Positions 1 to 64,000 of a stretch of DNA of 64,000 nucleotides are shown here, piece after piece. Every line of letters begins with the position of its first letter. Within the stretch, counting starts at the first letter, position 1. The translations under genes were made by a program, and so were the position numbers. The notes beneath the pieces were generated by a model, which was given only the letters and a program-made list of their open reading frames with translations, was not told the DNA's origin and made no database searches. Source of the DNA: a virus; IMG/VR virus record IMGVR_UViG_3300025769_000090, positions 11,240 through 75,239 of that record. The stretch is one strand, 5' to 3'.

Positions 1-1
1 T

Positions 2-250
2 CAAAAAGAAACTAAATTCCGCAACCACCTTCCCTTACTCATCCACCAAGCTATTCAAACATCCCAAGAAATTGAATACCAAATTTGGAGTTCGGAAAAA
101 CCGGTTATACAACAATCGGTGAAACCCGCTAATGCTTCCAAAGCAGATAAATCAATAAGGAAAGCTAAAGCGATTAACCCAGAAAATAATCCTAATTTTA
201 ACGAAAAAACTAAATCAATCATTGATTCATTTTTTAATACTGACGAATAA
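2..250 (+). CDS. C-terminal fragment of a gene entering the window, possibly HD-domain phosphohydrolase-like
   Basis: Open frame from position 2 to TAA 248-250 (QKETKFRNHLPLLIHQAIQTSQEIEYQIW...FFNTDE*). LP.L.HQA resembles the last helix of phage HD hydrolases, but the usual Asp is absent. Stop overlaps the next ATG. Confidence 0.4.
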   Translation, partial: QKETKFRNHLPLLIHQAIQTSQEIEYQIWSSEKPVIQQSVKPANASKADKSIRKAKAINPENNPNFNEKTKSIIDSFFNTDE

Positions 251-498
251 TGGAAATTATAATAAGCATATTATTAGCACTATTAATAGTAGCGGGATTT
301 GCACTTCGTAATATGATTAAAAAAAATGAAGAATTAGAAGACTTCATAATTAAACAAAGTGAAGCTATTGATATGTGTGATCAAAGATTAAAGCAAATAG
401 ACGATAAAGGTTTTTTTGCTACCGACGATGAAATAGGTTGGTTTTTTACCGAAGTTAGGAAGATACAGGAGGCTATAAATGAATTCCGCCTCCGCTAA
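250..498 (+). CDS. Small membrane-anchored coiled-coil protein, hypothetical
   Basis: N-terminal hydrophobic helix (IIISILLALLIVAGFAL) followed by a charged helix. Confidence 0.75.
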   Translation: MEIIISILLALLIVAGFALRNMIKKNEELEDFIIKQSEAIDMCDQRLKQIDDKGFFATDDEIGWFFTEVRKIQEAINEFRLR

Positions 499-502
499 TT
501 AA

Positions 503-1210
503 ATGGCTAAAAAAAGAGGACGCAAAAGTAAAAGACAATATTTTACAGAAGATACAGAGCACGCAATAATAGAATATCTAGCGAGCGAAGATCAAGCAGA
601 GAGAAATCGGATTTATAATTCACGAATTCATCATTCGTTTTATAAGTTAGCCGAAAATCTTATTCATACATTTAAATTTTATTACACTGAAGTGGATGAC
701 CTCGAGGATTTAAAACACGAGGTTATCTGCTTCCTACTCGAGAAACTTCATTACTTTAAAGCAGGTAAGGGTAAAGCGTTCTCATATTTCAGTATTGTAG
801 GTAAAAATTACCTTATACTTTATAATAATAAAAATTACGCTAAAAAGAAAATTAAGGCTGATTTAATGGATGTGGATACTGATGATAATATTCTAAATGA
901 ATTTGATCGTCAAGTAGTTAGAGGTGAAAAAGTTGAGTTTTTAGACTTATTTATAGCATATATGGATGTAAAAATGCACCGTATGTTTAAAAAAGATGCT
1001 GAAATAAAAGTTTCAGATGCCGTTTTAACTATATTTAAAAAAAGAGAACAACTTGAAATCTTTAATAAAAAAGCAATTTACATTTTTATTAGAGAAATTA
1101 CAGGTGAAGAAACTCCAGTTATAACTAAGGTAGTAAAAAAAATGAAAGGCGAATACCAGAAATGTTATTCCAAATACCTTGAAACTGGATATATTTATAA
1201 TCATGAGTAA
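503..1210 (+). CDS. Phage late-transcription sigma factor (T4 gp55-like)
   Basis: Sigma region-2-like segment DLEDLKHEVICFLLEKLHYF..GKGKAFSYFSIVGKNYLI, compare gp55-family AF.YF; sits directly ahead of the late gene cluster. Confidence 0.65.
   Translation: MAKKRGRKSKRQYFTEDTEHAIIEYLASEDQAERNRIYNSRIHHSFYKLAENLIHTFKFYYTEVDDLEDLKHEVICFLLEKLHYFKAGKGKAFSYFSIVGKNYLILYNNKNYAKKKIKADLMDVDTDDNILNEFDRQVVRGEKVEFLDLFIAYMDVKMHRMFKKDAEIKVSDAVLTIFKKREQLEIFNKKAIYIFIREITGEETPVITKVVKKMKGEYQKCYSKYLETGYIYNHE
1192..1198 (+). promoter_or_regulatory. Putative late promoter TATTTAT
   Basis: Recurrent motif, 4 nt upstream of ATG 1203. Confidence 0.5.
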
Positions 1211-1556
1211 CCCTCTTGATACAGTAATATTTGACGGTAAAACATCATCCGATGTATTTAAGGAAATTTATAATAACAGTAAGAAAAAGGATAAACAAAT
1301 AAGTGCCTTAATAGCTGAATTAAAACCTTTAATACAAAACATAGGTGATGCACCTGTAGTTGTCCCACTTATTAAAGAATACCTTGAAATTGGTGTAAAG
1401 AATGACGAACATTTAATTAAAATGATGGCTGTCATTCAAAGATTAAATAATAATGCTGCTTCTAACGGTGGGGATTCATTACTCACTGATGAAGAACTTA
1501 AACAGTTACAAGCAATAGCTGAAGAAGTAGCAAAAGATGAGTCTAAGACAAAATAA
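1203..1556 (+). CDS. Hypothetical helical protein (small-terminase-like size; function unproven)
   Basis: ATG at 1203 (MSNPLDT...) preferred over the TTG at 1179; predicted all-helical. Confidence 0.7.
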   Translation: MSNPLDTVIFDGKTSSDVFKEIYNNSKKKDKQISALIAELKPLIQNIGDAPVVVPLIKEYLEIGVKNDEHLIKMMAVIQRLNNNAASNGGDSLLTDEELKQLQAIAEEVAKDESKTK

Positions 1557-2703
1557 AAATTATGGATTTAGAGTGGGGGGTACTAGTACTCCTAAACCCT
1601 TGAAAAAAACTAAAAGGGTAGCGGATATTATTCTAAACCCAAATCACCCCAAATATACAGGTCCTGATAGTATTGGTACTATATTTTTTTCAGATGAAAA
1701 TTCCCAAGAAATCACAGCTGACGTATATTCACTCCCTATTGCTAAACCTATTAGTAGAAACAACTATACAGCCCCTTTAATTGGTGAAGTTGTAGAAGTT
1801 ATTCAATCCATTTCAGGGGATTATTACAAAGATTTAGGTGGAAGGCGTAATAATAAATCTTATTATTATTACCCCCCGTTAAATATTCATAATAATACTA
1901 CTAATAATGCTTTACCTGTAGCAATACAAATTCCTCGTTCTACAATAAATCCCACAGGTGTTTCATTTAATGATTCTAATTTTTCTTTAAAAACCGAATT
2001 TACAAATATTAGTTTACAAGCTGTTGAAAGAGATTTAGATAATTACCTAAGAGATTTAGGTTATCCTTCAGGTAGAAAAGATCAGCGAGCACCCAAATAT
2101 AAATTATCTAAGTTAAATAACGGAAGTTATAGCTTTATTTTAAGTGATTCTAGTGGTGAAAATTCATCAAGGTTAGGGGATTATTTTGAAGAAAATAACA
2201 ACCAACAACCTCTCACCCCTACAGAAGGGGATCAAATATACGAAGGTAGATCAGGTCAGCGTATCAGATTTACTAGTACAGGTCCTGATGGTACTAATTC
2301 AATTAGTGATGGTGCTACACAGGTTGAAGATGGCAATTCTACTGTAGGGGATCCTGCTATACTTTTAAGTTTGGGAGAAGATCCTTCGGAAAACATCAAT
2401 ACAGATCAAGGATCATTTTATGTATTATCTAACCATAAAATATCTATAGACGTAATTTGTAAAAATATTGATTCACTCAACTCCAAATATACAGAATTAG
2501 CAAATCCTTTAACACAAATAGCCGCACCCGCTCCTATTATATTACCTGAAGAACCCATATCTACAACTCCTGATATAGATTATAATAATTTGGATCCTGT
2601 AGATGATACCCAAATTTCGTTATCTTTAACGACCCCAAATCCACAAATTAATGATCCTCTGTTTGATGATTTAAATCAAACCCAAGACGAATCTATTTTA
2701 TAA
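1537..2703 (+). CDS. Baseplate hub/spike protein, N-terminal part (gp5/VgrG-like)
   Basis: OB-fold-like PLIGEVVEV and GDQIYEGRSGQRIRF segments; lies upstream of gp25/gp6 homologues. Confidence 0.55.
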   Translation: MSLRQNKNYGFRVGGTSTPKPLKKTKRVADIILNPNHPKYTGPDSIGTIFFSDENSQEITADVYSLPIAKPISRNNYTAPLIGEVVEVIQSISGDYYKDLGGRRNNKSYYYYPPLNIHNNTTNNALPVAIQIPRSTINPTGVSFNDSNFSLKTEFTNISLQAVERDLDNYLRDLGYPSGRKDQRAPKYKLSKLNNGSYSFILSDSSGENSSRLGDYFEENNNQQPLTPTEGDQIYEGRSGQRIRFTSTGPDGTNSISDGATQVEDGNSTVGDPAILLSLGEDPSENINTDQGSFYVLSNHKISIDVICKNIDSLNSKYTELANPLTQIAAPAPIILPEEPISTTPDIDYNNLDPVDDTQISLSLTTPNPQINDPLFDDLNQTQDESIL

Positions 2704-2711
2704 TATAAACT

Positions 2712-3149
2712 ATGGCTACTGAATTTATACAAGAAGATTTATTTGTAGGAAAACAAATTCTAATTGATAGTGATCGATTAGTATTTAATAGTAAAAAAGA
2801 TTCTATACTATCTAGTGATAGTTTAATCCTTTTTAAAACTAACGGCGAATTTCATATTAATACTGGAAAAGATTCATTTATTAACACTCCCAAAATATTT
2901 ATAGGCCCCGTTATAAATGGTGAAACCCCTAATATTCCAGCAGTAAAAAGCGATTCATTAAAAACCATTCTATCTGATTTGCTAAGTTCTTTAGAGGCCT
3001 TTTTTACAGTATCATACCCACAAACTTCGGGATTATCAGGCCCTAATCCAGCAGCAAATCAATTATTAAGCCAATCAATAATTAATAATTTAAAGAGGAT
3101 AGAAGCCAAATTAGACGGTATAGATAGTGAAAATGTATTCATCAGATGA
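2712..3149 (+). CDS. Baseplate spike C-terminal beta-helix-like protein
   Basis: GKQILIDSDRLVFNSKKDSIL...FHINT...FINTPKIFIG beta-repeat pattern; follows 1537-2703. Confidence 0.5.
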   Translation: MATEFIQEDLFVGKQILIDSDRLVFNSKKDSILSSDSLILFKTNGEFHINTGKDSFINTPKIFIGPVINGETPNIPAVKSDSLKTILSDLLSSLEAFFTVSYPQTSGLSGPNPAANQLLSQSIINNLKRIEAKLDGIDSENVFIR

Positions 3150-3970
3150 TTGAAAATTTATTTAATAATAATATTAATTCATTAACTGAAACTTTATTCC
3201 AAAGTAAGGATCAGATACTAGCTTCGGCTCAAAAAAGGGACCAAGAAGGAGCTTTAAAAAAAGTCCCTACCCCTGACCAATTCGAAACAGAATTAAAAGG
3301 ATATATAACAGATAATGTTACCCCTTCACAGTTAGTAGAAATAGAAAATAAACTTAATAAAGCAATTAATTTAATAGAAAAAGCAATCTCAAAATTAAAA
3401 GCTATTAAAAAACCCTTAGATCAAATTAGAAATAAAATTTCGAATATAGAAGCTAAATTATCTTTTTTAAACGAAATATCAGGAATGGTTTCAGAAATTA
3501 CATCCTTTATTAACCCCTTAATTTCTATCATAGATGGACTTTTAGTAGCTAATTCTGGCCCTGCAGCTAATGGGGCTACCATTAATAAGTTAGGAGAACA
3601 GAAAAAAGAAATTAAAAACCTTATAAAAAGAGGATCAAATACTGCTAATAGTATTTCCTCGGTCCAGGGATTTTTCTTTAAAGAAATCGATAAATTAATA
3701 ACTCCTTTAGATGATGGGATATCTAGCCTTAACGAGGCCATTGAATTTTTAGAAAACTTATTACTTAGATTCCAATCTATTTGGGGAGATTTCTTAACCC
3801 AAACCCTATCTAATATTAATCTTGAAAATACAGAATATGAAAATATAGATTTTACTACATATCTTGAAAATAAAGAAGATAATACTAGTGATATTATATC
3901 TGACTTAATAGGTATTAATGAAGGTAATATAAGTACTGGTAACTTAGCGTTTAAAAGATTTAAAATTTAA
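3146..3970 (+). CDS. Hypothetical coiled-coil protein in baseplate cluster
   Basis: ORF overlapping the previous stop; heptad-rich. Confidence 0.7.
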   Translation: MIENLFNNNINSLTETLFQSKDQILASAQKRDQEGALKKVPTPDQFETELKGYITDNVTPSQLVEIENKLNKAINLIEKAISKLKAIKKPLDQIRNKISNIEAKLSFLNEISGMVSEITSFINPLISIIDGLLVANSGPAANGATINKLGEQKKEIKNLIKRGSNTANSISSVQGFFFKEIDKLITPLDDGISSLNEAIEFLENLLLRFQSIWGDFLTQTLSNINLENTEYENIDFTTYLENKEDNTSDIISDLIGINEGNISTGNLAFKRFKI

Positions 3971-3977
3971 TATTTAT
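3971..3977 (+). promoter_or_regulatory. Putative late promoter TATTTAT
   Basis: Intergenic, 15 nt upstream of ATG 3993. Confidence 0.55.
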
Positions 3978-3992
3978 TAAAAACTAATAGTG

Positions 3993-4355
3993 ATGAAATT
4001 AAATTCATTTGAAAAAATAATTAGAAAAGTTGTGCGTGAGGAAATAGATTATGCCTTAAGGCGTGAAATTGCACTACTAAAAGAAGAATTAACTCCTCAA
4101 CCCCAACAACGTATAGTTGAATCCCAATCAAACCCTCAAGAAGTTGAAGATTTTAGATCAAAATTAAGAGCACAAATGCCCCCACCTAATTTTAATACGG
4201 GTAATGATACTCTTAATTCACTTTTATCTGAAACTGCTACGGCACCTAACCCAGAACAAACATTTGCAGCTAACGATCCTGTAAATCAGTTTATAAACAA
4301 AGATTATAGTCAATTAATGACTGCTATCGATAAAAAGAAAGAATTTAGACCCTAA
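3993..4355 (+). CDS. Hypothetical protein with KIIRKVVREE N-terminal helix and IVE/LSE sites
   Basis: ATG at 3993; N-terminal motif shared with 25289, 29187 and 35374. Confidence 0.75.
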   Translation: MKLNSFEKIIRKVVREEIDYALRREIALLKEELTPQPQQRIVESQSNPQEVEDFRSKLRAQMPPPNFNTGNDTLNSLLSETATAPNPEQTFAANDPVNQFINKDYSQLMTAIDKKKEFRP

Positions 4356-4801
4356 TGGCAATACGACTTCGGAACCCTATTAAGATCGACCCTGTAGATG
4401 TAAAAGATAAATCTGCAGTAGGGGTTCGTTTACCTTTTGGTTCAAGGAAAAATGTATTCACCTTAGATTACACCACAAGAAGTCATGCTAAATCTAAATT
4501 AACTAATCTATTATTAACTTCCCCTGGTGAAAGAATTAATCAACCATTTTTCGGTGCAGGGTTAAAAAATAGATTATTTGAACAACAAACCGAAATATCT
4601 GAAGGGGAATTAAGGGATTATATAACCCCACAAGTTAAACGATATATCCCTGAAATAAAAATAAATGATATAGAATTAAAAAAGGGAGGTTTACAAGGAC
4701 ATCAATTATTTGTCACTGTAAACTATTCATTAGTTAATAATGATGAAGAAGAATCAATAACCCTTAGTTTCACTGACACTAATTTTGAATCTAATTACTA
4801 A
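4355..4801 (+). CDS. Baseplate wedge subunit, gp25-like
   Basis: LTNLLLTSPGERINQPFFGAGLKNRLFE is a typical GPW/gp25 motif. Confidence 0.9.
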   Translation: MAIRLRNPIKIDPVDVKDKSAVGVRLPFGSRKNVFTLDYTTRSHAKSKLTNLLLTSPGERINQPFFGAGLKNRLFEQQTEISEGELRDYITPQVKRYIPEIKINDIELKKGGLQGHQLFVTVNYSLVNNDEEESITLSFTDTNFESNY

Positions 4802-6684
4802 TGGCATATATAGACGGAAATACTGGTAATAAAACTATAAATTACCTTAACAAGGATTTTAACGACTTCAAAGAAGCCTTAATTAATATGGCTGAAGTTT
4901 ACTACCCAGATATATCTAATGATTTTTCTGAGGGTAGTCCAGGTACTATGTTTATAGAAATGGCATCTTACATAGGTGATGTATTATCATTTTATACGGA
5001 TGCTCAACTTCAAGAAACTTTTTTGGAATATGCCCAAGAAAGAGAAAATATATATGCCCTAGCATATACTTTAGGGTATACTCCTGCTGTTACTAATCCT
5101 TCGGTTGTAGATTTAGAGATTTTCCAACAAATCCCAGCAAAAACCACAGATGATACCCCAGATTATGATTATGCTCTAAGGATAGAAAAAAACTCTACCT
5201 TTTTACCCAACAATAGTAGTGGTGTTAGTTTTATTATTCAAGATGACGTAAATTTTGCATTCAGTTCTTCCTCAGATCCCACTGAACAAACTGTATATGC
5301 TACAGTAGCTGGTGGAACTCAACCCGATACTTACTTACTTAAAAAAACTGTAAAAGCTATTAGTGCCGAAATCAGAACCAAAACTTTTACTATAGGAGTA
5401 GCCGAAAGATTTAAAACCCTTTCTTTAGACGACTCTAATATTATAGGAATCCAATCAATCACAGATAGTAATAATAACGAATATACTGAAGTCCCTTACT
5501 TAGCACAGGAAACAGTATTTGAAGAAGTACCTAACACAGAAGCTAATGACCCTGATTTAAATCAGTACAATGGCCAAGTACCCTTTTTACTTAGAACTAA
5601 AAAAGTATCAAAACGATTTGTTAGTAGATTTAAATCTAATAATCGTTTAGAAATTCATTTTGGGGCAGGTGCAACAAGTGGAGATGATACTACAATTATC
5701 CCTAATCCAGATAATGTAGGATTAGGAATTAGGGATGGTAGATCATTATTAGATAAATCATTTGACCCCTCAAACTTCCTATATACTAAAACTTATGGAG
5801 AAGTTCCTTCAAATACTACACTTACTGTAAGATACCTCACAGGTGGTGGAATTAAATCAAATACTGGAGCAAATACTATAAATAGATTAGGCAGTGTTAT
5901 TTCAATAGCCCGTAGAGGAAATTTAAACGCAGGATTATTAACTAGTGCTAGGGATTCTATAGCGTGTAATAATCCTAAACCTGCCACAGGTGGAGGATCT
6001 GGAGATACTCTACAGGATATTAAGTTAAATGCTGCTGCTAATTTTGCTTCTCAAAAACGAACAGTAACTAAAGAAGATTATATATTCAGAACTTTAGTAA
6101 TGCCACCCCAATTTGGTAAAGTAGCTAAAGCATATATAGCACAAGATACCCAAATATCACTTGATACTAGTAAAAGAATAGCTAACCCTAATGCATTAAA
6201 CTTATATACCCTGGGTTTTGACATTAACGGCAAATTAACTAATTTATCAGAAGCTGCTAAAATTAATTTAGCAACCTATCTAGAACAATTCAGAATGCTT
6301 ACTGATGCAATTAATATTAAAAATGCTTCTGTAATTAATTTTACGGTTAACTTTGATATTTCTACTAGACGTGGGTATTCGGGTGATAGAGTATTACTAA
6401 CGTGTATTAACGCGTTAAGACGTGAATTAAGTACGGATAATCGCCAAATCAACCAACCTATTAACCTAGGAGATATTAATAGTCTTCTTTATACTATTGA
6501 TGGGGTCCGAACGGTAAATAATTTAGAATTTAAAAACGTATTTGGTGAAGATAAAGGATATTCTAAGTTTAAATACAACTTTGAAGCAGCTACTAAAAAT
6601 GGAAACATATATCCTTCACTTGACCCCAGTATTTTTGAACTAAAATATCCCAACACTGACATAATAGGCAGAGTAACAAGATAA
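4801..6684 (+). CDS. Baseplate wedge protein, T4 gp6 / baseplate-J-like
   Basis: YLNKDFNDFK, GTMFIEMASYIGDVLSFY, ATGGG, QKRTVTKEDY. Confidence 0.88.
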   Translation: MAYIDGNTGNKTINYLNKDFNDFKEALINMAEVYYPDISNDFSEGSPGTMFIEMASYIGDVLSFYTDAQLQETFLEYAQERENIYALAYTLGYTPAVTNPSVVDLEIFQQIPAKTTDDTPDYDYALRIEKNSTFLPNNSSGVSFIIQDDVNFAFSSSSDPTEQTVYATVAGGTQPDTYLLKKTVKAISAEIRTKTFTIGVAERFKTLSLDDSNIIGIQSITDSNNNEYTEVPYLAQETVFEEVPNTEANDPDLNQYNGQVPFLLRTKKVSKRFVSRFKSNNRLEIHFGAGATSGDDTTIIPNPDNVGLGIRDGRSLLDKSFDPSNFLYTKTYGEVPSNTTLTVRYLTGGGIKSNTGANTINRLGSVISIARRGNLNAGLLTSARDSIACNNPKPATGGGSGDTLQDIKLNAAANFASQKRTVTKEDYIFRTLVMPPQFGKVAKAYIAQDTQISLDTSKRIANPNALNLYTLGFDINGKLTNLSEAAKINLATYLEQFRMLTDAINIKNASVINFTVNFDISTRRGYSGDRVLLTCINALRRELSTDNRQINQPINLGDINSLLYTIDGVRTVNNLEFKNVFGEDKGYSKFKYNFEAATKNGNIYPSLDPSIFELKYPNTDIIGRVTR

Positions 6685-6686
6685 CA

Positions 6687-7850
6687 ATGGCACACTATTT
6701 TATTTTTCCCGAAAAAGATGCGACAATATACTCGCACCCTACTAATCAATCTCTTAACACAGGGATAGATGAAATATTAACTTTAAGAGATATAGCCTCA
6801 AACACAGACTTAAATTATTATCCTAGTAGATTTTTAATTCAATTTAAGACTAAAGACTTTGTAGACGTAATTAATAATAAAGTAGGAAATAAAAACTTAA
6901 TTACTGCTAGTTTAAAAGCTTATCAAACTGAACATAGAGAATTAATAGGTGATCAACACTTAGAAATCTACCCATTAGCTGAAAGCTGGGTAAATGGAAC
7001 TGGTAGACTTTCAAACACTCCCCAAACTACAAATGGTGTATCTTGGAAATTTAGAGATGGAAGTGATAACTCATTTTCTAATACATTCGGCACAGCTTGG
7101 ACTACGAGTAGCTTTACCGCGGGCACCACAGGTAGTTTTATAAGTGATGCTAAAGGGGGTGGTGTCTGGTATACTGGATCTGGTTTTGAAGTTGAAAGAA
7201 CATATGGGTTTAACGATGAAATAGATATATCTTTAGATATATCTACCCCAGTTTTAAAACACTATAGTGCTAGCAATGATTCTGCTGTTTACCCTTCTGG
7301 TATAACTAATAATGGTTTTTTAATCAAACGTTCGGGCTCCCAAGAATTCACAGCTAAAGATGAAGGAGAGTTAAATTTCTTCTCCATGGACACCCACACC
7401 ATATACCCACCTTATTTAGATATAGCGTGGGATGATTCATCGTATGATACAGGATCTGCTACAAGCGATAAGATCTTAAACACAGGTGAAGTTTATGTTA
7501 CCCTAAGAAACAATAAAGCAGAATATAAAACTATAGAAGAACCTAAATTTAGACTTAATGTTAGAGAATTATACCCTACACGTAGGTTTACTACTTCTTC
7601 AAACTATTTAGATGTAAAATACTTTACTAGTAAATCATTCTATTCATTAGTTGATTATGCCACAGAAGAAACTATTATACCATTTGGTCCAACTTCTAAA
7701 TTAAGTGCTGATTCTGAAGGTATGTATTTCAAAATGTATATGAATGGTCTTCAAGAGGAAAGATACTATAAGTTACTTTTCAAACACGAAAATGAAGACG
7801 GTATTAGAGTATACGATGAAAACTACTACTTTAAAATCACTAGATCATAA
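6687..7850 (+). CDS. Virion structural protein, baseplate cluster
   Basis: KDATIY...NTGIDEIL...SRFLIQF beta-sandwich-like pattern; context. Confidence 0.65.
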   Translation: MAHYFIFPEKDATIYSHPTNQSLNTGIDEILTLRDIASNTDLNYYPSRFLIQFKTKDFVDVINNKVGNKNLITASLKAYQTEHRELIGDQHLEIYPLAESWVNGTGRLSNTPQTTNGVSWKFRDGSDNSFSNTFGTAWTTSSFTAGTTGSFISDAKGGGVWYTGSGFEVERTYGFNDEIDISLDISTPVLKHYSASNDSAVYPSGITNNGFLIKRSGSQEFTAKDEGELNFFSMDTHTIYPPYLDIAWDDSSYDTGSATSDKILNTGEVYVTLRNNKAEYKTIEEPKFRLNVRELYPTRRFTTSSNYLDVKYFTSKSFYSLVDYATEETIIPFGPTSKLSADSEGMYFKMYMNGLQEERYYKLLFKHENEDGIRVYDENYYFKITRS

Positions 7851-8731
7851 TGGCATACAGCAGCTACAGTGGCAATAATTCGCCTGCAAATAGCAAAGTT
7901 ACTATAGATTCTGATGAAGATCAGGGTTTACCCATAGATAATTTTGATAAGGAAGAAACCCAATTTGATACCCAAGGTGATATAGTATCTATAAGTTCTA
8001 CTATCATTACTGATACCCCCCGTGAAAGAAATAGTAGCGGTGAAATTAAGTTTCGCCGTGAAATATATAGTCCAGCAGCGTTTAAACAACAGGTAGATAC
8101 TAGTTTTAGTGAATTAAATAATACTAGTGAAATAGATGTTTCTACATTTTTCAGACAATACAGTAGATTATTTTACGATATTCCTAGACAAGGTGATGAT
8201 TCCCATGAAACCCTTATAAGGGAAAGCAGTGCATTTTTTACCAATTATGAAGATGCTAGAGATGCTCAAATAGATGTTTTAGAAGCCCAAATAAGCGATC
8301 TTACCCAACAGCTAGCCCTCTTAAATGCAGAAAATCTTGGATTACAAAATGCTAATGATGTTACTACTATAACATATGGCTCCGATTTAGACGATGTAAT
8401 TCTTACTTGGAATGCACCCCTTGCACAAAATGGTTTAGAAGCACGAATCGGACAATTATCAAGAAACTCCAACCAAGTGGAAAACCTTACAGGCACGCCT
8501 TTAGAGACCAATGTAAACTTTAATAATGAACGTCCTGAATTAATACGTGATGCTAGACAAGCATTTGAAAAAGGAGGTTCACAGGGTATTAGAGCTAATG
8601 AAAATCAAAGAAAATTAAGTGAGTGGAAAGCTGACTTTGAACGCAGATCAAGCGGGCGTAGAAAAAGAGACCTAAACAACATTCTAAATGCTATCTACCA
8701 ACTTATATTAAAAGACATAAACGAAGGATAA
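7850..8731 (+). CDS. Hypothetical protein with central coiled coil
   Basis: Translationally coupled (TAATG) on both sides. Confidence 0.7.
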   Translation: MAYSSYSGNNSPANSKVTIDSDEDQGLPIDNFDKEETQFDTQGDIVSISSTIITDTPRERNSSGEIKFRREIYSPAAFKQQVDTSFSELNNTSEIDVSTFFRQYSRLFYDIPRQGDDSHETLIRESSAFFTNYEDARDAQIDVLEAQISDLTQQLALLNAENLGLQNANDVTTITYGSDLDDVILTWNAPLAQNGLEARIGQLSRNSNQVENLTGTPLETNVNFNNERPELIRDARQAFEKGGSQGIRANENQRKLSEWKADFERRSSGRRKRDLNNILNAIYQLILKDINEG

Positions 8732-11700
8732 TGCTATTAGATTTAACAACCATAGAAAATATAAGCCAAGCAGATCTGACAGGGTTACCTTCTAAAACTT
8801 TACTCAGAAGGTTTGGACAGGATAATGATTCAATAGAATTAACTATATATGATATTAATAACAATATTATAATCAGGGATGAACAATTTACAGATTATAT
8901 TCCTTATATAAATCCACAAGATAGTTTAATTGATTCTATTGATATTGATTATGTTCAAGTTCTAAATGATTATGGGCTAGAAAATGGACAATATAAATTA
9001 GTTTTTTCTTTCCAAAGAAAACTTTTAACTAGTGGTTTTGATAGACCATTTATAATCAAGGAAATTTCCCCCTCTAGAACTGAGATTAGATTTAAATCTA
9101 ATAACTTAGATTCTGAATCATTTTCAGCTGTTTTAGAAAATCTTTTAGCAAACTTTACAAATAATTCATTTGTAAAAGATATTAATTTAAGCTTCCCTGA
9201 TGGTGTTACAAGCTTAGCAGTTAATGCCCAAAGAGATGTAGATTCTGGATTAATAAAATTATATGATCCTCTTTTACCTAGTATTGCATTAAATACTCCT
9301 TTTAGAATATATGAGGAGGTAATAAATGCTTTAGAAGCTACTGTTGACTTAGGGACATCTAAAACTGAAAGTGGAGGAGTTGAACTAAGAGCCCCTAATT
9401 TTGATGTAGAATTTAACCAACACTATAGCACTCCCACAGAATTTAGAACATATGATGAGCTATTAAATAATGGGGCTGTTACTTCTAGTTTTAATAACCT
9501 TCAAAATTACCTTAGTGGGAGCATTTCTGTTGATTTAGAATTTGATAATCCTAACACATCAACAGGTTTTCACTTTGAAAACTTTATCCATTTTAGTTCC
9601 GCAACTGAGCGATTAAAAAACTTTAAATATAAGTTAGAACTACTAGAATCATACTCTAGTTCACTAGCTACCCTTGAAAACATCACTGGTGATGCTTCTT
9701 CTTCTAAACCCACTTTAGATAATATTAAAATATTTAATAATAAAACCGATAAAGTTATCCAAGGGTTTGATTATTACGAACGATTCTTATATTTTGAAAA
9801 CAACCTATATGCTTGGCCTAAAACAACTACGGGGAGGTATCCACATATAAATGCTAAAGTTAATTCAGCAGCTGCTCAATCTTGGCTAGGTGCCGGAGTA
9901 GAAGATTCTACTAATCAGTATTATGGAGGGCAGTTACTAAGTGCTAGTAAATTTGATGAAATTAACCCCCATAATTTAGCTACCACTATCCCACCAGATA
10001 TAAGAGCCAATTCTGAAAATGAAGCCTATGTTCTATTTACCCAAATGGTGGGCCAACATTTTGATGGAATTTGGGCTTATATTGACAGTATACCAGATAA
10101 AAACCAAGCATATAGTGGATTAAATGATGGCATTTCTAAAGAATTTGTATTTGAAGCATTAAGAGAAAGAGGAATTAGAGCCTACAGTCAATTTGAAGAT
10201 TCTTCAATATATGAATATTTCTTAGGTGACGATGGTACTGGTACTTTCCAATATGAAGCTACTGATGGTTCAACTATGGTATCAGCTTCTAACGATGGGT
10301 CAATTCCCAAAGGTGACATATCAAAAGAAATTTGGAAACGTTTATATCATAATACCCCTTACCTTTTAAAAACTAAAGGCACTGAGCGTGGATTAAAAGC
10401 ACTAATTGCATGTTATGGTATCCCAGAAACAGTATTACATGTTAAGGAATATGGTGGTCCATTAGTAGATAAAACAGGATTTAGAACATTTAGCTACCAG
10501 AAAGAAAGCCGAATGTTATCCCCTGCTGATGATGATTATGTTATTAGTGATACATTAATTAGTCGCCAGACAAGTCAAACACTACAAACTAGATTTTTAC
10601 CTACTAAAGGATCAACCACAGCATTTGACATTATGTCATTTGCAGGTAATTCTGGTAATACTAATGATATAGTAATTGGTATTTCACAGAGCTTAAATAA
10701 TACTAAATTAGACTCGGGTTCATTTGCTCACTTAGTTATCGCCTCTGGTTCATTAGCTGATCCATCGGCAGGTAGAATTAAAGCCATTTCTAGTAGTTTA
10801 TTAGGACCAATTTTTAATGGTGAAGTGTGGAATTTATCTGTTATATTAAATAGTGGTTCTGATAGAGGTAATACAATAGAAGCTTTTGCAACCAATACTA
10901 CTTTTAATAAAAACACATATATTTTATCTTGTAGTTTAGATACACCCGAATTCTTCGCATCAGGTGCAGGTTACCCTTTTTATATTACTACTGTAGGCTC
11001 TACTAAACCTATAGGGGATAATAGCCAAAATGGAACTTTATTAGCACCCTTTAGTGGTAGTATCCAAGAATTTAGGTCATGGGATGAAAAATTAACTAAA
11101 GATACAATAGTTACTCAATCCTTATCTCCCTTTAACTATAATGGTAATACTATAAGTTCAAGTTTTGAAGCTTTAAGAACTAGGTTATCATTGGGATCTT
11201 GCAATAGAGATTTAAGCCTACTTACAGGTAGTAAAAACCAAGCCCCAAATAAAACATTTACAGATATTTCTAATAACCTTGCGCAAGTCCCGTCCACAGT
11301 AACCCTAACTACGATTGAAGAAACCCACCACCTAACTACACCAGATACTGTAGGTTCAGGAATGGTTTCAGATAAAATTAGAATTGATAACGGTACATTT
11401 AACGATAATTTCTTAGACCCATTTATTTCTACTGAAACATCACCTCAAGACAGACAACCACTTGATTATTCAGATGTAGGTGTATTTTTCTCACCAACTT
11501 TTGAAGTTAACGAAGATATAATTTACACATTAGGTGGATTTAGATTAGACGACTACATTGGAGACCCAACACATTATACCTCAGGTAGCTATCCTGATTT
11601 GAAAGACATTAGAGACGTTTATACTCAAAAATTAGATAAAAAATTAGGTATAGGTGATTATATAAGAACAATCCAATTCTTTGATCATTCATTATTTAAA

Positions 11701-11988
11701 ATGATTAAAGATTTTGTCCCAGCAAGCGCTAACCTTAAAACAGGAGTGGTTATTGAGCCACACTACTTGGAGAGGATGAAAATTGCTGGTACAAACGTTG
11801 ATTACGAACAACTTACAGAACACTTAGTTGCTCCTACAGGAATGACAGGTTCATTAAGTTCTACAAGTGAAAATGTTCACGATGTACTTATTGATGTAGA
11901 TAACTTTATTCTTAAAGATGTTCAATCAAGTGCTGTTGAAAACGTAGCACAAACCGGAAGAAAAAGTAGAATTTTTAGTTTAGCATAA
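8731..11988 (+). CDS. Large baseplate wedge protein (gp7-like)
   Basis: YLLKTKGTERGLKALIACYGIP and IKDFVPA motifs typical of gp7/gpI-type wedge proteins. Confidence 0.65.
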   Translation: MLLDLTTIENISQADLTGLPSKTLLRRFGQDNDSIELTIYDINNNIIIRDEQFTDYIPYINPQDSLIDSIDIDYVQVLNDYGLENGQYKLVFSFQRKLLTSGFDRPFIIKEISPSRTEIRFKSNNLDSESFSAVLENLLANFTNNSFVKDINLSFPDGVTSLAVNAQRDVDSGLIKLYDPLLPSIALNTPFRIYEEVINALEATVDLGTSKTESGGVELRAPNFDVEFNQHYSTPTEFRTYDELLNNGAVTSSFNNLQNYLSGSISVDLEFDNPNTSTGFHFENFIHFSSATERLKNFKYKLELLESYSSSLATLENITGDASSSKPTLDNIKIFNNKTDKVIQGFDYYERFLYFENNLYAWPKTTTGRYPHINAKVNSAAAQSWLGAGVEDSTNQYYGGQLLSASKFDEINPHNLATTIPPDIRANSENEAYVLFTQMVGQHFDGIWAYIDSIPDKNQAYSGLNDGISKEFVFEALRERGIRAYSQFEDSSIYEYFLGDDGTGTFQYEATDGSTMVSASNDGSIPKGDISKEIWKRLYHNTPYLLKTKGTERGLKALIACYGIPETVLHVKEYGGPLVDKTGFRTFSYQKESRMLSPADDDYVISDTLISRQTSQTLQTRFLPTKGSTTAFDIMSFAGNSGNTNDIVIGISQSLNNTKLDSGSFAHLVIASGSLADPSAGRIKAISSSLLGPIFNGEVWNLSVILNSGSDRGNTIEAFATNTTFNKNTYILSCSLDTPEFFASGAGYPFYITTVGSTKPIGDNSQNGTLLAPFSGSIQEFRSWDEKLTKDTIVTQSLSPFNYNGNTISSSFEALRTRLSLGSCNRDLSLLTGSKNQAPNKTFTDISNNLAQVPSTVTLTTIEETHHLTTPDTVGSGMVSDKIRIDNGTFNDNFLDPFISTETSPQDRQPLDYSDVGVFFSPTFEVNEDIIYTLGGFRLDDYIGDPTHYTSGSYPDLKDIRDVYTQKLDKKLGIGDYIRTIQFFDHSLFKMIKDFVPASANLKTGVVIEPHYLERMKIAGTNVDYEQLTEHLVAPTGMTGSLSSTSENVHDVLIDVDNFILKDVQSSAVENVAQTGRKSRIFSLA

Positions 11989-13274
11989 TGGCAAATAATC
12001 CTATATCACAATCAAATCAAGTTGAATTCAACGATTCAGTTTTAACAACTAAGGCTTGGAATTCATCTCGTTACGACGGTAGACAATTATCAGCAGCTAA
12101 AATTAATAGATTTACTGTTGGAGATTCTACTTACGGTAAAACACCAGTTATCCAAAATTATAGTAGAAATATTTATATAGGGAACGATATAGTAGGTATG
12201 AGTTCAATTACTGGTGAGGCTGAAGATAATTCACTCCTTCAATTTGATAATTTTTCTTATGCGCAAACTAACACCTACATTACTGTAAATGAAGATGATA
12301 GCATTACCTTTAATACATTAAATGAACCAATCGAAGACGATTATAGTGAAATAATAGGTTTTTACCAAGCATTTTATGATGATTTTAAACAAGGTACCTA
12401 CTGTAAAATCATTATAAATGATTTAAGCCAAAAAAATAATCTTAGACCATCATATCCTATATGGTTTAATGGGGGACAATTCCAAAAACTACTCAAATTA
12501 ACCCCAGGTAATAGCTCCCATTTAAAATTCACGAAAACGAATAATGCCCTTGATTATGATCATGGCCCAAATGAGACTACAGGATTTTTAAGTACTATGT
12601 ATGATGAAACTTTACTAAATGAGTTCTATACAGGATCATTAGTAGGTGAAATTTCTTTCCAACCCCCAAGAGATGGTGATGATGGTGTTTTCCCCATTTC
12701 CTCAGAAACAGGTATATTAGCAGAAAATATAGGAAATTTAATTGATTCAGCTATAAGTTATAAAAATAATTCAAGTTATAAAGGTGATAAAAGATTTTTT
12801 GCGTCATTTCTTATTTCGGGTAGTGAGGCTCCTATAAGAACCATAACAACAGGTAGTGTTGTTTCTATGCAGCAAACCTTTAGATCAAACAACCTAGCAG
12901 AGCTATCTACGGCTGAATTTCAGTCACACAGCATAAGCACCCATGTAATCAATTTTACAGAAAACACTAAACTTCACCAAGATTATATTTCAATTAACCA
13001 AACTAGTGATCCTATGACTCCTCCTCTTCATGGATCAGGAAGTGTTATATTTTCTCAAGTAAACGATACTACCCCTTCATTATTAATAGAACTTAATAAA
13101 TCCAGTGAATTACCTGAGGGAACAGGTAATAAACCTTTTATTATATTACCTCATAATATACATCCTTTTATTAAAGATAACCTTTTATACTTCCTCACCC
13201 AGGCTGGTATTGATGTAGGAGGAAACACATCTACTGTACTAAAAATTAACCCTAGCAACAGACTCCTTAAATAA
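11988..13274 (+). CDS. Putative baseplate structural protein
   Basis: Coupled to the previous gene; composition and context. Confidence 0.6.
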   Translation: MANNPISQSNQVEFNDSVLTTKAWNSSRYDGRQLSAAKINRFTVGDSTYGKTPVIQNYSRNIYIGNDIVGMSSITGEAEDNSLLQFDNFSYAQTNTYITVNEDDSITFNTLNEPIEDDYSEIIGFYQAFYDDFKQGTYCKIIINDLSQKNNLRPSYPIWFNGGQFQKLLKLTPGNSSHLKFTKTNNALDYDHGPNETTGFLSTMYDETLLNEFYTGSLVGEISFQPPRDGDDGVFPISSETGILAENIGNLIDSAISYKNNSSYKGDKRFFASFLISGSEAPIRTITTGSVVSMQQTFRSNNLAELSTAEFQSHSISTHVINFTENTKLHQDYISINQTSDPMTPPLHGSGSVIFSQVNDTTPSLLIELNKSSELPEGTGNKPFIILPHNIHPFIKDNLLYFLTQAGIDVGGNTSTVLKINPSNRLLK

Positions 13275-13278
13275 TATA

Positions 13279-13285
13279 TATTTAT
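13279..13285 (+). promoter_or_regulatory. Putative late promoter TATTTAT
   Basis: Intergenic, upstream of ATG 13304. Confidence 0.55.
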
Positions 13286-13303
13286 AAACAAAACCAAATT
13301 TAA

Positions 13304-13984
13304 ATGGGATATTTAGATAATTCAAGCGTTATTGTAGACGCTATATTAACCAAAAAAGGCCGCGAACTTTTATCACAACAAAACGGGTCTTTTAATATTA
13401 CTCAGTTTGCTTTAGCAGACGATGAGATTGATTATACGTTATATAACGAAAATCACCCAAATGGATCTGCTTTTTATGGTGAGGCTATTGAAGCATTGCC
13501 ACTAATTGAAGCAATTCCTAATGAAAATAATACTATGGTATCTAAACTAGCTACTCTTAATAGAGGGTCTACAATTATACCAACTATTCAAGTGCAATCT
13601 ACAGCTATTTCAATTACTAGAACTGGTGGAGGAGCTAATAATACATTTACCATTACACCTAGTACTAATGGGTTAACTGATACTGTTGAATCAGGTTACT
13701 CTTTCACAGTAGCTGATAGAAGAATCCTTTTCTCAGGTACAGGTGTTGGTGGTCCTGATCCAACCACTTTTGAGGTCCCATTCACAGGAACAGCTTTATC
13801 CCAGACATTTGTGGGAACATCATTCACTGGTACTGCTTTAAAGGGCGCTACATTATTTGGTAGTAACACAGCTTTAACCACTTCTATTATAGTTGTAGGA
13901 CTTGACACTGGTGCTAGAACAACCATCACCCTTACAGTAACCAAAGAATCATCAGGTGGCACAACAGCAGCCCGCAATCTATAA
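13304..13984 (+). CDS. Baseplate/tail-fibre attachment protein
   Basis: AILTKKGRELL...FNITQFALADDEIDY resembles the N-terminus of collar/fibre-attachment domains. Confidence 0.6.
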   Translation: MGYLDNSSVIVDAILTKKGRELLSQQNGSFNITQFALADDEIDYTLYNENHPNGSAFYGEAIEALPLIEAIPNENNTMVSKLATLNRGSTIIPTIQVQSTAISITRTGGGANNTFTITPSTNGLTDTVESGYSFTVADRRILFSGTGVGGPDPTTFEVPFTGTALSQTFVGTSFTGTALKGATLFGSNTALTTSIIVVGLDTGARTTITLTVTKESSGGTTAARNL

Positions 13985-13999
13985 TTAATTTAAATTAAC

Positions 14000-15088
14000 A
14001 TGGCAACTTATACACAATTTGACGAAAATTTTGACGTTGTAAACGACATATCTAGAGTATTTTCTAACGCTTGGTCTGGTATTACTCCCAATAATGATTT
14101 AGGAGCTAATCATTTTTCTTCTAGCACTCAATACGTAACTGATAATCCTACAGCTAGTGGTGCGTTCTTTATGGAAGTATATAGTACAGATCCAGACGCT
14201 AATCCAACTACGGCAGAAGTACAATATTCTATAGCTTATGGCAGCAGAACGGGAAAAGGAGGATTACAATTTAATGATGGTGTAGGTGCTGAAAATTTTA
14301 CTTCTACTAAAGCTATTTATAGTCAGTATAGAAACCTAGTATTTGGTGGAGATGAAACACAAAATTTTTCATTTAACGGCTACGTTCCTGATGATATTTA
14401 TGTTATTAATGTAAATAGGGCTAGATATAAAAACGCCCTTAGATTAGGTAATTTGAATCTTGTTATTTCAGGTGCCACATCAAACCAGCCCCTACATCTT
14501 ACAGATGATTCAGTTACAACATCTGGATCAGCAAATGCTAATAGAGCAGGTGTAGGAAGAGAATTTAATTTAGTATCAGGTTCTAATGGAATAAGATTAG
14601 GTTCAAGTAACACATATGTAACTGATAGTGGTTCATATGGATTTGTATACCCAGATGCTGGATTTATTATTTTAAATGCGGATGCTTTAGACCATAGTGG
14701 CTCCGCAGCCGCATTTGCAGCTGGGGGTGGTGGAACTAACCTAGGTACAGTTGTTACTTCAGACAACGAAGCAAAGAATCCTATTTTGTTACAAGAAGCT
14801 TTAAAACTAGGAGGTAGCTTTATATTAGATTCTCAAGAAGATATATCTAGTAAATTTTATTTCTGCAGAGCTCGAAATTCAGAATTTAACTATTCTACTA
14901 ATGACTCATTTACTGAAGCCGATGGGACTATAAAATATGATTCTATGATTGATAATCCACAAGTTTATATTACTACTGTGGGATTATACAATGATAATCA
15001 AGATTTATTAGCAGTTGCTAAATTAAGCCAACCTCTTCCGAAAGATTTTACTAAAGAAGCCCTTATTAAGGTTAAACTAGACTATTAA
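14000..15088 (+). CDS. Baseplate/tail-fibre attachment structural protein
   Basis: C-terminal YITTVGLYNDNQDLLAVAKLSQPLPK motif. Confidence 0.62.
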   Translation: MATYTQFDENFDVVNDISRVFSNAWSGITPNNDLGANHFSSSTQYVTDNPTASGAFFMEVYSTDPDANPTTAEVQYSIAYGSRTGKGGLQFNDGVGAENFTSTKAIYSQYRNLVFGGDETQNFSFNGYVPDDIYVINVNRARYKNALRLGNLNLVISGATSNQPLHLTDDSVTTSGSANANRAGVGREFNLVSGSNGIRLGSSNTYVTDSGSYGFVYPDAGFIILNADALDHSGSAAAFAAGGGGTNLGTVVTSDNEAKNPILLQEALKLGGSFILDSQEDISSKFYFCRARNSEFNYSTNDSFTEADGTIKYDSMIDNPQVYITTVGLYNDNQDLLAVAKLSQPLPKDFTKEALIKVKLDY

Positions 15089-16836
15089 TGGCTGGTATAT
15101 TTAAAAAATTCAGTGCGAACGACATAAAAATAACACCTTTTGAAGCCCATAAGCAGTATAATACTACTAATTTGGCTTCAATTGGTGCTAGTACTGAGTC
15201 TTTAGCTTGGAGTGGGGCTAGTAAAAACACATTTTCTACAGGAAGCAGACTTTACTATCAAGTAGATAAGCTTTATTATAGAAATTATATTAATGAAAGG
15301 GCACATAGATTAGAAATAGATAGTGCTAATTATAAAGTTCAAGAAAGAAGATTATATCAAAGTGCTAGTTTACTTTCATTAAGCCAAAAGACATTTGGCT
15401 CTCAAATTCAGCCAGGAACATTTGAACTCTCAGGATCTAAAGGATCAACCCAATTTAATCTTAAAGATGATGGGTATGGGAATTTATATGACATAAATTT
15501 AGGAAAAGATAATTTTCCCGATGAAAAACATAGAGTATTTTACTTAGCTCCAATTAAAGGTTTTAAACGTTCTGATTTAACTTTAAATTATGAAACAGGA
15601 AATACTTATATAAATACTCCTTTTTCAGGAGGTTATTCTGGTACGATTTTAGATGATTCATATTTCCAAAATAAAGTTACATTTTTTAATAATGCATTTG
15701 TAAAATCAGGACAGTCTACAACTGGTTTATTTAATACTCCCTATATAACACAAAATGCTAAAACTGATTCTAGAATTACTATTAAAAATGCTCCTTATTT
15801 AAACTTTAATGAAGATGATTTTGCTATAAGTTTTTATTTCATCCCCGGATCCGATATGCCAATAGCTTTATCTTCAACCCCACGATATATTTTAACTAAA
15901 GAAGGAGCTCAAGATTCTTTCCCCTTAGGATCAGAAGCAGGAGGAAATTATTCAACAAGCACATCTGGAGCATTAGATATTACTACTACACCCGCAGCTA
16001 ATAGATTCCCATACAGATTAACTTTATCAGGAAGTAATGTTGGGGTTCCTACTAATAATTTTGCCGCAACTGGTTCTTTAGTATTTGAAAGGTTTGATGG
16101 AGATATAAAATCTTCTGTAGCTGGGGTTGTATTTTTAAGCGCGAGTTCAAATGTAAATGTACCCATCCATGTACTTGTTCAAAAATCTGGTGATAATTTA
16201 GTGATATATAAAAATGGAACCCAAGTTGCAACCAGTTCAGATTTAACAACAGGGACATGTCAAAATAATAGCGATATAACTATATTTAAAAAGCAAAATC
16301 CCGATGGAACATATAGTAGTATTTCTTCCTCGGCTACAGCTGAAGCAGCTTGGGCTGGGCAATTATCAGAACAGGGAGACGGATTTGCCATTCAACAATT
16401 ACAAATGTGGGATAAAGCTTTAACAGAAACAGAAATTCAAATGGTTTCAGAATCATTTACGGGCACTTATCCTGTAGGTAATTTATTTTATGATAATGGA
16501 TTTACTATTATTACTCACCCTAAATATATGGATGTATTTAATGGAGGTGAGTTAAATACTTTAAAATACAAAAATACCCATTTAATTACTGAAAATGAAT
16601 ATCAGTGTAATGTAAAAGAGGAAGAATTCGAATTTACTACTAATAAAACAGCATTAAAAGTTTCTCCTAATAATGAAGTAGCAGATTTCACAACAGGATC
16701 AGCTTTTAAACCGTACGTAACTACAGTTGGTTTATATAATGACAATGGAGAATTATTAGTAGTAGGAAAATTAGGACAACCAATTAGAAAAAGTAGTGAA
16801 ACAGAAACTACATTCGTTATAAGATTTGATACATGA
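15088..16836 (+). CDS. Structural protein with inserted LamG/ConA-like domain; paralog of 14000-15088
   Basis: C-terminal YVTTVGLYNDNGELLVVGKLGQPIRK; internal DFAISFY...HVLV...IYKNG...IQQLQMWDKALTETEI LamG pattern. Confidence 0.65.
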   Translation: MAGIFKKFSANDIKITPFEAHKQYNTTNLASIGASTESLAWSGASKNTFSTGSRLYYQVDKLYYRNYINERAHRLEIDSANYKVQERRLYQSASLLSLSQKTFGSQIQPGTFELSGSKGSTQFNLKDDGYGNLYDINLGKDNFPDEKHRVFYLAPIKGFKRSDLTLNYETGNTYINTPFSGGYSGTILDDSYFQNKVTFFNNAFVKSGQSTTGLFNTPYITQNAKTDSRITIKNAPYLNFNEDDFAISFYFIPGSDMPIALSSTPRYILTKEGAQDSFPLGSEAGGNYSTSTSGALDITTTPAANRFPYRLTLSGSNVGVPTNNFAATGSLVFERFDGDIKSSVAGVVFLSASSNVNVPIHVLVQKSGDNLVIYKNGTQVATSSDLTTGTCQNNSDITIFKKQNPDGTYSSISSSATAEAAWAGQLSEQGDGFAIQQLQMWDKALTETEIQMVSESFTGTYPVGNLFYDNGFTIITHPKYMDVFNGGELNTLKYKNTHLITENEYQCNVKEEEFEFTTNKTALKVSPNNEVADFTTGSAFKPYVTTVGLYNDNGELLVVGKLGQPIRKSSETETTFVIRFDT

Positions 16837-17258
16837 TAATACCAGAAAGTTATGAACAATTCCCAGAAGGCACATATGGATACGTTTACCAAACAACCCA
16901 CTTACCTACTGGAAAGAAATATATTGGCAAAAAATCGTTAATATATAATCAAAAGAAAAAAATTGGTAAACGTGAATTAGCACTGTGGGAAGGTAAAGGA
17001 AGACCACCAGTTTACAAGCAAGTTCAAAAAGAAAGCGATTGGAAAACCTATTATGGTTCTCATCAATTTATTAAAGATGAAATCAAAAGTGGTAATCAAG
17101 CTGATTTTAAGAGACATATCTTACAATTAGCTTATTCTAAAAAAGAATTAACTTATTTAGAAAATAAAGCATTATTTACTTTAGGTGTTTTAGAAACCGA
17201 AGATTACTTAAACGACAATATTGAAGGAAGATATTTCAAGAAAGATTTTGGCTTTTGA
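16833..17258 (+). CDS. GIY-YIG family nuclease
   Basis: GYVYQTTHLPTGKKYIGKK...ESDWKTYYGS...LE...YLN. Confidence 0.8.
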   Translation: MIIPESYEQFPEGTYGYVYQTTHLPTGKKYIGKKSLIYNQKKKIGKRELALWEGKGRPPVYKQVQKESDWKTYYGSHQFIKDEIKSGNQADFKRHILQLAYSKKELTYLENKALFTLGVLETEDYLNDNIEGRYFKKDFGF

Positions 17259-17277
17259 CCTTTCGTTCATATATTTA
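17247..17277 (+). promoter_or_regulatory. Bacteroidota-type host sigma promoter for the primase gene
   Basis: TTTG (17247-17250), 19-nt spacer, TATATTTA (17270-17277); close to the -33/-7 consensus TTTG...TAnnTTTG. Confidence 0.55.
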
Positions 17278-17281
17278 AGGC

Positions 17282-18202
17282 ATGAAGGAGGATCGCCTTA
17301 TTTTTTTACTCGAAAGTCTTCTAGGAAAAAGCAAAAACGCACGCGGAGGCGATGAAGCTGTATTTAGTTGCCCAAATTGCAACCACCATAAGAAAAAATT
17401 AACATTTAACAAATACACACAAAAATTCCAATGTTGGGTGTGTGGCTTTAAGGGTGCTAGAGCAATACAACTTCTTAAATTTATTAAAGCTCCTTACAAC
17501 TCTTTCCAAGAGTTAAAAGATATTGATGCTCAATATAAGTTTAAATCTACTCATGTAGAAAAACCTAAAGATCAACTTCAATTACCTGAGGGATTTACCC
17601 CACTACTTAAAGGTAGAGGGTTAATCCGAGATAAAGCATGGAGTTATCTACAATCCCGCGGAGTTACTGCACAAGACGTAGTAAAATACAACATTGGATA
17701 TATTGAAGAAGGCAAATTAGCCAACTTTATAATCATACCAAGTTATGACAGACACGGATCCCTTAATTATTGGGTGGGTCGCTCGTTCGATCCGCAAGCT
17801 TACCACAAGCACAAGCTTCCGCCAACATCAAAAGATATTATTGGCTTTGACATGCTTTGTAACTTTAATATTCCTATTATCATTTGCGAAGGTGCCTTTG
17901 ACGCAATCGCAATCAAACGAAACGCCGTGCCCTTGTTTGGAAAACGAATCAGTAAATCACTCTACAAAGAACTTGTAAGAGGTAATGTAAAACAAATATA
18001 CCTTGCACTTGATCAGGATGCTATAAATGATTCACTTAAATATGCTAAGGAACTTATGGCATATGGTAAGGAAATATTTTTATTAGAACTTGAAGGTAAA
18101 GACCCAAGCGACTTAGGTTTTGACGCTATGACTCGCATATTGCAGAATGCAAAACCACTAACTTTCCAAGGATTAGTAGAAAAGAAAATCTTGTATCAAT
18201 AA
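17282..18202 (+). CDS. DNA primase (zinc finger + Toprim)
   Basis: CPNCNHH...CWVC zinc finger; ICEGAFDA and LALDQDA Toprim motifs; KDP. Confidence 0.9.
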   Translation: MKEDRLIFLLESLLGKSKNARGGDEAVFSCPNCNHHKKKLTFNKYTQKFQCWVCGFKGARAIQLLKFIKAPYNSFQELKDIDAQYKFKSTHVEKPKDQLQLPEGFTPLLKGRGLIRDKAWSYLQSRGVTAQDVVKYNIGYIEEGKLANFIIIPSYDRHGSLNYWVGRSFDPQAYHKHKLPPTSKDIIGFDMLCNFNIPIIICEGAFDAIAIKRNAVPLFGKRISKSLYKELVRGNVKQIYLALDQDAINDSLKYAKELMAYGKEIFLLELEGKDPSDLGFDAMTRILQNAKPLTFQGLVEKKILYQ

Positions 18203-18231
18203 GCTATATGTATTGACAAACTGCAGTTTAT

Positions 18232-21200
18232 ATGAAAATAGCTCTTTTACCAGGTGGATTTAAACCACCTCACTTAGGACATTATAATATGGCAAAATAT
18301 CTTGCAGATTTTGCTGATAAAGTTATAGTAAGAATTGGTCAAAAAGAAAGAGAAGGTATAGGAGCACCACTAGCTCTTGAAATTTGGAATCTTTATAAAG
18401 AATCTGATCCTGACCCTAGAGCTAAAAAACTTATAATAAGCGTTGCACAATCACCATCCCCCATAAAAGATGTATATGATTTTGTAGAAACTACTGCACC
18501 TGAAGGATCTACAGTTATCCTTGGTTTAGGTGAAAAAGATGCTACTGATGGACGTTATAATAGTATCCCTAAATTTGCAGAACCACGCAACATTAAGGCA
18601 GAAATAGAATTAGTACCACCTCAAGCTGGTGGTATTTCAGGTACTCGCATGCGTGAGATAGTTAAATCTAATAGTAAGATTGAATTTTTTAAATATATCC
18701 CAGAGTTCTTACCTGAAGAAATTAAAGAAGAAATTTGGACTAAACTTTTAGATACTACCCTACCTACTGAAGTAGATGAAATAATGGGTGGTACTATGAA
18801 TAGAGAAGAAATGGCTAAACATAATAAAAATATGCAAAAACTTCGCCAATTCCTTTCTAAACAAGGGGATCAAATGACCCAAATCCCTACTAAATTAACA
18901 AAAGGGTTAAGAAGAAAGTTATATGAAAAACTCGGAATCCAAAGAGGAACAATCGAAAGTGAAGTACAATTCTTATCTAGGGAAATACTTGAACTTTTTA
19001 AAGACAATATCGGAAAACCCTACGAAACCGGGGGTATAGAAGGGTATATTGAAGGGGGTGAAGTTGTATTAGAATATGAAATCGACCTTAAATTTATACC
19101 ATCCGACAGTATACCAGGATTTAGTTTTGATGCTTCTGCAGATGACGAAAACATCGAAATTGAAATAACCTATAACCCTAATTCATTCCCTGATGAATTT
19201 AATAGTCTTAATGCAGAATTAAAAGAAACTTTACGCCATGAAATTGAACATATAACTCAATTTGGGTTTGAACTTAAAGGTGGTTTTGAAGAATACAAAG
19301 GTTCTATCCCATTTCACAAGTATCTTCAATTATCACATGAAATTCCAGCGTTTGTTAGAGGGTTATACAAACGCGCTAAAGTTAAAAAAATGTCACTTAA
19401 AGATACTTTTAATGAATTTTTTGATGACTATATAGATAGCTTTAATAACCCCCAAGAAATAGAACAAGTTAGGACTGCGTGGTCTAATTGGGCACGTGAA
19501 AATTTACCCGATGCCCAATTAGACGAAAACTATCCACCGTATAAAGCAAATCAAGTTCAACAAACTAGATATAGGGCAAGTGATACATTTACAAATGATC
19601 CTAAAAAGGCTAAAAAATTAGGATATTTAGAAGATGATGCAGTAGATGAAGGAGATACCTATGAAAAAATGGCTGCTAAAGGTAAAAAAGCGGGCAACTT
19701 AAAACAGGGTACTGTCAGAAAACGTTTAAAAATTCCTAAAGGTGAAAAAATACCTCTTTCTTTAATTAATAAAGAATTATCTCGCCTTAAAAAAATGGAA
19801 AAGAGAAGTGCTAAAAATCAAAAATATTATAAAGCATTAACGTTAGCTAAAACCTTAAAAACTACAACCCATAAAGAAAATATAGATCCTAAAGCTCAAA
19901 AGAAGCATAAGGGTAAATCTGCTCCCTATGGTTCAGCTTATGAACCTGTAAAAGAAGGAGACCCTAAAATAGGTACAGGTAAAAAGCCTAAAGGATCAGG
20001 GCGTCGTTTATATACCGATGAAAATCCTAAAGATACTGTAAAAGTTAAATTTAGCACTAGGCAAGATATAGTTGATACTTTATCTAAAAAATCATTTAAG
20101 GCTAAATCTCACGCACGTCAATCACAAATTATTAACTTAATTCACCAACGTGTAAGAGCAGCATATAGTAGAGCTAAAGACCCAGCTGTTAAAAAACGCT
20201 TAAAATCTGGGTTAGATTATATTACTAAGCGTAAGGATGCATCAAAAAGAAAAACACAAAGGATGAGAAAAGAAGGATTATTTTCTAAAGAATGGTGGTT
20301 AGATGTAATCACTGAAGAAATATTAAGCGAAGGAGGTGCAGCTGGACACATGGCTCACCCATTTGATTTACCAAACGTTAAAACAGGTAAAGATTTAATT
20401 AAATCGTTTGAACAAGCTGCCGATAGTTTGAAAAAAACACCCGGTAGCGTCAAGATAGATGGCGTAAATGCGTCAATTAGATTGGTAAATTTCGACGGTA
20501 AACGTGAGTTCGCCATGGATCGCGGCTCAAAAAAGGCACTTGATTTACGTGGCGTTACTAAAGCTGACTTAGAAGATAGATTTGGTGCTGGTCACGGTAT
20601 GATTAAATCTGGTGGTGACGTATTAGACATATTTAATGCAGCTTTACCTTCAATCCAAGAAGAATTAAATGCATTAGGATTAATTGATGATCCTAATATT
20701 ATGTTTAATATGGAATACGTTAGTGGTAAATCTAATGTTCAAGACTATGGTAAAAATTTCTTAGCAATCCATGGCCTTTTAAAAGTAGAAACTAAAGAAG
20801 TACAAGGTGCTCGTAAAATGTTAACTAAAAGAATAACATCTGAAAAACTATTTGCACAAAGTGATATGGACGAGTTACTTAAAAAGTTAGAGCCATTTGC
20901 TAAAAAGAAAGGATTCGAAATATACGGTTCAGTACCTACAACATTTACTAAAGACCCTGATTTTAAATCTGCACTAAATACTAGATACACTATTGATACA
21001 GCTGAAGGTGATCAAACTAAAACATTAGCTCAATGGTTAAATGGTGTTACTAATATCCCCAAAACAGATCGCCTAAAAATAAACATTGAAGAAACCGACT
21101 CTATTAAAGACGTAGGTGCCCTAAGTAAACAAGTATACTTTGCTGTATTTGGTGGTGAAAATGTAGATTCACTATTTAGTGATGAACAAGAAGTTAATAA

Positions 21201-21396
21201 AGCTATCCAAGGAGCTACTACATATCTCGCAACTGAAAAATTAGGTGACGCAATATTAGATGTACTTGATTCGCCTATGGGTTCAGTTAATGATCATGAG
21301 GGTGTAGTTATTAGAGACGAGAAAATTTCCCCACGTCCATTTAAAATTACAGGTAAATTTATAACCGGAGGTGTATCCTCAGATTTCCAGAAATAA
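18232..21396 (+). CDS. Multi-module protein: HxGH nucleotidyltransferase + HEXXH zincin + basic modules + ligase-like KxDG domain
   Basis: PGGFKPPHLGH and ISGTRMR (cytidyltransferase-like); LRHEIEH at 19231-19251; C-terminal KIDG...E...EGVVIR...FKITG. Preceded by TATGTAT at 18207-18213. Confidence 0.8.
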   Translation: MKIALLPGGFKPPHLGHYNMAKYLADFADKVIVRIGQKEREGIGAPLALEIWNLYKESDPDPRAKKLIISVAQSPSPIKDVYDFVETTAPEGSTVILGLGEKDATDGRYNSIPKFAEPRNIKAEIELVPPQAGGISGTRMREIVKSNSKIEFFKYIPEFLPEEIKEEIWTKLLDTTLPTEVDEIMGGTMNREEMAKHNKNMQKLRQFLSKQGDQMTQIPTKLTKGLRRKLYEKLGIQRGTIESEVQFLSREILELFKDNIGKPYETGGIEGYIEGGEVVLEYEIDLKFIPSDSIPGFSFDASADDENIEIEITYNPNSFPDEFNSLNAELKETLRHEIEHITQFGFELKGGFEEYKGSIPFHKYLQLSHEIPAFVRGLYKRAKVKKMSLKDTFNEFFDDYIDSFNNPQEIEQVRTAWSNWARENLPDAQLDENYPPYKANQVQQTRYRASDTFTNDPKKAKKLGYLEDDAVDEGDTYEKMAAKGKKAGNLKQGTVRKRLKIPKGEKIPLSLINKELSRLKKMEKRSAKNQKYYKALTLAKTLKTTTHKENIDPKAQKKHKGKSAPYGSAYEPVKEGDPKIGTGKKPKGSGRRLYTDENPKDTVKVKFSTRQDIVDTLSKKSFKAKSHARQSQIINLIHQRVRAAYSRAKDPAVKKRLKSGLDYITKRKDASKRKTQRMRKEGLFSKEWWLDVITEEILSEGGAAGHMAHPFDLPNVKTGKDLIKSFEQAADSLKKTPGSVKIDGVNASIRLVNFDGKREFAMDRGSKKALDLRGVTKADLEDRFGAGHGMIKSGGDVLDIFNAALPSIQEELNALGLIDDPNIMFNMEYVSGKSNVQDYGKNFLAIHGLLKVETKEVQGARKMLTKRITSEKLFAQSDMDELLKKLEPFAKKKGFEIYGSVPTTFTKDPDFKSALNTRYTIDTAEGDQTKTLAQWLNGVTNIPKTDRLKINIEETDSIKDVGALSKQVYFAVFGGENVDSLFSDEQEVNKAIQGATTYLATEKLGDAILDVLDSPMGSVNDHEGVVIRDEKISPRPFKITGKFITGGVSSDFQK

Positions 21397-21731
21397 TGAA
21401 ATTAAAAGATATATTAAACGAAATTACAGGAACTAAAGTTAAGGTAAAAGATCTTACTTTTAATATGTTAAAAAAAGTTTTCTCCTCAAAATATCAAAAC
21501 CTAAGTAAAAGTGATACACGATCTATATATAAAGATCCTGTTTACTTACCCCAAGGTGATGGAAGTTCTAAAGGTATTATTGATGATGAGGCTTTAAAAG
21601 CTTATAAAGAATATATTATAAAAAGGGTGGGAAACGTTGAAATTACTTTAGATCCTACTAAAAATAAAGCCACTATAGAGGACCAAAATTTTAAAGATAG
21701 AGAATCTCGTATAGGAAAAGGTATTAATTAA
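21396..21731 (+). CDS. Hypothetical protein with MKLKDILNE N-terminal tag; putative internal head protein
   Basis: N-terminus nearly identical to that of 41389-41745. Confidence 0.7.
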   Translation: MKLKDILNEITGTKVKVKDLTFNMLKKVFSSKYQNLSKSDTRSIYKDPVYLPQGDGSSKGIIDDEALKAYKEYIIKRVGNVEITLDPTKNKATIEDQNFKDRESRIGKGIN

Positions 21732-21740
21732 ATAAAAGTT

Positions 21741-22334
21741 ATGTTAAATAAAGAATTTAAAAGAAAAGATGTAGAGCGTATGCGTAACCTTATTAAAGGT
21801 AACACAAATGAATCTGCAGAGTTACAAGTTGGTTATAAAACTAAAATAGAAGATCATAAAGAAGGTGATATTTGGGAAGAAGGTGGTAAAAAGTGGATTA
21901 TTAAAGATGGTATAAAACAAACCTATACTAAATTAGATAAAGTAAAAAAAGAAGCTATCTTACCACTATTTTGCCCCTGTTGTGGTACTTTAATGAAAAA
22001 ACGCAATGATGTTAAAATGTATAAAATACATAAAAAATGTTTTGATTGCGTAATTGATATGGAGGCTAAACTTAAGCTAGAAGGTAAATATGAAGAATAT
22101 GAACGTAATATAATAGCAGGTAATGCTGAAGCTTATTTAGATGATCTTGAACAATATTTATTAGAAGCAATTAATGAATCTAATACCCAATATGTTTCTG
22201 AAAGGGGTGAAGTTGAACGTTGGAAGGGGGGAATTGATAAAACCGAATTTCTTGGCCAAATAAAAACTAACTTTAAAGATTTTAGAAAACAAGTCGACGA
22301 TTATAAAAACAATAAAACAGATGATCAAACTTAA
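21741..22334 (+). CDS. Hypothetical zinc-finger protein
   Basis: CPCC...CFDC pairs. Confidence 0.75.
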   Translation: MLNKEFKRKDVERMRNLIKGNTNESAELQVGYKTKIEDHKEGDIWEEGGKKWIIKDGIKQTYTKLDKVKKEAILPLFCPCCGTLMKKRNDVKMYKIHKKCFDCVIDMEAKLKLEGKYEEYERNIIAGNAEAYLDDLEQYLLEAINESNTQYVSERGEVERWKGGIDKTEFLGQIKTNFKDFRKQVDDYKNNKTDDQT

Positions 22335-22935
22335 AGAACTTTTATTTGGCAAACCTGATTGCGATTGTGGTTGTGGTAATTGCGAAGATACTAAACTTAA
22401 CGAGGGTGTTAAAGTATCCGAAAATTTACAATATCACTTAAATAATAAAATCCCATTAGGTGAATCCGTATTTAGAATCAGTTCTAACGCTCATGTTAAA
22501 TTATTTGCAGAAACTAGAAAACTATGGGAAGCAAATAAAATAACCCTATCTGAAGCTGATGAATATTTCATGTCTACAGATGCAGGTCGTCAGGGGATGT
22601 ATGAAGGTAAATTAGTACCTCTTGATTTACCCTATATTATGGAAGCTACTAAAAAGAAAAAGAAAAACCCACCACTAAATAAACCAAAACGAGGGGGCCC
22701 TAAAGCATATTTTGTTTATGTTAGAAACCCTAAAACTAAAAAAATTAAAAAAGTTACTTTTGGTTCAGGTGGATTAAGAGCAAAATTAGGAAATAAAAAA
22801 GCCTCACAGGCATTTGCAGCAAGACATGATTGTAAAAATAAAAAAGACAGGACTAAAGCTAGTTACTGGAGTTGTAACCTTCCTAGATACCATAAGCAGT
22901 TGGGCCTTGCAACACCTGCCTCAACTTTCTGGTAA
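22321..22935 (+). CDS. Putative internal head protein with basic C-terminal module
   Basis: MIKLKELL start, CDCGCGNC, LNE and IME sites, Lys-rich ...KKVTFG...FAARHDC...YWSC module. Confidence 0.75.
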   Translation: MIKLKELLFGKPDCDCGCGNCEDTKLNEGVKVSENLQYHLNNKIPLGESVFRISSNAHVKLFAETRKLWEANKITLSEADEYFMSTDAGRQGMYEGKLVPLDLPYIMEATKKKKKNPPLNKPKRGGPKAYFVYVRNPKTKKIKKVTFGSGGLRAKLGNKKASQAFAARHDCKNKKDRTKASYWSCNLPRYHKQLGLATPASTFW

Positions 22936-23215
22936 GCCTTATACTGATATAATAGAGGCAGACGGCACAACAAGTCGTCTGTTTTCTGCTTCAACTAAGC
23001 CAGAAACTTTAAAGTGGCATATGGATGATGAAGATAGAATTATTACAGTTCTTGATAAAACTAATTGGCAATTTCAATTTGAAGATCAATTGCCGGTTCC
23101 TTTAAATAAGCCTATATTTATTAAGAGACATCAATGGCATCGTCTTATAAAAGGAGACGGTCCATTAATAATTAGTATCTATAAACATGCAAGAACGCAA
23201 ACTAACAAAACCTGA
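22826..23215 (+). CDS. Cupin-like small protein; start uncertain
   Basis: LKWHMDDEDR...WQFQFEDQLP...WHRLIKG His pattern; nearest usable in-frame ATG is 22826, inside the upstream gene. Confidence 0.6.
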   Translation: MIVKIKKTGLKLVTGVVTFLDTISSWALQHLPQLSGKPYTDIIEADGTTSRLFSASTKPETLKWHMDDEDRIITVLDKTNWQFQFEDQLPVPLNKPIFIKRHQWHRLIKGDGPLIISIYKHARTQTNKT

Positions 23216-23951
23216 GGCTAAAGCCAAAGAGCGTATAGTTAAAGATTTAAAGGGGGCTAAAGCTGACTTTAAAAAACGTTACGGTAAAGATGCTGAGGCC
23301 GTTATGTATGCTACTGCTACTAAACGTGCTAAAAAAGTAGCCGAAGATGGTTGTGGGTGTGGGTGTGGAGATAGTGAAATAAACCATACTATAAACGAAC
23401 TAATTGAAGATTTAGTATATGAAGAACTATGTAAGCGAGGTAAAGCTTATATAGCTGCTCGTAAAAGGGCGGGAGAAAAATCTTCTGCTTACTTATCTGG
23501 ACGTGCTGTAAAAGTATGTAAAGGACAAATGAAAGGAGCAGGTGGTAAAAGAAAAAAATCTTATAGAAAAAAAAGACGTAAAAACGAATCTTTATATAAT
23601 CAATTAAAACCACAAGTATTAAACCACTTAGAAGAATTATTTAATGATCCCTATTTTGCTATATTAGCAGAATACAATGTTTCTGAAGGTAGTATAGACG
23701 AAAGTTTAAAAAATTGGTTTAAAAAAGAAGATTGGGTTCGTATTGATACCCAAGGAAATATTGCTGGTAAGTGTGGTACAATGCCTAAAGGTAAAGCAAC
23801 ACAACGTTGTTTACCTCGTGCTAAAGCTAATTCACTTACTAAAGCCCAACGTAGAGCTACAGCTAGAAAAAAAGTTAGAGGTAGTAAAAAGGGTAAACAA
23901 TTTGTTAGAAACACTAAAAAAGCTAAAGTTAGCTTTAAAAAGAAAAAATAA
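23187..23951 (+). CDS. Highly basic multi-module protein; putative internal/DNA-binding
   Basis: Three Lys/Arg-rich modules separated by acidic linkers with VAE, VYE, VSE and IDE sites; GCGCGCG. Confidence 0.75.
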   Translation: MQERKLTKPEAKAKERIVKDLKGAKADFKKRYGKDAEAVMYATATKRAKKVAEDGCGCGCGDSEINHTINELIEDLVYEELCKRGKAYIAARKRAGEKSSAYLSGRAVKVCKGQMKGAGGKRKKSYRKKRRKNESLYNQLKPQVLNHLEELFNDPYFAILAEYNVSEGSIDESLKNWFKKEDWVRIDTQGNIAGKCGTMPKGKATQRCLPRAKANSLTKAQRRATARKKVRGSKKGKQFVRNTKKAKVSFKKKK

Positions 23952-23952
23952 T

Positions 23953-25296
23953 ATGAGCTTTTTAGACGAAAATATGGTAGTCACTGACGATCCTGCTAAG
24001 GCAGAAGCTTTAGCTAAAAAAGGGGTTATGGTTAAATTAGTAGATTCTGTTGATGAAAAACTTGATCCTGTAGGGAAAGAAGATGGTGATATAGATAATG
24101 ATGGTGATGTAGATAGTACTGATAAGTATTTAGCTAATAAAAGAAAAGCAGTAGCTAAAGCTATTATGAAATCTAAAAAAACTATTAAAAAAGAAACCCT
24201 TGAAGAAGGAATTTTGTCTAAATTATTAGGTGGTGCAGCTGTTCTTGCTGGACTTTTTGCACTAGGAAAAATCAATACTAGTGATTCTGAAATCCAAGCT
24301 CTACAAGCTAAATATGAACAAGCCCAAACAGAAGAGGAAAAAGATCAAATTAAAGATCAAATTACAGCTCGTTTGATTTTTTTAGATACTGGTAAAGAAC
24401 AAGTTAAAGAAGATGCTGTTGATACTATTGGGAAAGGATTAAAAAACCTAGATAACTTTTTAAGCAAAGCAGCTAGTGGCAGCGTAACCCTTACATCAAT
24501 AGTTAGAAGCATAGTTGATTCCTTTGACGACTTAGGAATTGAAAATATGAAAGATAGAGAGTTTGTAAAAGAGATTTTAGATAAAATAAAAGACGAAAAA
24601 AATCCAATAGTTCCTTTTGCAAAAGGTAGTGATGAGGAAAAAAAGTTTTTTGGTATTCTTGCTAAATCAAGTATGAATCAAAAGAATATAAAAATTATTG
24701 AAGATAAAATTAAGGAAATCCGCGATAAAAACTCAACTAATGAAGGTATGAAAAAAGATAAAGAAGAATTTAACTATAAAGCTCCTAAAGATAAAGATAA
24801 TGACGATATTAGGATAGATCCTGATACTGAATTTAAAATTGATTTGAAGCACCTTATCCAAAAACATATGAAAGAGGGTAAGTCTAAAGAAGATACAATT
24901 AAGTTTACTAAAGAATTAATGGCAAAACTTCACAATAAAGGTGAAGTTACAGTTGATGGTACTAAAATTGTATTTAAAGAAGCTAAAAAGAAAAAAAGTG
25001 GTTACATGGGCTATACTGAAATGGCCGAAGCTGATATTCCTATGGATAAGCCAATGGCACTACCAGAACCAGATGCACCTGATTACTTAGGTGATGATGG
25101 TATGGATTATGAAGGTGGAATGGCTAAAAGCCAAATGCTTAAAATGAAGAAATATGCTGTTGCTCTTTGTGATATGATTGAAGATGAATCACAATTAGAA
25201 TCATGGGTACAAGCTAAATTAACTAAAGCATCTGACTATATGTCCTCAGTTTTCCATTACTTAGATTATCAAAGATCTAAAATGAACGATGAATAA
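23953..25296 (+). CDS. Multi-module putative internal head protein
   Basis: ATG at 23953 (MSFLDE) preferred over TTG 23743. EF-hand-like DIDNDGDVDSTD, a hydrophobic helix after LEE, C-terminal EGGMAKSQM...WVQAKLTKA module. Confidence 0.75.
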   Translation: MSFLDENMVVTDDPAKAEALAKKGVMVKLVDSVDEKLDPVGKEDGDIDNDGDVDSTDKYLANKRKAVAKAIMKSKKTIKKETLEEGILSKLLGGAAVLAGLFALGKINTSDSEIQALQAKYEQAQTEEEKDQIKDQITARLIFLDTGKEQVKEDAVDTIGKGLKNLDNFLSKAASGSVTLTSIVRSIVDSFDDLGIENMKDREFVKEILDKIKDEKNPIVPFAKGSDEEKKFFGILAKSSMNQKNIKIIEDKIKEIRDKNSTNEGMKKDKEEFNYKAPKDKDNDDIRIDPDTEFKIDLKHLIQKHMKEGKSKEDTIKFTKELMAKLHNKGEVTVDGTKIVFKEAKKKKSGYMGYTEMAEADIPMDKPMALPEPDAPDYLGDDGMDYEGGMAKSQMLKMKKYAVALCDMIEDESQLESWVQAKLTKASDYMSSVFHYLDYQRSKMNDE

Positions 25297-25735
25297 TTTA
25301 ACCGAACAAAAACTAAGACGCAAAATACGTCAAATCCTTAAAGAGGAAAGAGAGTATCAATTACGTCAATTATCCCCTGGGGCACATGATGCTTTAGGCC
25401 CAGGTACCTTAGGTATCCCCCCATCTGCTGTAGTTGACGTTAAAATCATTAAAGCACCTAAACCAATTTTTAAGTGTTTTCTTGATAATGGTCAGGCATT
25501 TAACTTGATCGATAACGGAGAATACATGCAAGCTGACATTAATCGTATTTTATTTGATTTAGATAGAGACGATGATATTAATGGTGCAAAATATGAGCTT
25601 AAAAAGCTAATGCAACAAGGTAGCATTAAATCAGATGAGGAGGAAGAAGAAACTGATACCTCATCTGCTGAACCCGACTTCGCTACTGACGAACCCGCAG
25701 ATGAACCCGTAGACGAACCTGAAGGAGATGAATAA
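25289..25735 (+). CDS. Hypothetical protein with LTE / RQILKEE N-terminus and acidic tail
   Basis: Overlapping ORF chain. Confidence 0.72.
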   Translation: MNNLTEQKLRRKIRQILKEEREYQLRQLSPGAHDALGPGTLGIPPSAVVDVKIIKAPKPIFKCFLDNGQAFNLIDNGEYMQADINRILFDLDRDDDINGAKYELKKLMQQGSIKSDEEEEETDTSSAEPDFATDEPADEPVDEPEGDE

Positions 25736-26123
25736 TAATCCTGAATTCCAACAAGCCCTAACAGGTATCTATAAAGATGGTGTTAAAAAATTTAATATCC
25801 GTACTACTCCTAAAGTAGTACTACGTAAAGATGCTGAAAATGGAGCAATGACTTTAGGCCGTACTGCATATTATGATCCTAACGATTTAACTATTGTTCT
25901 TTATACATCAAATCGCCACCCTAAAGATATACTTAGATCATTTGCTCACGAATTAATTCACCATGTACAAAATGAACGTGGCGATTTAAATTTAGGAGAT
26001 TCTAGTGATCCCCAATATGCTCAAAATGATGACCATTTAAGAAAAATGGAAATGGAAGCATATCTAGAAGGTAATATGCTTATGAGAGATTTTGAAGACA
26101 ATTTTAAGTATCAACAAGAATAA
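25728..26123 (+). CDS. Small zincin-like metallopeptidase
   Basis: RSFAHELIHHVQ (HEXXH) plus downstream EMEAY. Confidence 0.75.
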   Translation: MNNNPEFQQALTGIYKDGVKKFNIRTTPKVVLRKDAENGAMTLGRTAYYDPNDLTIVLYTSNRHPKDILRSFAHELIHHVQNERGDLNLGDSSDPQYAQNDDHLRKMEMEAYLEGNMLMRDFEDNFKYQQE

Positions 26124-26175
26124 CATATGTAATAACGTATAGACTGATTCATAGCCAGTCGATTAAAAAAATTTA

Positions 26176-26217
26176 GAGAGCTGTGACCTCATATTTGGGG
26201 TTTCAGCTTCTTTTTTG
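26176..26217 (+). terminator. Intrinsic terminator-like hairpin with U-tract, overlapping the next promoter
   Basis: AGCTG-t-GACCTCA tatt TGGGGTT-t-CAGCT followed by TCTTTTTT. Confidence 0.6.
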
Positions 26218-26225
26218 TATATTTA
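26194..26225 (+). promoter_or_regulatory. Bacteroidota-type host sigma promoter for the oxidoreductase operon
   Basis: TTTG (26194-26197), 20-nt spacer, TATATTTA (26218-26225). Confidence 0.55.
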
Positions 26226-26242
26226 ATAGTTAAGATTAAGCA

Positions 26243-27643
26243 ATGGAAAAAGTATTAATAATCGGAGCCGGTGTAGCGGGCGTAAATGCTGCAACAAAAT
26301 TAGTAGATAATGGTTATATTGGTGAAAAAATTACCATTATTGATATGGGTAATGACCCATATAAGCGTAAACCAGAAGAAGTCATGACAGGCTTTATGGG
26401 TGCTGGTGGATGGTCAGATGGTAAACTTACTTACCATACATCTATTGGTGGCCACATGTCAAAGTATTGTGGTGATGAGCGTGCAATGGAGTTAATGGAT
26501 GAAGTAATTTCTAATTTTAGAAGATTCCACCCCAAACCTGAAGTTATTCAGTGTTCACATCCTGTAGAAGAGCCAGAGTTTATTAAACCTTATTTTGGTT
26601 TGCGACTATTCCCTGTATGGCACATTGGAACAGATTACCTACACGAGATTGGTAAAAATTGGTATGAATACCTTCGTTCTAAAGGCGTTAAGTTTATTTG
26701 GAATAATAAAGTTAATAAAATCGAATTTGACAAAAACAGAGCTTACTACAATAATGTAGACAATCCACGCCCTGCAAGTAGTATTGAAATGTATGATCGT
26801 TTGATTTTTGCTGTTGGTAAGTCTGGTATTGATTTTGGTAAGCATCTTATTGAATCAAATGACCAACCTACTGAAGCTAAGCCTGTACAAATTGGTGTGC
26901 GTTTTGAAGCTCCCCAAAAACATTTCCAAAAATTGATTGATATTAGCTATGACTTTAAGCTATATCGTAAATTTGAAGACAAAGGTGTTTCCCTCAGATC
27001 ATTCTGTACAAACAACAATGCAGCGTTTGTCGCTGTTGAAGAAACATATGGTGATCACAGTTATAATGGCCATGCTAAAAAAGATGAAGCATATCGTAAC
27101 GATATGACTAACTTTGGTATCCTAATGGAAATTAGAGGTATTGATAAGCCATTTGATTGGTCACGTGAAGCAGTTAAAAAACTTCAAATCAATGGTACTG
27201 GTACTTATTATTCACCTAGTAAGCGAGTACCATCTAAAACAAGTGAAGGCGATTATGTCAAGACAGAAGTTGTAGATAGTATGGATATCTTATACGATGC
27301 TATTGGTGATAATGCAACTTATATTGTTGATTTTATTGAAGATATGCAAAAAGTATTCCCAACATTAGGTAACGATTGGGGTATTTATATGCCAGAAGTT
27401 AAATACCTTGCACCAGAACCACTTGTAAATTATGATGATTTATCCCTTCAAGAAATACCAAATGTTCACTTTGTAGGTGATGCTCTTTCAGCTAGAGGCA
27501 TTACAGTAAGTGGTGCTCAAGGAACTTATGTTGCTGATACTATTTTAGAAGAACAAACTAAATTTGATCACTTAGCAGATGCTACTTATATTGGTGGACT
27601 AACAATGCCCTCAGAAAAAAACGAATATTGGAAATCATTATGA
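26243..27643 (+). CDS. FAD/NAD(P)-dependent oxidoreductase, uncharacterised dehydrogenase family
   Basis: IIGAGVAG Rossmann motif, GAGGWSDGKL, IGVRFE, RSFC, VHFVGD...RGI. Confidence 0.85.
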   Translation: MEKVLIIGAGVAGVNAATKLVDNGYIGEKITIIDMGNDPYKRKPEEVMTGFMGAGGWSDGKLTYHTSIGGHMSKYCGDERAMELMDEVISNFRRFHPKPEVIQCSHPVEEPEFIKPYFGLRLFPVWHIGTDYLHEIGKNWYEYLRSKGVKFIWNNKVNKIEFDKNRAYYNNVDNPRPASSIEMYDRLIFAVGKSGIDFGKHLIESNDQPTEAKPVQIGVRFEAPQKHFQKLIDISYDFKLYRKFEDKGVSLRSFCTNNNAAFVAVEETYGDHSYNGHAKKDEAYRNDMTNFGILMEIRGIDKPFDWSREAVKKLQINGTGTYYSPSKRVPSKTSEGDYVKTEVVDSMDILYDAIGDNATYIVDFIEDMQKVFPTLGNDWGIYMPEVKYLAPEPLVNYDDLSLQEIPNVHFVGDALSARGITVSGAQGTYVADTILEEQTKFDHLADATYIGGLTMPSEKNEYWKSL

Positions 27644-27936
27644 ATCAAGAAGAAATTAACGATCACATCCGAAGACAAAATGAAATTATGGGAAAAGAAG
27701 ATTTTCCTAAGTCAAGAAAAATGAAATCACCTGATGGTACTATAGCATACATTTGGGATAGTAAACTCCATAACTGGGAAGGACCAGCTCTTATACCAGA
27801 GGGTGATAAACGCAAAAGAGAGTATTATATTTATGGCATCCAGTATTCAGAAGAAGAATGGAAAGAAAGAAAACGTGACGGTAAGGGTTTGCCATGGTAT
27901 AAAGACCCAAGATTTAAATCAAGAACAGCAGGATAA
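27640..27936 (+). CDS. Small protein with LH..GPA (MORN-variant) repeat
   Basis: KLHNWEGPALI...EYYIYG; ATGA overlap with the upstream stop. Confidence 0.7.
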   Translation: MNQEEINDHIRRQNEIMGKEDFPKSRKMKSPDGTIAYIWDSKLHNWEGPALIPEGDKRKREYYIYGIQYSEEEWKERKRDGKGLPWYKDPRFKSRTAG

Positions 27937-28457
27937 TGAAAATTGGACTTACAGGAACTATGAGTGTTGGTAAAACAACATTAGTTAAAGCTCTATCTGA
28001 GATAGAACAATTTAAAGGATATACTTGTACTACTGAACGTAGTCAATATCTTAATTCACTAGGTATTCCCTTAAATCATGCTACAACTATTGAAGGCCAA
28101 ACTATATTTTTAGCAGAGCGTGTAACAGAATTAATGCAAGACTGTTTAATTACTGATCGTACTGTTATTGATGTTATGGCATTTACTAATTGTGCTAAAA
28201 AAGTAAGCTATATTGACGGTGATGCTTTTGCTGATTATGCTTCGCGGTTTGTTAGACAATATGATTATATATTTTATATCTCTCCTGAGGGAATGGATGT
28301 CGAAGATAATGGGGTTCGAGAAACAGATACTACGTATAGAGCAGAAATTGACAATGAAATTAAAAAACTTTTAAACAAATATCGTCCGATTTATTTTGAA
28401 CTCAAAGGAACTACCAATGAGCGAATCAATCAGATGATGAATATAATACAATTTTAA
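27936..28457 (+). CDS. P-loop nucleotide kinase (NadR/AAA_28-like)
   Basis: IGLTGTMSVGKTT Walker A, ITDRTVID, YDYIFY, EDNGVR. Confidence 0.8.
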   Translation: MKIGLTGTMSVGKTTLVKALSEIEQFKGYTCTTERSQYLNSLGIPLNHATTIEGQTIFLAERVTELMQDCLITDRTVIDVMAFTNCAKKVSYIDGDAFADYASRFVRQYDYIFYISPEGMDVEDNGVRETDTTYRAEIDNEIKKLLNKYRPIYFELKGTTNERINQMMNIIQF

Positions 28458-28458
28458 T

Positions 28459-28764
28459 ATGAAATTATGGAAATGGATAGTGGGACTATTTGCAGCTATT
28501 GGTGGTGCTGCTGCGATAGCTTCCACTCAAAAGAAAAAAGCCCACGAAAAAAATGTTAAAGAAAACCAAAAACAGGTCAAGCAGGTACAAGCTAAAACTA
28601 AACAAGTTCAGCAACAAAAAGCTGAGACTAAAAAGGCAATTACTACTCAAAAGAAAAAAGTAACTACTGCTAAAAAGCAAGTTAAAAATACAAGTAGTGC
28701 TAAAAAGACTGCAAAAAGTTTTGAACAAAAATACCGCAAGCCAGGTAGACCAAAAAAGAAATAA
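28459..28764 (+). CDS. Membrane-anchored basic coiled-coil protein, spanin-like
   Basis: N-terminal hydrophobic helix then Lys/Gln coiled coil. Confidence 0.55.
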   Translation: MKLWKWIVGLFAAIGGAAAIASTQKKKAHEKNVKENQKQVKQVQAKTKQVQQQKAETKKAITTQKKKVTTAKKQVKNTSSAKKTAKSFEQKYRKPGRPKKK

Positions 28765-29144
28765 TGAAAAATATATTAGTAACTTTACTCTTAGGGTTAT
28801 CTAACATATGTTATTCACAAGATACTCTTCGAATTCCCGCTACGGAACTTGAAGAGTTCTTCTTGGCTCTAGATACCCTTGAAATCCAAGACTCAGCTAA
28901 AGCAATATTAATTACTGAACTTGAGCGAACTATTAAACTATATGAACTCCTCGCTGAACAAGACAGTTTAATTATAAAATTTAAAGATCAAGAAATATCT
29001 TTACTAAACGACCAGATTCAACTTCATTTAGATTACATAAATGAAACTGATAAGTGGTATAATAAACCCTCAGTAGGAGTTACAGCTGGTGTGTTAGGTA
29101 CTATATTTTTAATACAAGCTTTAGATTATACGCTGCCTGACTGA
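28764..29144 (+). CDS. Exported coiled-coil protein with C-terminal membrane helix, spanin-like
   Basis: Signal peptide ending CYS-Q, coiled coil, KWY..P followed by a hydrophobic helix. Confidence 0.55.
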   Translation: MKNILVTLLLGLSNICYSQDTLRIPATELEEFFLALDTLEIQDSAKAILITELERTIKLYELLAEQDSLIIKFKDQEISLLNDQIQLHLDYINETDKWYNKPSVGVTAGVLGTIFLIQALDYTLPD

Positions 29145-29152
29145 TTTTTGTA

Positions 29153-29159
29153 TATTTAT
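29153..29159 (+). promoter_or_regulatory. Putative late promoter TATTTAT
   Basis: Intergenic, upstream of ATG 29187. Confidence 0.55.
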
Positions 29160-29186
29160 TATTGTTAACAACAATACTTTTGCAAA

Positions 29187-30311
29187 ATGAATAAAGCTGA
29201 TATCAAGCAAATTATATTTGAAGAAATTGAAGCCGCTATTAAGGAGCTAAACGAAAACATGTCTCCTGAAGATTTAGCAGCAGATTCTCGTCCTGAAGAA
29301 GACGACATTACACCTCCAGGTATCGAAGATATGTCACCAGATCCTATATTTGGTGCTGATCCTTCATATGTTGAAGAGGAAGAATTATCTGAGATGCCCC
29401 GCACCTCAAATAAATTCAAACTCAGCCAGGATGCTGATATGAAGCAAGTCCTCCAATTTATGCAACGCGTAAATAACAGACTTAAAACATTCAAATCACC
29501 AGGACAAAAGCGCCCTAAAAAGCGTTTTACACCTGAAGAAATGAAATCGTTAGCAACAGCAATGCTCAACCCAGAAGGATTTACTTCTAAAGACGTAATT
29601 GCTGTTACCTCATATAACAGCCCCGCTCAAGCAAATAAATTTTTAAAAGCGCTTGAAATGAAGGGCTTAATTACATTAACCTCACAACTTAAAAAAGCAC
29701 AAGAACCAGCTCGCGATCCTGATGCCCCTGAAACCAGAGGTAGAAAACGCAGAGATGCTGAATTTGATATGTCAGATGATCCTACAATGATGGACTTCGG
29801 GGATTTTGATGATTTAGATTTAAGTGACCCACTAGCAGAAACTAAAGCAACCATGACAAACTTAGAAAAGTACATTAAACAGCAAATCAAAGAAGCTAAA
29901 AATCCATTAGCTAAAAAGATGAAAGAAATTGAAAATCAAGGACGCGTTGCAGCGCTTGAAACTAAATTAGCTGCTATTGCCGAAATGATTGAAGAAACAG
30001 AAGGTCGTTTAACTCGTATTGACGAAGATAACGAGTTTAGAGACATGATGGATAAAAACGCTGTTAAAGAAGTTCGTAAGCAACTTAAAGAACTTGAAAA
30101 AGCTAAAGGTAAGCTTGAAAAAGAAAGAGCTAAATTAGAAGGTAAAGTCGAAAAAAAAGAAGTAGTTGATGAAGACTTGCCCGTAGCTGAAGACGCAGTA
30201 GAAGAAGATGCTATAGACGCAGCTATTGATGAAGTTGAATTAGAAGAAGATAACTTTGCACTTAATGAATCAGTTAAGCGTATGCAAAAATTAGCTAACC
30301 TAAAAGGCTAA
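29187..30311 (+). CDS. Putative prohead core/internal protein
   Basis: Acidic linkers with LNE, LSE, LAE and IKE sites; C-terminal RMQKLANL matches scaffold RFQKLANI. Confidence 0.7.
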   Translation: MNKADIKQIIFEEIEAAIKELNENMSPEDLAADSRPEEDDITPPGIEDMSPDPIFGADPSYVEEEELSEMPRTSNKFKLSQDADMKQVLQFMQRVNNRLKTFKSPGQKRPKKRFTPEEMKSLATAMLNPEGFTSKDVIAVTSYNSPAQANKFLKALEMKGLITLTSQLKKAQEPARDPDAPETRGRKRRDAEFDMSDDPTMMDFGDFDDLDLSDPLAETKATMTNLEKYIKQQIKEAKNPLAKKMKEIENQGRVAALETKLAAIAEMIEETEGRLTRIDEDNEFRDMMDKNAVKEVRKQLKELEKAKGKLEKERAKLEGKVEKKEVVDEDLPVAEDAVEEDAIDAAIDEVELEEDNFALNESVKRMQKLANLKG

Positions 30312-30331
30312 CTTAACTAAATATAAAATTT

Positions 30332-30358
30332 AAGGGGACTTCGGTCCCCTTTCTTTTT
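30332..30358 (+). terminator. Intrinsic terminator
   Basis: AGGGGAC-TTCG-GTCCCCT followed by TTCTTTTT. Confidence 0.9.
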
Positions 30359-30373
30359 AGCTACGTATATACG

Positions 30374-31021
30374 ATGGCAGACATTAAAGCAATTATAAAA
30401 CAAGGGATATATAAAATAATTTCTCCTAGTGGAAGAATATATATAGGTCAAACTATAGATATAGCAAGGAGATTTAAAGAATATAAAAATTTAAGGTGTA
30501 AAAGCCAGCCTAAACTTTACAATTCATTAAAAAAATATGGGCCTGATAAGCATATTTTTGAAATATTAGAAGAGTGTCCTACAAACTTTCTTTTAGAAAG
30601 AGAAATTTTTTACAAAAAATTATTTAATAGTGTAGAAAAGGGATTAAATTGTGAACTATATGATATAGGTAGTGGTGGTCCTAGGTCTAAAGAAACTATA
30701 GCTAAAATTTCTAAAAGTCAAAAAGGAATTCCAAAGAAAGGTGGATGGCATCATAGTAATGAATCCAAAAAACTTAAAAGCGAATTAGCTAAGGGTAAAC
30801 CTAAACCTAAAGGATTTGGAAAAAAAGTAGCCCAAGCTAAAGCTAATAACCCTAATTTAGGGGATAGTTACAAAAAAAGAATCATAGACCTTAATACTGG
30901 AAAAATCTATAATAGTTGCACAGAAGCAGCACAAGATAATAACATAAGTCCCTCTATTATTAGTAATAGTTTAAATGGACTTTATAAAAAATCTAAATGG
31001 AATTTTAAACACTATGGCTGA
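30374..31021 (+). mobile_element. Free-standing GIY-YIG homing endonuclease gene
   Basis: GIYKIISPSGRIYIGQT, NUMOD3-like repeats (SKETIAKISKSQKG; HSNESKKLKSELAKGK), C-terminal NUMOD1-like IYNSCTEAA; first 10 codons mimic the terL start. Confidence 0.85.
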
Positions 31022-32606
31022 TATTAAAGACATAATCAAAAAAGAGTTTATTAAAAGTGCTCAGTCTCCTACATATTTCATGAAAAAATATTGTTGGATC
31101 CAGCACCCAACAAGAGGTAGAACACAGTTTAACCTATACCCATTCCAAGAAAAAGTATTAGGACTACTAAATAAACACGATAAGTCAGTAATCCTAAAAT
31201 CAAGACAGCTTGGTATTTCGACACTCTCAGCAGGTATAGCTTTACACATGATGTTGTTTCAAAAGGATAAAAACATCCTTGTAATAGCAACAAAACAAGA
31301 AACTGCTAAAAACCTAGTAACAAAAGTACGATTTATGTACGATCAGTTACCTAGTTGGTTAAAATTACCAACGGTAGAAAATAACCGACTATCACTGCGA
31401 CTTAAAAATGGATCCCAAATTAAAGCAGTATCCGCAGCAGGCGATGCTGGTAGATCAGAAGCCATTTCACTTCTAGTAATTGATGAGGCAGCGTTTATTG
31501 AAGAAAATAGAATTGAAGAGATTTGGGGCTCAGCACAACAAACACTTGCAACTGGTGGTAGAGCAATTGTATTATCTACACCAAATGGTACTGGTAACTG
31601 GTTCCATAGAATGTGGGCTAAAGCACAAGATGGTACTAGTGGATTCACACCTATTAGATTACCATGGACTGTACACCCGGAACGAAGTCAAGAATGGCGA
31701 GACAAACAGGATGATGAGTTAGGGGACAGAATGGCAGCACAAGAGTGTGACTGTGACTTTACAACCTCAGGTGATACTGTATTCCCACCTGAAGTACTAA
31801 ACCATATTGAAGCTACAATGATTAAAGACCCATTAGAAAAAAGAGGTATGAATAGTAGTTTATGGGTTTGGGAATACCCAGATTATACAAGACAATATAT
31901 GGTTGTAGCTGACGTAGCAAGGGGTGATTCTAAAGACTATTCAGCGTTCCATATTATAGATATTGAAAACTGTACACAAGTAGCTGAATTCAAAGACCAA
32001 GTCCCAACAAAAGATTTTGGCCGAATATTATTTAATATAGCAACAGAATACAATAAGGCACTACTTGTAATTGAAAACGCAAATATTGGTTGGGCTGCTA
32101 TACAAGAGGTAATCGATATGGGTTATGAAAACCTATATTACAGTCCTAAAGATGAAAAATTTACTCGCGATGCTGAAGCATACATTGCTAAAGGATATGA
32201 CTTAGTTGATAAATCTAAAATGGTACCCGGATTTACAATGTCTTTACGTACTAGACCATTAACTATTGCAAAACTAGATGCGTATGTTAAAGAACAAAGT
32301 ATACAAATCCAATCAAGACGTACGTTAGATGAATTAAGAACTTTTGTTTGGAAAAATGGGCGACCAGAAGCCCAAACTGGGTACAATGATGACCTAATTA
32401 TGTCCATAGCTACCGCATGTTACGTGCGAGATACTGCATTAAAATTTGCTCAGCATGGAGTTGACTTAACTAGGGCTATGCTTGAAAATACAACGAAAGC
32501 AAATTATAATCCCTTCTTTAGTACTTCACAAATAAATGATCCTAAACAAGCCTATAAAATGAAATTAAATGGAAAAGATGAGGATTTGTCTTGGCTTCTA
32601 GGTTGA
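31014..32606 (+). CDS. terL: Terminase large subunit (T4 gp17-like)
   Basis: LYPFQ, KSRQLGIST, LLVIDEAAF, LSTPNG, ADVARG, NDDLIMS; start at ATG 31014 (MADIKDII). Confidence 0.95.
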   Translation: MADIKDIIKKEFIKSAQSPTYFMKKYCWIQHPTRGRTQFNLYPFQEKVLGLLNKHDKSVILKSRQLGISTLSAGIALHMMLFQKDKNILVIATKQETAKNLVTKVRFMYDQLPSWLKLPTVENNRLSLRLKNGSQIKAVSAAGDAGRSEAISLLVIDEAAFIEENRIEEIWGSAQQTLATGGRAIVLSTPNGTGNWFHRMWAKAQDGTSGFTPIRLPWTVHPERSQEWRDKQDDELGDRMAAQECDCDFTTSGDTVFPPEVLNHIEATMIKDPLEKRGMNSSLWVWEYPDYTRQYMVVADVARGDSKDYSAFHIIDIENCTQVAEFKDQVPTKDFGRILFNIATEYNKALLVIENANIGWAAIQEVIDMGYENLYYSPKDEKFTRDAEAYIAKGYDLVDKSKMVPGFTMSLRTRPLTIAKLDAYVKEQSIQIQSRRTLDELRTFVWKNGRPEAQTGYNDDLIMSIATACYVRDTALKFAQHGVDLTRAMLENTTKANYNPFFSTSQINDPKQAYKMKLNGKDEDLSWLLG

Positions 32607-32607
32607 A

Positions 32608-32614
32608 TATTTAT
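32608..32614 (+). promoter_or_regulatory. Putative late promoter TATTTAT
   Basis: Intergenic, upstream of the portal gene. Confidence 0.6.
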
Positions 32615-32636
32615 ACACACACAATAAACAATAAAT

Positions 32637-34484
32637 ATGGCGGATACTAGCTTATTTACACGATTAAGGCGATTATTTTCTAATGACGTTATTATAAGAA
32701 ACGTAGGAGGAAAACAATTAAAAGTGATGGATGTTGACCGTATTCAAAAATACGGTAACTTAGAATCTAATTCACTATATGATAGATTTACAAGATTACA
32801 TAGACCAGTAGGTTCTTCTCTACAGTATAACCCAACACTTAACTATTCATCTATGCGCCTCCAGCTTTATAGCGATTATGAGGCTATGGATTATGATTCA
32901 CTTATTGCACCCGCACTAGATATTATCTCAGAGGAATCAACTCTTAAAAATGAATATGGGGATGTATTAACTATCAAATCATCAAATGAAAATGTTAAAC
33001 GAGTCCTTCATAACTTATTTTATGATGTATTAAACATTGAGTTTAATTTACCTTCATGGGTTCGCCAAATGTGCAAATATGGAGATTTTTATCTCCATTT
33101 ACAAATTTCTGAAAAATTTGGCATTTATAATGCACTACCACTTTCTGTATATCAAGTAGTTAGAGAAGAAGGTATGGATCCAGAAAACCCTAGCTATGTG
33201 CAGTTTATATTAGATCCTAATGGATTATCACAATCTAATACTTATAGTGCTAGAAGGAGTGACCAAATGAAGCTAGAAAATTATGAAGTTGCTCACTTTA
33301 GACTACTTTCAGATGCTGCATATCTCCCATATGGTCGTTCTTATTTAGAACCTGCCCGTAAAGTGTTTAAACAACTTATTCTAATGGAAGATGCGATGCT
33401 TATTCATAGAATTATGCGTGCACCTGAAAAAAGAATTTTTTATATGAATGTAGGAGGTATTCCACCTAATGAAATAGATAGTTTTATGGAAAAAACCGTC
33501 CGCAGTATGAAAAAAACCCCATATGTGGATCAAGAAACTGGTGATTATAACTTAAAGTTCAATGTTCAAAACATGACTGAAGATTTTTATATCCCAGTTA
33601 GGGGTAATGATTCATCAACTAAGATTGAAACAACAAAAGGTCTTGATTATGATGGCACGACTGACATTGAATATCTAAAAAACCGGATGTTAGCCGCCCT
33701 TAAAATCCCTAAAGCATTCCTAGGATACGATGAAAATTTAGAAGGTAAATCAACATTAGCTGCTATGGATATTCGTTTTGCGCGTACAATTGAACGCTTG
33801 CAAAGAACTATTGTATCTGAACTTCATAAAATTGCACTTGTACATTTATATACTCAAGGATTTACTGAATCAGATTTAGTAGACTTTGAATTAGAATTAA
33901 CAGGTCCCTCAATTGTATTTGAACAAGAAAAAACTGAACTATATAAGTCTAAGGTAGAATTAGCTAACTCAATTTCGGATAAAAAGATATTATCTAGTGA
34001 TTTTGTTTATAAAAATATATTTAATCTCTCAGAACAAGAGATTGATTACGAAAGAAATAAATCTTTAGATGATGCAGCTCATATTTTTAGATTAAACCAA
34101 ATAGAAAATGAAGGTAATGATCCTATTGAATCTGGTGAATCATATGGTACACCCCACGATTTAGCAGGCATGTATGCTACTAAAAGAGATAAGGGCATTA
34201 AAGATATTCCCGATGGGTATGATGAAAATGAACCAGGTCGCCCTAAACAAAAACTTAGCCGTTATGGCACTGATCAGGCTAATATGGGTAGAGATCCTTT
34301 AGGGAAAGCAGGCCTAACAGCTGATGATACCCCAAATAGAGCTAATGACGTTTCTACATTTGCCCTAGAAGAAAATAATAGAATACTTAAAAAACTCTCT
34401 TTAAATAGATTAGGTGGTAAACAAGTTTTAACAGAAGATAATAAAACATCTTTATTAGACGAAGAAAACATAATAAAAGAGTAA
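32637..34484 (+). CDS. Portal protein (T4 gp20-like)
   Basis: LMEDAMLIHRIMRAPEKRIFY, EDFYIPVRG, DIEYL...ALKIP, DIRFARTI. Confidence 0.95.
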   Translation: MADTSLFTRLRRLFSNDVIIRNVGGKQLKVMDVDRIQKYGNLESNSLYDRFTRLHRPVGSSLQYNPTLNYSSMRLQLYSDYEAMDYDSLIAPALDIISEESTLKNEYGDVLTIKSSNENVKRVLHNLFYDVLNIEFNLPSWVRQMCKYGDFYLHLQISEKFGIYNALPLSVYQVVREEGMDPENPSYVQFILDPNGLSQSNTYSARRSDQMKLENYEVAHFRLLSDAAYLPYGRSYLEPARKVFKQLILMEDAMLIHRIMRAPEKRIFYMNVGGIPPNEIDSFMEKTVRSMKKTPYVDQETGDYNLKFNVQNMTEDFYIPVRGNDSSTKIETTKGLDYDGTTDIEYLKNRMLAALKIPKAFLGYDENLEGKSTLAAMDIRFARTIERLQRTIVSELHKIALVHLYTQGFTESDLVDFELELTGPSIVFEQEKTELYKSKVELANSISDKKILSSDFVYKNIFNLSEQEIDYERNKSLDDAAHIFRLNQIENEGNDPIESGESYGTPHDLAGMYATKRDKGIKDIPDGYDENEPGRPKQKLSRYGTDQANMGRDPLGKAGLTADDTPNRANDVSTFALEENNRILKKLSLNRLGGKQVLTEDNKTSLLDEENIIKE

Positions 34485-34502
34485 GCCTTAAGAACTCCTA
34501 CA

Positions 34503-34509
34503 TATTTAT
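34503..34509 (+). promoter_or_regulatory. Putative late promoter TATTTAT
   Basis: Intergenic, upstream of ATG 34532. Confidence 0.55.
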
Positions 34510-34531
34510 ATAGGAATAAATCCATTCATGC

Positions 34532-35371
34532 ATGAAACCTAAGCACTCCAAGTACAAAAATACTGGAATTCTTTTTGAATTGTTGACTAGACAAATTACG
34601 TCTGAGACTATTTCAAATACTCCACCAAAGGCTGTAGGTATTTTAAGAAAATTTTTTGGTAAAAATACTGCTCTTTTAAAAGAGTACCAGATATACCATG
34701 CTTTACTTAATAAAAAATTTAATAAAGAAGCTAGTGCTAATGTTCTTATTGAAACCTTAACCGGTGCACATTCTAAATTAAATAAGTCTGTATTAAGAAG
34801 AGAAAGATATAATCTTGTTAAAGAAATAAAAGATACTTATAACATAGAAGATTTTTTTAAAGCTAAAATTCCTAACTATAAAATATACGCTAGTGTATTT
34901 AATTTATTAGAAAATAAAAGCGCTAATCCTATGTCTATAGTAAATTCTAAAGTTATTATTTTAGAACATATTACCCAACAAAATCTTCCTAATAAACCCA
35001 AAAAAGATATGGTTATGGAGGAGTATGAAAAATTTGATAAAGAAACTAGAGCACTAACATATAAAATGTTAATGGAAAAGTTTAATGAAAAATATTCTGA
35101 GCTAGCTAGTAACCAAAAAAGACTTTTAGAGGCTTATGTTTATAATATTTCAAATAGCCCTAAGTTAAAAGCTTTTATTAACGAAGAAATTGTAGCTGTA
35201 AAAGCTGAACTTGAAACATTAACTAAAAATGTTGATCAAGTTACTCAAATTAAACTAAACGAAGTTAAGAATTTAATCAAACCATTATGTAAAAAATCTT
35301 CTGTTCATGATGATAATGTCATTAACCTTATGAATTATTACGAATTGGTTAATGAATTAAAATCTATCTAA
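34532..35371 (+). CDS. Head-assembly region helical protein, hypothetical
   Basis: KHSKYKNTGILFELL N-terminus; between portal and protease. Confidence 0.75.
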   Translation: MKPKHSKYKNTGILFELLTRQITSETISNTPPKAVGILRKFFGKNTALLKEYQIYHALLNKKFNKEASANVLIETLTGAHSKLNKSVLRRERYNLVKEIKDTYNIEDFFKAKIPNYKIYASVFNLLENKSANPMSIVNSKVIILEHITQQNLPNKPKKDMVMEEYEKFDKETRALTYKMLMEKFNEKYSELASNQKRLLEAYVYNISNSPKLKAFINEEIVAVKAELETLTKNVDQVTQIKLNEVKNLIKPLCKKSSVHDDNVINLMNYYELVNELKSI

Positions 35372-35373
35372 TC

Positions 35374-35583
35374 ATGAATGCAGACCAACTCAGATCTTTA
35401 ATCCGCGAATTGATTAAAACAGAGTTAGAAGAAGCCAATGTAGTTGGTACTGGTACTTCTATTACAGTTGGCTCCAGTGAAGCTTATGCTACTCCTATGG
35501 CTTTTAGAAAAAAAGGAAAAAAAGCAAAAAATAGAGGCCTTGAACAAGCTAAACGCCTCGGATATATACCCGTAAAAAAATAA
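35374..35583 (+). CDS. Small putative internal head protein
   Basis: LRSLIRELIKTELEE followed by YATPMAF and a basic tail. Confidence 0.7.
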   Translation: MNADQLRSLIRELIKTELEEANVVGTGTSITVGSSEAYATPMAFRKKGKKAKNRGLEQAKRLGYIPVKK

Positions 35584-35588
35584 AAGTT

Positions 35589-35729
35589 ATGCCAAGAAAA
35601 ATTAACGCATTTGAATTTATTAATGATGGACATAAAGTGTCCCGTCCTGGTGTACATGCTAAAACTAAGCATAGTAACCATAAAAATTCAAAAAATTATA
35701 AAAAAACCTATAGAGGACAAGGACGATGA
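35589..35729 (+). CDS. 46-aa basic protein ending YRGQGR (absent from the ORF track)
   Basis: MPRKINAFEFINDGHKVSRPGVHAKTKHSNHKNSKNYKKTYRGQGR*; fills the gap exactly, and its TGA overlaps the protease ATG. Confidence 0.8.
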   Translation: MPRKINAFEFINDGHKVSRPGVHAKTKHSNHKNSKNYKKTYRGQGR

Positions 35730-36331
35730 AACAATTACTTATAGAACACATGCCATTTAAAGTAGATAAACTCTTAGTTGAGCAATCTATTAAAGAGAAT
35801 AAACCACTTAGAGTAGGTGGTATTATCCAAAGAGCTGGTGTTAAAAACCATAATGGTAGAATCTATGAGCAAGAAATTCTTGAAAGAGAAATTAAAAAAT
35901 ACATTGATGGTCCTGTTAAAGAAAAAAGAGCTTTAGGTGAATTAGACCACCCAGATTCTTCCGTTATTAATTTAAATAATGTATCCCATAATATAGTAGA
36001 AATTACTATGAAAGGAAATGATGTACATGGTGTTATAGAAATACTAACAACACCCGCGGGGAATATTTTAAAAGAGTTATTCCGTTGTGGTGTTACAGTA
36101 GGAATATCTTCTAGAGGTATGGGTTCAGTAGAAGAAAATTCAGATGGAATATTAATGGTTCAAGAAGATTTTGATCTTCTTTGTTTTGATATGGTATCAA
36201 CCCCATCAACCCCTGGTGCTTATATGTCCCCCATGAATGAAGGAGTAAACACCCAGGTTAAAAATTATACTAAAGTACATAACGTTATTCGCGATATTAT
36301 CTGCAATAACACAGGTATGTGTCAGTGTTAA
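35726..36331 (+). CDS. Prohead protease (T4 gp21-like)
   Basis: NHNGRIY, ALGELDHP, VSH, GISSRGMGS, FDMVSTPS. Confidence 0.93.
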   Translation: MKQLLIEHMPFKVDKLLVEQSIKENKPLRVGGIIQRAGVKNHNGRIYEQEILEREIKKYIDGPVKEKRALGELDHPDSSVINLNNVSHNIVEITMKGNDVHGVIEILTTPAGNILKELFRCGVTVGISSRGMGSVEENSDGILMVQEDFDLLCFDMVSTPSTPGAYMSPMNEGVNTQVKNYTKVHNVIRDIICNNTGMCQC

Positions 36332-36510
36332 TCGTTTAAAAAACTTTTAACAAAGTTAAAAATAAACACACCTGCCATTATTGGCCAAAATACAATCATT
36401 GATAATCTTTCACTGAAAGAAACACTTTGTCCAGTCCAGCGAATTGCGTGTTCTAATCCAAATGACACAATTAATCCGATTAATAAGAATTTTGCTGATA
36501 ATACTAACAT
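36328..36510 (-). CDS. 60-aa two-helix membrane protein, antisense to the head operon
   Basis: MLVLSAKFLLIGLIVSFGL...MIVFWPIMAGVFIF; ATG at 36510; own promoter 17 nt upstream. Confidence 0.7.
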   Translation of the reverse strand: MLVLSAKFLLIGLIVSFGLEHAIRWTGQSVSFSERLSMIVFWPIMAGVFIFNFVKSFLND

Positions 36511-36527
36511 AATATAGTTGTTTTTTC

Positions 36528-36559
36528 CGAAGATACGATAAAAAGTTTGTGCTTCCAAA
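36528..36559 (-). promoter_or_regulatory. Bacteroidota-type host sigma promoter on the minus strand
   Basis: Reverse complement reads TTTG, 20-nt spacer, TATCTTCG. Confidence 0.6.
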
Positions 36560-36568
36560 CTTATTATA

Positions 36569-36699
36569 TATTTATTTCTAGAAGCATACGTTATATTAAA
36601 ATAACGTCCCTGGATTTTACAAACAAATCCCTATTAGAGATACTAAAATCTCTATTTCCTGTATTTTATTTACTGGAGGCCAAAAACAATTAAATCAAA
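36569..36699 (+). promoter_or_regulatory. Late promoter plus structured 5' leader (four hairpins) of the scaffold-capsid operon
   Basis: TATTTAT 36569-36575; stems at 36588-36607, 36612-36630, 36635-36654 and 36656-36678. Confidence 0.6.
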
Positions 36700-37731
36700 A
36701 TGGCTAAAGAAATTTTAAAAGAGGCTATTGCCGACGCAAAAGCCGTTAGAGAAGTTGCTTTAGAAAATGCTAAAATGGCATTAGAAGAAGCATTCGACTC
36801 TAAAATCAAAAACATGCTTTCTGCTAAATTAGCAGAGGAGCTTGAAGAAGACGTCGAACTCGAAGAAGAGTACATTGAGGAGGAAGCGGAAGCTACCGAC
36901 GAAATGTACGGTTCTAAAAAGCGCATGATGCAAGACGACGACGACGATGTTAAAAAAGAGGAAGTTGAGCTCGAAGAAGAACTCGAAGAAGACCTCGATG
37001 AAGAAATCAACCTTGATGAACTCATGGCTGAACTTGAAGAAATGTCTATATACGATGAAGATGAAGATGGAGACATGAAAAAAGAAGAAGCTGAGTTAGA
37101 AGAGGGAGAAGACCAACTCGAAGAAGAAGCGGAGCCGGTCGATGAAAATGTAAAGGATGCTATGGATGCCATTAAAAAAGCAGCCAAAGAAGCAGGCAAA
37201 ACCGTTACTGATTACCTATTAGGTAAAAAATTCATTGATTCTGGTATCACTACTACTAAGAGAGAGTCTGTTGATTTCGACATTGATTCTTTGGTTTCTG
37301 AAATTGAATCTGAACTAGAAGAAGGTAAGAAAAAAGATGAAAAAAAAGACGATGAGGATAAAAAGATGAAAGAAGACCTTAATGAGGCTCTCGAAACTGT
37401 TGATTCTCTTAAGTCTACTATTTCTGAAATGAACCTTCTCAACAGCAAACTCCTCTACTGCAACAAACTCTTCAGAGCTAACTCACTAACAGAAGCTCAG
37501 AAAGTAAAGGTGGTTGACGCCTTGGACAAAGCATCTACAGCAGGTGAAGCTAAATTGGTATTTGAAACACTTCAAGAATCATTTGACTTTACTGGTGTAG
37601 AAAAAAGAGCGATTAAGGAAGGTTTAGCACGTGCTTCAAAGCCCGTCGGAACTGCTCCTAAAAATGTTATAACGGAATCCGTTGACGAGACAGTGTCAAG
37701 ATTCCAAAAACTTGCAAACATTAACAAATAA
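36700..37731 (+). CDS. Prohead scaffolding/core protein
   Basis: Very acidic coiled coil between protease and capsid genes; many LEE, LDE and LNE sites. Confidence 0.85.
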   Translation: MAKEILKEAIADAKAVREVALENAKMALEEAFDSKIKNMLSAKLAEELEEDVELEEEYIEEEAEATDEMYGSKKRMMQDDDDDVKKEEVELEEELEEDLDEEINLDELMAELEEMSIYDEDEDGDMKKEEAELEEGEDQLEEEAEPVDENVKDAMDAIKKAAKEAGKTVTDYLLGKKFIDSGITTTKRESVDFDIDSLVSEIESELEEGKKKDEKKDDEDKKMKEDLNEALETVDSLKSTISEMNLLNSKLLYCNKLFRANSLTEAQKVKVVDALDKASTAGEAKLVFETLQESFDFTGVEKRAIKEGLARASKPVGTAPKNVITESVDETVSRFQKLANINK

Positions 37732-37742
37732 TTTTAGAAAAC

Positions 37743-39440
37743 ATGAATGTTAACTCATTATTAGAGGGCGCTTCACCACTTCAACACCAACAAGCTGAAT
37801 CAGTTAAGTTGGCAGGTAAGTGGGAAAAGTCCGGTCTCTTAGAGGGTCTTAATGCCCACGAGAGCGAAAAAGCTAACATGGCTGTTCTCCTCGAGAACCA
37901 AGCCAGACAGTTAGTAAACGAAGCTAACCAGGTTGGTACTGTTACTAGCATTACTACTGGTCAAAGTGAAGCATGGGCGGGCGTTGCTCTCCCATTGGTA
38001 AGAAGAGTATTCGGTGAAATCGTTGCTAAGGACCTCGTGTCTGTTCAACCAATGAACTTACCTTCAGGTCTCATCTTCTACCTAGATTTCCAATATGGTC
38101 AAGCTCAGCCTGGATTTGCTGAAAACGATAGCCTTTCAGCTGCGTCTACTGACAAGACTAAAACAGAATTACCATCGGTAGGACAAGGTAAAGGTCTTTA
38201 CGGTGCAGGTAGATTCGGTTACTCAATTAACGAAGTAGATTCTGCTGCCCTTGCAATTACAGGTGGTCTTGCGGGTGACAATACACTTACTGGTGTAGGC
38301 ACACTTGTTGCTGCAGGTACAGCTTCTTTTGCCCCATTAACTGCTGCTGATTCAGCATCTGTAAACTTTGATACTGAATTTATTAATTCTGTTGCATTAA
38401 CTACTATTGACCAAATTAGAGTTCACAAAGACTCTCTTACTGACTTTGATCCTGAGGGTATTAGAGCATTTGAGGTATTAAATGGTACTGCAAACGTAAC
38501 CGTTTATAACCAATTTACTGCTTTTGACGGTACTTACATTGATTTCTTTGTTGATAACAGTGATGGTACTTTAGATTTTGATGATAAAGACGCTGATCTT
38601 GTTATTAGATACCAAAAAGGTCCAGATAACCTCAACGACAGAGGTGATTTCCAAGACGAAACAGCTCCAGCAGCAAGCACAGTATCTGCTCTTGATATCC
38701 CAACTATCGATGTTAAACTCAACAGTTCAACTGTTACAGCGAAAACTCGTAAGTTAAAGGCTCAGTGGACACCAGAATTCGCTCAGGATTTGAATGCTTA
38801 CCATAGCATTGATGCTGAAGCGGAATTAACGTCTATCCTTTCTGAGTACATCTCAATGGAAATTGACCTCGAATTACTCGACATGTTGATTAGAAACGCT
38901 GATACTACTAACCACTGGAGTGCTAAGGTTGGTAAAGAAGTTCTTGACACAGGTGCTGAAACTACTACTAGTGACCAGTACTACACTAAGATGTCTTGGT
39001 TCCAGACTTTGGGTGTTAAACTCCAGTCTGTTAGCAACACTATTCACCAGAAGACCCTTAGAGGCGGTGCAAACTTCCTCGTTGTTTCTCCAACTGTAAG
39101 CACAGTCTTAGAATCTATTCCTGGATTTGCTGCTGACTCACCCGGTGATTCTAACAAGTACGCAATGGGTGTTCAAAAGATTGGTGCTATTAACTCACGT
39201 TACACTGTCTACAAGAACCCATACATGACTGAAAACGTAATCTTAATGGGCTATAAGGGTAACCAGTTCCTCGAAACAGGTGCTGTATTTGCTCCATACA
39301 TCCCATTAATCATGACTCCCCTCGTGTACGATCCTGTATCGTTCACCCCAAGAAAGGGTATCATGACTCGTTACGCTAAGAAAATGGTAAGACCTGACTT
39401 CTATGGTAAGGTATTCTGCCACGATTTGAACTTAGTCTAA
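37743..39440 (+). CDS. Major capsid protein (T4 gp23-like)
   Basis: LLENQ, LPLVRR, VSVQPM..P.GLIF, AKTRKLKAQWTPEFAQDL, APYIPL, GIMTRY. Confidence 0.97.
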   Translation: MNVNSLLEGASPLQHQQAESVKLAGKWEKSGLLEGLNAHESEKANMAVLLENQARQLVNEANQVGTVTSITTGQSEAWAGVALPLVRRVFGEIVAKDLVSVQPMNLPSGLIFYLDFQYGQAQPGFAENDSLSAASTDKTKTELPSVGQGKGLYGAGRFGYSINEVDSAALAITGGLAGDNTLTGVGTLVAAGTASFAPLTAADSASVNFDTEFINSVALTTIDQIRVHKDSLTDFDPEGIRAFEVLNGTANVTVYNQFTAFDGTYIDFFVDNSDGTLDFDDKDADLVIRYQKGPDNLNDRGDFQDETAPAASTVSALDIPTIDVKLNSSTVTAKTRKLKAQWTPEFAQDLNAYHSIDAEAELTSILSEYISMEIDLELLDMLIRNADTTNHWSAKVGKEVLDTGAETTTSDQYYTKMSWFQTLGVKLQSVSNTIHQKTLRGGANFLVVSPTVSTVLESIPGFAADSPGDSNKYAMGVQKIGAINSRYTVYKNPYMTENVILMGYKGNQFLETGAVFAPYIPLIMTPLVYDPVSFTPRKGIMTRYAKKMVRPDFYGKVFCHDLNLV

Positions 39441-39464
39441 TCGAGCTGATTAATATTCTATAGG

Positions 39465-39492
39465 AAAGGGCCGCAATTTGCGGCCCTTTTTT
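39465..39492 (+). terminator. Intrinsic terminator after the capsid gene
   Basis: AAAGGGCCGC-AATTT-GCGGCCCTTT followed by more T. Confidence 0.9.
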
Positions 39493-39493
39493 A

Positions 39494-39500
39494 TATTTAT
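39494..39500 (+). promoter_or_regulatory. Putative late promoter TATTTAT for phoH
   Basis: Immediately after the terminator. Confidence 0.55.
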
Positions 39501-39529
39501 AATCAACAAACGTTTTTAAACCATTCATA

Positions 39530-40195
39530 ATGGCTAAACAAAATATCGAAAAAACCCCACCTAAGGGTAATATTAGGTTTTCAATATCCTTATCAGAAGA
39601 ACAAAAAGCTGCTAAAACTGAAATTTTAAAACACCCTTTTAATTTTGTAGTAGGTAAAGCAGGTAGTGGTAAAACATTATTAGCTGTACAAGTAGCTTTA
39701 GATCAAGTATTTAAACGACAATTTAATAAAATTATTATTACAAGGCCTACTATTTCAACTGAAGATAATGGATTTCTTCCGGGATCCGAACGTGAAAAAA
39801 TGGAACCGTGGTTAGTACCTATTCGTTCTAATATGCGAAAAGTTTATAATAAACCTGACATTTTAGAAAAAATGGAAAAAGAAGAAAAAATTGAACTTGT
39901 ATCACTTGCTCATTTTAGAGGTAGAACATTTGATAACGCTGTAGTAATAGTAGATGAATATCAAAATCTAACTAAATCTCAATTAGCTATGTGTATAGGT
40001 AGATTAGGTAAAGATAGTAAAATGGTATTTTGTGGTGATTCTTATCAAATTGATTTAAGAGATAAACAACATTCTGCTTACCATGACATGGCAAAATTAG
40101 CTAACTCAGAATTTGTATTTAAAACTGTATTAACAGATTCACACAGACATGCAGCTATTGATGATTTATTAGAACTTTTAAATGGTTACCATTAA
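39530..40195 (+). CDS. phoH: PhoH-family ATPase
   Basis: GKAGSGKT, GFLPG, FRGRTF, IVDEYQN, GRLG, GDSYQID. Confidence 0.93.
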   Translation: MAKQNIEKTPPKGNIRFSISLSEEQKAAKTEILKHPFNFVVGKAGSGKTLLAVQVALDQVFKRQFNKIIITRPTISTEDNGFLPGSEREKMEPWLVPIRSNMRKVYNKPDILEKMEKEEKIELVSLAHFRGRTFDNAVVIVDEYQNLTKSQLAMCIGRLGKDSKMVFCGDSYQIDLRDKQHSAYHDMAKLANSEFVFKTVLTDSHRHAAIDDLLELLNGYH

Positions 40196-40209
40196 GTGAT
40201 TTTTTAATA

Positions 40210-40216
40210 TATTTAT
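40210..40216 (+). promoter_or_regulatory. Putative late promoter TATTTAT
   Basis: Intergenic, upstream of ATG 40235. Confidence 0.55.
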
Positions 40217-40234
40217 AACCAAATACTAATATTT

Positions 40235-41389
40235 ATGGCAACTATTTCTATTTGGCCCGGCTCCGCTTCATTTAATGATACTACAAATCCAACCCCTTTT
40301 GGTTTTTATGACGCCGATAGTGATTTTACTTCTTCGGCTGATCAAGTAGCAACTTGGTGTGCTCAAAGATTAGGGTATCCTATAGTAGATATTGAACTAC
40401 AAGCAGTAAACTTTTTTACAGCTTTTGAGGAAGCTGTAACTACATATGCCCAATATGTCTACCAATATAAAATTATAGAAAATATTGGAACCTTTGAAGG
40501 ATCTACTACAGGTAGTAATTTAAACGATCAATATGTACAACCTAACTTAGGCAACACCGTAGCTATTACTGAACAATATGGAACAGAGGCAGGTACTGGT
40601 GGAAATATAACATATAAAACTGGTAGTATTAATATAACTGCAGGTAAACAAAAATATTCTTTAGATAATTTATTTACTAATGTTAGTGAATCAGGCAATA
40701 ATATAGAAATTAAAAAAATCTACCATTATGCACCTGCGGCAATTGTAAGGTACTTTGACCCATATGCAGGTACAGGTACAGGTATACAATCGTTAATGGA
40801 AACATTTGGTTTTGGTAATTTTTCACCTGGCGTAAACTTTATGTTAATGCCTACTTATTATGATATATTAAAAGTTCAAGCTATTGAATTTAATGATCAA
40901 ATAAGAAAATCAGCATATAGTTTTGAATTATTAAATAATGACCAATTAAGAATCTTCCCTATACCTAAAAGAAGCGAAACTTTATATTTTGACTATGTAG
41001 TTAAAAGTGATAGAAATAACCCTATTAGGAATACTGATACTGGTTTAGTTACTAATGTATCTAATGTTCCATATACTAATATAAGTTATACTACTATTAA
41101 TACCCCGGGCAGGCAGTGGGTATTCCGTTATACGTTAGCATTAGCTAAAGAGATGTTAGCTAGTGTAAGAGGTAAATATTCAACAGTTCCTATTCCTGGT
41201 TCTGAAGTAACTACTAATGCTGGAGATTTAAGAAGTGAAGCAGCTTCTGAAAAAACTGCTCTTATTGACGAACTTAAATCAATGCTTGAAGAATCTTCAA
41301 GAGTTAAATACATGGAAAGAGACGCCCAAATAGCACAAAATGCTCAAGATACTTTTACTAAAGTACCCTATCCAATATATATCTACTAA
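40235..41389 (+). CDS. Neck/head-tail adaptor protein (gp13-like)
   Basis: RLGYPIVDIEL and WVFRYTLALAKEML...RGKY...PG. Confidence 0.8.
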   Translation: MATISIWPGSASFNDTTNPTPFGFYDADSDFTSSADQVATWCAQRLGYPIVDIELQAVNFFTAFEEAVTTYAQYVYQYKIIENIGTFEGSTTGSNLNDQYVQPNLGNTVAITEQYGTEAGTGGNITYKTGSINITAGKQKYSLDNLFTNVSESGNNIEIKKIYHYAPAAIVRYFDPYAGTGTGIQSLMETFGFGNFSPGVNFMLMPTYYDILKVQAIEFNDQIRKSAYSFELLNNDQLRIFPIPKRSETLYFDYVVKSDRNNPIRNTDTGLVTNVSNVPYTNISYTTINTPGRQWVFRYTLALAKEMLASVRGKYSTVPIPGSEVTTNAGDLRSEAASEKTALIDELKSMLEESSRVKYMERDAQIAQNAQDTFTKVPYPIYIY

Positions 41390-41745
41390 TGATTAAATTA
41401 AAAGACATATTAAACGAAGTTATTCAACTATATTCTGTTGATGTAGTGATAGTATCTGATAAGGATGCAAACTTCACTGATATATTAGATGGAATGAGGG
41501 CCACTAGAAAAGTTACTATCATTAATGCTAACACTTCAGATGAATTAGAACTAAAAAACCGAAAAAGAACAGATGGGAAAGCAGTAAGAACAGCTACGTT
41601 AAAATTTGCATCAGGAAAAGATCCAAAACAAGATTTAGAATTTTTAAAAACTACTATGTTAAGTAGTGATAAAGGTGATCCTGAAATGAGGATTAAAGGG
41701 TTACAAGCAATAATTTTTAAACCCGAATCCTTAACTCGACTCTAA
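41389..41745 (+). CDS. Hypothetical protein with MIKLKDILNE tag
   Basis: Tag shared with 21396-21731; coupled to neighbours. Confidence 0.72.
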   Translation: MIKLKDILNEVIQLYSVDVVIVSDKDANFTDILDGMRATRKVTIINANTSDELELKNRKRTDGKAVRTATLKFASGKDPKQDLEFLKTTMLSSDKGDPEMRIKGLQAIIFKPESLTRL

Positions 41746-42302
41746 TGCCATTATTCGGAGGAAGTAGAGATATATCATTGTTTAGGACAATGAATAAAGA
41801 ACTGATTAATGATATTATTCAGACAGAGGTAGGCTTTTATAAATTTGTATTAGAAGATTCAAGAACTAATGTTTATGGTGAATCAAAAAATAAGGTTTAT
41901 TATGAACCTATGTTAATTCCTTGCCTAATAAATAGAGACGATCAAAACTGGAGTGAAACTGATTTTGGGCCCGATATTACTCAACAAATGACATTTTCTT
42001 TTTTACGAGCAACTTTAGTAGAAAAAAACTTAGTCCCTGAGGTAGGCGATATAGTATTATATAATAATGATTATTTTGAATTTAATAGCATAATTGAAAA
42101 CCAATTTTTTACAGGTAAAAATCCTGATTATTCTATGAGTGAAGATACTGATGATTTTGGTGTATCACTATCATTAATTTGTAGAGGTTCTAAATCAAGA
42201 ATAGAAGTACTTAAAACAGTACCCCTTAGATCGGGAATATATCCTACTACTGTTAAAGTGGAAAAAACTAATGCTAATCCTAGAAATCAATTATACAGCT
42301 AA
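41745..42302 (+). CDS. Neck/head-closure protein (gp14-like)
   Basis: NVYGE...FG...PEVGDIV; position after the gp13-like gene. Confidence 0.65.
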   Translation: MPLFGGSRDISLFRTMNKELINDIIQTEVGFYKFVLEDSRTNVYGESKNKVYYEPMLIPCLINRDDQNWSETDFGPDITQQMTFSFLRATLVEKNLVPEVGDIVLYNNDYFEFNSIIENQFFTGKNPDYSMSEDTDDFGVSLSLICRGSKSRIEVLKTVPLRSGIYPTTVKVEKTNANPRNQLYS

Positions 42303-43180
42303 TGGATAGAATTAGGAAAAAACCCCGTGTAGCAAGACAATATGAGCTCTCACAGGCTCATATTGAGGCTAACTCTATAGATCAAGGGGGTCTTCCTGAT
42401 ATGCCCGCAGTTGGATTAGCCCCTGATAATAGAGCCCATGTTAATAGGGGTAAAGAACTTAGTTCTAATAATGATGATAAATCTACCTCTGATTTTTACT
42501 GGGGATTAGAAGGCATTGATGAAGCTATATTTTATTACTTTAATAAAATTATTAAACCTAATGTTACTTTAAATGAAAACGTAACAGATATTCCTGTGAT
42601 GTATGGTTTAGGAGAAAGATGGAAAATGGTTCAAAGAAAAGGCGTTCATAGAGATAAAAATGGTAAAATTCAAGCTCCTTTAATTATGCTAAAGCGAGAA
42701 AGTATTGAAAAACGCAGGGACTTAGGAAACAAGCTTGATGCTAATAACCCGCAATTACATGTAATGTATCAGGAAAAGTATACTAAAAGAAACCAATATG
42801 ATAATTTTGCCTTACTTACAAATCGTGTCCCTAAAAAAGAATATACAGCTACTGTAGTACCTGATTATATTAATTTAAATTATAGAGGTATTATATGGAC
42901 TAATTATGTATCTAACCTTAATAAAGTTATTGAAGCAATCAATTATGCCTCTGATTCATATTGGGGTGATCCTGAACGTTTTAAGTTTATGGCTATGATT
43001 GATCAATTTTCTAACATCATAGAATTAAACCCAGAAGATAATAGAATAATTAAAGCCGATTTTACAATAAAATTACAAGGTTATATTATACCTGAAAATA
43101 TACAAAAAGAATTAAAAAAACAAAGTTCTAAAATATTTGGAGTATCTGCAGTCACTGTTAAAACTAGTTTAGATGGCTAA
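42302..43180 (+). CDS. Tail terminator/sheath-stabiliser-like protein (gp15-like), copy 1
   Basis: IPVMYG..ERW, P.Y..LNY...IWT, FTIKLQGYI; position. Confidence 0.6.
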   Translation: MDRIRKKPRVARQYELSQAHIEANSIDQGGLPDMPAVGLAPDNRAHVNRGKELSSNNDDKSTSDFYWGLEGIDEAIFYYFNKIIKPNVTLNENVTDIPVMYGLGERWKMVQRKGVHRDKNGKIQAPLIMLKRESIEKRRDLGNKLDANNPQLHVMYQEKYTKRNQYDNFALLTNRVPKKEYTATVVPDYINLNYRGIIWTNYVSNLNKVIEAINYASDSYWGDPERFKFMAMIDQFSNIIELNPEDNRIIKADFTIKLQGYIIPENIQKELKKQSSKIFGVSAVTVKTSLDG

Positions 43181-44402
43181 TAATAGAATAACTAAAAAAC
43201 CAAAAGTAGCTAGACAACGTCAATTATCTCAAGCCCATATTGAGAATAATTCAATTGACCAAGGGGGACTCCCTAACATGCCTAGTGAAGGTTTAATCCC
43301 AGATGACAGTTTAAACAGAGGAAATAAAATATCTAATAATGGAAGTAAATCTGCTAATTTAAACTTAGGCTTAGAGGCCATAGACGAAGCTATATTTTAT
43401 TACTTTGAAAATGTGATTAAGCCTAATGTTATATCAAACGGTGACATGATAGATGTACCCGTTATATATGGATCTGGTGAAAGATGGAATTTAGCTCAAA
43501 AAGATGGATTTTATAGAGATAAAAATGGTAAAATCCAAACACCTTTAGTTATGGTTAGGAGAACTAACCTTGAAAAACGCCGTGATTTAGGAAATAAGTT
43601 AGATGCTAATGATCCTAAGTTACATGTAACTTTTAAGGAAAAATATACTAAAAGAAACCAATACGATAATTTTAGTATTTTAAATAATAGAATTCCACAA
43701 AAAGAATTTTTAGCTAACGTAGTCCCTGATTATGTTATATTAACGTATGAAGGGGTTATTTGGACAGATTATATATCTCAACTTAATAAAGTTATTGAAG
43801 CAGTAAATTATGCTTCAGACTCATATTGGGGTGATCCCGAACGTTTTAAATTTATGGCCCAGATCGATTCATTTAATAATATAAATGAACTTTCTGTAGA
43901 AGATGGTAGGATAGTAAAAGCCAATTTTAGCATAAAACTACAGGCATATATTATCCCTGACAGTGTTCAAAAGAAAATTAAAGAAGAAAATTCTAGGTAC
44001 TTTAGTAAAGCACAAGTAGTTTTAAATCAAGCTACTACTGTTATAGAAGAACCTAGCAAAAGAGCTCAATCTCTACGATCTGTTAAAGGGGGAGTTGAAG
44101 GAGGTGGTAGAATAACTAATGTAAATACATCAGTTACTAATAATGAATTAGATAACGATTGGACTATTCAAGGAGACTTAATTGTTAACGCAGAAGATAG
44201 AGATGTCCAAATTAATAATGCCTCACTTACAGTAGATATAGGATCTCAAGATGAAGATGTTTTTTTAATAAAAACTAATGGTAGTACTAAATTAAAAGTT
44301 AATTCAGACGGTATATTAGTTTTTTCAGAATTTAATGATTTCCCCTCAGTAGTAGAGGGAGGATTAATATATATAAATAACGAATTATATTTTGGGTTAT
44401 AA
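43173..44402 (+). CDS. gp15-like protein, copy 2, with C-terminal extension
   Basis: Full-length paralog of 42302-43180 (shared NYASDSYWGDPERFKFMA) plus a roughly 120-aa tail. Confidence 0.6.
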   Translation: MANNRITKKPKVARQRQLSQAHIENNSIDQGGLPNMPSEGLIPDDSLNRGNKISNNGSKSANLNLGLEAIDEAIFYYFENVIKPNVISNGDMIDVPVIYGSGERWNLAQKDGFYRDKNGKIQTPLVMVRRTNLEKRRDLGNKLDANDPKLHVTFKEKYTKRNQYDNFSILNNRIPQKEFLANVVPDYVILTYEGVIWTDYISQLNKVIEAVNYASDSYWGDPERFKFMAQIDSFNNINELSVEDGRIVKANFSIKLQAYIIPDSVQKKIKEENSRYFSKAQVVLNQATTVIEEPSKRAQSLRSVKGGVEGGGRITNVNTSVTNNELDNDWTIQGDLIVNAEDRDVQINNASLTVDIGSQDEDVFLIKTNGSTKLKVNSDGILVFSEFNDFPSVVEGGLIYINNELYFGL

Positions 44403-44416
44403 AAAAATAATTAAAC

Positions 44417-44644
44417 ATGGCTTCATTACAAGACTTAAAAAATAAGATACTAAATCCTTCTTACCAACCACCTCCTAAAAAATCATCATTACCTCCTAAA
44501 AAAGATTCACTTTTATTAGAAGTAGAAGAAGCTAGATATTTATTATCGTTAATTGCTAATACTGATTTTTCAGGAAAAGATATTCAAATTGTATATAACA
44601 CTGCTTTGAAACTTCAAGAAATAATTAAAGAAAATATAGATTAA
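44417..44644 (+). CDS. Small helical protein, putative fibre chaperone
   Basis: LIANTDFSGKDIQIV motif similar to 50756-50911. Confidence 0.65.
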   Translation: MASLQDLKNKILNPSYQPPPKKSSLPPKKDSLLLEVEEARYLLSLIANTDFSGKDIQIVYNTALKLQEIIKENID

Positions 44645-44648
44645 TATA

Positions 44649-45941
44649 ATGGCCGATTTTACAGATAGATTTTCGGGGAAGCAATATAGAGTTGCTACTT
44701 TTCTTGACCTTTCAGCTTCATTTGCTGCTGCCAGTGATAATAAAATAGACGGTAGAATTCATGAAGAATTTGAAGGAAAAGAGGCTATAGCAAAACTTCC
44801 TTTTAGAATTAAACAAGGAGACCAAGCCAAATTTTTTCCAGGATTACAAGATGGAACTAGTGATGGGGGAATTGAAACCGGTTCTGCTATCCACCCTATT
44901 AGAGATACCGAAAGAAAAATTATATATGTTCCTATTAAAAAGAAAAATTACCAAAAAAATCTTATAGGAGTAGGTTCACACATTTCATCAACATTTTCTT
45001 CAAATGCTTACTTACAGGTTAGTGCATCATTCGCACAAAAATTTTCGGGTATTAGTGATGATACAATAATTACATACTGCGTTGAAGAATTTTACAGCTC
45101 ACCTAGTGCTAGTAGAGCATCAGCTTTTGTAGGACAATTAACTGCTTCTTATGATATAAAAGCAAGCGGTTCAACTACAGCATCATTTTCCGCTATCCAT
45201 AGTGAAAGTTATAACCGTAATTTTGAATTCAGTTTCCCTACTGAAAATTTTATAACCCACTGGTCATTTAGATTTGCTGATGGAGCCTTCCCGGCATTTG
45301 TAACATCACAATACAGTTCATCTGTATTTCTTCCCTCAACCTTTGTAAGGTTTGATGGTTCTGGTACAAACACATCTTCTTTTGGTCTTACTGATAATCA
45401 ATTTATTGAGCCAAGTTCTGGTTCTCAAATAGCAAGAGGTATGACTAGAAACATCAATGGAACCAATACAGATGATGGCACATATACTCAATATGTTTTT
45501 AAAGGAATATTAAAAGGAGATGCAGACTCAGGTAGCTTATATGGTGATACTCAATTTATTGGAAACAATCAACTTATAATTTATCCCCCAACAACACCCG
45601 CTAATATAGCTAGCGCAAGTTTCCAATATCATGCTAGTGTTAGAAGAGCAGCTACTGGTTCATCTACAATTAAAACATTATATTTTTATTCGGGAAGTGG
45701 TGCTTCTTCACTTGCAGATTCAGACTATGGATTTTTCGTTACAGGAGGTATTCCCACGATCCCGGGTAATTGTCATAGTACTCCCCTACACTCGGATGCT
45801 GCTTTAAGGTTTGGTGCTGATACTGGTTTTTATAGCCCATCAGGATCACAATATTCATCTTCAATTTTTGCAACCACAGCAAGTGGGGTAACAAGTGGTA
45901 AAGGTCCCTTATTTGGCCAACTATATGAAACAGGAAATTAA
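44649..45941 (+). CDS. Ser-rich virion structural protein
   Basis: About 17 [ST]-[GAS]-S motifs; context. Confidence 0.7.
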   Translation: MADFTDRFSGKQYRVATFLDLSASFAAASDNKIDGRIHEEFEGKEAIAKLPFRIKQGDQAKFFPGLQDGTSDGGIETGSAIHPIRDTERKIIYVPIKKKNYQKNLIGVGSHISSTFSSNAYLQVSASFAQKFSGISDDTIITYCVEEFYSSPSASRASAFVGQLTASYDIKASGSTTASFSAIHSESYNRNFEFSFPTENFITHWSFRFADGAFPAFVTSQYSSSVFLPSTFVRFDGSGTNTSSFGLTDNQFIEPSSGSQIARGMTRNINGTNTDDGTYTQYVFKGILKGDADSGSLYGDTQFIGNNQLIIYPPTTPANIASASFQYHASVRRAATGSSTIKTLYFYSGSGASSLADSDYGFFVTGGIPTIPGNCHSTPLHSDAALRFGADTGFYSPSGSQYSSSIFATTASGVTSGKGPLFGQLYETGN

Positions 45942-45972
45942 TAAAACTATAACACAACAAAATACATAAGAT

Positions 45973-47997
45973 ATGGCAGATTGGAAAAAAGTATTAGTAT
46001 CGGGTTCCGATATACACATATCCTCGATAACGGCTTCTAATGTTCCTGAAGGCGCTTCAGGTGATAGAGTATTAGTCAGAACTACAGCTGATGGGGGATT
46101 CAAATCGGTTACCCAGGGCTCTATACAAGGAGTTACTGAAGCTACATTTCAAATCTCAGGTAGTGGCATTTTTGATACTGCTAGTTTTGATGGCACACAA
46201 GATGTTTTATTATTTACAGGAAGTGCCAATTCTGGATTATCAGTTGATGTATCAAAAGTTTCTGACCTTACAACAGTCACTGTAAACCTTCCCGAAGGTA
46301 CTATTAGTGGATCATCACAAATAACTTTATCAGAAACTAATGGGTTTACTACCTTTAGCCAATCATTAGCAACTGATATTAGTGGTAATTTAGGTAATAT
46401 TAATGCTGCCCTCGCCAGTATTACAGAATTAGAAAGTGAATTAGTAGATTTAAATGCTACTGCAAGTCTATTAATTGCCACATCTGAATCTGTAGCCAGT
46501 GATTTAAATGACCAATCACTTGATATCACTAACTTACAAAGTTCTATTGGTGCATTAGAAACCTTTTCATCTTCTGTAGTAGATGTTAGCCAAACAGGTA
46601 GTTTTGTAGTTTCTGCGTCTGTTTCAGGAACTCTTAATGAAATTGAACTTGAAGGTTTATCCAATTCAGGAATAAGAATAGGCCTTCCGGATAACGTCTC
46701 TATTCCTGGTATTTTAGAAGCACAGGCTATTGTCATTCAAGGTCAAGAACAAACCGAAACCGCAGCTGCTATAATATCAGGTAGTACATCATTTGGTACA
46801 TCTGGAACAAATAATACCCATAAATTTACGGGTTCATTAGAAATTACAGGCGGACTTAGTATAGATAATACTAACAATGATATTTCAATCAGTGAATTAA
46901 CTATAGACAATACAGTAGGAATATCAGACATAATTGCTAGATCAACTACAGACCAAACACTTCATACTGCAGGTACTGCTATAGGAACTGCTATCAGTGG
47001 AGCATTTAACGACTTATCTCAATCTTTTGCTCAAACTCTTACCGGTTTAACTACAACAACAACGACAACTAACGTAGCTGATATAACGGCGTTACAAGTT
47101 ACTAGTGAATCTTTAGTAAATAGCGCTTCCTTAGGTATTCGTCTTGAAGTTGATGGGGGTGGGGGTACAAGTATAAGTTTAGGTGAAACAGCTTCCTTTA
47201 CAGCCCAGAACACATTAAATGGACTTTCTGTTGATACAGTAGAACTATCTTCACCAACTAACGGGGTAAATATTAATTATATATTAAACCCTACAACTAT
47301 AGGTAATGCTATTGGAGCCTTCTCTGGATCACAACAATTACAAGATTTATTAGATGACGTTTACGTTCAACTTAGTGACATTCCTATTAGTGGTGCTCAA
47401 CAGTTAATTGATCTAGGTTTTATAACAGCAAGTAGCTTTACCGAATTATCAGATGTTCCTACGGGATTAATATCAGGTGTTGCTGCTAATTCAACGGGAG
47501 ATCAAGGTACTATTTTAATAAATGGTAATTCGGTTGCAATTAATAATTTAGGTACTGATGATAGTCCAACTTTCCAAAACTTAACAGTTACTAATAATTT
47601 AACTATTAATGGAGATTTAACTGCCCTCCAAGTAGATAATTTAAATATTGAAGATCAATTTATATTACTTAACAGTGGAGCAGGAGCAAATGAAAACGAT
47701 AAAGACGGTGGTATCATAGTAGATAATGGTGGAGGAAGTGGTTCTTTATTTATGTATGATTTTAACGCAAAAGCCTGGGGTTTTATAGGTGCTACTGATA
47801 ATAAAGTTCGTTTTGATGAAACATCTGATGCTGGTGGAGGTCAATCACCTGAAGTATATGTAGGTACTGTATCATCTTCTAATAACGGAATCGGATCAGG
47901 TCCTACAGATGCTCCTGCTTATGGATTAGATGCGTCAACCGCAAAAGGTCAAATTCATGTAAATACATCAGATAGTAGTATATGGATTTATGTTTAA
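45973..47997 (+). CDS. Fibre protein
   Basis: WKKVLVSGS start, coiled coil, THKFTGS, DQFILLNSG...DGGIIV C-terminal domain. Confidence 0.75.
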   Translation: MADWKKVLVSGSDIHISSITASNVPEGASGDRVLVRTTADGGFKSVTQGSIQGVTEATFQISGSGIFDTASFDGTQDVLLFTGSANSGLSVDVSKVSDLTTVTVNLPEGTISGSSQITLSETNGFTTFSQSLATDISGNLGNINAALASITELESELVDLNATASLLIATSESVASDLNDQSLDITNLQSSIGALETFSSSVVDVSQTGSFVVSASVSGTLNEIELEGLSNSGIRIGLPDNVSIPGILEAQAIVIQGQEQTETAAAIISGSTSFGTSGTNNTHKFTGSLEITGGLSIDNTNNDISISELTIDNTVGISDIIARSTTDQTLHTAGTAIGTAISGAFNDLSQSFAQTLTGLTTTTTTTNVADITALQVTSESLVNSASLGIRLEVDGGGGTSISLGETASFTAQNTLNGLSVDTVELSSPTNGVNINYILNPTTIGNAIGAFSGSQQLQDLLDDVYVQLSDIPISGAQQLIDLGFITASSFTELSDVPTGLISGVAANSTGDQGTILINGNSVAINNLGTDDSPTFQNLTVTNNLTINGDLTALQVDNLNIEDQFILLNSGAGANENDKDGGIIVDNGGGSGSLFMYDFNAKAWGFIGATDNKVRFDETSDAGGGQSPEVYVGTVSSSNNGIGSGPTDAPAYGLDASTAKGQIHVNTSDSSIWIYV

Positions 47998-48026
47998 TTA
48001 TAAAAAAACAAATTAACCCCTAAAAC

Positions 48027-50675
48027 ATGGCAGCGAATTTTCGTAAAATATTATTTTCTGGATCTAAAGTTGAAATAGCCCAAATTTCAGCTAGTAATAT
48101 ACCCGAAACTGCTTCATCTGCAGCTGAATTAGAGGTTTTAACTATTGACCCAAACACAGGTGAAGTTAGATTTATATCACAATCTGAACTACAAACCCCA
48201 AATGGAGATGTTACTTTTGGGATTAGTGGAAGTGATCTTACGGGTGTCCCATTTGATTCAAATGGTGAAAGATTATTAATTACAACTAACAATCCAGATT
48301 ACTTATCAACAAGTATTACTCCTGGGACTAATGCAGTTACTGCTAGCTTTAATATAGCAGATAATTTTATAACAGGATCTGGACAATTAAATGCTATTAA
48401 TTACAGTGTTAGCAGTTTTGGAATTGTTAGCCCAGCAGGTTCTCCTTCTGATTTTAGAACAGCTTTTCACACCCCCATTGTAGGTCATTCTGCATTTGGG
48501 TTTGGAAACCCCCAAGTAGGGTCTATTTTACATAATACAAACGCTATACAAGAGATCACTACTAACCCCACAGTGGTCACTTTAACTGATGGAATACTTA
48601 GTAAAGTAATTAATGATGGTCCTTATACAGCTAGTATTCAAAACCTTTGGTTTAATCCTCTTTCAACTACAGATTCAACACCGGTATCAAATGCTTCAAT
48701 TAGCAATTTAAACCCTGATACACTCACCGCCAATAGAGATAACTATGCATGGTTATCAGCAAGTTTAATAGGTGGATTTACACAAGGTGGTGTTCCATCA
48801 CTTTCAGCATCATTTGTAGCATTTACTTCAAGTCTTGCTACTAATTCATCATCTATAGGCATTCTTCAAGGAAGTTCTAGCAATATTACTGGTACTACTA
48901 GTAGTATGGCTTTAAATGAATTTACTTCTAGTTTTTTAAGAGTACTTAAACCTAAAAGAATTTTATCATCCTTCCACAACGCTAACATAAGTCAAGTTAC
49001 AATTGTTGATGAAACTAGCAATGATGGTACAGATCCAGATGTTTTACCCCAAGGAAGAATCCTCCAAATAGGAGGTACAGTACCCGCAACAAGCCCTCTA
49101 GGTAATTTCCTCCCAGATGCCAGACACCTTACAATTTCGGGAACATTTACTGCTAATGATTTAATATTAAATGCTAATGGTATTATTTTAGAGCAAATGG
49201 ATGTTGCTTCTTTTTCTGGCAGCATTAATTATGGTACTAGCAGTCTTCATACTCATAGATTTATAGGAAATACATTTATAACTGGTGGTGGGGTAAGTGT
49301 AACAGGCCCGCTTTCTATACAAGCTTCTCTTCCTTTAGAAGATGATGTAACATTAGATAATCCAGTACAAATTTTAGTAAGGTCTGGATCTAATAATATT
49401 CTTAGAGCTACTACAATAAACAGCGCTAATAGTATTATAGATAATGAAATAAGGTCTACAGCTACTATAACTTCATTGTCGTTTGAAGACCGCGTCGAAA
49501 CCATTCAAGATAATATTGATTTAGCCCCAGGTCAGGCATCTAGTATCCACCTGTTACAATCTGGTTCTAATGATTTAACCGGTTCTTATTCGCGAGGGAT
49601 ATTTTTTAGTACTGCCTCTAACCAAGCTAGTAGTCTTATAGAGAACAGTGATGGATCTACATTAGGTTTTGTCACTCACACAGCTTCATTTAGTGCTAGT
49701 ATTGCTATAGGACCAAACACCGACCACACAGTTGATACTAATATATTTACAGTTTCCCATTCTTTAGCAAATAATATATCATCTATACAGTATATTTTTA
49801 ATACGTCATCGTTTATAAGTGCTACAAATATTATTACTGCTAGTCAATTTATTACTGACACTATTAATGATTTAGATAGATATGGAAAGCAAGTAAGTTT
49901 AATATTAACCCAAAGCAATACTGCAGGTAATATATTATATATAGCTGATTTAGCTACTAATTTAACTGATGGAACAGGAAAACATTTCTTAACAGGAGCA
50001 GGATCATTTAATAGTCTTTTAGACGTTACAGATGTTTCTGTAAATGAACTCATATTTAACCAATTTACTACGACGGACCAAGGTAGTATTGTTTTTGATT
50101 TAAGCCCTGATCCAAGTAATTTTGTTCCAGGCAATGTTGCAGTGTCCTTTAAAGACTTGCAAAATACTAATTCTCCACAATTTACTAATTTAACAATAGG
50201 TACAGATCCTGTTACTGACCCTGGTAATTTAACAGTTAATGGTTCCCTTGTTAAAATTAATAAAAGTAATCTTAATATTAAAGACCAATTTATATTAATT
50301 AATAGTGGTACACTTCCTGGAACTTTTGTAAATATAGACAATGACCCTGATGGTGGTATTATAGTAGGAAACGGAAATAACAGTGGTTCTATGTTTATGT
50401 TTGATAATACACATAATCGATGGGGCTTTATAGGAGCAGACGGTAATAATTTACAAGCTTTAGATGTTGAGTCTAACGAGGATAATACTTTAACCCCAAA
50501 ACTTGGAGTTAGAGTAACAGTTTTCAACACAGAAAAATTTAATGCTGATGGAACCCCTATAGATATTAATGAATTTGAATATGGTAATAGTGATCAAAAC
50601 ACTCAACTAGGTATAATGGCTGTATGTAATGATGTAACTAAAAACCCTGATAGAGATGTGTATATATACGCTTAA
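48027..50675 (+). CDS. Fibre protein, paralog of 45973-47997
   Basis: FRKILFSGS start, THRFIG, DQFILINSG...DGGIIV. Confidence 0.75.
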   Translation: MAANFRKILFSGSKVEIAQISASNIPETASSAAELEVLTIDPNTGEVRFISQSELQTPNGDVTFGISGSDLTGVPFDSNGERLLITTNNPDYLSTSITPGTNAVTASFNIADNFITGSGQLNAINYSVSSFGIVSPAGSPSDFRTAFHTPIVGHSAFGFGNPQVGSILHNTNAIQEITTNPTVVTLTDGILSKVINDGPYTASIQNLWFNPLSTTDSTPVSNASISNLNPDTLTANRDNYAWLSASLIGGFTQGGVPSLSASFVAFTSSLATNSSSIGILQGSSSNITGTTSSMALNEFTSSFLRVLKPKRILSSFHNANISQVTIVDETSNDGTDPDVLPQGRILQIGGTVPATSPLGNFLPDARHLTISGTFTANDLILNANGIILEQMDVASFSGSINYGTSSLHTHRFIGNTFITGGGVSVTGPLSIQASLPLEDDVTLDNPVQILVRSGSNNILRATTINSANSIIDNEIRSTATITSLSFEDRVETIQDNIDLAPGQASSIHLLQSGSNDLTGSYSRGIFFSTASNQASSLIENSDGSTLGFVTHTASFSASIAIGPNTDHTVDTNIFTVSHSLANNISSIQYIFNTSSFISATNIITASQFITDTINDLDRYGKQVSLILTQSNTAGNILYIADLATNLTDGTGKHFLTGAGSFNSLLDVTDVSVNELIFNQFTTTDQGSIVFDLSPDPSNFVPGNVAVSFKDLQNTNSPQFTNLTIGTDPVTDPGNLTVNGSLVKINKSNLNIKDQFILINSGTLPGTFVNIDNDPDGGIIVGNGNNSGSMFMFDNTHNRWGFIGADGNNLQALDVESNEDNTLTPKLGVRVTVFNTEKFNADGTPIDINEFEYGNSDQNTQLGIMAVCNDVTKNPDRDVYIYA

Positions 50676-50693
50676 AGCAAATTAATAAAAATT

Positions 50694-50720
50694 AAGCATC
50701 TATTTGGGTGCTTTTTTTTT
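50694..50720 (+). terminator. Intrinsic terminator
   Basis: AAGCATCT-attt-GGGTGCTT (with G-U pairs) followed by a T run. Confidence 0.7.
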
Positions 50721-50755
50721 ATTTACTACAATAATAAAAACTAAAATTAATAATA

Positions 50756-50911
50756 ATGTTGCAAATTAAATTAACCCCTCAAGAAATTCAAGTTAGTATA
50801 GCTGCTATTAACAATATCCAAATTACTGGTAAAGATGCTCATACAGTATCTGATCTATTAAGAAAATATGAAAATACTTTAGCTAATTTTAAACCAGTTA
50901 AAGCCGGATAA
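50756..50911 (+). CDS. 51-aa protein, paralog of 44417-44644 (absent from the ORF track)
   Basis: MLQIKLTPQEIQVSIAAINNIQITGKDAHTVSDLLRKYENTLANFKPVKAG*. Confidence 0.75.
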   Translation: MLQIKLTPQEIQVSIAAINNIQITGKDAHTVSDLLRKYENTLANFKPVKAG

Positions 50912-50918
50912 TATTTAT
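50912..50918 (+). promoter_or_regulatory. Putative late promoter TATTTAT
   Basis: Directly upstream of the structured leader. Confidence 0.55.
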
Positions 50919-50925
50919 TATCAGT

Positions 50926-50982
50926 CTATTATTGGCCCGAAAGGGAAGTAGGCAGCAATAGTGCTGTATCTAACCGTAGTAG
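50926..50982 (+). ncRNA. Candidate three-way-junction cis-regulatory RNA
   Basis: P1 CUAUUAUUGG/CCGUAGUAG, P2 CCC-GAAA-GGG, P3 UAGGCAGCA-AUAG-UGCUG(UA)UCUA; GC-rich island in an AT-rich spacer. Confidence 0.55.
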
Positions 50983-50993
50983 TAAAATAAAAT

Positions 50994-51437
50994 ATGCCAA
51001 ACTGGAAAAAAGTCATTGTATCCGGCAGTAATGCCGTATTAAATAACGTAACAGCTAGTGGGGATATTTCGGCTAGTGGAAATATTTTTACAACTGATAT
51101 CTCAGCTAGAGGAAACATTTCTACAACTACTATTTCAACGTTAGAATCTGGTCCTCTTGGAACCGATGCCCCTACTCGGGTAGATTTATATAATACTTCG
51201 CAATATACTGGCGCTATATACGATTATATCCTAGTAGACAGTACCGTCGGTGCCCGTACAGGGCAATTCATGGTAGTGCACGATAATGGCCTACTTACAT
51301 TTACAGATACTTCTACTAAACATTTATCTGACAATATAGTCCCTGAAATTTCAGCATCGTTTAGTTCTACAGATGTTGAAATATATATCGTAAATGGTGA
51401 TGGATATACGTTTAAATCATTTACTAAAAAGTTATAA
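50994..51437 (+). CDS. Short fibre-associated protein
   Basis: MPNWKKVIVSGS start shared with 45973 and 48027; VTASGDISASG. Confidence 0.75.
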   Translation: MPNWKKVIVSGSNAVLNNVTASGDISASGNIFTTDISARGNISTTTISTLESGPLGTDAPTRVDLYNTSQYTGAIYDYILVDSTVGARTGQFMVVHDNGLLTFTDTSTKHLSDNIVPEISASFSSTDVEIYIVNGDGYTFKSFTKKL

Positions 51438-51440
51438 TAA

Positions 51441-52208
51441 ATGGCATTTTTCTTTTCCCCTAAAATAGTAACAAATGGATTAGTACTTGCTTTAGACGCA
51501 GCAAATAATAAATCATATCCGGGCAATGGAATTACATGGAGTGATTTATCAGGCAATGGGTATACTGGAACATTAGAAAATGGTGTAATTTGGGAACCCG
51601 AAAATGGTGGTTATTGGAACTTAAGCAGTAGCAATATACCCGAAAACGCCCACTTAAGTATGCCTTATGATTCTTACTGGGATGATAATGTATTTGGCAA
51701 TGCTACTAATTTTACAATTTCATGCTGGACCCAATGTGATAAAGATGATTTTTATGATTGGTCTACTATAATACAAAAATCTGGTAATGGGACTAATTAT
51801 AGTAATTCTGAGGGCGCTAGTTTATGGGCTAGGTCAGGTTCAGCAGGTAATGAAGGCAGATTTCAAGCAGTATTTGGCAATGGTCAATTAGGTAACCCCG
51901 CGGGTTCTTCATCAATCCTTACATATAATGTTACAGATGCGTCTCAGTGGCATAATTTAGCATTTACGGGAGAAGGCTCTGCCGGTACTGGTACATTAAA
52001 ATTTTATGTTAATGGTGTTGAAGAAGGTTCAGACAGCATTCCTACAAGAACTGTAGTAGAAACTAACACAAACCCTATTGCATTTGGCCGAAGAGGAAGT
52101 AGTCTAGATTATTTAGGTAAAATATCTAATGTGTATTTATATACGAGAGCCCTCTCACCTACGGAAGTTCTTCAAAACTATAACGCACTTAAATCAAGAT
52201 TCACTTAA
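51441..52208 (+). CDS. LamG/ConA-like lectin-fold virion protein
   Basis: GLVLALDAAN..SYPG, FTISCW, WHNLAF, YVNG, YTRALSPTEVLQNYN. Confidence 0.85.
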   Translation: MAFFFSPKIVTNGLVLALDAANNKSYPGNGITWSDLSGNGYTGTLENGVIWEPENGGYWNLSSSNIPENAHLSMPYDSYWDDNVFGNATNFTISCWTQCDKDDFYDWSTIIQKSGNGTNYSNSEGASLWARSGSAGNEGRFQAVFGNGQLGNPAGSSSILTYNVTDASQWHNLAFTGEGSAGTGTLKFYVNGVEEGSDSIPTRTVVETNTNPIAFGRRGSSLDYLGKISNVYLYTRALSPTEVLQNYNALKSRFT

Positions 52209-52210
52209 TT

Positions 52211-52990
52211 ATGGCAACATTCGGAGGACCACGACCAATAGTATCGGATGGATTAGTATTTACTTTAGATGCTGCTAACGTTAAGTCATATCCTGGTAAT
52301 GGAAACACAGTAACAGACCTAATCAACGATAATGATGGAACCATTCAAAATAGTCCTACATTTATATCATCCGAAAACCAAGGGGTATTTTCATTTGACG
52401 GGCAAGATGACCATATAATCCTTGCTCCTATTCACGGTGGTAATGATGATAATAACAATTATGCATGGACAGCAGATAATAGTGTAGGGAGTAATACATT
52501 TTGTTATGAAGTATGGTTTAAAGGAACTGATACTGTGGGTGAAATAATTTCTAAACCTTGGAATGGTAGTGGGAGATATAACTTTAGAGTTGATGATGGG
52601 AGATTTAACCTCCTCACAGGTAATGGAGGTGCCCCTGAAGATTCTGATTCATCTAATAATCTTAATTTTGACTCCAGTATTGCCGATGGAAATTGGCACC
52701 AACTAGTTATATGGGCTAATAGTACACAAATGGGATACTATATCGATGGAAATAGTTCATCCGATTCTGAAGACCATAACCTTACAGGAGGTATTTCTAA
52801 TGCGGGAAATAATAGATTACCCTTAATACTAGCGACATTATATGCTTATGGGGATGGAGCATCTACTTGGCCTCAACCTACCCATGCTGTAGAAGGTAAA
52901 GTCGGTATTTTTAGAAAATATAGTAAAGTACTCTCAGCATCTGAAGTACTTCAAAATTATAATGCAATTAAGCCAAGATTTAGCCTTTAA
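52211..52990 (+). CDS. LamG/ConA-like lectin-fold virion protein, paralog of the previous gene
   Basis: GLVFTLDAAN..SYPG, YEVWFK, WHQLV, YIDG, LSASEVLQNYN. Confidence 0.85.
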   Translation: MATFGGPRPIVSDGLVFTLDAANVKSYPGNGNTVTDLINDNDGTIQNSPTFISSENQGVFSFDGQDDHIILAPIHGGNDDNNNYAWTADNSVGSNTFCYEVWFKGTDTVGEIISKPWNGSGRYNFRVDDGRFNLLTGNGGAPEDSDSSNNLNFDSSIADGNWHQLVIWANSTQMGYYIDGNSSSDSEDHNLTGGISNAGNNRLPLILATLYAYGDGASTWPQPTHAVEGKVGIFRKYSKVLSASEVLQNYNAIKPRFSL

Positions 52991-52994
52991 TCTA

Positions 52995-53031
52995 TATTTA
53001 TAATTGTCACCTTTTGGACAGTGAAAAAAGG
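52995..53031 (+). promoter_or_regulatory. Late promoter plus leader hairpin of the long fibre gene
   Basis: TATTTAT 52995-53001; CCTTTT-GGACAGTGAA-AAAAGG 53010-53031. Confidence 0.5.
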
Positions 53032-53039
53032 CATAACTT

Positions 53040-56000
53040 ATGGCAAACGAATTTATAGCAAGAAAAGGGCTAATTGCCCTTAATAACTCCAGTATATCTG
53101 GGAGTTTAGGTGTAACTGGAAGTTTTACGGTTGAAAAAAGCGGATCAACTGTATTTGAAGTAGTAGGATCTACAGGTCAATTATTTTCCATTGAAGATAA
53201 CATGCAAGGTTCACTCTTTGCAGTTTCTGATATCTCAGGATTACCAATTTTAGAAGTATTCTCAGACGATAAAATAATAGCAGGCGCTTATGGGAAAAAT
53301 ACTTTTGTAGTAAATGACGATAAAGTTGGTATAGGAACCACATCACCGGGTTCATTATTATCATTAGCTAAAAGTGATGCCACTGTATATGATAGTACTG
53401 ATGATGATGGTCAGAGAAATGTTGGTCCTACTATTTTATTAGAAAATACTAGCTCTGTTAATAATACGTTTGGTCAAATATTATTTGATTCAGACGATTC
53501 AAATCAAGGTATAGCAAGAATAGCATTCTTAGATACGGGTGAGGCAAGTACTGATATAGCTTTTGTTACTGAACATATTAATAATAAATCAGAAAAACTA
53601 AGAATTGCTAGTAATGGTAAAGTAGGTATTGGAATCGATGGTCCGGCTAGTAGATTGCATGTATTTGAGGATAGTGCTACTACTAGTACAGGTGCTGGCA
53701 TTACAATAGAAAATGATGGAGCCGGCGACGCGGTGTTACAGTTTTTGTTAACTGGTACTAAGAGATGGGTAACAGGTATTGATAATTCGGACGGAGATAA
53801 ATTTAAAATAGCATCTTCTGCAGATTTAGCGTCTGCTGCGAGATTTATTATAGATGGCGGCACTGGCAATGTAGGTATTGCATATAATTCTCCTTCCAAC
53901 AAATTACACGTAAGTGGAAATATTGCTTTAAGAGCAAATACCTTCTCAGGCAGTGAAGATTTTAGCAATATCATAGGAACCCGAGGAAGAACCTTTATTA
54001 AAGATGTTATTGCGGATGCTTCATACGAAGATACTCCCTTCATTAACACTGAAACTTTTAATGCATTTGCAGGTGCAGATAAATGGGCTGCTATTACAGC
54101 ATCTAATGTATATAATAGTTATGTAGGTAGTGACCCCCCAGACTCTTATACTGAAGGTAATCTTCAACCTGAAGATCTCCGAGAATCAAGCATATATAAA
54201 AACTCTTATAAACAAATGTTTAGAGTTGGGGGTACTACTTTCCAACCATATTTTTCTGAATCTATACAAGGTAATGATTTAGATGAAATAGTAATTGAAA
54301 TAGATCATACTGATGAACCACTAAAACATCATTCTTTAGTAGGTATACAATTTACTCACCCTAACTGGAGAGCCAGAAGAGTTAAAATCGAAGCCTATAC
54401 AGGATCTAACGTTTCACCCGGGTGGGTTACAGGATTAGATATTAATAATCACAATGAAGCTACATTAGCTGCTCAGATTAATGGGGCTAACCTAGGTATA
54501 CAAAAGACTAAATTTACCCTAGGTAGACCACTAAATAGTGGTAGTTACAATTATATAAGAATCGCCAAAATATTTGGTTACGATTTTAAAGGAGTTAGTT
54601 CTGGGGAAAACGATGCAGTTAAAACTGGCACGTATTACTTAGGTAAACACGATGATTCCGCACATTATGGTACTATATACCCAGCATCTGGAAATGTAGA
54701 TTTAGGTAAAAGTAGTGACGTATATGCAAGAATTTACGCTGATACGAGTTCACTTAATAGAATCGAGCATAATGGTGATAGTGATACATTTATGCAGTTT
54801 GATAATGATCACATCCAGTTTAACGCTGGAGGTGTTCAAATGCTAACTATTAATGAAAGTGGTGGTGGTCAGGATAAGATTATTATTAACCAAGATGCTG
54901 CAGATGTTGATTTTAAAGTAGAAAGTGTAGGCGATAGTACCCTCCTATATACTGTAGGATCAACTAATAGAGTTGGTATTGGTACTGATTCTCCAGGCGA
55001 AAAATTAGAAGTAAACGGTAATGTTTCTGTACTGGGTGATATAACAGCAAGCGGGGCTATCAATGCTGATGTATTGACATTAGCAGGTACTTCAATTATA
55101 GAAAATCAAATACTTATAATTTCAAGCAGCAATATATTTGGTGATACTCCCTCCGACACCCACGAATTTAATGGTAATATAACAGCATCTGGTAATATAA
55201 GTGCAAGTGGAGATATAATAGCTAACGGAGGTAACTTTAACGATGATATTACTATAGATAGTGGTGATATTACTATAGATAGTGGTAGTTTTAGAGTAAA
55301 TACCTTTAATGAGGGTTTACAATTTTATAATGGATCAAATTATACTAGTAATAGAATAATACTTTCGACTGCTCAGAATATGCAATTTATAGCTGGTAAT
55401 GTATTCCAGTTTTATACAACGGTAGAAATATTAAATAGCAGTAGTCTTACATTTAGAAATCAAGGTAACTCAGCTAATATTAAAATCCGCAATGCAGGTT
55501 CAGGATCTAATTTTTCTAGGTTAGATATTCAAAATTCTGGTCCCCTATCTAATGTATTAATGTCAGTTAGTTCTTCGGGCAACGTTGGTATAGGAACTAC
55601 TACACCCGCAGAAAAATTAACAGTATCAGGTAATATAAGTGCAAGTGGTGAAATAAGAGGCCAAAAACTTATAGCTGATTTTGATGGTTCTACTGGAGGG
55701 CTTAGATTTATCGATCCTGACGATGGGAATATAAATGACAATAGAATAACTTTATCGTCGGCGAAAAACATGCAGTTTAAAGCTGATGGGGTTTTCCAAT
55801 TCTCTAATGGTCATGTTCAGGTACTTAAAGGAAATCAACTCACCCTTAGTGATGAAGATAATCAATCTAAATTTAAGATCCAAAACATTTCCCCAAACAC
55901 AGGGTCTGGTGATGAAAATAATATAACATTATCCGTTAAAAATGAATCTGGTACTTCACTCCTTAGAATATCTGGTTCAGGCAATACAAATTTAGCAGGT

Positions 56001-57668
56001 AATCTTGAAGTATATACATCATCTGTAGTAATGGGAGAATATGCTATCCAAGCATTAACTACTAGTGGTCCTAAAATTAATTTTGGGGCTACGACTGATT
56101 TTGATAGCTTTATGAGTATTGGGGCTTTTAGTAGTATTAATAATATAGATACAAAGAATAGAAACTTCCATTTATACGGTACTAATACAGCAACAGGTTT
56201 CTTTTTTAATGAAAGTGTAGGTAAATTTGGTATAGGAACAACTAGTCCTTCAAGTTTATTAGAAGTAAATGGTGGTAACCACAAAGTTGATGGTGGTAAT
56301 TTAAGAGTAGATAATGGCAATTTACAAATTAGCCATTCTTCTGCTGGTGGAATAGGTGGTCAATTTGAACAACCTACTACCCAATTATTAACATTTAGAT
56401 TCGATTCTGATAGATTTAGATTCTGGGCTGGTGGGGCAGAACGATTAACTATTTTATCCAGCTCAGGTAATGTTGGTATAGGTACTAGTACCCCAAGTGA
56501 AAAATTAGAAGTAATAGGTAATATAAGTTCTAGTGGGACTGGATCGTTTAATAAGGGGGGTAGGTTTAATGGTAGGGTAGGTATAGGACAATCTAATCCT
56601 ACCGTGCCATTAGAAGTAATAGGTACAATTAAACAAAAACAAGGACCTGGGTACTCTAATTATGTTGAACAAACAATAAATGAAGCCCAATTAACTATTA
56701 ATGCTAATGCTGTTGGGGGACACAATTCAGCTATTAAATTTGCTGCTAATAGTACTGAAATTGCCAGAATTGATGGTGCTGGTAGTATAACAGCCTCAGG
56801 TAATATAAGTGCTAGTGGTTTCTTATTTATTTCAATGTCGACAACTGGCAGTGATTTAAATACCGTTATGTATGATACTACTACAGGCAGATTATATTAT
56901 ACTGGAAGTTATGGTGGAGGGGGAGGCAGTGGTGGTAGTGATAATTTAGGCAACCATACAGCTAGCCTAGATTTAGATATGGGTAATAATGATATTAATA
57001 ATGTTTCTACAATTAGTACTTCTACAATTAATGTTTCTACAATTCAAAGTGATACTAATTTAATCATAGGGGCCAACACAAATGATATCCAACTTACAGG
57101 AGTTAGTAATATAGATCTTAATAGCGGTAAAGTTATTTTAAACGATAATGGACACATTACAGCGTCAGGTGAAATAACTGCTAACAGTGCTATTATTTTA
57201 AATAATATAAGTGCAAGTAGTGTTACTACAGGTCTTGTAAAACTTGATGAAAATGGCACTACTTTAGTAAGTTCATCAAATGATTTAACCCACGTAAGTG
57301 AAAGCAAAACCTCTAGAGGAGAAATAGTCAAATTTGGTGATAGTACTACTGAATTAGGTAAATTATACTACTATTCAGGAAGTGAAGAGTGGACAGCTAC
57401 AAGCCAAACAGACATAGATGCTCGAGGAGCTTTATTAGGAATAGCTCTTGGAACTAATAGTAGTACTGATGGTATAATTTTAAAAGGAATTGCCCATATT
57501 TCGGGCACAGTAACAGTAGGAAATCAAGTATATATGGGTGCCACATCAGGATCTGCAACTACTACACCTCCAAACACAGCAAATAGTACACTTAGATCTA
57601 TAGGACATGCATTAAAAGATAATGTAATATATTTTAATCCTTCACCAGACTTTATAATAATAAAATAA
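53040..57668 (+). CDS. Long fibre protein (1542 aa)
   Basis: Repeated GNVGIGT..P...L.V.G units and ITASGNISASG motifs. Confidence 0.85.
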   Translation: MANEFIARKGLIALNNSSISGSLGVTGSFTVEKSGSTVFEVVGSTGQLFSIEDNMQGSLFAVSDISGLPILEVFSDDKIIAGAYGKNTFVVNDDKVGIGTTSPGSLLSLAKSDATVYDSTDDDGQRNVGPTILLENTSSVNNTFGQILFDSDDSNQGIARIAFLDTGEASTDIAFVTEHINNKSEKLRIASNGKVGIGIDGPASRLHVFEDSATTSTGAGITIENDGAGDAVLQFLLTGTKRWVTGIDNSDGDKFKIASSADLASAARFIIDGGTGNVGIAYNSPSNKLHVSGNIALRANTFSGSEDFSNIIGTRGRTFIKDVIADASYEDTPFINTETFNAFAGADKWAAITASNVYNSYVGSDPPDSYTEGNLQPEDLRESSIYKNSYKQMFRVGGTTFQPYFSESIQGNDLDEIVIEIDHTDEPLKHHSLVGIQFTHPNWRARRVKIEAYTGSNVSPGWVTGLDINNHNEATLAAQINGANLGIQKTKFTLGRPLNSGSYNYIRIAKIFGYDFKGVSSGENDAVKTGTYYLGKHDDSAHYGTIYPASGNVDLGKSSDVYARIYADTSSLNRIEHNGDSDTFMQFDNDHIQFNAGGVQMLTINESGGGQDKIIINQDAADVDFKVESVGDSTLLYTVGSTNRVGIGTDSPGEKLEVNGNVSVLGDITASGAINADVLTLAGTSIIENQILIISSSNIFGDTPSDTHEFNGNITASGNISASGDIIANGGNFNDDITIDSGDITIDSGSFRVNTFNEGLQFYNGSNYTSNRIILSTAQNMQFIAGNVFQFYTTVEILNSSSLTFRNQGNSANIKIRNAGSGSNFSRLDIQNSGPLSNVLMSVSSSGNVGIGTTTPAEKLTVSGNISASGEIRGQKLIADFDGSTGGLRFIDPDDGNINDNRITLSSAKNMQFKADGVFQFSNGHVQVLKGNQLTLSDEDNQSKFKIQNISPNTGSGDENNITLSVKNESGTSLLRISGSGNTNLAGNLEVYTSSVVMGEYAIQALTTSGPKINFGATTDFDSFMSIGAFSSINNIDTKNRNFHLYGTNTATGFFFNESVGKFGIGTTSPSSLLEVNGGNHKVDGGNLRVDNGNLQISHSSAGGIGGQFEQPTTQLLTFRFDSDRFRFWAGGAERLTILSSSGNVGIGTSTPSEKLEVIGNISSSGTGSFNKGGRFNGRVGIGQSNPTVPLEVIGTIKQKQGPGYSNYVEQTINEAQLTINANAVGGHNSAIKFAANSTEIARIDGAGSITASGNISASGFLFISMSTTGSDLNTVMYDTTTGRLYYTGSYGGGGGSGGSDNLGNHTASLDLDMGNNDINNVSTISTSTINVSTIQSDTNLIIGANTNDIQLTGVSNIDLNSGKVILNDNGHITASGEITANSAIILNNISASSVTTGLVKLDENGTTLVSSSNDLTHVSESKTSRGEIVKFGDSTTELGKLYYYSGSEEWTATSQTDIDARGALLGIALGTNSSTDGIILKGIAHISGTVTVGNQVYMGATSGSATTTPPNTANSTLRSIGHALKDNVIYFNPSPDFIIIK
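55245..55286 (+). repeat. Perfect 21-nt tandem duplication within the fibre gene
   Basis: GATATTACTATAGATAGTGGT twice (DITIDSG x2). Confidence 0.9.
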
Positions 57669-58448
57669 ATGAGTAATATAAAAAAAATACTGATACCTGG
57701 ATTTACACCATCTCCTACTTCATTTGGGGGTAATGAAATTATTATAAATCCGGTTGATGGAAAAATTTATATAAAAAATACCCAAAATAATACTTTGAGG
57801 GTAGTTAACCAAGATAAAGATAGTAATACCCCCTTAGATGGTGATATACTCATTAATAAAAAAATAGAATTTAAAGAAACTAAAAACTCAGATAGTATTT
57901 TGTTTATAAGTTCTTCTAATAACCAATCAAGAATTGGTATTGGAACTATTAACCCTAAATCAAATATAGATTTTAAAGCAGTTGAAGACTCTACTATAGG
58001 AACCGAAATTATATTAAGAACTGCTCGTTCTGCTAGGGGTGCTCTAACAGGTGATGAGGGGGGTAGTATTAATTTTACTATTGACAGTGGCTCATTTAAT
58101 GATTTAAAAACTTCTGGCTCTTTAGCAAAGATTAAAACAATTGTTAATGAAGTGGGGGTTGGTGGTGCCCAAGGATTATTAGCTTTTACTTTATCGAAAG
58201 GAGCAGGCGGTGAAGGAATTGACGCTTTTAAATATGGGTATGCTATAGGAGGCGAAGCTACATTTGCTCAAATTCAAACTGGTTCTCTAATAATGCATGA
58301 TTTTAGTAGTGGTCAACCTGCTAGACTCAATATGAATGATTCCAATGGAGACACAACATTTGAAGTTTTTCAGGGACATATTACAGCTTCTGGGGATATC
58401 AGTGCAAGTGGTAATATAATAGGTAATATAAACGGAGGAACATTTTAA
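57669..58448 (+). CDS. Fibre-related protein
   Basis: EIIINPVDGKIY N-terminus, RIGIGTINP, C-terminal INGGTF. Confidence 0.72.
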   Translation: MSNIKKILIPGFTPSPTSFGGNEIIINPVDGKIYIKNTQNNTLRVVNQDKDSNTPLDGDILINKKIEFKETKNSDSILFISSSNNQSRIGIGTINPKSNIDFKAVEDSTIGTEIILRTARSARGALTGDEGGSINFTIDSGSFNDLKTSGSLAKIKTIVNEVGVGGAQGLLAFTLSKGAGGEGIDAFKYGYAIGGEATFAQIQTGSLIMHDFSSGQPARLNMNDSNGDTTFEVFQGHITASGDISASGNIIGNINGGTF

Positions 58449-58804
58449 TGGCTGTAAGAACACCTTTTAATTGGAATAAAGCAAGCTTTTCATGGGATAG
58501 AGGATCTGCTTTTCTTAACCAAAGTAAAACCCCCTTTACATGGGATGACGTAGCATTAATTATACAAGTTGCAGAAGTCCTAGAAAAACTTGGGCCTTAT
58601 GCAGATGGTGACGTACAAGACGATGCTATACAGGACCTTGTTAAAGATGATCCTGAAAAGAAAAAACGACTTATTAAGCTAATCTGTAAAGTTCAAGGAA
58701 AAATATATAAAGAAACAAAAGAAATAGAAGAGGTTAAAATAAATATCGAAGATGTTAAACTCCTTATAAAGGAGGCACTAGGTATTAACGTAACAATACT
58801 TTAA
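58448..58804 (+). CDS. Hypothetical protein with N-terminal F.W repeats
   Basis: PFNWN..FSWD...PFTWDD. Confidence 0.7.
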   Translation: MAVRTPFNWNKASFSWDRGSAFLNQSKTPFTWDDVALIIQVAEVLEKLGPYADGDVQDDAIQDLVKDDPEKKKRLIKLICKVQGKIYKETKEIEEVKINIEDVKLLIKEALGINVTIL

Positions 58805-58807
58805 GAC

Positions 58808-59380
58808 ATGTACAAATTATACACAGACAAACAAGAAATCTTTGAGTGCGACATTCAACTCGAAGGAGCATCGTTAAATAGTTCAAACGCTCGTTTAATT
58901 ATTGAAACTGATGATTTATCATTACTTTTTAAAGGTAGTATTAATAGCCAAGGAAAATGTAAGATTCCAGTAAAGCGTCTTAAAGGACTATTAGGTGAAG
59001 ACATTAAAGGTACTATTAAATTAGAAGTTATAGCAGAAGATACTTACTTCATTCCTTGGGAATCCGCCTTTACAGTTGAAGCTTCAAAGAAAATCCAAGT
59101 CGAAGTTAAGTCCCAAAGTCAAGGAGAAGTAATTACTGAATCTAAACCTTCAGTAAAAGTTAAAAATATTAAAGAAGAAGTTACTGTTAAAGAAAAAAAT
59201 CACGTTCTAAACATCCTTAAGCTTCTTATTAAAGAAGATATTAGTTTAAAAAATGTTAAATTTAGAAAAAATAAATTAAACTACGTAGTAGCTACTTACT
59301 TAGATAAACATCCTATTAATGAATCTCAAAAAGACGAAATAGTCACAGGTGTACTTAACGGTCTTTCTAAATTAAGATAA
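58808..59380 (+). CDS. Hypothetical protein; beta-rich N-terminus, helical tail with ITE/IKE/INE sites
   Basis: ORF in operon. Confidence 0.7.
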   Translation: MYKLYTDKQEIFECDIQLEGASLNSSNARLIIETDDLSLLFKGSINSQGKCKIPVKRLKGLLGEDIKGTIKLEVIAEDTYFIPWESAFTVEASKKIQVEVKSQSQGEVITESKPSVKVKNIKEEVTVKEKNHVLNILKLLIKEDISLKNVKFRKNKLNYVVATYLDKHPINESQKDEIVTGVLNGLSKLR

Positions 59381-59387
59381 ATAAGTT

Positions 59388-60137
59388 ATGGCATTACCTG
59401 ATTTTACAGGCCAAAATATAGAAGATACTTATCAAAGAGTATTACAAACGGATGGAGGAACCCTCCGTGACGGTACGGGTTCTTTAGTTACCCTTACTAA
59501 TATAACATCATCCGGTAATATAAGCGCAAGTGGTACTATTATTGGATCAAATTTAAGTGGCACTAACACAGGGGACCAAAATATATCAAACTTAGCAATC
59601 ACGGGTAGTGATATTATATTTAACCATATAACAGCTTCAGGTGATATAAGTGCTAGTGGTACACTTTTTGCCGATGATATTAGAGCTACATTACCCACAG
59701 GAATAGATAATTCTGTGGTAATACTTGATGCAGATGGGCGTTTAAAAACTGATGAAATAGATTCAGATGTATTTGAAACTGGTAAATTAGCAAAATCATT
59801 TGCTAACTTTGATAGCTTTCCTGATTATTCTAATCAAGTAGCTGTTTGGCGTAGTAATACTTCACTAAGAGGTTTTACCCCCATTACAGCTACCAGTGAT
59901 GGAGTTTTAACAGCTACTGTTGTTTCAGCTAGTTCGGCAACTGCATCTTTTATTGCAATTTTATCTGTAGATAAACTTAAAATTAATGGTGTACAAATAG
60001 GTGAAAGAGTAGGAACCGACACTAAACTAGGTAACACAGCCGACACTAGAACTATTATACAATCACCTAAACTCGAAGTAACAGATTTAAATATAACAGG
60101 AGAGATTACAGGCTCTTTTGATGGAGGCACCTTTTAA
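59388..60137 (+). CDS. Fibre-related protein
   Basis: ISASG motifs; C-terminal FDGGTF. Confidence 0.72.
   Translation: MALPDFTGQNIEDTYQRVLQTDGGTLRDGTGSLVTLTNITSSGNISASGTIIGSNLSGTNTGDQNISNLAITGSDIIFNHITASGDISASGTLFADDIRATLPTGIDNSVVILDADGRLKTDEIDSDVFETGKLAKSFANFDSFPDYSNQVAVWRSNTSLRGFTPITATSDGVLTATVVSASSATASFIAILSVDKLKINGVQIGERVGTDTKLGNTADTRTIIQSPKLEVTDLNITGEITGSFDGGTF
59502..59579 (+). repeat. 78-nt dispersed repeat, copy 1 (copy 2 at 61065-61142)
   Basis: Encodes IT.SG.ISASGTI.GSNLSGTNTGDQ; identical 20-nt core TTAAGTGGCACTAACACAGG. Confidence 0.8.
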
Positions 60138-60152
60138 ACATATGTATATACA

Positions 60153-62339
60153 ATGGCTAGTACAATAAAATTAAAAAACAGCACAACCGCAGGCAATTCA
60201 CCTAGTTCACTTGAAACTGGTGAAGTTGCAATTAATGTTGCGGACGGTAATTTGTTTTATGGCAGCGCTTCCGCTGTATTACAAAACTTTGTTGTAGATG
60301 AGCTAGAAGTAAAAGGTAACCTTACTGCCCAGCAATATATAGTTTCTTCATCTGTTACCCATATGACTACTTCATTCAGTAGTGGTTCAACTGTTTTTGG
60401 AGATACGCAAGATGATACTCACTTATTTACAGGTAGTATAAATGTTACTGGCAGCATTACATCTGAAAGATCAGTTGATGGGGGTGATAATGTAATACAA
60501 GTTATTAATTCTAACACAGATACAGGTACCGATAAAGGTGCAGGAATTGAATTCTTACATGGAAGTGCAAATATTAGTGGTGAAAGTGGCATTAATAGAG
60601 TAGCAGGTAAGATATTATCTACTAAAGCTGGTACCTATAATGGGACCACCGACGCTATTGATTCTAACTTAGAATTTTACACAGCTAAAGATAATTCTAA
60701 TATTAAACGATTAGAAATAGATGAAGAAGGAGATTCTACATTTTTCGGAAATCTTCATATAACACAAAGTAATCCTTCTACAAATGAAAAGCTTTTTACT
60801 ATTGGTGAAGATGGTACTGAAAGGTTTCGAGTAGATGCTGAAGGTGATGTAGTTGCTATAGGTGTAGGAACTTTTAACAAAGTCCAAGTAACTAATGATG
60901 GTAATCAATCTGGCCCAGCTATAGCTTTTGGAACTGATACAAATACTGGAATTTACCAACCTGCTGATAATAAAATTTCCCTCCAAGCAGATGGAGGTTC
61001 CACTGAATTAACAGTTGATACGAGTGGAATTGATATAGTTGGTGATTTAGATATAAGTAGCCATATAACAGCCTCAGGTGATATAAGTGCAAGTGGTACT
61101 ATAGTAGGTTCTAACTTAAGTGGCACTAACACAGGTGACCAAGATTTATCTGGTCTAGCATTAAAAACTGCTATTAGTGGTGCATTTACAGCGGCTAGTG
61201 CTTCGCTTAGCACAAGGGTTACTGCAAACGATGCTAAATTAACTGCTAACACATCTAATGTAACTAGTGCGGGTGCATTAATGGATTCTGAAGTTACATC
61301 ATTATCATTAATTAAAGGATTAACAGCAGCACAAATTAGTGGTTCATTTACAGCTGCTAGTGCAAGCTTAGCTGCTGATATAGTTACTAATGCCGGAAAT
61401 ATAGGTACTACTACAAATGCTTTAACAGTTGATAACGCTACTTTACAACTTAACTCAGGCACAACATTTAATGGCAGTGCTGCACGAACAATATCAATTA
61501 AAGATGGTGGAGTTGATTCAGATGCCTTAGCCGCTAATGTAGCAGTTACACAATTAACATCCTCTATAATTAGCGCAAGCGGCGACATATTCTGTACCAA
61601 CATAACAATAGCAGAAGATATAGTTTCAGTAGGTGATGATATAATCCTTAAAGATAATCTAGCAGTCTCTAGTTCAGGCGGATCTATTCAATTTAGGGGA
61701 ACAGCAGGTGGAAGTAATGAATCTATTACATACCTTGATTCAGGAGGATCAGGAAGATTTGCCCTGTTATTCCCTGGTAGTGATGTTGTAGCCATAACAA
61801 ATAGAGCATCTAATGGTAATGTTGAAATTAGAGCTAATACTTCTACAGCGGGCGCTAGTGGGGAAGTTACAGTTGCTAATTTTGAAGATGATAAAATTAC
61901 CCACAATGTTAAATCTGAAATTAGACTAGCTAAAACTTCTAATACAGATGCTGATTATAATGGCGATGTAGTTTTCTTTGGTGGTACTACTAGTATGACG
62001 GCAGGTAGAATATACCACTTTAAATCAGATGGCACCTGGGAATTAGCAAATCCAAATGCAGTAGCCACATCAGATGGTTTATTAGCGGTAGCCTTAGGAG
62101 CAGCCTCAGATACTAATGGTATGTTACTTAAAGGTATGGTTACATTAGACCACGATCCTGGTGCTGTTGGAGACGTATTATATTTAGACGAACAACAAGT
62201 TAGCAGTGCTTACGGAGCAGCTACCTCAGGTGCTCCCGCAGGTACGGGAGATGTAGTTAGAATTATTGGTTATTGTTTAGATGCATCAAATGGTCAAATT
62301 TATTTTGATCCTTCTAAAGACCATATTGTTCATGCATAA
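60153..62339 (+). CDS. Fibre protein
   Basis: PSSLETGEVAINVADG.LFYG N-terminus, THLFTGS; C-terminal domain shared with 53040-57668. Preceded by TATGTAT at 60141-60147. Confidence 0.8.
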   Translation: MASTIKLKNSTTAGNSPSSLETGEVAINVADGNLFYGSASAVLQNFVVDELEVKGNLTAQQYIVSSSVTHMTTSFSSGSTVFGDTQDDTHLFTGSINVTGSITSERSVDGGDNVIQVINSNTDTGTDKGAGIEFLHGSANISGESGINRVAGKILSTKAGTYNGTTDAIDSNLEFYTAKDNSNIKRLEIDEEGDSTFFGNLHITQSNPSTNEKLFTIGEDGTERFRVDAEGDVVAIGVGTFNKVQVTNDGNQSGPAIAFGTDTNTGIYQPADNKISLQADGGSTELTVDTSGIDIVGDLDISSHITASGDISASGTIVGSNLSGTNTGDQDLSGLALKTAISGAFTAASASLSTRVTANDAKLTANTSNVTSAGALMDSEVTSLSLIKGLTAAQISGSFTAASASLAADIVTNAGNIGTTTNALTVDNATLQLNSGTTFNGSAARTISIKDGGVDSDALAANVAVTQLTSSIISASGDIFCTNITIAEDIVSVGDDIILKDNLAVSSSGGSIQFRGTAGGSNESITYLDSGGSGRFALLFPGSDVVAITNRASNGNVEIRANTSTAGASGEVTVANFEDDKITHNVKSEIRLAKTSNTDADYNGDVVFFGGTTSMTAGRIYHFKSDGTWELANPNAVATSDGLLAVALGAASDTNGMLLKGMVTLDHDPGAVGDVLYLDEQQVSSAYGAATSGAPAGTGDVVRIIGYCLDASNGQIYFDPSKDHIVHA
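61065..61142 (+). repeat. 78-nt dispersed repeat, copy 2
   Basis: See 59502-59579. Confidence 0.8.
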
Positions 62340-62899
62340 TGAGTTATTTAAATCAAACACTAACATTCGAATCGGATAAGATTTATTATCACGAAGATAA
62401 TAATGAACTTCAAGTAATGATGGATTGGGAAGCCCCTATTATGTCTGCTTCCGCAGCATATATCTGTCAAAATGGTGGCGATATTTTAGAAATTGGATTT
62501 GGTATGGGTATTTCCGCAGGATATATTCAATCACATTCCATTAATTCTCATACTATTATAGAAAATCATCCTGATGTAATTCCTAAAGCACAAGCATGGG
62601 CTTCTGGAAAATCAAATGTAACTATTGTGACAGGCAGTTGGTACGATGTCAAAAATGATTTATCAACTTATGATGGGTTATTTTATGATACTTGGGGAGA
62701 CGATAATATGGATCAATTTAGCTCTTCATTATCATCTTTAATGAAAGTAGGAGGGGTAGCTACATGGTGGAATAATGAACCATCATCTACTAATTTTTAC
62801 AACATCCCTAATGTAACTTATGATACCCATAATGTAACCCCTACTGAAAATTGTTATTTTAACAATACACTTTACTATCTACCAAAATGCCAACACTAA
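62339..62899 (+). CDS. Class I SAM-dependent methyltransferase, Rmt2/GAMT-like
   Basis: VMMDWEAPIM, ILEIGFGMGI, HTIIENHPDV, G.W.D, YDGLFYDT. Confidence 0.85.
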   Translation: MSYLNQTLTFESDKIYYHEDNNELQVMMDWEAPIMSASAAYICQNGGDILEIGFGMGISAGYIQSHSINSHTIIENHPDVIPKAQAWASGKSNVTIVTGSWYDVKNDLSTYDGLFYDTWGDDNMDQFSSSLSSLMKVGGVATWWNNEPSSTNFYNIPNVTYDTHNVTPTENCYFNNTLYYLPKCQH

Positions 62900-63582
62900 A
62901 CGCATCTAAAACAGGAACTGCTATAGGTCAATCTAGTGCTACTTTTGCAACGGCAAGGCAAACTGGCTTTAGCGTACAAGCCAACCCTACAAATAACCAA
63001 GTTACTGCTATTTCATATACAGCTCTTGCGGGTCGTGGTTCTCTTACCCATGGTATAAGGAGAACATTTCTTTACTTTGATACCAGTGGCTTAACAGGGA
63101 CAATATCAAACACTTCACTCAATATTGTAGGTAACACAAATGACTCAGCTGATGTTATTGTTTTAAAAAGTACAGCCTTTGGTGGGGACGGAAGTTCAAA
63201 TATAGCAACCTCAGATTTCTTTTCTTCAATAGATTTTAGTACAGCATATAGTAGTGAATATGATTCATGGACTGCTACAGGCACTAATAATATTAACCTT
63301 AATTCAACAGCAAATACTGATATACAAAATAATGATGCTTTTATTTGTGCTATAGTTGAACATAGTCATGATTATGGTGGGGGTGGTGGTTCGGCAGCTA
63401 CCACAGCAACATCTAATATATCAGGTATAGGCTTTGGAATTACAGTTACTCTTACTTATACAGAAGCGGCAGCATCAGGGCCGGCGAATTTAACTTCATT
63501 AAATGGTATAGCAAAAGCAAGTATTACATCAACTAATACAATAACTTTGGCTAACATAACTTCTATTAATACAATAGCATAA
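62887..63582 (+). CDS. Virion-associated beta-sandwich-like protein, hypothetical
   Basis: RTFLYFDTSGL.G.I...SL.I pattern; Ser/Thr-rich. Confidence 0.65.
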   Translation: MPTLNASKTGTAIGQSSATFATARQTGFSVQANPTNNQVTAISYTALAGRGSLTHGIRRTFLYFDTSGLTGTISNTSLNIVGNTNDSADVIVLKSTAFGGDGSSNIATSDFFSSIDFSTAYSSEYDSWTATGTNNINLNSTANTDIQNNDAFICAIVEHSHDYGGGGGSAATTATSNISGIGFGITVTLTYTEAAASGPANLTSLNGIAKASITSTNTITLANITSINTIA

Positions 63583-63613
63583 ACAAAATTAAACTAATAT
63601 AAATTTATAAATT

Positions 63614-63883
63614 ATGGCTGTAAAAACTAACACTAATGTTGAACTAACACAAGAAGAAATTCAACAACTAAGTGATCTTCGTACAAAAACAAGTGAACTT
63701 ACTTTCCTTAGAGGACAAATTGGCATTGCTGAAGATAATCTTAAGCGTCAGCTTAATGAATTAGCAGAGAAATTTAACGAACTTTACAAAACAGAAAGCG
63801 AATTATCAACTACTATGTTTGAAAAATATGGAAAAGGACAAGTTGATCTAGATGCTGGTACATTTGTTAAGTCCGAAGATTAA
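63614..63883 (+). CDS. Small coiled-coil protein, putative fibre chaperone
   Basis: LTQEEI...coiled coil...EKYGKGQVDLDAGTF. Confidence 0.7.
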   Translation: MAVKTNTNVELTQEEIQQLSDLRTKTSELTFLRGQIGIAEDNLKRQLNELAEKFNELYKTESELSTTMFEKYGKGQVDLDAGTFVKSED

Positions 63884-63910
63884 TTTTTTTAAAATATCCT
63901 TGATATTTAT

Positions 63911-63940
63911 TGCCAGCAGGAAACTGCTGGCATTTTTTTT
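63911..63940 (+). terminator. Intrinsic terminator
   Basis: TGCCAGCAG-GAAA-CTGCTGGCA followed by T8. Confidence 0.9.
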
Positions 63941-63943
63941 CTA

Positions 63944-63950
63944 TATTTAT
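63944..63950 (+). promoter_or_regulatory. Putative late promoter TATTTAT for the tail sheath gene
   Basis: 21 nt upstream of ATG 63972. Confidence 0.55.
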
Positions 63951-63971
63951 TACAAATAAACAACACAAGAT

Positions 63972-64000
63972 ATGGCCGAACAAATAGTATCTCCGGGAGT
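63972..64000 (+). CDS. Tail sheath protein, 5' fragment
   Basis: MAEQIVSPG(V): SPGV is the characteristic sheath N-terminus; only 9 full codons are visible. Confidence 0.65.

Follow-up and report, generated by a model that had tools for sequence, protein, structure and literature searches.

An ordered serine-ending tripeptide over-represented in outward-facing virion proteins of a T4-type phage and its relatives: a possible tag for a phage-encoded modifying enzyme

The DNA analysed here is a stretch of 64,000 nucleotides, called the window below, from the virus record IMGVR_UViG_3300025769_000090 (positions 11,240 to 75,239 of that record); the source contig is 75 kb long and about 50% complete. 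It encodes head, neck, baseplate and fibre proteins of a T4-type phage, and a first-pass annotation, made from the letters alone, had noticed a tripeptide, [ST]-[GAS]-S, that seemed to be confined to the exterior virion proteins. The features that carry it are collected in Table 1. PHROG and Pfam searches return nothing for most of these proteins; the gene at 53040-57668 does have PHROG tail fibre matches, and the 582-aa protein has a weak ConA-like/Mtd-like Pfam match. A tblastn search with the fibre protein at 59388-60137 found no match among cultured phages.

Table 1. Motif-bearing features of the window, with counts of [ST][GAS]S (observed vs expected); core, [ST]-[GA]-S
Feature	Position (strand)	Observed vs expected	Remarks
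Baseplate-module protein, 387 aa	6687..7850 (+)	8 vs 1.55	core 6 vs 0.83, q 0.0035; no PHROG or Pfam match
Baseplate-module protein, 1085 aa	8731..11988 (+)	15 vs 4.6	core 10 vs 2.4, q 0.012
Two adjoining baseplate/fibre proteins, 362 and 582 aa	14000..16836 (+)	6 vs 1.8; 9 vs 2.7	both q<0.05
Capsid insertion region, residues 160-319 of the T4-type major capsid protein (37743-39440)	38220..38699 (+)		both capsid motifs, TAS at residue 193 and SAS at residue 204
gp13-like neck protein (head-tail adaptor Ad2)	40235..41389 (+)	4 vs 1.0	p 0.018; PHROG 211, E 1e-12
Virion protein, 430 aa	44649..45941 (+)	17 vs 4.6	highest motif density in the window
Three fibre-like proteins, 674, 882 and 147 aa	45973..51437 (+)	18 vs 7.1; 25 vs 6.5; 4 vs 1.1	
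Fibre block: 1542-aa tail fibre and 259-, 249- and 728-aa fibre proteins	53040..62339 (+)	34 vs 11.2; 6 vs 1.4; 9 vs 1.9; 13 vs 6.4	
GAMT-like methyltransferase in the fibre operon	62339..62899 (+)	3 vs 0.67	p 0.027, not significant after correction

Several carriers are paralogous in part. The 362-aa and 582-aa proteins have a common C-terminal module, and the three fibre-like proteins a common N-terminal one of the form 'W-K-K-V-x-x-SGS...[ST]AS'. Within the fibre block the motif is found in tandem hexads, of the form 'h-I-T-A-S-G-D-I-S-A-S-G-N-I', and two genes in the same range, 58448-58804 and 58808-59380, have no motif. The middle part of the 430-aa protein appears to be an FN3/Ig-like sandwich, with weak fold matches (Z 4-5.6, VIA-align); a Foldseek search of its model against the PDB found no match. 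The methyltransferase resembles guanidinoacetate N-methyltransferase (PDB 3orh, E 9e-16).

Composition-preserving shuffles place the first-pass observation well above expectation. The 21 virion-module proteins contain 182 [ST][GAS]S tripeptides vs 63 expected (z 17), and the 41 remaining proteins 7 vs 13 expected. The earlier hand counts (about 17 in the 430-aa protein, about 8 in the 387-aa protein, 4 in the neck protein, two in the capsid insertion and 3 in the methyltransferase) were all reproduced, and so was the count of zero in primase, terminase, portal, scaffold, PhoH, the oxidoreductase and the 1054-aa protein. The proposed set of six tripeptides proved too wide: among the frequent tripeptides of virion-module proteins the strongest excess is that of SGS (4.0x), SAS (3.9x), TAS (3.5x) and TGS (3.1x), but SSS (1.9x) and TSS (1.3x) are weak. 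The core motif is [ST]-[GA]-S. It exceeds expectation about 3-7x in those head, neck, baseplate and fibre proteins that face outwards, and its excess is individually significant (q<0.05) in 12 proteins. There is no excess in portal, scaffold, tube, hub, tape measure and terminase, which are interior or non-virion proteins, and the S/T-rich proteins 7850-8731, 13304-13984 and 62887-63582, which belong to the same modules as the carriers, have zero motifs.

The order of the residues matters. In the whole window T[GA]S occurs 60 times vs 25 for S[GA]T, with 22 expected for each; the reversed SGT and SAT stand at 1.6x and 1.0x, and further orderings of the same residues at about 1.1x. The third position is strictly Ser. 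The residue before the motif is I/V/L/F and the one after it F/L/I, as had been noticed before, or F/L/Y or F/L/Y/G, so the usual form is aliphatic-[ST]-[GA]-S-F/L/Y, an alternation of hydrophobic, hydroxyl, small, hydroxyl and hydrophobic residues. That the order is fixed argues for a chiral reader and not for bulk surface chemistry. A cause at the level of DNA was rejected, since codons inside the motif are used as in the background. Paralogy was rejected as well: paralogous segments are indeed the densest (4.6x), but masking them leaves 2.5x in the other segments.

The excess is a property of a group of phages. Each collection that was searched has more than 600 related contigs. The excess is present in Flavobacterium phage immuto, in Microcystis phage Mel-JY01 (2.1x; cyanobacterial host), in the distant Rhodothermus phage RM378 (2.3x, directional) and in 80 uncultured relatives, which together have T[GA]S 1219 times vs 371 for S[GA]T, with 389 expected for each. 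A general property of phage fibres was rejected as an explanation, because T4 (19 motifs vs 33 expected), Methylophilales phage Melnitz (1.07x, the direction leaning the opposite way) and cyanophage S-RSM4 (1.4x, non-directional) do without the directional excess. Homologous proteins in these three phages lack it too, and hence the folds do not require the motif. The present phage probably has a Bacteroidota host, as indicated by type IX secretion cargo genes on the contig and in a close relative. That hosts belong to three phyla argues for a reader encoded by the phage, not by the host. Our analysis supports the first-pass view that the motif runs across unrelated folds of exterior virion proteins; it is peculiar to this lineage and superimposed on domains that face outwards.

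Inside one and the same protein, the motif keeps to the variable parts. In 80 homologues of the capsid protein, the insertion region, which sits between two blocks that align to T4 gp23, has 300 motifs vs 64 expected (4.7x), and the core (residues 320-565) 10 vs 27 (0.37x). The sheath protein has 3.8x in residues 61-300, 0.07x in its conserved C-terminus, and none in its N-terminus vs 8.6 expected. These variable parts correspond by position to outer parts of T4 gp23 and gp18, and from this correspondence the motif would seem to be restricted to solvent-facing domains. The capsid insertion contains 53 distinct motif columns, none of them kept in 80% of the sequences, and each capsid has 1-8 motifs. 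Here positions turn over and density is conserved.

Enzymes that could act on such a motif had been predicted to lie elsewhere in the genome. This holds for relatives. Phage immuto has an 11-kb cluster with two GT1 and two GT2 glycosyltransferases, a DegT aminotransferase, a PglD-like acetyltransferase, a sugar O-methyltransferase-like protein and an epimerase, and also gp181, a conserved GT4-type glycosyltransferase, with gp180, a more divergent GT-like partner, next to it. Of 10 long related records 8 have a gp181 homologue, among them all 4 that are at least 90% complete, and Mel-JY01 has one as well; at least 8000 protein clusters match the enzyme. In the relatives checked for it (immuto, the complete record G001 and RM378) the partner adjoins the GT4-type enzyme; a sugar-gene cluster is present in immuto and G001, the latter having further GT2 genes beside its gp181 homologue. 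The gp181 protein matches PF00534 (Glycos_transf_1) above the cut-off, and its AF2 model (pLDDT 78) has a GT4-like, two-Rossmann GT-B fold, with GlgM, PimB', MshA and BshA as top Foldseek matches (E 1e-13 to 1e-12). For the present phage the prediction found no such support: no glycosyltransferase was found in the 75-kb contig, including the 11 kb upstream of the window, or in five fragments of the closest relatives (24-56% complete), one of which reaches 17 kb further upstream than the contig's first gene and has a peptidase, ThyX and cargo of type IX secretion there, but these searches covered fragments only and prove nothing.

Taking these data together, we think it most likely, with a probability of about one half, that the motif is a tag for a phage-encoded modifying enzyme, probably of O-glycosylation primed by a GT4-type enzyme. 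Aliphatic-[ST]-[GA]-S-(F/L/Y/G) would be the recognition tag, and the enzyme would modify finished virion proteins in the cytoplasm; selection would keep the motif on solvent-facing domains of capsid, sheath, neck, outer baseplate and fibres. O-glycosylation at one of the two hydroxyl residues seems the likeliest modification, and the best candidate for priming would be the GT4-type (GT-B, retaining) enzyme with its GT-like partner, gp181 and gp180 in immuto. The further glycosyltransferases of the cluster and an amino-dideoxy-sugar pathway might then add further sugars, and the particle would so acquire a glycan coat. Three points are inferred: recognition of the motif by these enzymes, a sugar as the modification, and possession of the enzymes by the present phage. 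The glycosylation reading is plausible, not proven, and the first-pass interpretation of a virion-wide modification signal is thus partly supported. A more specific proposal, to which we would give somewhat less than even odds, is that an ordered code of five residues, aliphatic-[ST]-[GA]-S-aromatic/aliphatic, serves as acceptor sequon for a phage-specific GT4 pair, by which the clade coats all outward-facing head, sheath, baseplate and fibre domains with an amino-sugar glycan of its own.

The co-occurrence of enzyme and motif is largely confounded by shared descent and mostly concerns one broad clade and the distant RM378, which has an adjacent pair of the gp181/gp180 type. No relative was found without the enzymes, so their loss cannot serve as a test of the link. 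The uncultured jumbo phage LR756508.1 has a lone gp181 homologue (31% identical) without a partner, and no motif excess in the 75 kb examined. Moreover, the acceptors of GT4 enzymes are usually lipids or sugars, and for that reason the cluster could instead serve remodelling of the host envelope.

The motif could alternatively be an unmodified structural or assembly element of this lineage, for instance a cap at β-strand ends with its small residue turned inwards and its two hydroxyls forming hydrogen bonds outwards, which was inherited and multiplied in the outer domains of the clade. We consider this rather unlikely, although it has certain attractions. The alternating flanks, hydrophobic at both ends, fit the end of a β-strand, which suggests that a structural role would suit them too; the tandem hexads of the fibres resemble a solenoid repeat; and in the AF2 model of the 430-aa protein (pLDDT 86) many motifs come directly after the end of a strand. 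In that same model, however, motifs lie in helix and strand as well as in loops. The homologues of this protein have a 3-7x excess in 54 of 54 cases, with SGS294 kept in all 54 and TGS77 in 52, and such near-invariant positions count against a glycosylation tag; the turnover in the capsid insertion, where only the density is kept, speaks the other way. A structural element would also have to explain why unrelated folds carry it, why conserved structural cores do not, and why the capsid, sheath, neck and baseplate homologues of T4, S-RSM4 and Melnitz can do without it.

It is perhaps the kind of reader that is wrongly guessed. Directionality and surface confinement demand a reader but leave its kind open, and phosphorylation, acylation, a methylation-linked enzyme or a binding protein (decoration, cement or assembly factor) might take the place of a glycosyltransferase. 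The GAMT-like methyltransferase inside the fibre operon would be compatible with this, as would the many conserved genes of the clade to which family searches assign no known function. In our opinion such a reader is nevertheless improbable: the window shows no candidate for a kinase or an acyltransferase, and in relatives no conserved modification machinery other than the sugar cluster was identified.

That general O-glycosylation of the host modifies the virion is very improbable, even with a host from the Bacteroidota. The Bacteroidota sequon D-[ST]-[AILVMT], from which the tripeptide had correctly been distinguished, occurs 42 times vs 53 expected (0.79x) in virion-module proteins and was rejected as an explanation for this lack of enrichment; the Microcystis and Rhodothermus phages show the same [ST]-[GA]-S excess; and Bacteroidota general O-glycosylation acts in the periplasm, but virions assemble in the cytoplasm. 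Finally, that composition, low complexity or repeated modules produce the excess as an artefact is scarcely credible: the carriers are rich in S, T, G and A, and repeats add to the density, but the shuffles, the other orderings of the same residues, the excess left in unique segments and the absence of a directional excess from the equally S/T-rich fibres of Melnitz and S-RSM4 led us to reject it.

If a tag read by a phage glycosyltransferase is indeed what the motif represents, it would give tailed phages their first defined sequon of virion glycosylation; our literature search found no publication that describes the motif. A very common and abundant group of aquatic T4-type phages would then have a self-made glycan coat whose sites can be read from sequence. 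The coat would matter for how stable virions are, how readily they adhere to particles and mucus, how fast they are grazed or decay, and how receptors are recognised. Glycoengineering would gain a portable O-glycosylation tag of short length, with an enzyme that works in the cytoplasm. The hypothesis is directly testable, as cultures exist both of Flavobacterium phage immuto (vB_FspM_immuto) and of its host, Flavobacterium sp. LMO8.

Several known systems invite comparison. With the Bacteroidota sequon the proposed code has in common that it is a three-residue code for O-glycosylation, found in what is probably the host phylum; unlike that sequon, [ST]-[GA]-S also occurs in phages of other phyla. 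The GtfA/GtfB system of serine-rich-repeat adhesins in Gram-positive bacteria is similar in its two adjacent GT-B proteins (about 480 and 440 aa) and in a Ser flanked by small residues (S-A-S-like), but the tripeptides proposed here as acceptors stand singly or in short hexads within folded domains, whereas the adhesins have long, disordered Ser-rich repeats. To regard gp181/gp180 as GtfA/GtfB-like was rejected, since Pfam found neither DUF1975 nor a GtfA-specific domain in gp181 or gp180 and GtfA is not among the top fold matches. Like chloroviruses, these phages would carry their own cytoplasmic glycosylation machinery, and the best PDB sequence match of both gp181 and gp180 is a glycosyltransferase of chlorovirus NY-2A, B736L (PDB 3oy2), which is also a Foldseek match of the gp181 model (E 1e-11). 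This sequence similarity is weak (E 0.0016 for gp181, 0.09 for gp180) and generic for GT4 enzymes; chlorovirus hosts are eukaryotic, and chlorovirus capsid glycans are N-linked at atypical sites.

A further parallel is O-glycosylation of mycobacteriophage virions by phage-encoded glycosyltransferases, in the account of Freeman et al. (2023, Cell Host Microbe) as cited in PMC12582341. As there, a tailed phage would use its own glycosyltransferases, here those seen in relatives, on exposed virion proteins as the proposed acceptors. Unlike mycobacteriophages, the phages of the present clade are T4-type aquatic myoviruses of Bacteroidota, cyanobacteria and Rhodothermus, their enzymes are different and belong to a larger amino-sugar cluster, and the proposed acceptor, which is here known from sequence alone, is a short ordered motif spread over many proteins.

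The first-pass annotation had counted by hand a tripeptide, [ST][GAS]S, in the exterior virion proteins and read it as a modification sequon. All of its counts were reproduced, and the comparison with composition-preserving shuffles that it proposed both confirms and sharpens the observation. The 21 virion-module proteins, pooled, hold 182 instances against 63 expected (z 17), and the remaining 41 proteins of the window hold 7 against 13 in shuffles; twelve proteins are individually significant carriers (q<0.05). It is clear that four tripeptides carry the signal in the virion-module proteins, namely SGS (4.0x), SAS (3.9x), TAS (3.5x) and TGS (3.1x), which are the most over-represented among the frequent tripeptides there; SSS and TSS show a weak excess only. 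The motif is also directional: SGT reaches 1.6x, SAT 1.0x and every other ordering of the same residue classes about 1.1x, and the counts over the entire window are 60 for T[GA]S and 25 for S[GA]T, with 22 expected of each. According to a logo of 1885 non-identical instances from the window and its relatives, I, V, L or F precedes the motif, F, L, Y or G follows directly and I or V stands two residues beyond that, with proline and charged residues depleted on either side. Its densest form is a period-6 block (h-I-T-A-S-G-D-I-S-A-S-G-N-I) common to five fibre proteins, possibly a short solenoid or an element that joins modules.

Trivial causes can be set aside. Bias at the DNA level is ruled out, as codon usage within the motif equals background; therefore selection acts on the protein. 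Paralogous repeats are not the cause either, for segments that have no paralogue in the window still show a 2.5x excess when the others are masked. Nor does the excess belong to structural proteins of myoviruses in general, as counts in other phages show: T4 has 19 instances against 33 expected and no enriched protein, the marine Methylophilales phage Melnitz, with its S/T-rich fibres, gives 1.07x and the opposite lean (T[GA]S 35, S[GA]T 61), and cyanophage S-RSM4 shows a mild 1.4x without directionality.

Judged by its gene content, the window belongs to a T4-type myovirus; its genes all lie on the + strand, and GC content is 33%. It comes from a 75-kb virus contig with a completeness estimate of 50%, whose nearest cultured relative is Flavobacterium phage vB_FspM_immuto (capsid identity 54.7%). 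Large signal-peptide proteins encoded upstream look like phage-encoded type IX secretion cargo: their homologues in a close relative, L184, have the sorting domains Por_Secre_tail and CHU_C, and those genes adjoin the counterpart of the contig's first gene, with a peptidase M43 gene beside them. That this relative carries such genes points to a Bacteroidota host.

Features of the window and of related records
Feature	Positions	Strand	Remarks
gp6-like baseplate wedge	4801-6684	+	
S/T-rich proteins of fibre/baseplate modules	7850-8731; 13304-13984; 62887-63582	+	zero motifs (62887-63582: 3.0 expected); could be chaperones, parts of the interior or proteins not in the virion
Weak ConA-like and Mtd-second-domain matches	15088-16836	+	probable carbohydrate-binding tip
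Major capsid protein	37743-39440	+	aligns to T4 gp23 over residues 73-121 and 324-545
PhoH	39530-40195	+	
gp13-like neck protein	40235-41389	+	
Tandem paralogues between neck genes and 430-aa protein	42302-43180; 43173-44402	+	64% identity over 285 residues; no family match, no motif
430-aa virion protein	44649-45941	+	
Fibre proteins with period-6 block	50994-51437; 53040-57668; 57669-58448; 59388-60137; 60153-62339	+	
Adjacent ConA-like lectin/glucanase proteins (Laminin_G_3)	51441-52208; 52211-52990	+	probable carbohydrate-binding tips
Methyltransferase-like protein (186 aa) in fibre operon	62339-62899	+	similar to guanidinoacetate N-methyltransferase (PDB 3orh, E 9e-16); overlaps both adjoining genes; might modify virion proteins
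Signal-peptide proteins upstream	G000:C1:2724-7423 (L011)		
Their homologues	L184:4462-6561; 12654-16463		
Candidate glycosylation cluster, immuto	49172-59988		
1226-aa protein, Mel-JY01	L007:4750-8430		annotated FkbM methyltransferase; includes a gp180-like region (E 1.6e-9)

The same excess is found in immuto, limited to structural genes (1053-aa tail spike, 53 against 12 expected; a 373-aa protein, 13 against 1.75; sheath, 8 against 2.6); its 85 kb of non-structural sequence shows none (0.7-1.0x). Among 80 uncultured relatives, scored over the capsid gene and 10 kb on each side, the motif totals 2542 against 854 expected, and T[GA]S occurs 1219 times against 371 for S[GA]T (389 expected each). 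The family of the 430-aa protein keeps a 3-7x excess in 54 of 54 members, with identity down to 30%.

Within proteins, the motif keeps to particular regions. Across 80 homologues of the capsid protein, 300 instances against 64 expected lie in the insertion, a fast-evolving stretch (residues 160-319, 32% identity); the count is 21 against 32 in the N-terminal part and 10 against 27 in the conserved core. From the gp23 alignment and general knowledge of the T4 capsid, we infer that the insertion corresponds to the surface insertion domain of T4 gp23/gp24, whose site we take to be at this position. In 77 sheath homologues, residues 61-300 hold 438 against 114; the first 60 residues hold 0 against 8.6 and the conserved C-terminal 200, which align to inner domains of T4 gp18, 1 against 14. 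The interior or non-virion proteins (portal, scaffold, tube, hub, tape measure and terminase) have no excess. Motif density in the capsid insertion is conserved, not position: every capsid has 1-8 motifs, spread over 53 alignment columns, none kept in 80% of sequences. In the sheath and the 430-aa family, nearly invariant sites coexist with sites that turn over. An AF2 model of the 430-aa protein (pLDDT 86) places motifs in helices, strands and, most often, loops directly after a strand. A structural motif peculiar to this lineage is, in our opinion, an unlikely explanation of these patterns, and a reader of the motif other than a glycosyltransferase is slightly less likely.

The best available explanation is the one originally proposed, a surface modification sequon, probably for O-glycosylation, to which, judging from sequence, we give about an even chance. 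Candidate machinery is found in the complete genome of immuto, as an 11-kb cluster that includes four glycosyltransferases, two each of GT1 and GT2, alongside a DegT aminotransferase, a PglD-like acetyltransferase and a sugar-O-methyltransferase-like protein; the record annotation adds an epimerase, a mannosyltransferase and a further aminotransferase. Its first enzyme, gp181 (480 aa), is modelled as a GT4-like GT-B fold, and its best PDB sequence match, a weak one, is chlorovirus glycosyltransferase B736L. A search of 50,697 phage records places gp181 homologues in the immuto phages, Microcystis phage Mel-JY01, Rhodothermus phage RM378, a single uncultured jumbo phage and, as a weak match, S-CBS4, and in no others, which leaves T4, S-RSM4 and Melnitz outside the set of carriers. 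RM378 has an adjacent pair, p013 similar to gp181 (E 1e-31) and p014 to its partner gp180 (E 7e-7), and its directional excess, 2.3x, is concentrated in one gene block. The structural region of Mel-JY01 shows 2.1x, and its most motif-rich structural protein (14 against 3.2) adjoins the 1226-aa protein. The jumbo phage, with a lone gp181 homologue that lacks the partner, shows no excess over the 75 kb examined. In IMG/VR, gp181 is present in 8 of 10 long clade records and in all four of those at least 90% complete (identity 62-92%); no glycosyltransferase turned up in this contig or among five fragments from its closest relatives, all of these sequences being incomplete. The gp181 family has at least 8000 matching protein clusters, the association of enzyme and motif lies mostly inside one clade, and no relative that lost the enzymes was found.

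Mycobacteriophages are known to have their virions glycosylated by phage enzymes. If the motif is indeed a sequon, one so short and ordered, occurring on all the outer domains in an abundant clade of aquatic T4-type phages, would be new relative to that system.

Follow-up and report, generated by a model that had tools for sequence, protein, structure and literature searches.

A distant relative of T4 within the T4-like myophages, an uncultured marine phage, encodes long chains of unrelated modules that its relatives reshuffle exactly at a T4-type head-protease motif, [LIV]xE. Because of this, the modules are probably packed in the capsid and then cut apart there. We put at about 60% the probability that cargo polyproteins of this phage are encoded by ORF 18232-21396, ORF 22321, ORF 23187 and, less clearly, by ORF 23953, with the leader-tagged ORFs 21396, 25289 and 41389 as part of the same proposed system. 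Each cargo chain would be an in-frame string of modules, independently folding or disordered, each ending in [LIV]-x-Glu. Coordinates refer to the window, that is, the whole 64,000-nucleotide stretch analyzed (Table 1).

TABLE 1 Features of the proposed cargo region and of the head genes
Feature	Coordinates	Strand	Basis or details
1054-aa modular polyprotein, modules A to H	18232..21396	+	ORF; 30 related loci
Module A: HxGH nucleotidyltransferase, NMNAT/NaMNAT/PPAT fold, terminal VDE183	18232..18780	+	Fold match
Module B: 49-aa basic peptide, pI 10.4, terminal LYE232	18781..18927	+	Comparison of relatives
Module C: HExxH domain, terminal LDE432	18928..19527	+	Invariant motif, model
Module D: 41-aa YPPYKANQV...KKLGYLE peptide, terminal VDE473	19528..19650	+	Comparison of relatives
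Module E: 102-aa basic module, pI 10.2, terminal VKE575	19651..19956	+	Comparison of relatives
Module F (GDPKxGTGKKPKGSGRRLYTDE, basic) and WW-helix linker G, terminal LSE700	19957..20331	+	HMMER
Module H: RNA-ligase-like nucleotidyltransferase (KxDG), start GGAAGHMAHPFD	20332..21393	+	Fold match
111-aa ORF, portable leader MKLKDILNE	21396..21731	+	Leader comparison
204-aa modular protein, main junction IME108 (nt 22636-22644)	22321..22935	+	Relatives
254-aa string of basic Cys-containing modules, sites VAE53/LIE74/LEE150/IDE172	23187..23951	+	Relatives
447-aa mosaic protein: DxDxDG peptide, hydrophobic helix, conserved C-terminal domain	23953..25296	+	Relatives
148-aa ORF, leader ...IRQILKE, acidic tail	25289..25735	+	Leader; immuto comparison
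131-aa free-standing HExxH protein, DUF6647-like	25728..26123	+	Pfam DUF6647 E 0.0052, under cutoff
Second scaffold-like head-core protein, leader MNKADIKQIIFE	29187..30311	+	[LIV]xE 18 vs 8.4 expected
T4 gp21-type prohead serine protease	35726..36331	+	Pfam Peptidase_S77 E 2e-30; PHROG 207 E 3e-56
Scaffold protein, by position and composition	36700..37731	+	[LIV]xE 25 vs 13.2 expected; 19.5% Glu
Major capsid protein, 60-residue propeptide with LLE↓G, LLE↓G, LLE↓N, VNE60↓A	37743..39440	+	
118-aa ORF, leader MIKLKDILNE (as in ORF 21396), adjoining head-tail adaptor gene	41389..41745	+	

Modular composition of the 1054-aa chain

The product of ORF 18232-21396 has no N-terminal leader and begins directly with an enzyme domain. 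Its homologues range from 693 to 1343 aa and differ by whole modules, which are inserted, deleted, reordered or free-standing across 20 full-length relatives. This bears out the original prediction that the large ORFs consist of separable modules. The six sites named in that prediction were all found at their positions: VDE at nucleotide 18772 (residues 181-183), LYE at 18919 (230-232), LDE at 19519 (430-432), VDE at 19642 (471-473), VKE at 19948 (573-575) and ITE/LSE at 20308-20331 (693-695/698-700). The pieces also correspond to what had been foreseen, namely an NMNAT-fold enzyme, an HExxH domain, an RNA-ligase-like domain, a DxDxDG peptide, a hydrophobic helix and very basic peptides (pI 10.2-11.6).

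Residues 1-179 of the module A model aligned with 3h05_B over 151 residues (VIA Z 14.7, rmsd 2.4), and Foldseek returned matches to PPAT/NaMNAT (E 1.8e-5); the Pfam CTP_transf_like hit (E 0.0045) was under the curated cutoff. Directly after this module, three relatives (L007, L021 and L025) carry three different inserted cassettes, each flanked by [LIV]xE. Module B is fused straight to module F in L019, at KLYE↓D (the arrow marks the joint or the Glu end of a leader). Module C, missing in L019 and L025, has R103-H-E-x-E-H108 and E138 invariant across 17 sequences, and its model (pLDDT 83) shows the topology helix, 4-strand sheet, HExxH-helix. It is possibly a zincin-like metallopeptidase; a fold search gave no significant match (best Z 5.3).

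Module D was found at three positions among the relatives (after C, after E and after F), and module E is missing or moved in L008, L014, L015 and L017-L020. Module F gave 538 HMMER hits, lies at any position within proteins of 135-1389 aa and, in podophage HTVC033P, makes up a 96-aa gene by itself. Its joint to G, RMRKE↓G, is of the form [LM]xKE↓ and not [LIV]xE. Module H matched T4 Rnl1 (9do4_B, VIA Z 7.8) and 5cot_A (Z 7.6), with Pfam RNA_ligase at E 0.021, under the cutoff, and has about 980 homologues. [LIV]xE immediately precedes this module in 98 of 101 loci, with N-terminal extensions of 13-1136 aa. As the LxE ahead of the ligase module does not vary, it may belong to that domain rather than be a cleavage site.

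Rearrangement junctions coincide with the motif

Breakpoints of reshuffling in related genomes had been predicted to fall at [LIV]xE. Among the relatives, the motif lies at most 3 residues from 44 of 54 distinct rearrangement junctions, compared to a mean of 8.4 and a maximum of 18 in 1000 permutations, and a Glu is present at 52 of the 54. The control motifs [LIV]xD/K/Q, [AGST]xE and [FYWM]xE showed no excess at junctions, and [KR]xE at most a marginal one (11 versus a null of 6.7). The inserted cassettes of L007, L021, L025, L018, L013 and L022 have motif boundaries on both sides; one L014 joint, QFE↓, is outside the motif. In 138 representative public-metagenome proteins with module F internal, covering 123 distinct upstream contexts, [LIV]xE stands at the N-boundary of F in 117 (null, 21.8).

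Placement thus agrees with the expectation that boundaries are richer in the motif than chance would allow, whereas the total count in ORF 18232-21396 does not: 16 sites were found and 16.4 were expected from composition, an ordinary raw frequency. Enrichment was seen in ORF 22321 (7 versus 1.8 expected), in ORF 23187 (8 versus 2.5) and in the scaffold and protease. LNE and IME in ORF 22321, VAE, LEE and IDE in ORF 23187 and VKE in ORF 23953 are all present as predicted. In the junction test, the motif marks 14 of 17 rearrangement junctions in the 22321 family, and the 23187 (3/9) and 23953 (6/17) families are weaker.

Junction sites retain the motif through residue changes (site 181 is IDE, VQE, VDE, IKE, LNE, IGE or IEE), and sites 252, 279 and 330, which lie inside domains, have disappeared in relatives. 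Codon choice at the junctions is free: Gly and Ala are each encoded by all 4 of their codons and Leu by 4-5, indicating that selection acts on the peptide and not on a DNA site. In the AlphaFold model, all 7 junction-type sites are placed in linkers with pLDDT <50, as the predicted match between domain boundaries and motif would have it, and the other 9 sites within confident domains.

Neighboring ORFs and leaders

The leader of ORF 21396 heads at least four unrelated sequences in relatives and is also found internally in L013 and P0111. In ORF 22321, whose C-terminal module matches PHROG 7595, cassettes of ~90 aa follow LPYIME/LSE in five relatives. The modules of ORF 23187 occur within the large polyprotein of L011, and they also stand alone in 83-aa genes headed by the leader MNNILRE↓YIRQYLDE↓. 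The same modules with the same [LIV]xE punctuation are found in the cultured Flavobacterium phage immuto: ORF 23953, strongly mosaic among relatives, is homologous to portions of immuto gp079, the core of ORF 25289 is fused to the gp079 C terminus after VLE↓, and a module homologous to ORF 25728 sits inside gp088.

Free-standing modules carry leaders of 9-15 residues that end in [LIV]xE and resemble T4 capsid-targeting sequences, which are ~10 residues long and in which residues 8 and 10 determine processing (PMC9026906). One form, with the leader MNFSEYIELINE↓GGAAGH, starts with GTG and has the ribosome-binding site GAGGAG; others bear MNFCGYMELITE↓ or MNLIKILLSE↓.

The description of positions 18232-26123 as a capsid-cargo island would fit the modular chains but not ORFs 21741 and 25728, which lie inside and do not display the signature (ORF 25728 has zero [LIV]xE sites). 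The leaderless 1054-aa chain, the non-structural neighbors and the metabolic-like modules of relatives also speak against the name. The flanks hold a DNA primase, an FAD oxidoreductase and a kinase-like gene and no structural genes, and no promoter class could be assigned to the island.

Protease and head genes

The homologue of gp21 expected at 35726 is 40% identical to the T4 protein over 149 residues (E 3e-29), and T4 gp21 cleaves after L/I-x-E (PMC9026906). S77 was found in 8 of 10 records with the ligase-like module, both exceptions being ~35%-complete fragments. The scaffold had no PHROG match; its sequence RFQKLANINK is resembled by the C-terminal RMQKLANLKG of ORF 29187. The major capsid protein is 55% identical to that of immuto, and BLASTP aligned its VNE60↓A61 with the T4 gp23 maturation site LTE65↓A66; the T4 propeptide has 65 residues (PMC5694885).

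Proposed route and alternatives

We infer packaging, cleavage, ejection or injection, and the roles of the released pieces as follows. The precursors would join the assembling prohead core, free-standing modules entering by N-terminal leaders of 9-15 residues of the T4 capsid-targeting type. The S77 protease of the phage would cleave after every exposed Glu of the chains, concurrently with capsid-protein trimming and scaffold degradation. The freed enzymes (NMNAT-fold nucleotidyltransferase, RNA-ligase-like enzyme and HExxH domain) and the very basic peptides would remain with the DNA, and these products would be handed to the next host. With its own cleavable joint on every module, genes could fuse, split and swap modules there without loss of function, and this function-neutral exchange would account for the extreme mosaicism.

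It is rather unlikely that the chains stay in the cytoplasm as unpackaged multidomain proteins or polyproteins and represent an expression strategy for auxiliary enzymes, their [LIV]xE ends being flexible linkers or being cut outside the capsid by S77 or a host protease. The missing leader of the 1054-aa chain would fit such proteins, as would the neighboring replication and nucleotide-metabolism genes, the location of immuto gp088 between an exonuclease and a deoxyribonucleotidase, and the metabolic-type modules of relatives (NMNAT-fold, plastocyanin with Pfam E 3.7e-17, and HAD-like), the latter two of which suggest a metabolic role more than that of injected effectors. However, a structural linker needs no hydrophobic-x-Glu, and [LIV]xD, [AGST]xE and the other controls were unenriched. 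Furthermore, the capsid-protein maturation site bears the same motif, the short cleavable leaders of free-standing modules resemble those of head proteins of the same genome and, by analogy, T4 gp21 acts inside the prohead (PMC9026906).

An improbable reading, in our view, takes the chains for polyvalent proteins (Iyer et al. 2017) that depend for processing on zincin-like HExxH domains of their own, in module C or ORF 25728, and not on the prohead protease; ORF 25728 is a candidate alternative protease. Module C does combine an invariant RHExEH with a downstream Glu and a topology that fits the published peptidase description, with an LPD23 lead from the ESM Atlas (score 0.88); a second HExxH protein is conserved close by, and such processing was predicted in PMC5512222. 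Yet L019, L025 and many ligase-containing chains keep the junction motif without module C, neither Pfam nor the fold search confirmed a peptidase, and ORF 25728 is itself devoid of sites. A requirement for P1 Glu plus an aliphatic P3 is documented for gp21-type proteases, and we know of none like it for zincins.

That the motif is a by-product of conserved recombination DNA with no peptide role is hardly credible. Modules are clearly exchanged at the joints, as this reading would have it, but joint residues differ (VDE, LYE, LDE, VKE, LSE and others) and the free synonymous variation at and near the joints (commonest codon, 0.39-0.64 for Gly, Ala and Leu) contradicts a conserved-DNA shuffling junction in the ORF 18232-21396 family.

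Comparison with known systems

Literature searches found no published account of such [LIV]xE-punctuated polyproteins. As cargo cut apart in the capsid, the chains would be similar to T4 IPI, IPII, IPIII and Alt, which share a gp21-type S77 protease and the aliphatic-x-Glu rule (PMC9026906, PMC3012670). As with the T4 internal proteins, N-terminal leaders of ~10 residues end in the motif, one leader serves unrelated putative cargos, the locus is hypervariable and the proposed cargo is small and basic. Unlike in T4, the 1054-aa chain joins 7-8 modules in one frame and is punctuated by a site at the joints, modules move between chains and positions, and the large chain is leaderless. Pfam and PHROG profile searches found no similarity to T4 internal proteins or Alt.

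The polyvalent proteins of phages and conjugative elements (Iyer, Burroughs, Anand, de Souza, Aravind 2017; PMC5512222) are likewise long, extremely mosaic chains of disparate enzymatic and unknown domains with HExxH motifs, for which delivery with DNA and proteolytic domain release, by their own zincin peptidases, were proposed. No conserved inter-domain cleavage motif was described for them, whereas here a prohead-protease motif marks the joints, even in chains without an HExxH module. Their Pfam LPD families gave no match by hmmscan, the Atlas lead being the only one.

Finally, among the inner-body and ejection proteins of phiKZ-like phages (phiKZ, 201phi2-1 and SPN3US), a diverged gp21-like protease cleaves many head-internal proteins after Glu, in some cases at several sites, and long propeptides serve in targeting (PMC5694885, PMC9026906). 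These giants belong to a different lineage with the motif S/A/G-x-E, and their cleavage chiefly strips propeptides, whereas here it would separate shuffled, unrelated modules.

Motif frequency and position in the island ORFs

The ORFs of the island (18232-26123) had been predicted to encode capsid-cargo polyproteins cut at [LIV]xE sites, and each of the sites named in this original prediction is present at its coordinate. An excess of sites by count was found for ORF 22321 (7 versus 1.8 expected) and ORF 23187 (8 versus 2.5 expected), an enrichment comparable only to that of the scaffold, the protease and two head-core proteins, but not for the 1054-aa chain of ORF 18232-21396, which has 16 sites versus 16.4 expected from its composition. 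Because the count equals expectation, overall site frequency was dropped as an argument for this ORF and replaced by a positional test. Counting alone gives no support, so position is the real test, and it needs relatives.

A scan of viral contigs recovered 30 related loci of the 1054-aa chain, with full-length homologues of 693 to 1343 aa. A junction was called only if two BLAST segments adjoined in one protein but were separated in its counterpart. The 54 distinct junction contexts obtained were scored within three residues against 1000 position permutations. [LIV]xE was found at 44 of the 54 junctions, compared to a permutation mean of 8.4 and a maximum of 18, and a Glu was present at 52. 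The control motifs [LIV]xD, [LIV]xK, [LIV]xQ, [AGST]xE and [FYWM]xE showed no excess, and [KR]xE at most a marginal one (11 versus 6.7 in the null). Roughly 20 independent joint types underlie the contexts, which are partly related by descent and not fully independent; despite this, the effect lies far outside the null. The predicted enrichment of the motif at module boundaries was thus borne out by position. The junctions that break the motif are the joint between the basic module F and the next module ([LM]xKE↓G or [LM]xKE↓N, the arrow marking the proposed cut after Glu) and one QFE↓N.

When the same test was applied by family, the motif was found at 14 of 17 junctions for ORF 22321, and more weakly for ORF 23187 (3 of 9) and ORF 23953 (6 of 17), although by eye the design of the 23187 family looks alike despite its weak automated result. 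Two other ways of calling junctions were discarded: multiple sequence alignment was too noisy (281 contexts), and the signal weakened to 0.34 versus 0.14 when raw BLAST HSP ends were used.

Domains and linkers in the predicted structure

In the AlphaFold2 model of the whole 1054-aa chain (mean pLDDT 72), whose linker calls rest on a shallow alignment of 37 sequences, residues 1-177, 239-431 and 706-1048 form confident domains, and 178-194, 208-238, 432-490, 544-605 and 678-705 are low-confidence segments. All seven junction-type [LIV]xE sites fall in low-confidence segments of this model and all nine others in confident domains, as expected if domain boundaries coincide with the motif.

Module A, the first of the modules lettered A to H, carries the HxGH motif (GGFKPPHLGHY). 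It matched 3h05_B with a Z score of 14.7 as well as many NMNAT/PPAT structures (Foldseek and VIA-align), the match stopping at residue 179, and these hits dominated the searches with the full-length model. Together with its Rossmann-like nucleotidyltransferase fold, this assigns the module, as modeled, to the NMN/NaMN adenylyltransferase-PPAT superfamily fold. Module H harbors an invariant K741-I-D-G744 (KxDG motif I) and reached middling Z scores with T4 RNA ligase 1 (Rnl1; 7.8) and NgrRnl (7.6), while Pfam RNA_ligase gave an E value of 0.021, short of the cutoff; its model resembles ATP-dependent RNA ligases such as T4 RNA ligase 1 to a moderate degree only. Module C has an invariant RHExEH (HExxH), with a further invariant Glu downstream, and its predicted topology would fit a zincin-like metallopeptidase, with a best fold Z of 5.3, which is not a significant match in Foldseek or VIA-align. 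Module C had no Pfam match, and PDB sequence searches returned nothing for module C, module H (profile search) or the whole chain. The remaining short pieces are very basic, as had been proposed, with a pI of 10.2-10.4, and of 10.7-11.6 for those of ORFs 22321 and 23187. Additionally, two chains contain short Cys-Gly clusters (CxCGCGxC or GCGCGCG, at 22321-22400 and 23340-23370) directly after a leader or site, conserved yet variable in relatives (CDCGCGNCE, CGCGCDDCN, GGCGCSACQ).

Modules are reshuffled at a conserved peptide motif

When the relatives are aligned, entire modules prove to be present in some and missing, exchanged or relocated in others at the sites, in agreement with the predicted reshuffling. 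The 41-aa 'YPPYKANQV' module (D) stands after C, after E or after F depending on the phage, and module E likewise relocates. In locus L019, module B is fused directly to F, and the large chain of L011 includes modules that in the window belong to a separate ORF, 23187. A HAD-like domain is found in L025 and a DUF6973 domain in L007 (Pfam), each flanked on both sides by [LIV]xE. The polyprotein of L018 contains, between IKE↓ and VDE↓ (L018:11996-12280), a copper-binding domain of the plastocyanin/azurin family (Pfam E 3.7e-17), which would be an odd capsid cargo.

At the joints, the motif is kept while its residues change. Indeed, site 181 reads IDE, VQE, VDE, IKE, LNE, IGE or IEE across relatives, and site 698 reads LNE, LYE, LKE, IYE, ISE, LTE or INE; the sites within domain C (252, 279 and 330) are mostly gone. 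These alignments indicate that selection acts on the peptide motif at junctions. We rejected a fixed DNA recombination sequence at the joints, since synonymous codons are free to vary at and around them.

Free-standing modules and head proteins start with similar leaders

Stand-alone modules are preceded by a short leader that ends in [LIV]xE. The free-standing ligase-like module of L030, with a GTG start after a GAGGAG site, reads MNFSEYIELINE↓GGAAGH; further leaders of free-standing forms are MNFCGYMELITE↓, MNLIKILLSE↓ and MNLYEYINRTQIISE↓, and the CKRG module of ORF 23187 is also an 83-aa gene starting MNNILRE↓YIRQYLDE↓. The leader MKLKDILNE↓ is found on ORFs 21396 and 41389 and, in relatives, on no fewer than four unrelated sequences, and leaders of this type are also internal, as in ...SKMKLKDLIVE↓GGAGGH of the related protein P0111. 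Leaders ending in L/I-x-E are likewise present on ORFs 25289 and 23953 and on other modules in relatives; the 1054-aa chain and ORF 23187 start without one. The five recognisable head-core proteins of the window all start with a leader (MNVNSLLE↓, MAKEILKE↓, MKQLLIE↓, MNADQLRSLIRE↓ and MNKADIKQIIFE↓). In design, the leaders match the capsid-targeting sequence of T4, a stretch of about 10 residues whose positions 8 and 10 are determinants of processing and which otherwise unrelated internal proteins have in common (PMC9026906, PMC3012670).

ORF 29187-30311 encodes a 374-aa Glu-rich protein with a head-type leader and a basic core bordered by the sites LSE↓ and LAE↓, and it shares a C-terminal [FM]QKLAN motif with the scaffold. 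A QKLAG motif is internal in L004 and L008, followed by ITE↓ and more sequence; this motif may act as a tag for scaffold or capsid binding. Furthermore, a conserved frame (+1 relative to ORF 22321) lies in the gap of about 250 nt that separates ORF 22321 from ORF 23187 and reads ...GKPYTDIIE↓ADGTTSRLF...HQWHRLIKGDGPL..., with 50-91% identity in 17 relatives. It has no ATG, and the sole candidate start, a TTG, lies 24 nt ahead of the ORF 22321 stop codon and would give a 16-residue leader ending in IIE↓. This frame is probably a real gene.

The motif precedes the same modules in other phages

The ligase-like module has about 980 homologues. [LIV]xE lies directly before it in 98 of the 101 fetched loci, in 17 tripeptide variants, behind N-terminal extensions of 13 to 1136 aa. 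Similarly, module F gave 538 matches among 1.8 billion representatives searched, located anywhere along proteins of 135-1389 aa. Among the 138 representatives in which it is internal, the motif was found within 3 residues on either side of the module start in 94 (null 14.9, maximum 26) and within -8 to +2 in 117 (null 21.8, maximum 35); the upstream contexts were of 123 different kinds, and control motifs were flat. Podophage HTVC033P carries module F as a plain 96-aa gene without leader. The cultured Flavobacterium phage immuto combines the same modules differently, with joints of the same type: gp088 holds both HExxH domains plus the HxGH domain, and gp079 is a fusion of the counterparts of ORFs 23953 and 25289.

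The phage encodes a T4-type prohead protease

The window belongs to a 75-kb IMG/VR viral contig whose completeness is estimated at about 50%. Every gene is on the + strand, and the island lies upstream of the head module. The capsid protein is 55% identical to its immuto counterpart and more remotely matches Microcystis phage Mel-JY01 and Rhodothermus phage RM378, which is why we regard the phage as a distant T4-like myophage.

Genes flanking the island, head genes and neighboring features of the window
Feature	Position	Strand	Remark
DNA primase	17282-18202	+	upstream neighbor of the island
FAD oxidoreductase and kinase-like gene			other flank of the island
Conserved frame, probable gene	22814-23215	+	between ORFs 22321 and 23187
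GIY-YIG homing endonuclease	30374-31021	+	PHROG 314, E 1.4e-29
Terminase, large	30975-32606	+	head module
Portal	start 32637	+	head module
S77 protease	start 35726	+	Pfam PF03420, E 2e-30
Scaffold, Glu-rich	start 36700	+	head module
Major capsid protein	37743-39440	+	
PhoH-like ATPase	39530-40195	+	PHROG 170, E 1.3e-62
Head-tail adaptor	start 40235	+	head module

The gp21 homologue recognized earlier at 35726 is an S77 (MEROPS) protease with 40% identity to T4 gp21. The T4 enzyme cleaves after L/I-x-E, and an Asp at P1 prevents processing (PMC9026906). In BLASTP, VNE60↓A61 of the capsid protein aligned with LTE65↓A66 of T4 gp23, whose removed propeptide has 65 residues (PMC5694885). An S77 protease was detected in 8 of 10 records with the ligase-like module, among them a complete 174-kb genome, the two others being fragments about 35% complete.

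At the nucleotide level, a search with the island found no match among isolated phages. The T4 late-promoter motif TATAAATA was not enriched and was not found ahead of island genes, and a sigma-70 promoter scan gave a count below shuffled expectation. The homing endonuclease gene immediately precedes and overlaps that of the large terminase, and the two N termini are near-identical (MADIKAIIKQ and MADIKDIIKK). The PhoH-like ATPase gene lies between the capsid protein and head-tail adaptor genes.

A proposed route for the modules into the host

We propose, with a probability of roughly 60%, that the chains extend the T4 internal-protein system to polyproteins, being packaged, cut by the S77 protease and delivered along with the DNA. 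Modules with a leader or joint would enter the prohead, where the protease would separate them, and the freed modules would reach the host together with the DNA. The comparisons show how the chains are built, that their motif is under selection and that the protease system is homologous to that of T4; cutting, supported indirectly by the junction, linker and conservation data, is inferred, as are packaging and ejection. The new N termini expected after cutting would be GGAAGHMAHPFD..., GDTYEK..., GDPKxGTGK... and NYPPYK.... No island ORF showed homology to T4 IPI/II/III or Alt by Pfam, PHROGs or PADLOC, the last giving nothing useful on the island, and no virion proteome of this phage or its relatives was found in the literature, of which coverage was incomplete.

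The main rival, that the chains are never packaged, would fit the missing leader of the large chain, its neighboring replication genes and the metabolic look of some modules; we nevertheless consider it unlikely, as the motif is specific and the leaders resemble those of head proteins. Self-processing by the HExxH domains, as put forward for polyvalent proteins (PMC5512222), is possible but less likely because chains without module C retain the motif.

Under the proposed packaging and cutting in the head, seven or eight different proteins would be loaded into the virion from one gene, and the capsid cargo of these abundant marine phages would be far richer and faster-evolving than the T4 model suggests. 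Phage genes would also have a route by which to fuse and split at no cost. The NMNAT-like and RNA-ligase-like modules would be candidate injected enzymes, potentially relevant to NAD-depleting or tRNA-cutting defences. More tentatively, the [LIV]xE-ended leader could be a portable 'address plus cut here' cassette that lets its carrier genes join, separate and be exchanged in frame. In this way, uncultured T4-like phages in their hundreds would build ever-changing kits of pre-made proteins delivered with DNA. The kits would contain NAD-related and RNA-repair-type enzymes, which could forestall defences that act by abortive infection. If so, these phages would have a natural combinatorial system of protein delivery, beyond a few internal proteins. 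For annotation, a simple sequence rule would place domain boundaries and predict mature products in much viral 'dark matter'. Since the cultured phage immuto shares the architecture, the question is directly testable.

Within incomplete coverage of the literature, we found no published description of chains in which many modules are freely shuffled and each joint carries a head-protease site. Pfam hmmscan detected none of the polyvalent-protein domain families (LPD and others, PMC5512222), and LPD23, listed at 0.88 by an ESM Atlas feature search, is a lead only. The chains have the two to 15 disparate domains per polypeptide and the variable architecture by which polyvalent proteins are defined. 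Overall, the nearest known systems are the T4 internal proteins, the polyvalent proteins and the processed inner-body proteins of giant phages.

Follow-up and report, generated by a model that had tools for sequence, protein, structure and literature searches.

Genes around the leader RNA and its fold

We have analysed a 64,000-nucleotide stretch of DNA, hereafter the window, which is part of a 75-kb phage record from IMG/VR (IMGVR_UViG_3300025769_000090) with an estimated completeness of about 50%. Every gene of the window lies on the plus strand, and a block of fibre-like and LamG-lectin genes comes after those for terminase, portal, major head and adaptor proteins. A terminator-like hairpin 3' of an 882-aa fibre-like gene marks a boundary after which a new transcription unit begins (Table 1). 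This unit contains a small ORF and a 147-aa fibre-like gene, which are separated by a spacer of 82 nt, and the element studied here sits in that spacer. Two LamG-lectin genes and a 1542-aa fibre gene lie 3' of the 147-aa gene. A tRNA search gave no match at the element.

Table 1. Features at and around the leader RNA, in window coordinates
Feature	Position	Strand	Remarks
Terminator-like hairpin with T-run	50694..50713	+	3' of the 882-aa fibre-like gene, 5' of the small ORF
Small ORF, 51 aa (P0002)	50756..50911	+	Member of a two-helix family of 49-85 aa
ATATTTAT box, candidate promoter element	50911..50918	+	Strand bias and spacing to ATGs
P1 5' strand: CUAUUAU, bulged U50933, then GG	50926..50935	+	RNAfold, alignment, RNAalifold, covariance model
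P2 hairpin, CCC-GAAA-GGG	50936..50945	+	Stacked on P1 with zero linker
J2/3, AAG	50946..50948	+	Same in all copies, including 37 recovered by protein alone
P3	50949..50972	+	U-A, R-Y and G-C pairs, conserved UA(N) bulge, variable hairpin
J3/1, one A	50973..50973	+	Invariant
P1 3' strand: CC, then GUAGUAG	50974..50982	+	Fold and alignment
A/U-rich single-stranded spacer, 11 nt	50983..50993	+	From the end of P1 to the ATG at 50994
Fibre-like gene, 147 aa, starting MPNWKKVIVSGS	50994..51437	+	N-terminal module common to fibre-like proteins

The element, at 50926-50984 on the plus strand, was folded by RNAfold into a 57-nt three-way junction of the helices P1, P2 and P3. This reproduces the junction drawn in an earlier note on this DNA, namely P1, a P2 hairpin with a GNRA loop, an AAG junction and P3. 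In P1, positions 50926-50932 pair with 50976-50982 and G50934-G50935 with C50974-C50975, and P3 of the window consists of U-A, A-U and G-C pairs, a 2-nt bulge and a 6-bp hairpin. The same note had placed the end of the element 11 nt 5' of the ATG and had set aside a terminator. Both statements hold, in that P1 ends at 50982 ahead of the ATG at 50994, and P1 is followed by an A-rich spacer in which a U-tract is absent. At the element there is no GC-rich hairpin with a U-tract of the kind that characterises an intrinsic terminator or attenuator, and the nearest terminator-like site is the hairpin at 50694-50713.

In terms of fold energy alone, the element does not rise above chance, with z-scores of -1.43 and -1.90 and with 18 and 8 of 200 shuffles reaching as good a fold. 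For the predicted fold, the evidence exceeding chance is comparative and does not come from single-sequence folding. An alternative register of P1, in which UUGG would pair with CCAA, was dropped because neither the covarying outer helix nor the R41-Y76 pair is compatible with it.

Conservation and covariation across phages

The junction RNA is a conserved structure on the sense strand, and it occupies a consistent position in the leader of one kind of fibre gene, to which it is exclusively linked. Its core pattern (GGAAGTRGRC, 4-34 nt, GTANCYAACC) was run as a DNA pattern on IMG/VR. The pattern matched once in the window, not at all in 100 shuffles of the window, and in at least 119 further IMG/VR stretches. 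After four chance matches had been discarded, 129 instances remained among the matches listed, corresponding to 123 distinct element sequences. The element is thus present in at least 123 distinct IMG/VR phage sequences, 12-24 nt 5' of the starts of genes whose products begin MP[NS]WKK..SGS; (A/G)UG followed by P[NS]W codons was found 12-24 nt 3' of the element in 108 of the 123 distinct sequences.

The earlier note had named a lack of conservation or covariation as an outcome that would speak against it; this outcome did not occur, and both are strong. A protein search of IMG/VR with the 147-aa product gave 377 relatives, mostly aligned over their first 25-45 residues, and 80 loci were kept. 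In this protein-chosen sample the element lies 5' of every MP.WKK start. The strict RNA pattern was found at 36 of the 37 distinct MP.WKK starts, and at all 37 when one mismatch was allowed. Because the sample was picked by protein, the conservation of the RNA at these 37 starts is unbiased. At the same loci, none of the 23 MA.WKK paralog starts has the element.

Fibre-like paralogs starting with MA(D/N/E/T)WKK or MAANFRK are found in the window at 45973 and 48027 and in other stretches, such as at L008:1574 and L029:1334. These paralogs have the same N-terminal module and often the ATATTTAT box, and never the junction RNA. Between the MP.WKK and MA.WKK genes, a proline at codon 2 accompanies the presence of the RNA.

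For the analysis of covariation, 80 diverse copies were aligned with MAFFT without structural fitting (alignment A1). On this alignment, 91.2% of the cells at paired positions were paired against 76.2% after shuffling, 246 cells showed double changes against 87, and the covariation score was 0.446 against 0.174; in each of the three comparisons, 0 of 500 shuffles reached the observed value. Controls in which the structure was slid along the alignment were 30-48% paired. Covariation is present in all three helices. The P3 hairpin positions show all four Watson-Crick pair types, and at P1 position 7-82 there are 51 copies with A-U and 23 with G-C. For the R41-Y76 pair next to the junction, the search pattern permitted all four combinations; 63 copies have G-C, 17 have A-U and none is mismatched. 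RNAalifold independently recovered the same junction and added an invariant U-A pair and a G/A-U pair that lengthen P3. The covariation support is on par with that of many published motif candidates. Since G-U pairs are frequent, with 37 U-G pairs at one P1 position, the folded strand is the sense strand.

A covariance model (R1) was built from 80 diverse copies, the window sequence being part of the seed, and it gave one match in the window, at 63.6 bits. With this model, 97 of 100 phage loci, the window included, were matched exactly once each, at 47-71 bits. Exactly one match was also obtained in each of five genome records, two of which are about 160 kb long and near-complete. The carriers of the element represented by long records are about 100-170 kb in size.

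The element is accompanied by a small protein gene. Matches to the family HMM lie within 450 nt upstream of the element in 123 of 129 instances, and two of the six instances without such a match are on truncated contigs. The family comprises proteins of 49-85 aa with a two-helix core, which are 7-57% identical to the window member and which have 18% mean column identity in alignment A3. The AF2 model of the small protein is a helical hairpin (pLDDT 85). Searches of PHROGs, PDB profiles, the ESM Atlas and Foldseek gave no informative match, and an RNA-binding fold is not recognisable in the hairpin. The conserved unit thus has three parts, namely the gene of the small protein, the junction RNA and, in the fibre gene, the N-terminal MP.WKK module. 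The small protein may be the partner of the RNA or a chaperone of the fibre, or its position may reflect no more than synteny.

In the RNA, some 20 nucleotides of the junction hardly vary. The nearly invariant features are the GG/CC at the base of P1, the CC/GG at the base of P2, the AAG, the U-A, R-Y and G-C pairs and the UA(N) bulge of P3, and the A of J3/1. A one-nucleotide bulge in the 5' strand of P1 is also nearly invariant, with a variable base identity. Considering that the junction bases have stayed invariant while the adjacent protein has diverged, selection acts on the RNA itself.

One cultured phage carries the element. In Flavobacterium phage vB_FspM_immuto, whose host is Flavobacterium sp. 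LMO8 from the Baltic Sea, the score of the covariance model is 59.8 bits for the sense strand, compared with 4.6 bits for the antisense strand. Here, around 137,850-138,000 of MW353175, the element lies between a gene for a hypothetical small protein, immuto26A_218, and a gene annotated as a 'putative tail fiber-like protein' whose product starts MPSWKK. The otherwise invariant GG/CC of P1 is replaced by GA/UC in immuto, which is a compensatory change outside the search pattern. No other cultured lineage was detected when 50,697 phage records were searched with short queries; BLAST searches of cultured phages with the 5-kb region and with the protein gave zero matches. A link to a phage-encoded ribosomal protein S21 was dropped, as this gene was present in only one of five genomes.

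In contigs of GTDB genomes, the core pattern returned 120 stretches, almost all of them chance or coding matches. The only real copies are L289 and L318, both of which look like phage contigs, so that the support for a host range is confined to Flavobacterium. L289 (NZIO01000021.1) is a 15-kb contig in a Candidatus Pelagibacter MAG bin with a class II copy 5' of an MPNWKK start, and is probably of phage origin and wrongly assigned to this bin because of its composition. In many Bacteroidota genomes, core-pattern matches fall in a conserved stretch that codes for protein (approximately ...DFSQVEVD.QVTNL.RFE.FFPE...) and that is unrelated to the RNA (L214, L236, L240, L245, L256, L258, L264, L272, L284, L301 and L316), which calls for caution in searching by pattern alone.

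A conserved look-alike leader with the core GGAGAG..CUUCC-N4-GGAAGUAGGCAC-N6-GUGCGUAAC(C/U)AACC was seen in actinobacteria (Streptomyces, Streptacidiphilus, Rhodococcus and Actinoplanes; at L205:1040-1110 and in L220, L282, L304, L306, L307 and L309). An Rfam search with this leader gave no match. It breaks the R41-Y76 pairing rule and pairs differently, and was therefore treated as unrelated. The gene 3' of it has a product whose N-terminus, we presume, resembles an HxlR-type regulator.

Classes of the RNA and their position at the start codon

The copies fall into three classes. Class III, to which the window belongs, has two short arms and comprises 75 distinct sequences. Class I (25 distinct sequences) has a long P3 with a conserved GGCAUAA loop, and class II (23 distinct sequences) has a long P2 with a (U)UGGC(A/G) loop. 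GNRA loops close 52 of 90 short P2 arms. The junction occurs in discrete variants, in which a G-C pair goes with G.A, an A-U pair with G.U, or a G-C pair with A.G.

Among 108 relatives, the spacer between P1 and the AUG is 8-13 nt long, with a mode of 11 and a mean A content of 0.56. A sequence resembling a Shine-Dalgarno (SD) site is found in 40 of these 108 copies, and the 3' strand of P1 overlaps it in 27 of the 40. All 23 class II sequences have an SD, which is paired within P1; they lack the ATATTTAT box, and their P1 begins at most 3 nt from the upstream stop codon. The class III copies (75 of 123 distinct sequences) have neither an SD nor a loop complementary to the start region, and their AUG lies in an open A/U-rich spacer.

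The loops of the long arms are complementary to the start-codon region, GGCAUA to UAUGCC and UUGGCA/G to UGCCAA. Of 107 copies, 36 have a loop complementarity of at least 5 nt to positions -6 to +12, and 8 have it to a control region; this signal was noticed post hoc and represents two or three independent lineages. As these anti-start loops are carried on different arms, a flexible downstream pairing target would fit better than a fixed tertiary contact. A conserved alternative helix that would compete with P1 was not found among the copies, and neither was a terminator.

The geometry of the ATATTTAT box and the ATG places the junction RNA in a leader. In the window, the box occurs at 23 sites, including 3970, 13278, 29152, 32607, 34502, 39493, 40209 and 52994. 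The total count does not exceed chance (23 against 17 expected in the window), and 21 of the 23 sites are on the plus strand. The box lies 20-46 nt 5' of many window ATGs but 83 nt before the ATG at 50994, a distance that is explained by the extra length of the junction. In the box-bearing relatives other than class II, it ends 3-13 nt before P1. Judging from this strand bias and spacing, the box is probably a phage promoter element; as such, it would start the transcript a few nucleotides before P1.

Possible role of the leader RNA and competing explanations

The earlier note had put forward a possibly undescribed cis-regulatory RNA, on the grounds that no riboswitch or ribozyme consensus was recognised, and had pointed out that a match to a known family would remove the novelty. 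Such a match did not appear. The whole window gave zero matches to Rfam 15 (4227 models) at gathering score, and searches at E<=10 with three representatives (window 50650-51100, L080 and L090) gave nothing relevant. The riboswitch and ribozyme models of Rfam were unmatched, and the hammerhead core is absent. The sole family among the weak matches that Rfam types as cis-regulatory was the freshwater-2 RNA (RF02980). It was met in one class II copy only, with a score of 13.2 bits where the gathering score is 49.9 (E=6.1), and the alignment is limited to the AAGGAG...AUG stretch and the helices do not correspond, so that we treat it as unrelated.

A literature search that covered the core strings, the N-terminal peptide and RNA motifs of tail-fibre genes gave no earlier description. 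According to its main text, the bulk IMG/VR catalogue of Fremin et al. 2023 comprises 10,006 unnamed candidate structured RNAs, 8495 of the candidate motifs being from IMG/VR (PMC10690425). In that main text only GP20- and GP32-linked candidates are discussed as cis-regulatory, tail-fibre genes are not discussed, and the word 'tail' is absent (PMC10690425). The GP20 and GP32 leader candidates described there are like the junction RNA in their IMG/VR source, in their covariation, and in lying at most 25 nt 5' of a start codon (PMC10690425). Relative to the main text of this catalogue, we rate the junction RNA as a new RNA family among the cis-regulatory leader RNAs. The conservation, the covariation and the absent Rfam match support the suggestion of a cis-regulatory RNA in the leader of the fibre gene, and from its position and anatomy we infer that it would be regulatory.

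Two groups of known leader RNAs invite comparison. The first consists of translational riboswitch aptamers with a three-way junction or with a P1 that overlaps the ribosome-binding site, such as the purine riboswitch and those of the SAM-II/preQ1 type. On the one hand, the junction RNA shares with these a compact 5' leader, a conserved junction, covarying helices, a P1 beside or over the ribosome-binding site and the absence of a terminator, and it has the conserved, covarying, aptamer-like structure in a 5' leader that is expected of a riboswitch. On the other hand, there is no similarity in sequence or model, the target is a virion fibre and not a metabolic or transport gene, and a conserved alternative pairing was not found.

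The second group consists of protein-bound translational operators of phages, namely the T4 gene 32 leader pseudoknot, the T4 RegA sites and the MS2 coat-protein operator hairpin. Like these, the junction RNA is a cis-acting RNA at the start of a phage gene and could let a phage protein set translation. As in such operators, it lies at or overlaps the ribosome-binding region, with a spacer of 8-13 nt and the SD overlap described above, and a dedicated small protein gene adjoins it (123/129). It differs from them in being larger, with three helices and about 20 invariant bases, and its protein partner is only a candidate.

Our preferred reading, to which we give about an even chance, is that the junction is a phage-specific, cis-acting leader RNA that gates translation initiation of one tail-fibre gene, the MP[NS]WKK paralog. 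The RNA would be co-transcribed with this gene. The 3' strand of P1 ends about 11 nt 5' of the AUG, at the place expected for the 30S platform or a Shine-Dalgarno helix, so that the folded junction would limit ribosome loading. An effector would bind to the invariant junction nucleotides and thereby favour either the folded or the open state. We consider that a protein effector is somewhat more likely than a metabolite; the upstream two-helix protein and the unassembled N-terminal domain of the fibre would be candidates. The folded state may either repress or help initiation.

Several observations argue for this gate. Control of translation and not of termination is suggested by the short and fixed distance to the AUG, the overlap with the SD, the anti-start loops and the absence of a terminator. 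The exclusive tie to one paralog and the single copy per genome point to an element that would act in cis on initiation. Since the unpaired junction bases are invariant, specific recognition by a protein or a small ligand seems indicated, and not a mere stabilising hairpin. Promoter use, the translational level, the direction of control and the effector are what we infer from these observations.

Against the gate, occlusion in class III, the class of the window, would rest on steric effects alone, and the anti-start loops were observed post hoc in two or three independent lineages. The small upstream protein, as modelled, appears to have no recognisable RNA-binding fold, and its adjacency to the RNA could be explained by conserved gene order alone. 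In addition, the classes differ in architecture, with P1 being either promoter-proximal or starting at the upstream stop codon, and one mechanism may not cover all of them.

To our knowledge, very little is known about how phages control the dosage of individual receptor-binding proteins, and we know of few cases in which cis-regulatory RNAs have been linked to virion genes. Among the several paralogous fibre genes, only one has the junction RNA. The phages with this RNA form a widespread aquatic group, each genome has a single copy, and a dedicated small protein accompanies it. Because the cultured pair of vB_FspM_immuto and Flavobacterium sp. LMO8 has the element, its function is directly testable. 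Bacteroidota largely lack initiation led by a Shine-Dalgarno sequence; for this reason, a structured leader that takes the SD position could give insight into the tuning of translation in these bacteria.

A small-molecule riboswitch, in which a metabolite or signalling nucleotide would stabilise P1 and set translation of the fibre gene, is in our view unlikely, and SAM or nucleotides as the ligand, which the earlier note had proposed for probing, are pure guesses. The size of 55-70 nt is that of an aptamer, about 20 near-invariant junction nucleotides stand amid covarying helices, and the discrete junction variants also speak for this explanation. The P1 is weak and AU-rich with a conserved bulge, and it abuts or overlaps the ribosome-binding region, which is the usual layout of a translational riboswitch. 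However, the target is a structural protein of the virion, for which a metabolic logic is lacking, a conserved anti-P1 pairing is absent, there is zero resemblance to the Rfam riboswitches even at E<=10, and the dedicated adjacent protein gene would provide a simpler effector. That the junction is a new aptamer class controlling a phage receptor-binding protein is, by the same measure, a minor prospect. If this were true, it would be the first riboswitch known for a phage receptor-binding protein, a new class with an unusual target, and it could enable a large Flavobacterium phage to choose the fibre for its virions in response to a host metabolite or signalling nucleotide.

We consider it rather improbable that the fold is a switch-free stabiliser or processing barrier, which at the 5' end of the mRNA, either from the start or as a remnant of cleavage, would block 5'-dependent decay and so increase the output of fibre protein. 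In the copies that have the presumed promoter box, only 3-13 nt separate its end from P1, which would put P1 at the 5' end of the transcript, and the AUG region is open in the class of the window. However, any stable helix would suffice for this purpose, and the invariant unpaired bases, the bulges and the distance of 8-13 nt to the AUG are left unexplained; moreover, the class II copies have no box and start at the upstream stop codon.

The class II copies lend themselves to translational coupling, since all 23 of them have a P1 that begins no more than 3 nt from the upstream stop and takes up the SD in its pairing, and all lack the box; a small ORF is found in 123 of 129 instances. Here the junction would bring the stop of the small ORF close to the start of the fibre gene, or would hide the SD until P1 is melted by ribosomes completing the small ORF, and would fix the ratio of the two proteins. 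This explanation has only a small chance of being correct, because most copies, including that of the window, have the stop 12-25 nt or more from P1 with the promoter-like box in between, and because simple coupling hairpins have no need of a conserved junction core.

Even less credit goes to a self-cleaving ribozyme or specific RNase site that would separate the fibre message from the upstream RNA. Small ribozymes are common in phage DNA, and a three-way junction with a conserved core and a possible contact between the tips of P2 and P3 (a GNRA loop on the short arm and an extended other arm) recalls the hammerhead architecture. However, the hammerhead core (CUGANGA, GAAA) is absent from the sequence, and the Rfam ribozyme families, which include hammerhead, twister, twister-sister, pistol, hatchet and HDV-like ribozymes, were unmatched even at E<=10. 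The strict placement at one gene and at a fixed distance is typical of regulators and not of ribozymes.

A DNA-level element, whether a recombination linker of fibre modules, a homing-endonuclease target or a protein-binding operator, is scarcely credible. In its favour, conservation extends from the leader over the first ~10 codons, the remaining protein being modular, and the homing endonuclease genes of L088 and L149 have their insertion point precisely between the element and the fibre ORF. However, compensatory changes preserve the pairing and G-U pairs work on one strand only, which contradicts this explanation, and the helix sequences vary freely if paired, unlike in DNA sequence recognition.

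The two inserted genes, at L088:1553-1795 and L149:10525-11247 on the minus strand, separate the junction RNA from the body of the fibre ORF. One encodes an HNH endonuclease (PF01844) and the other a NUMOD1/GIY-YIG-like endonuclease, and the endonuclease ORF in L088 makes use of the ATG-CCA-AAT codons of the fibre gene. In three contigs (L097, L173 and L192), an insert of about 100-130 nt lies between the junction and the MPNWKK or VPNWKK start, and part of the insert in L097 and L173 is complementary to the 3' strand of P1.
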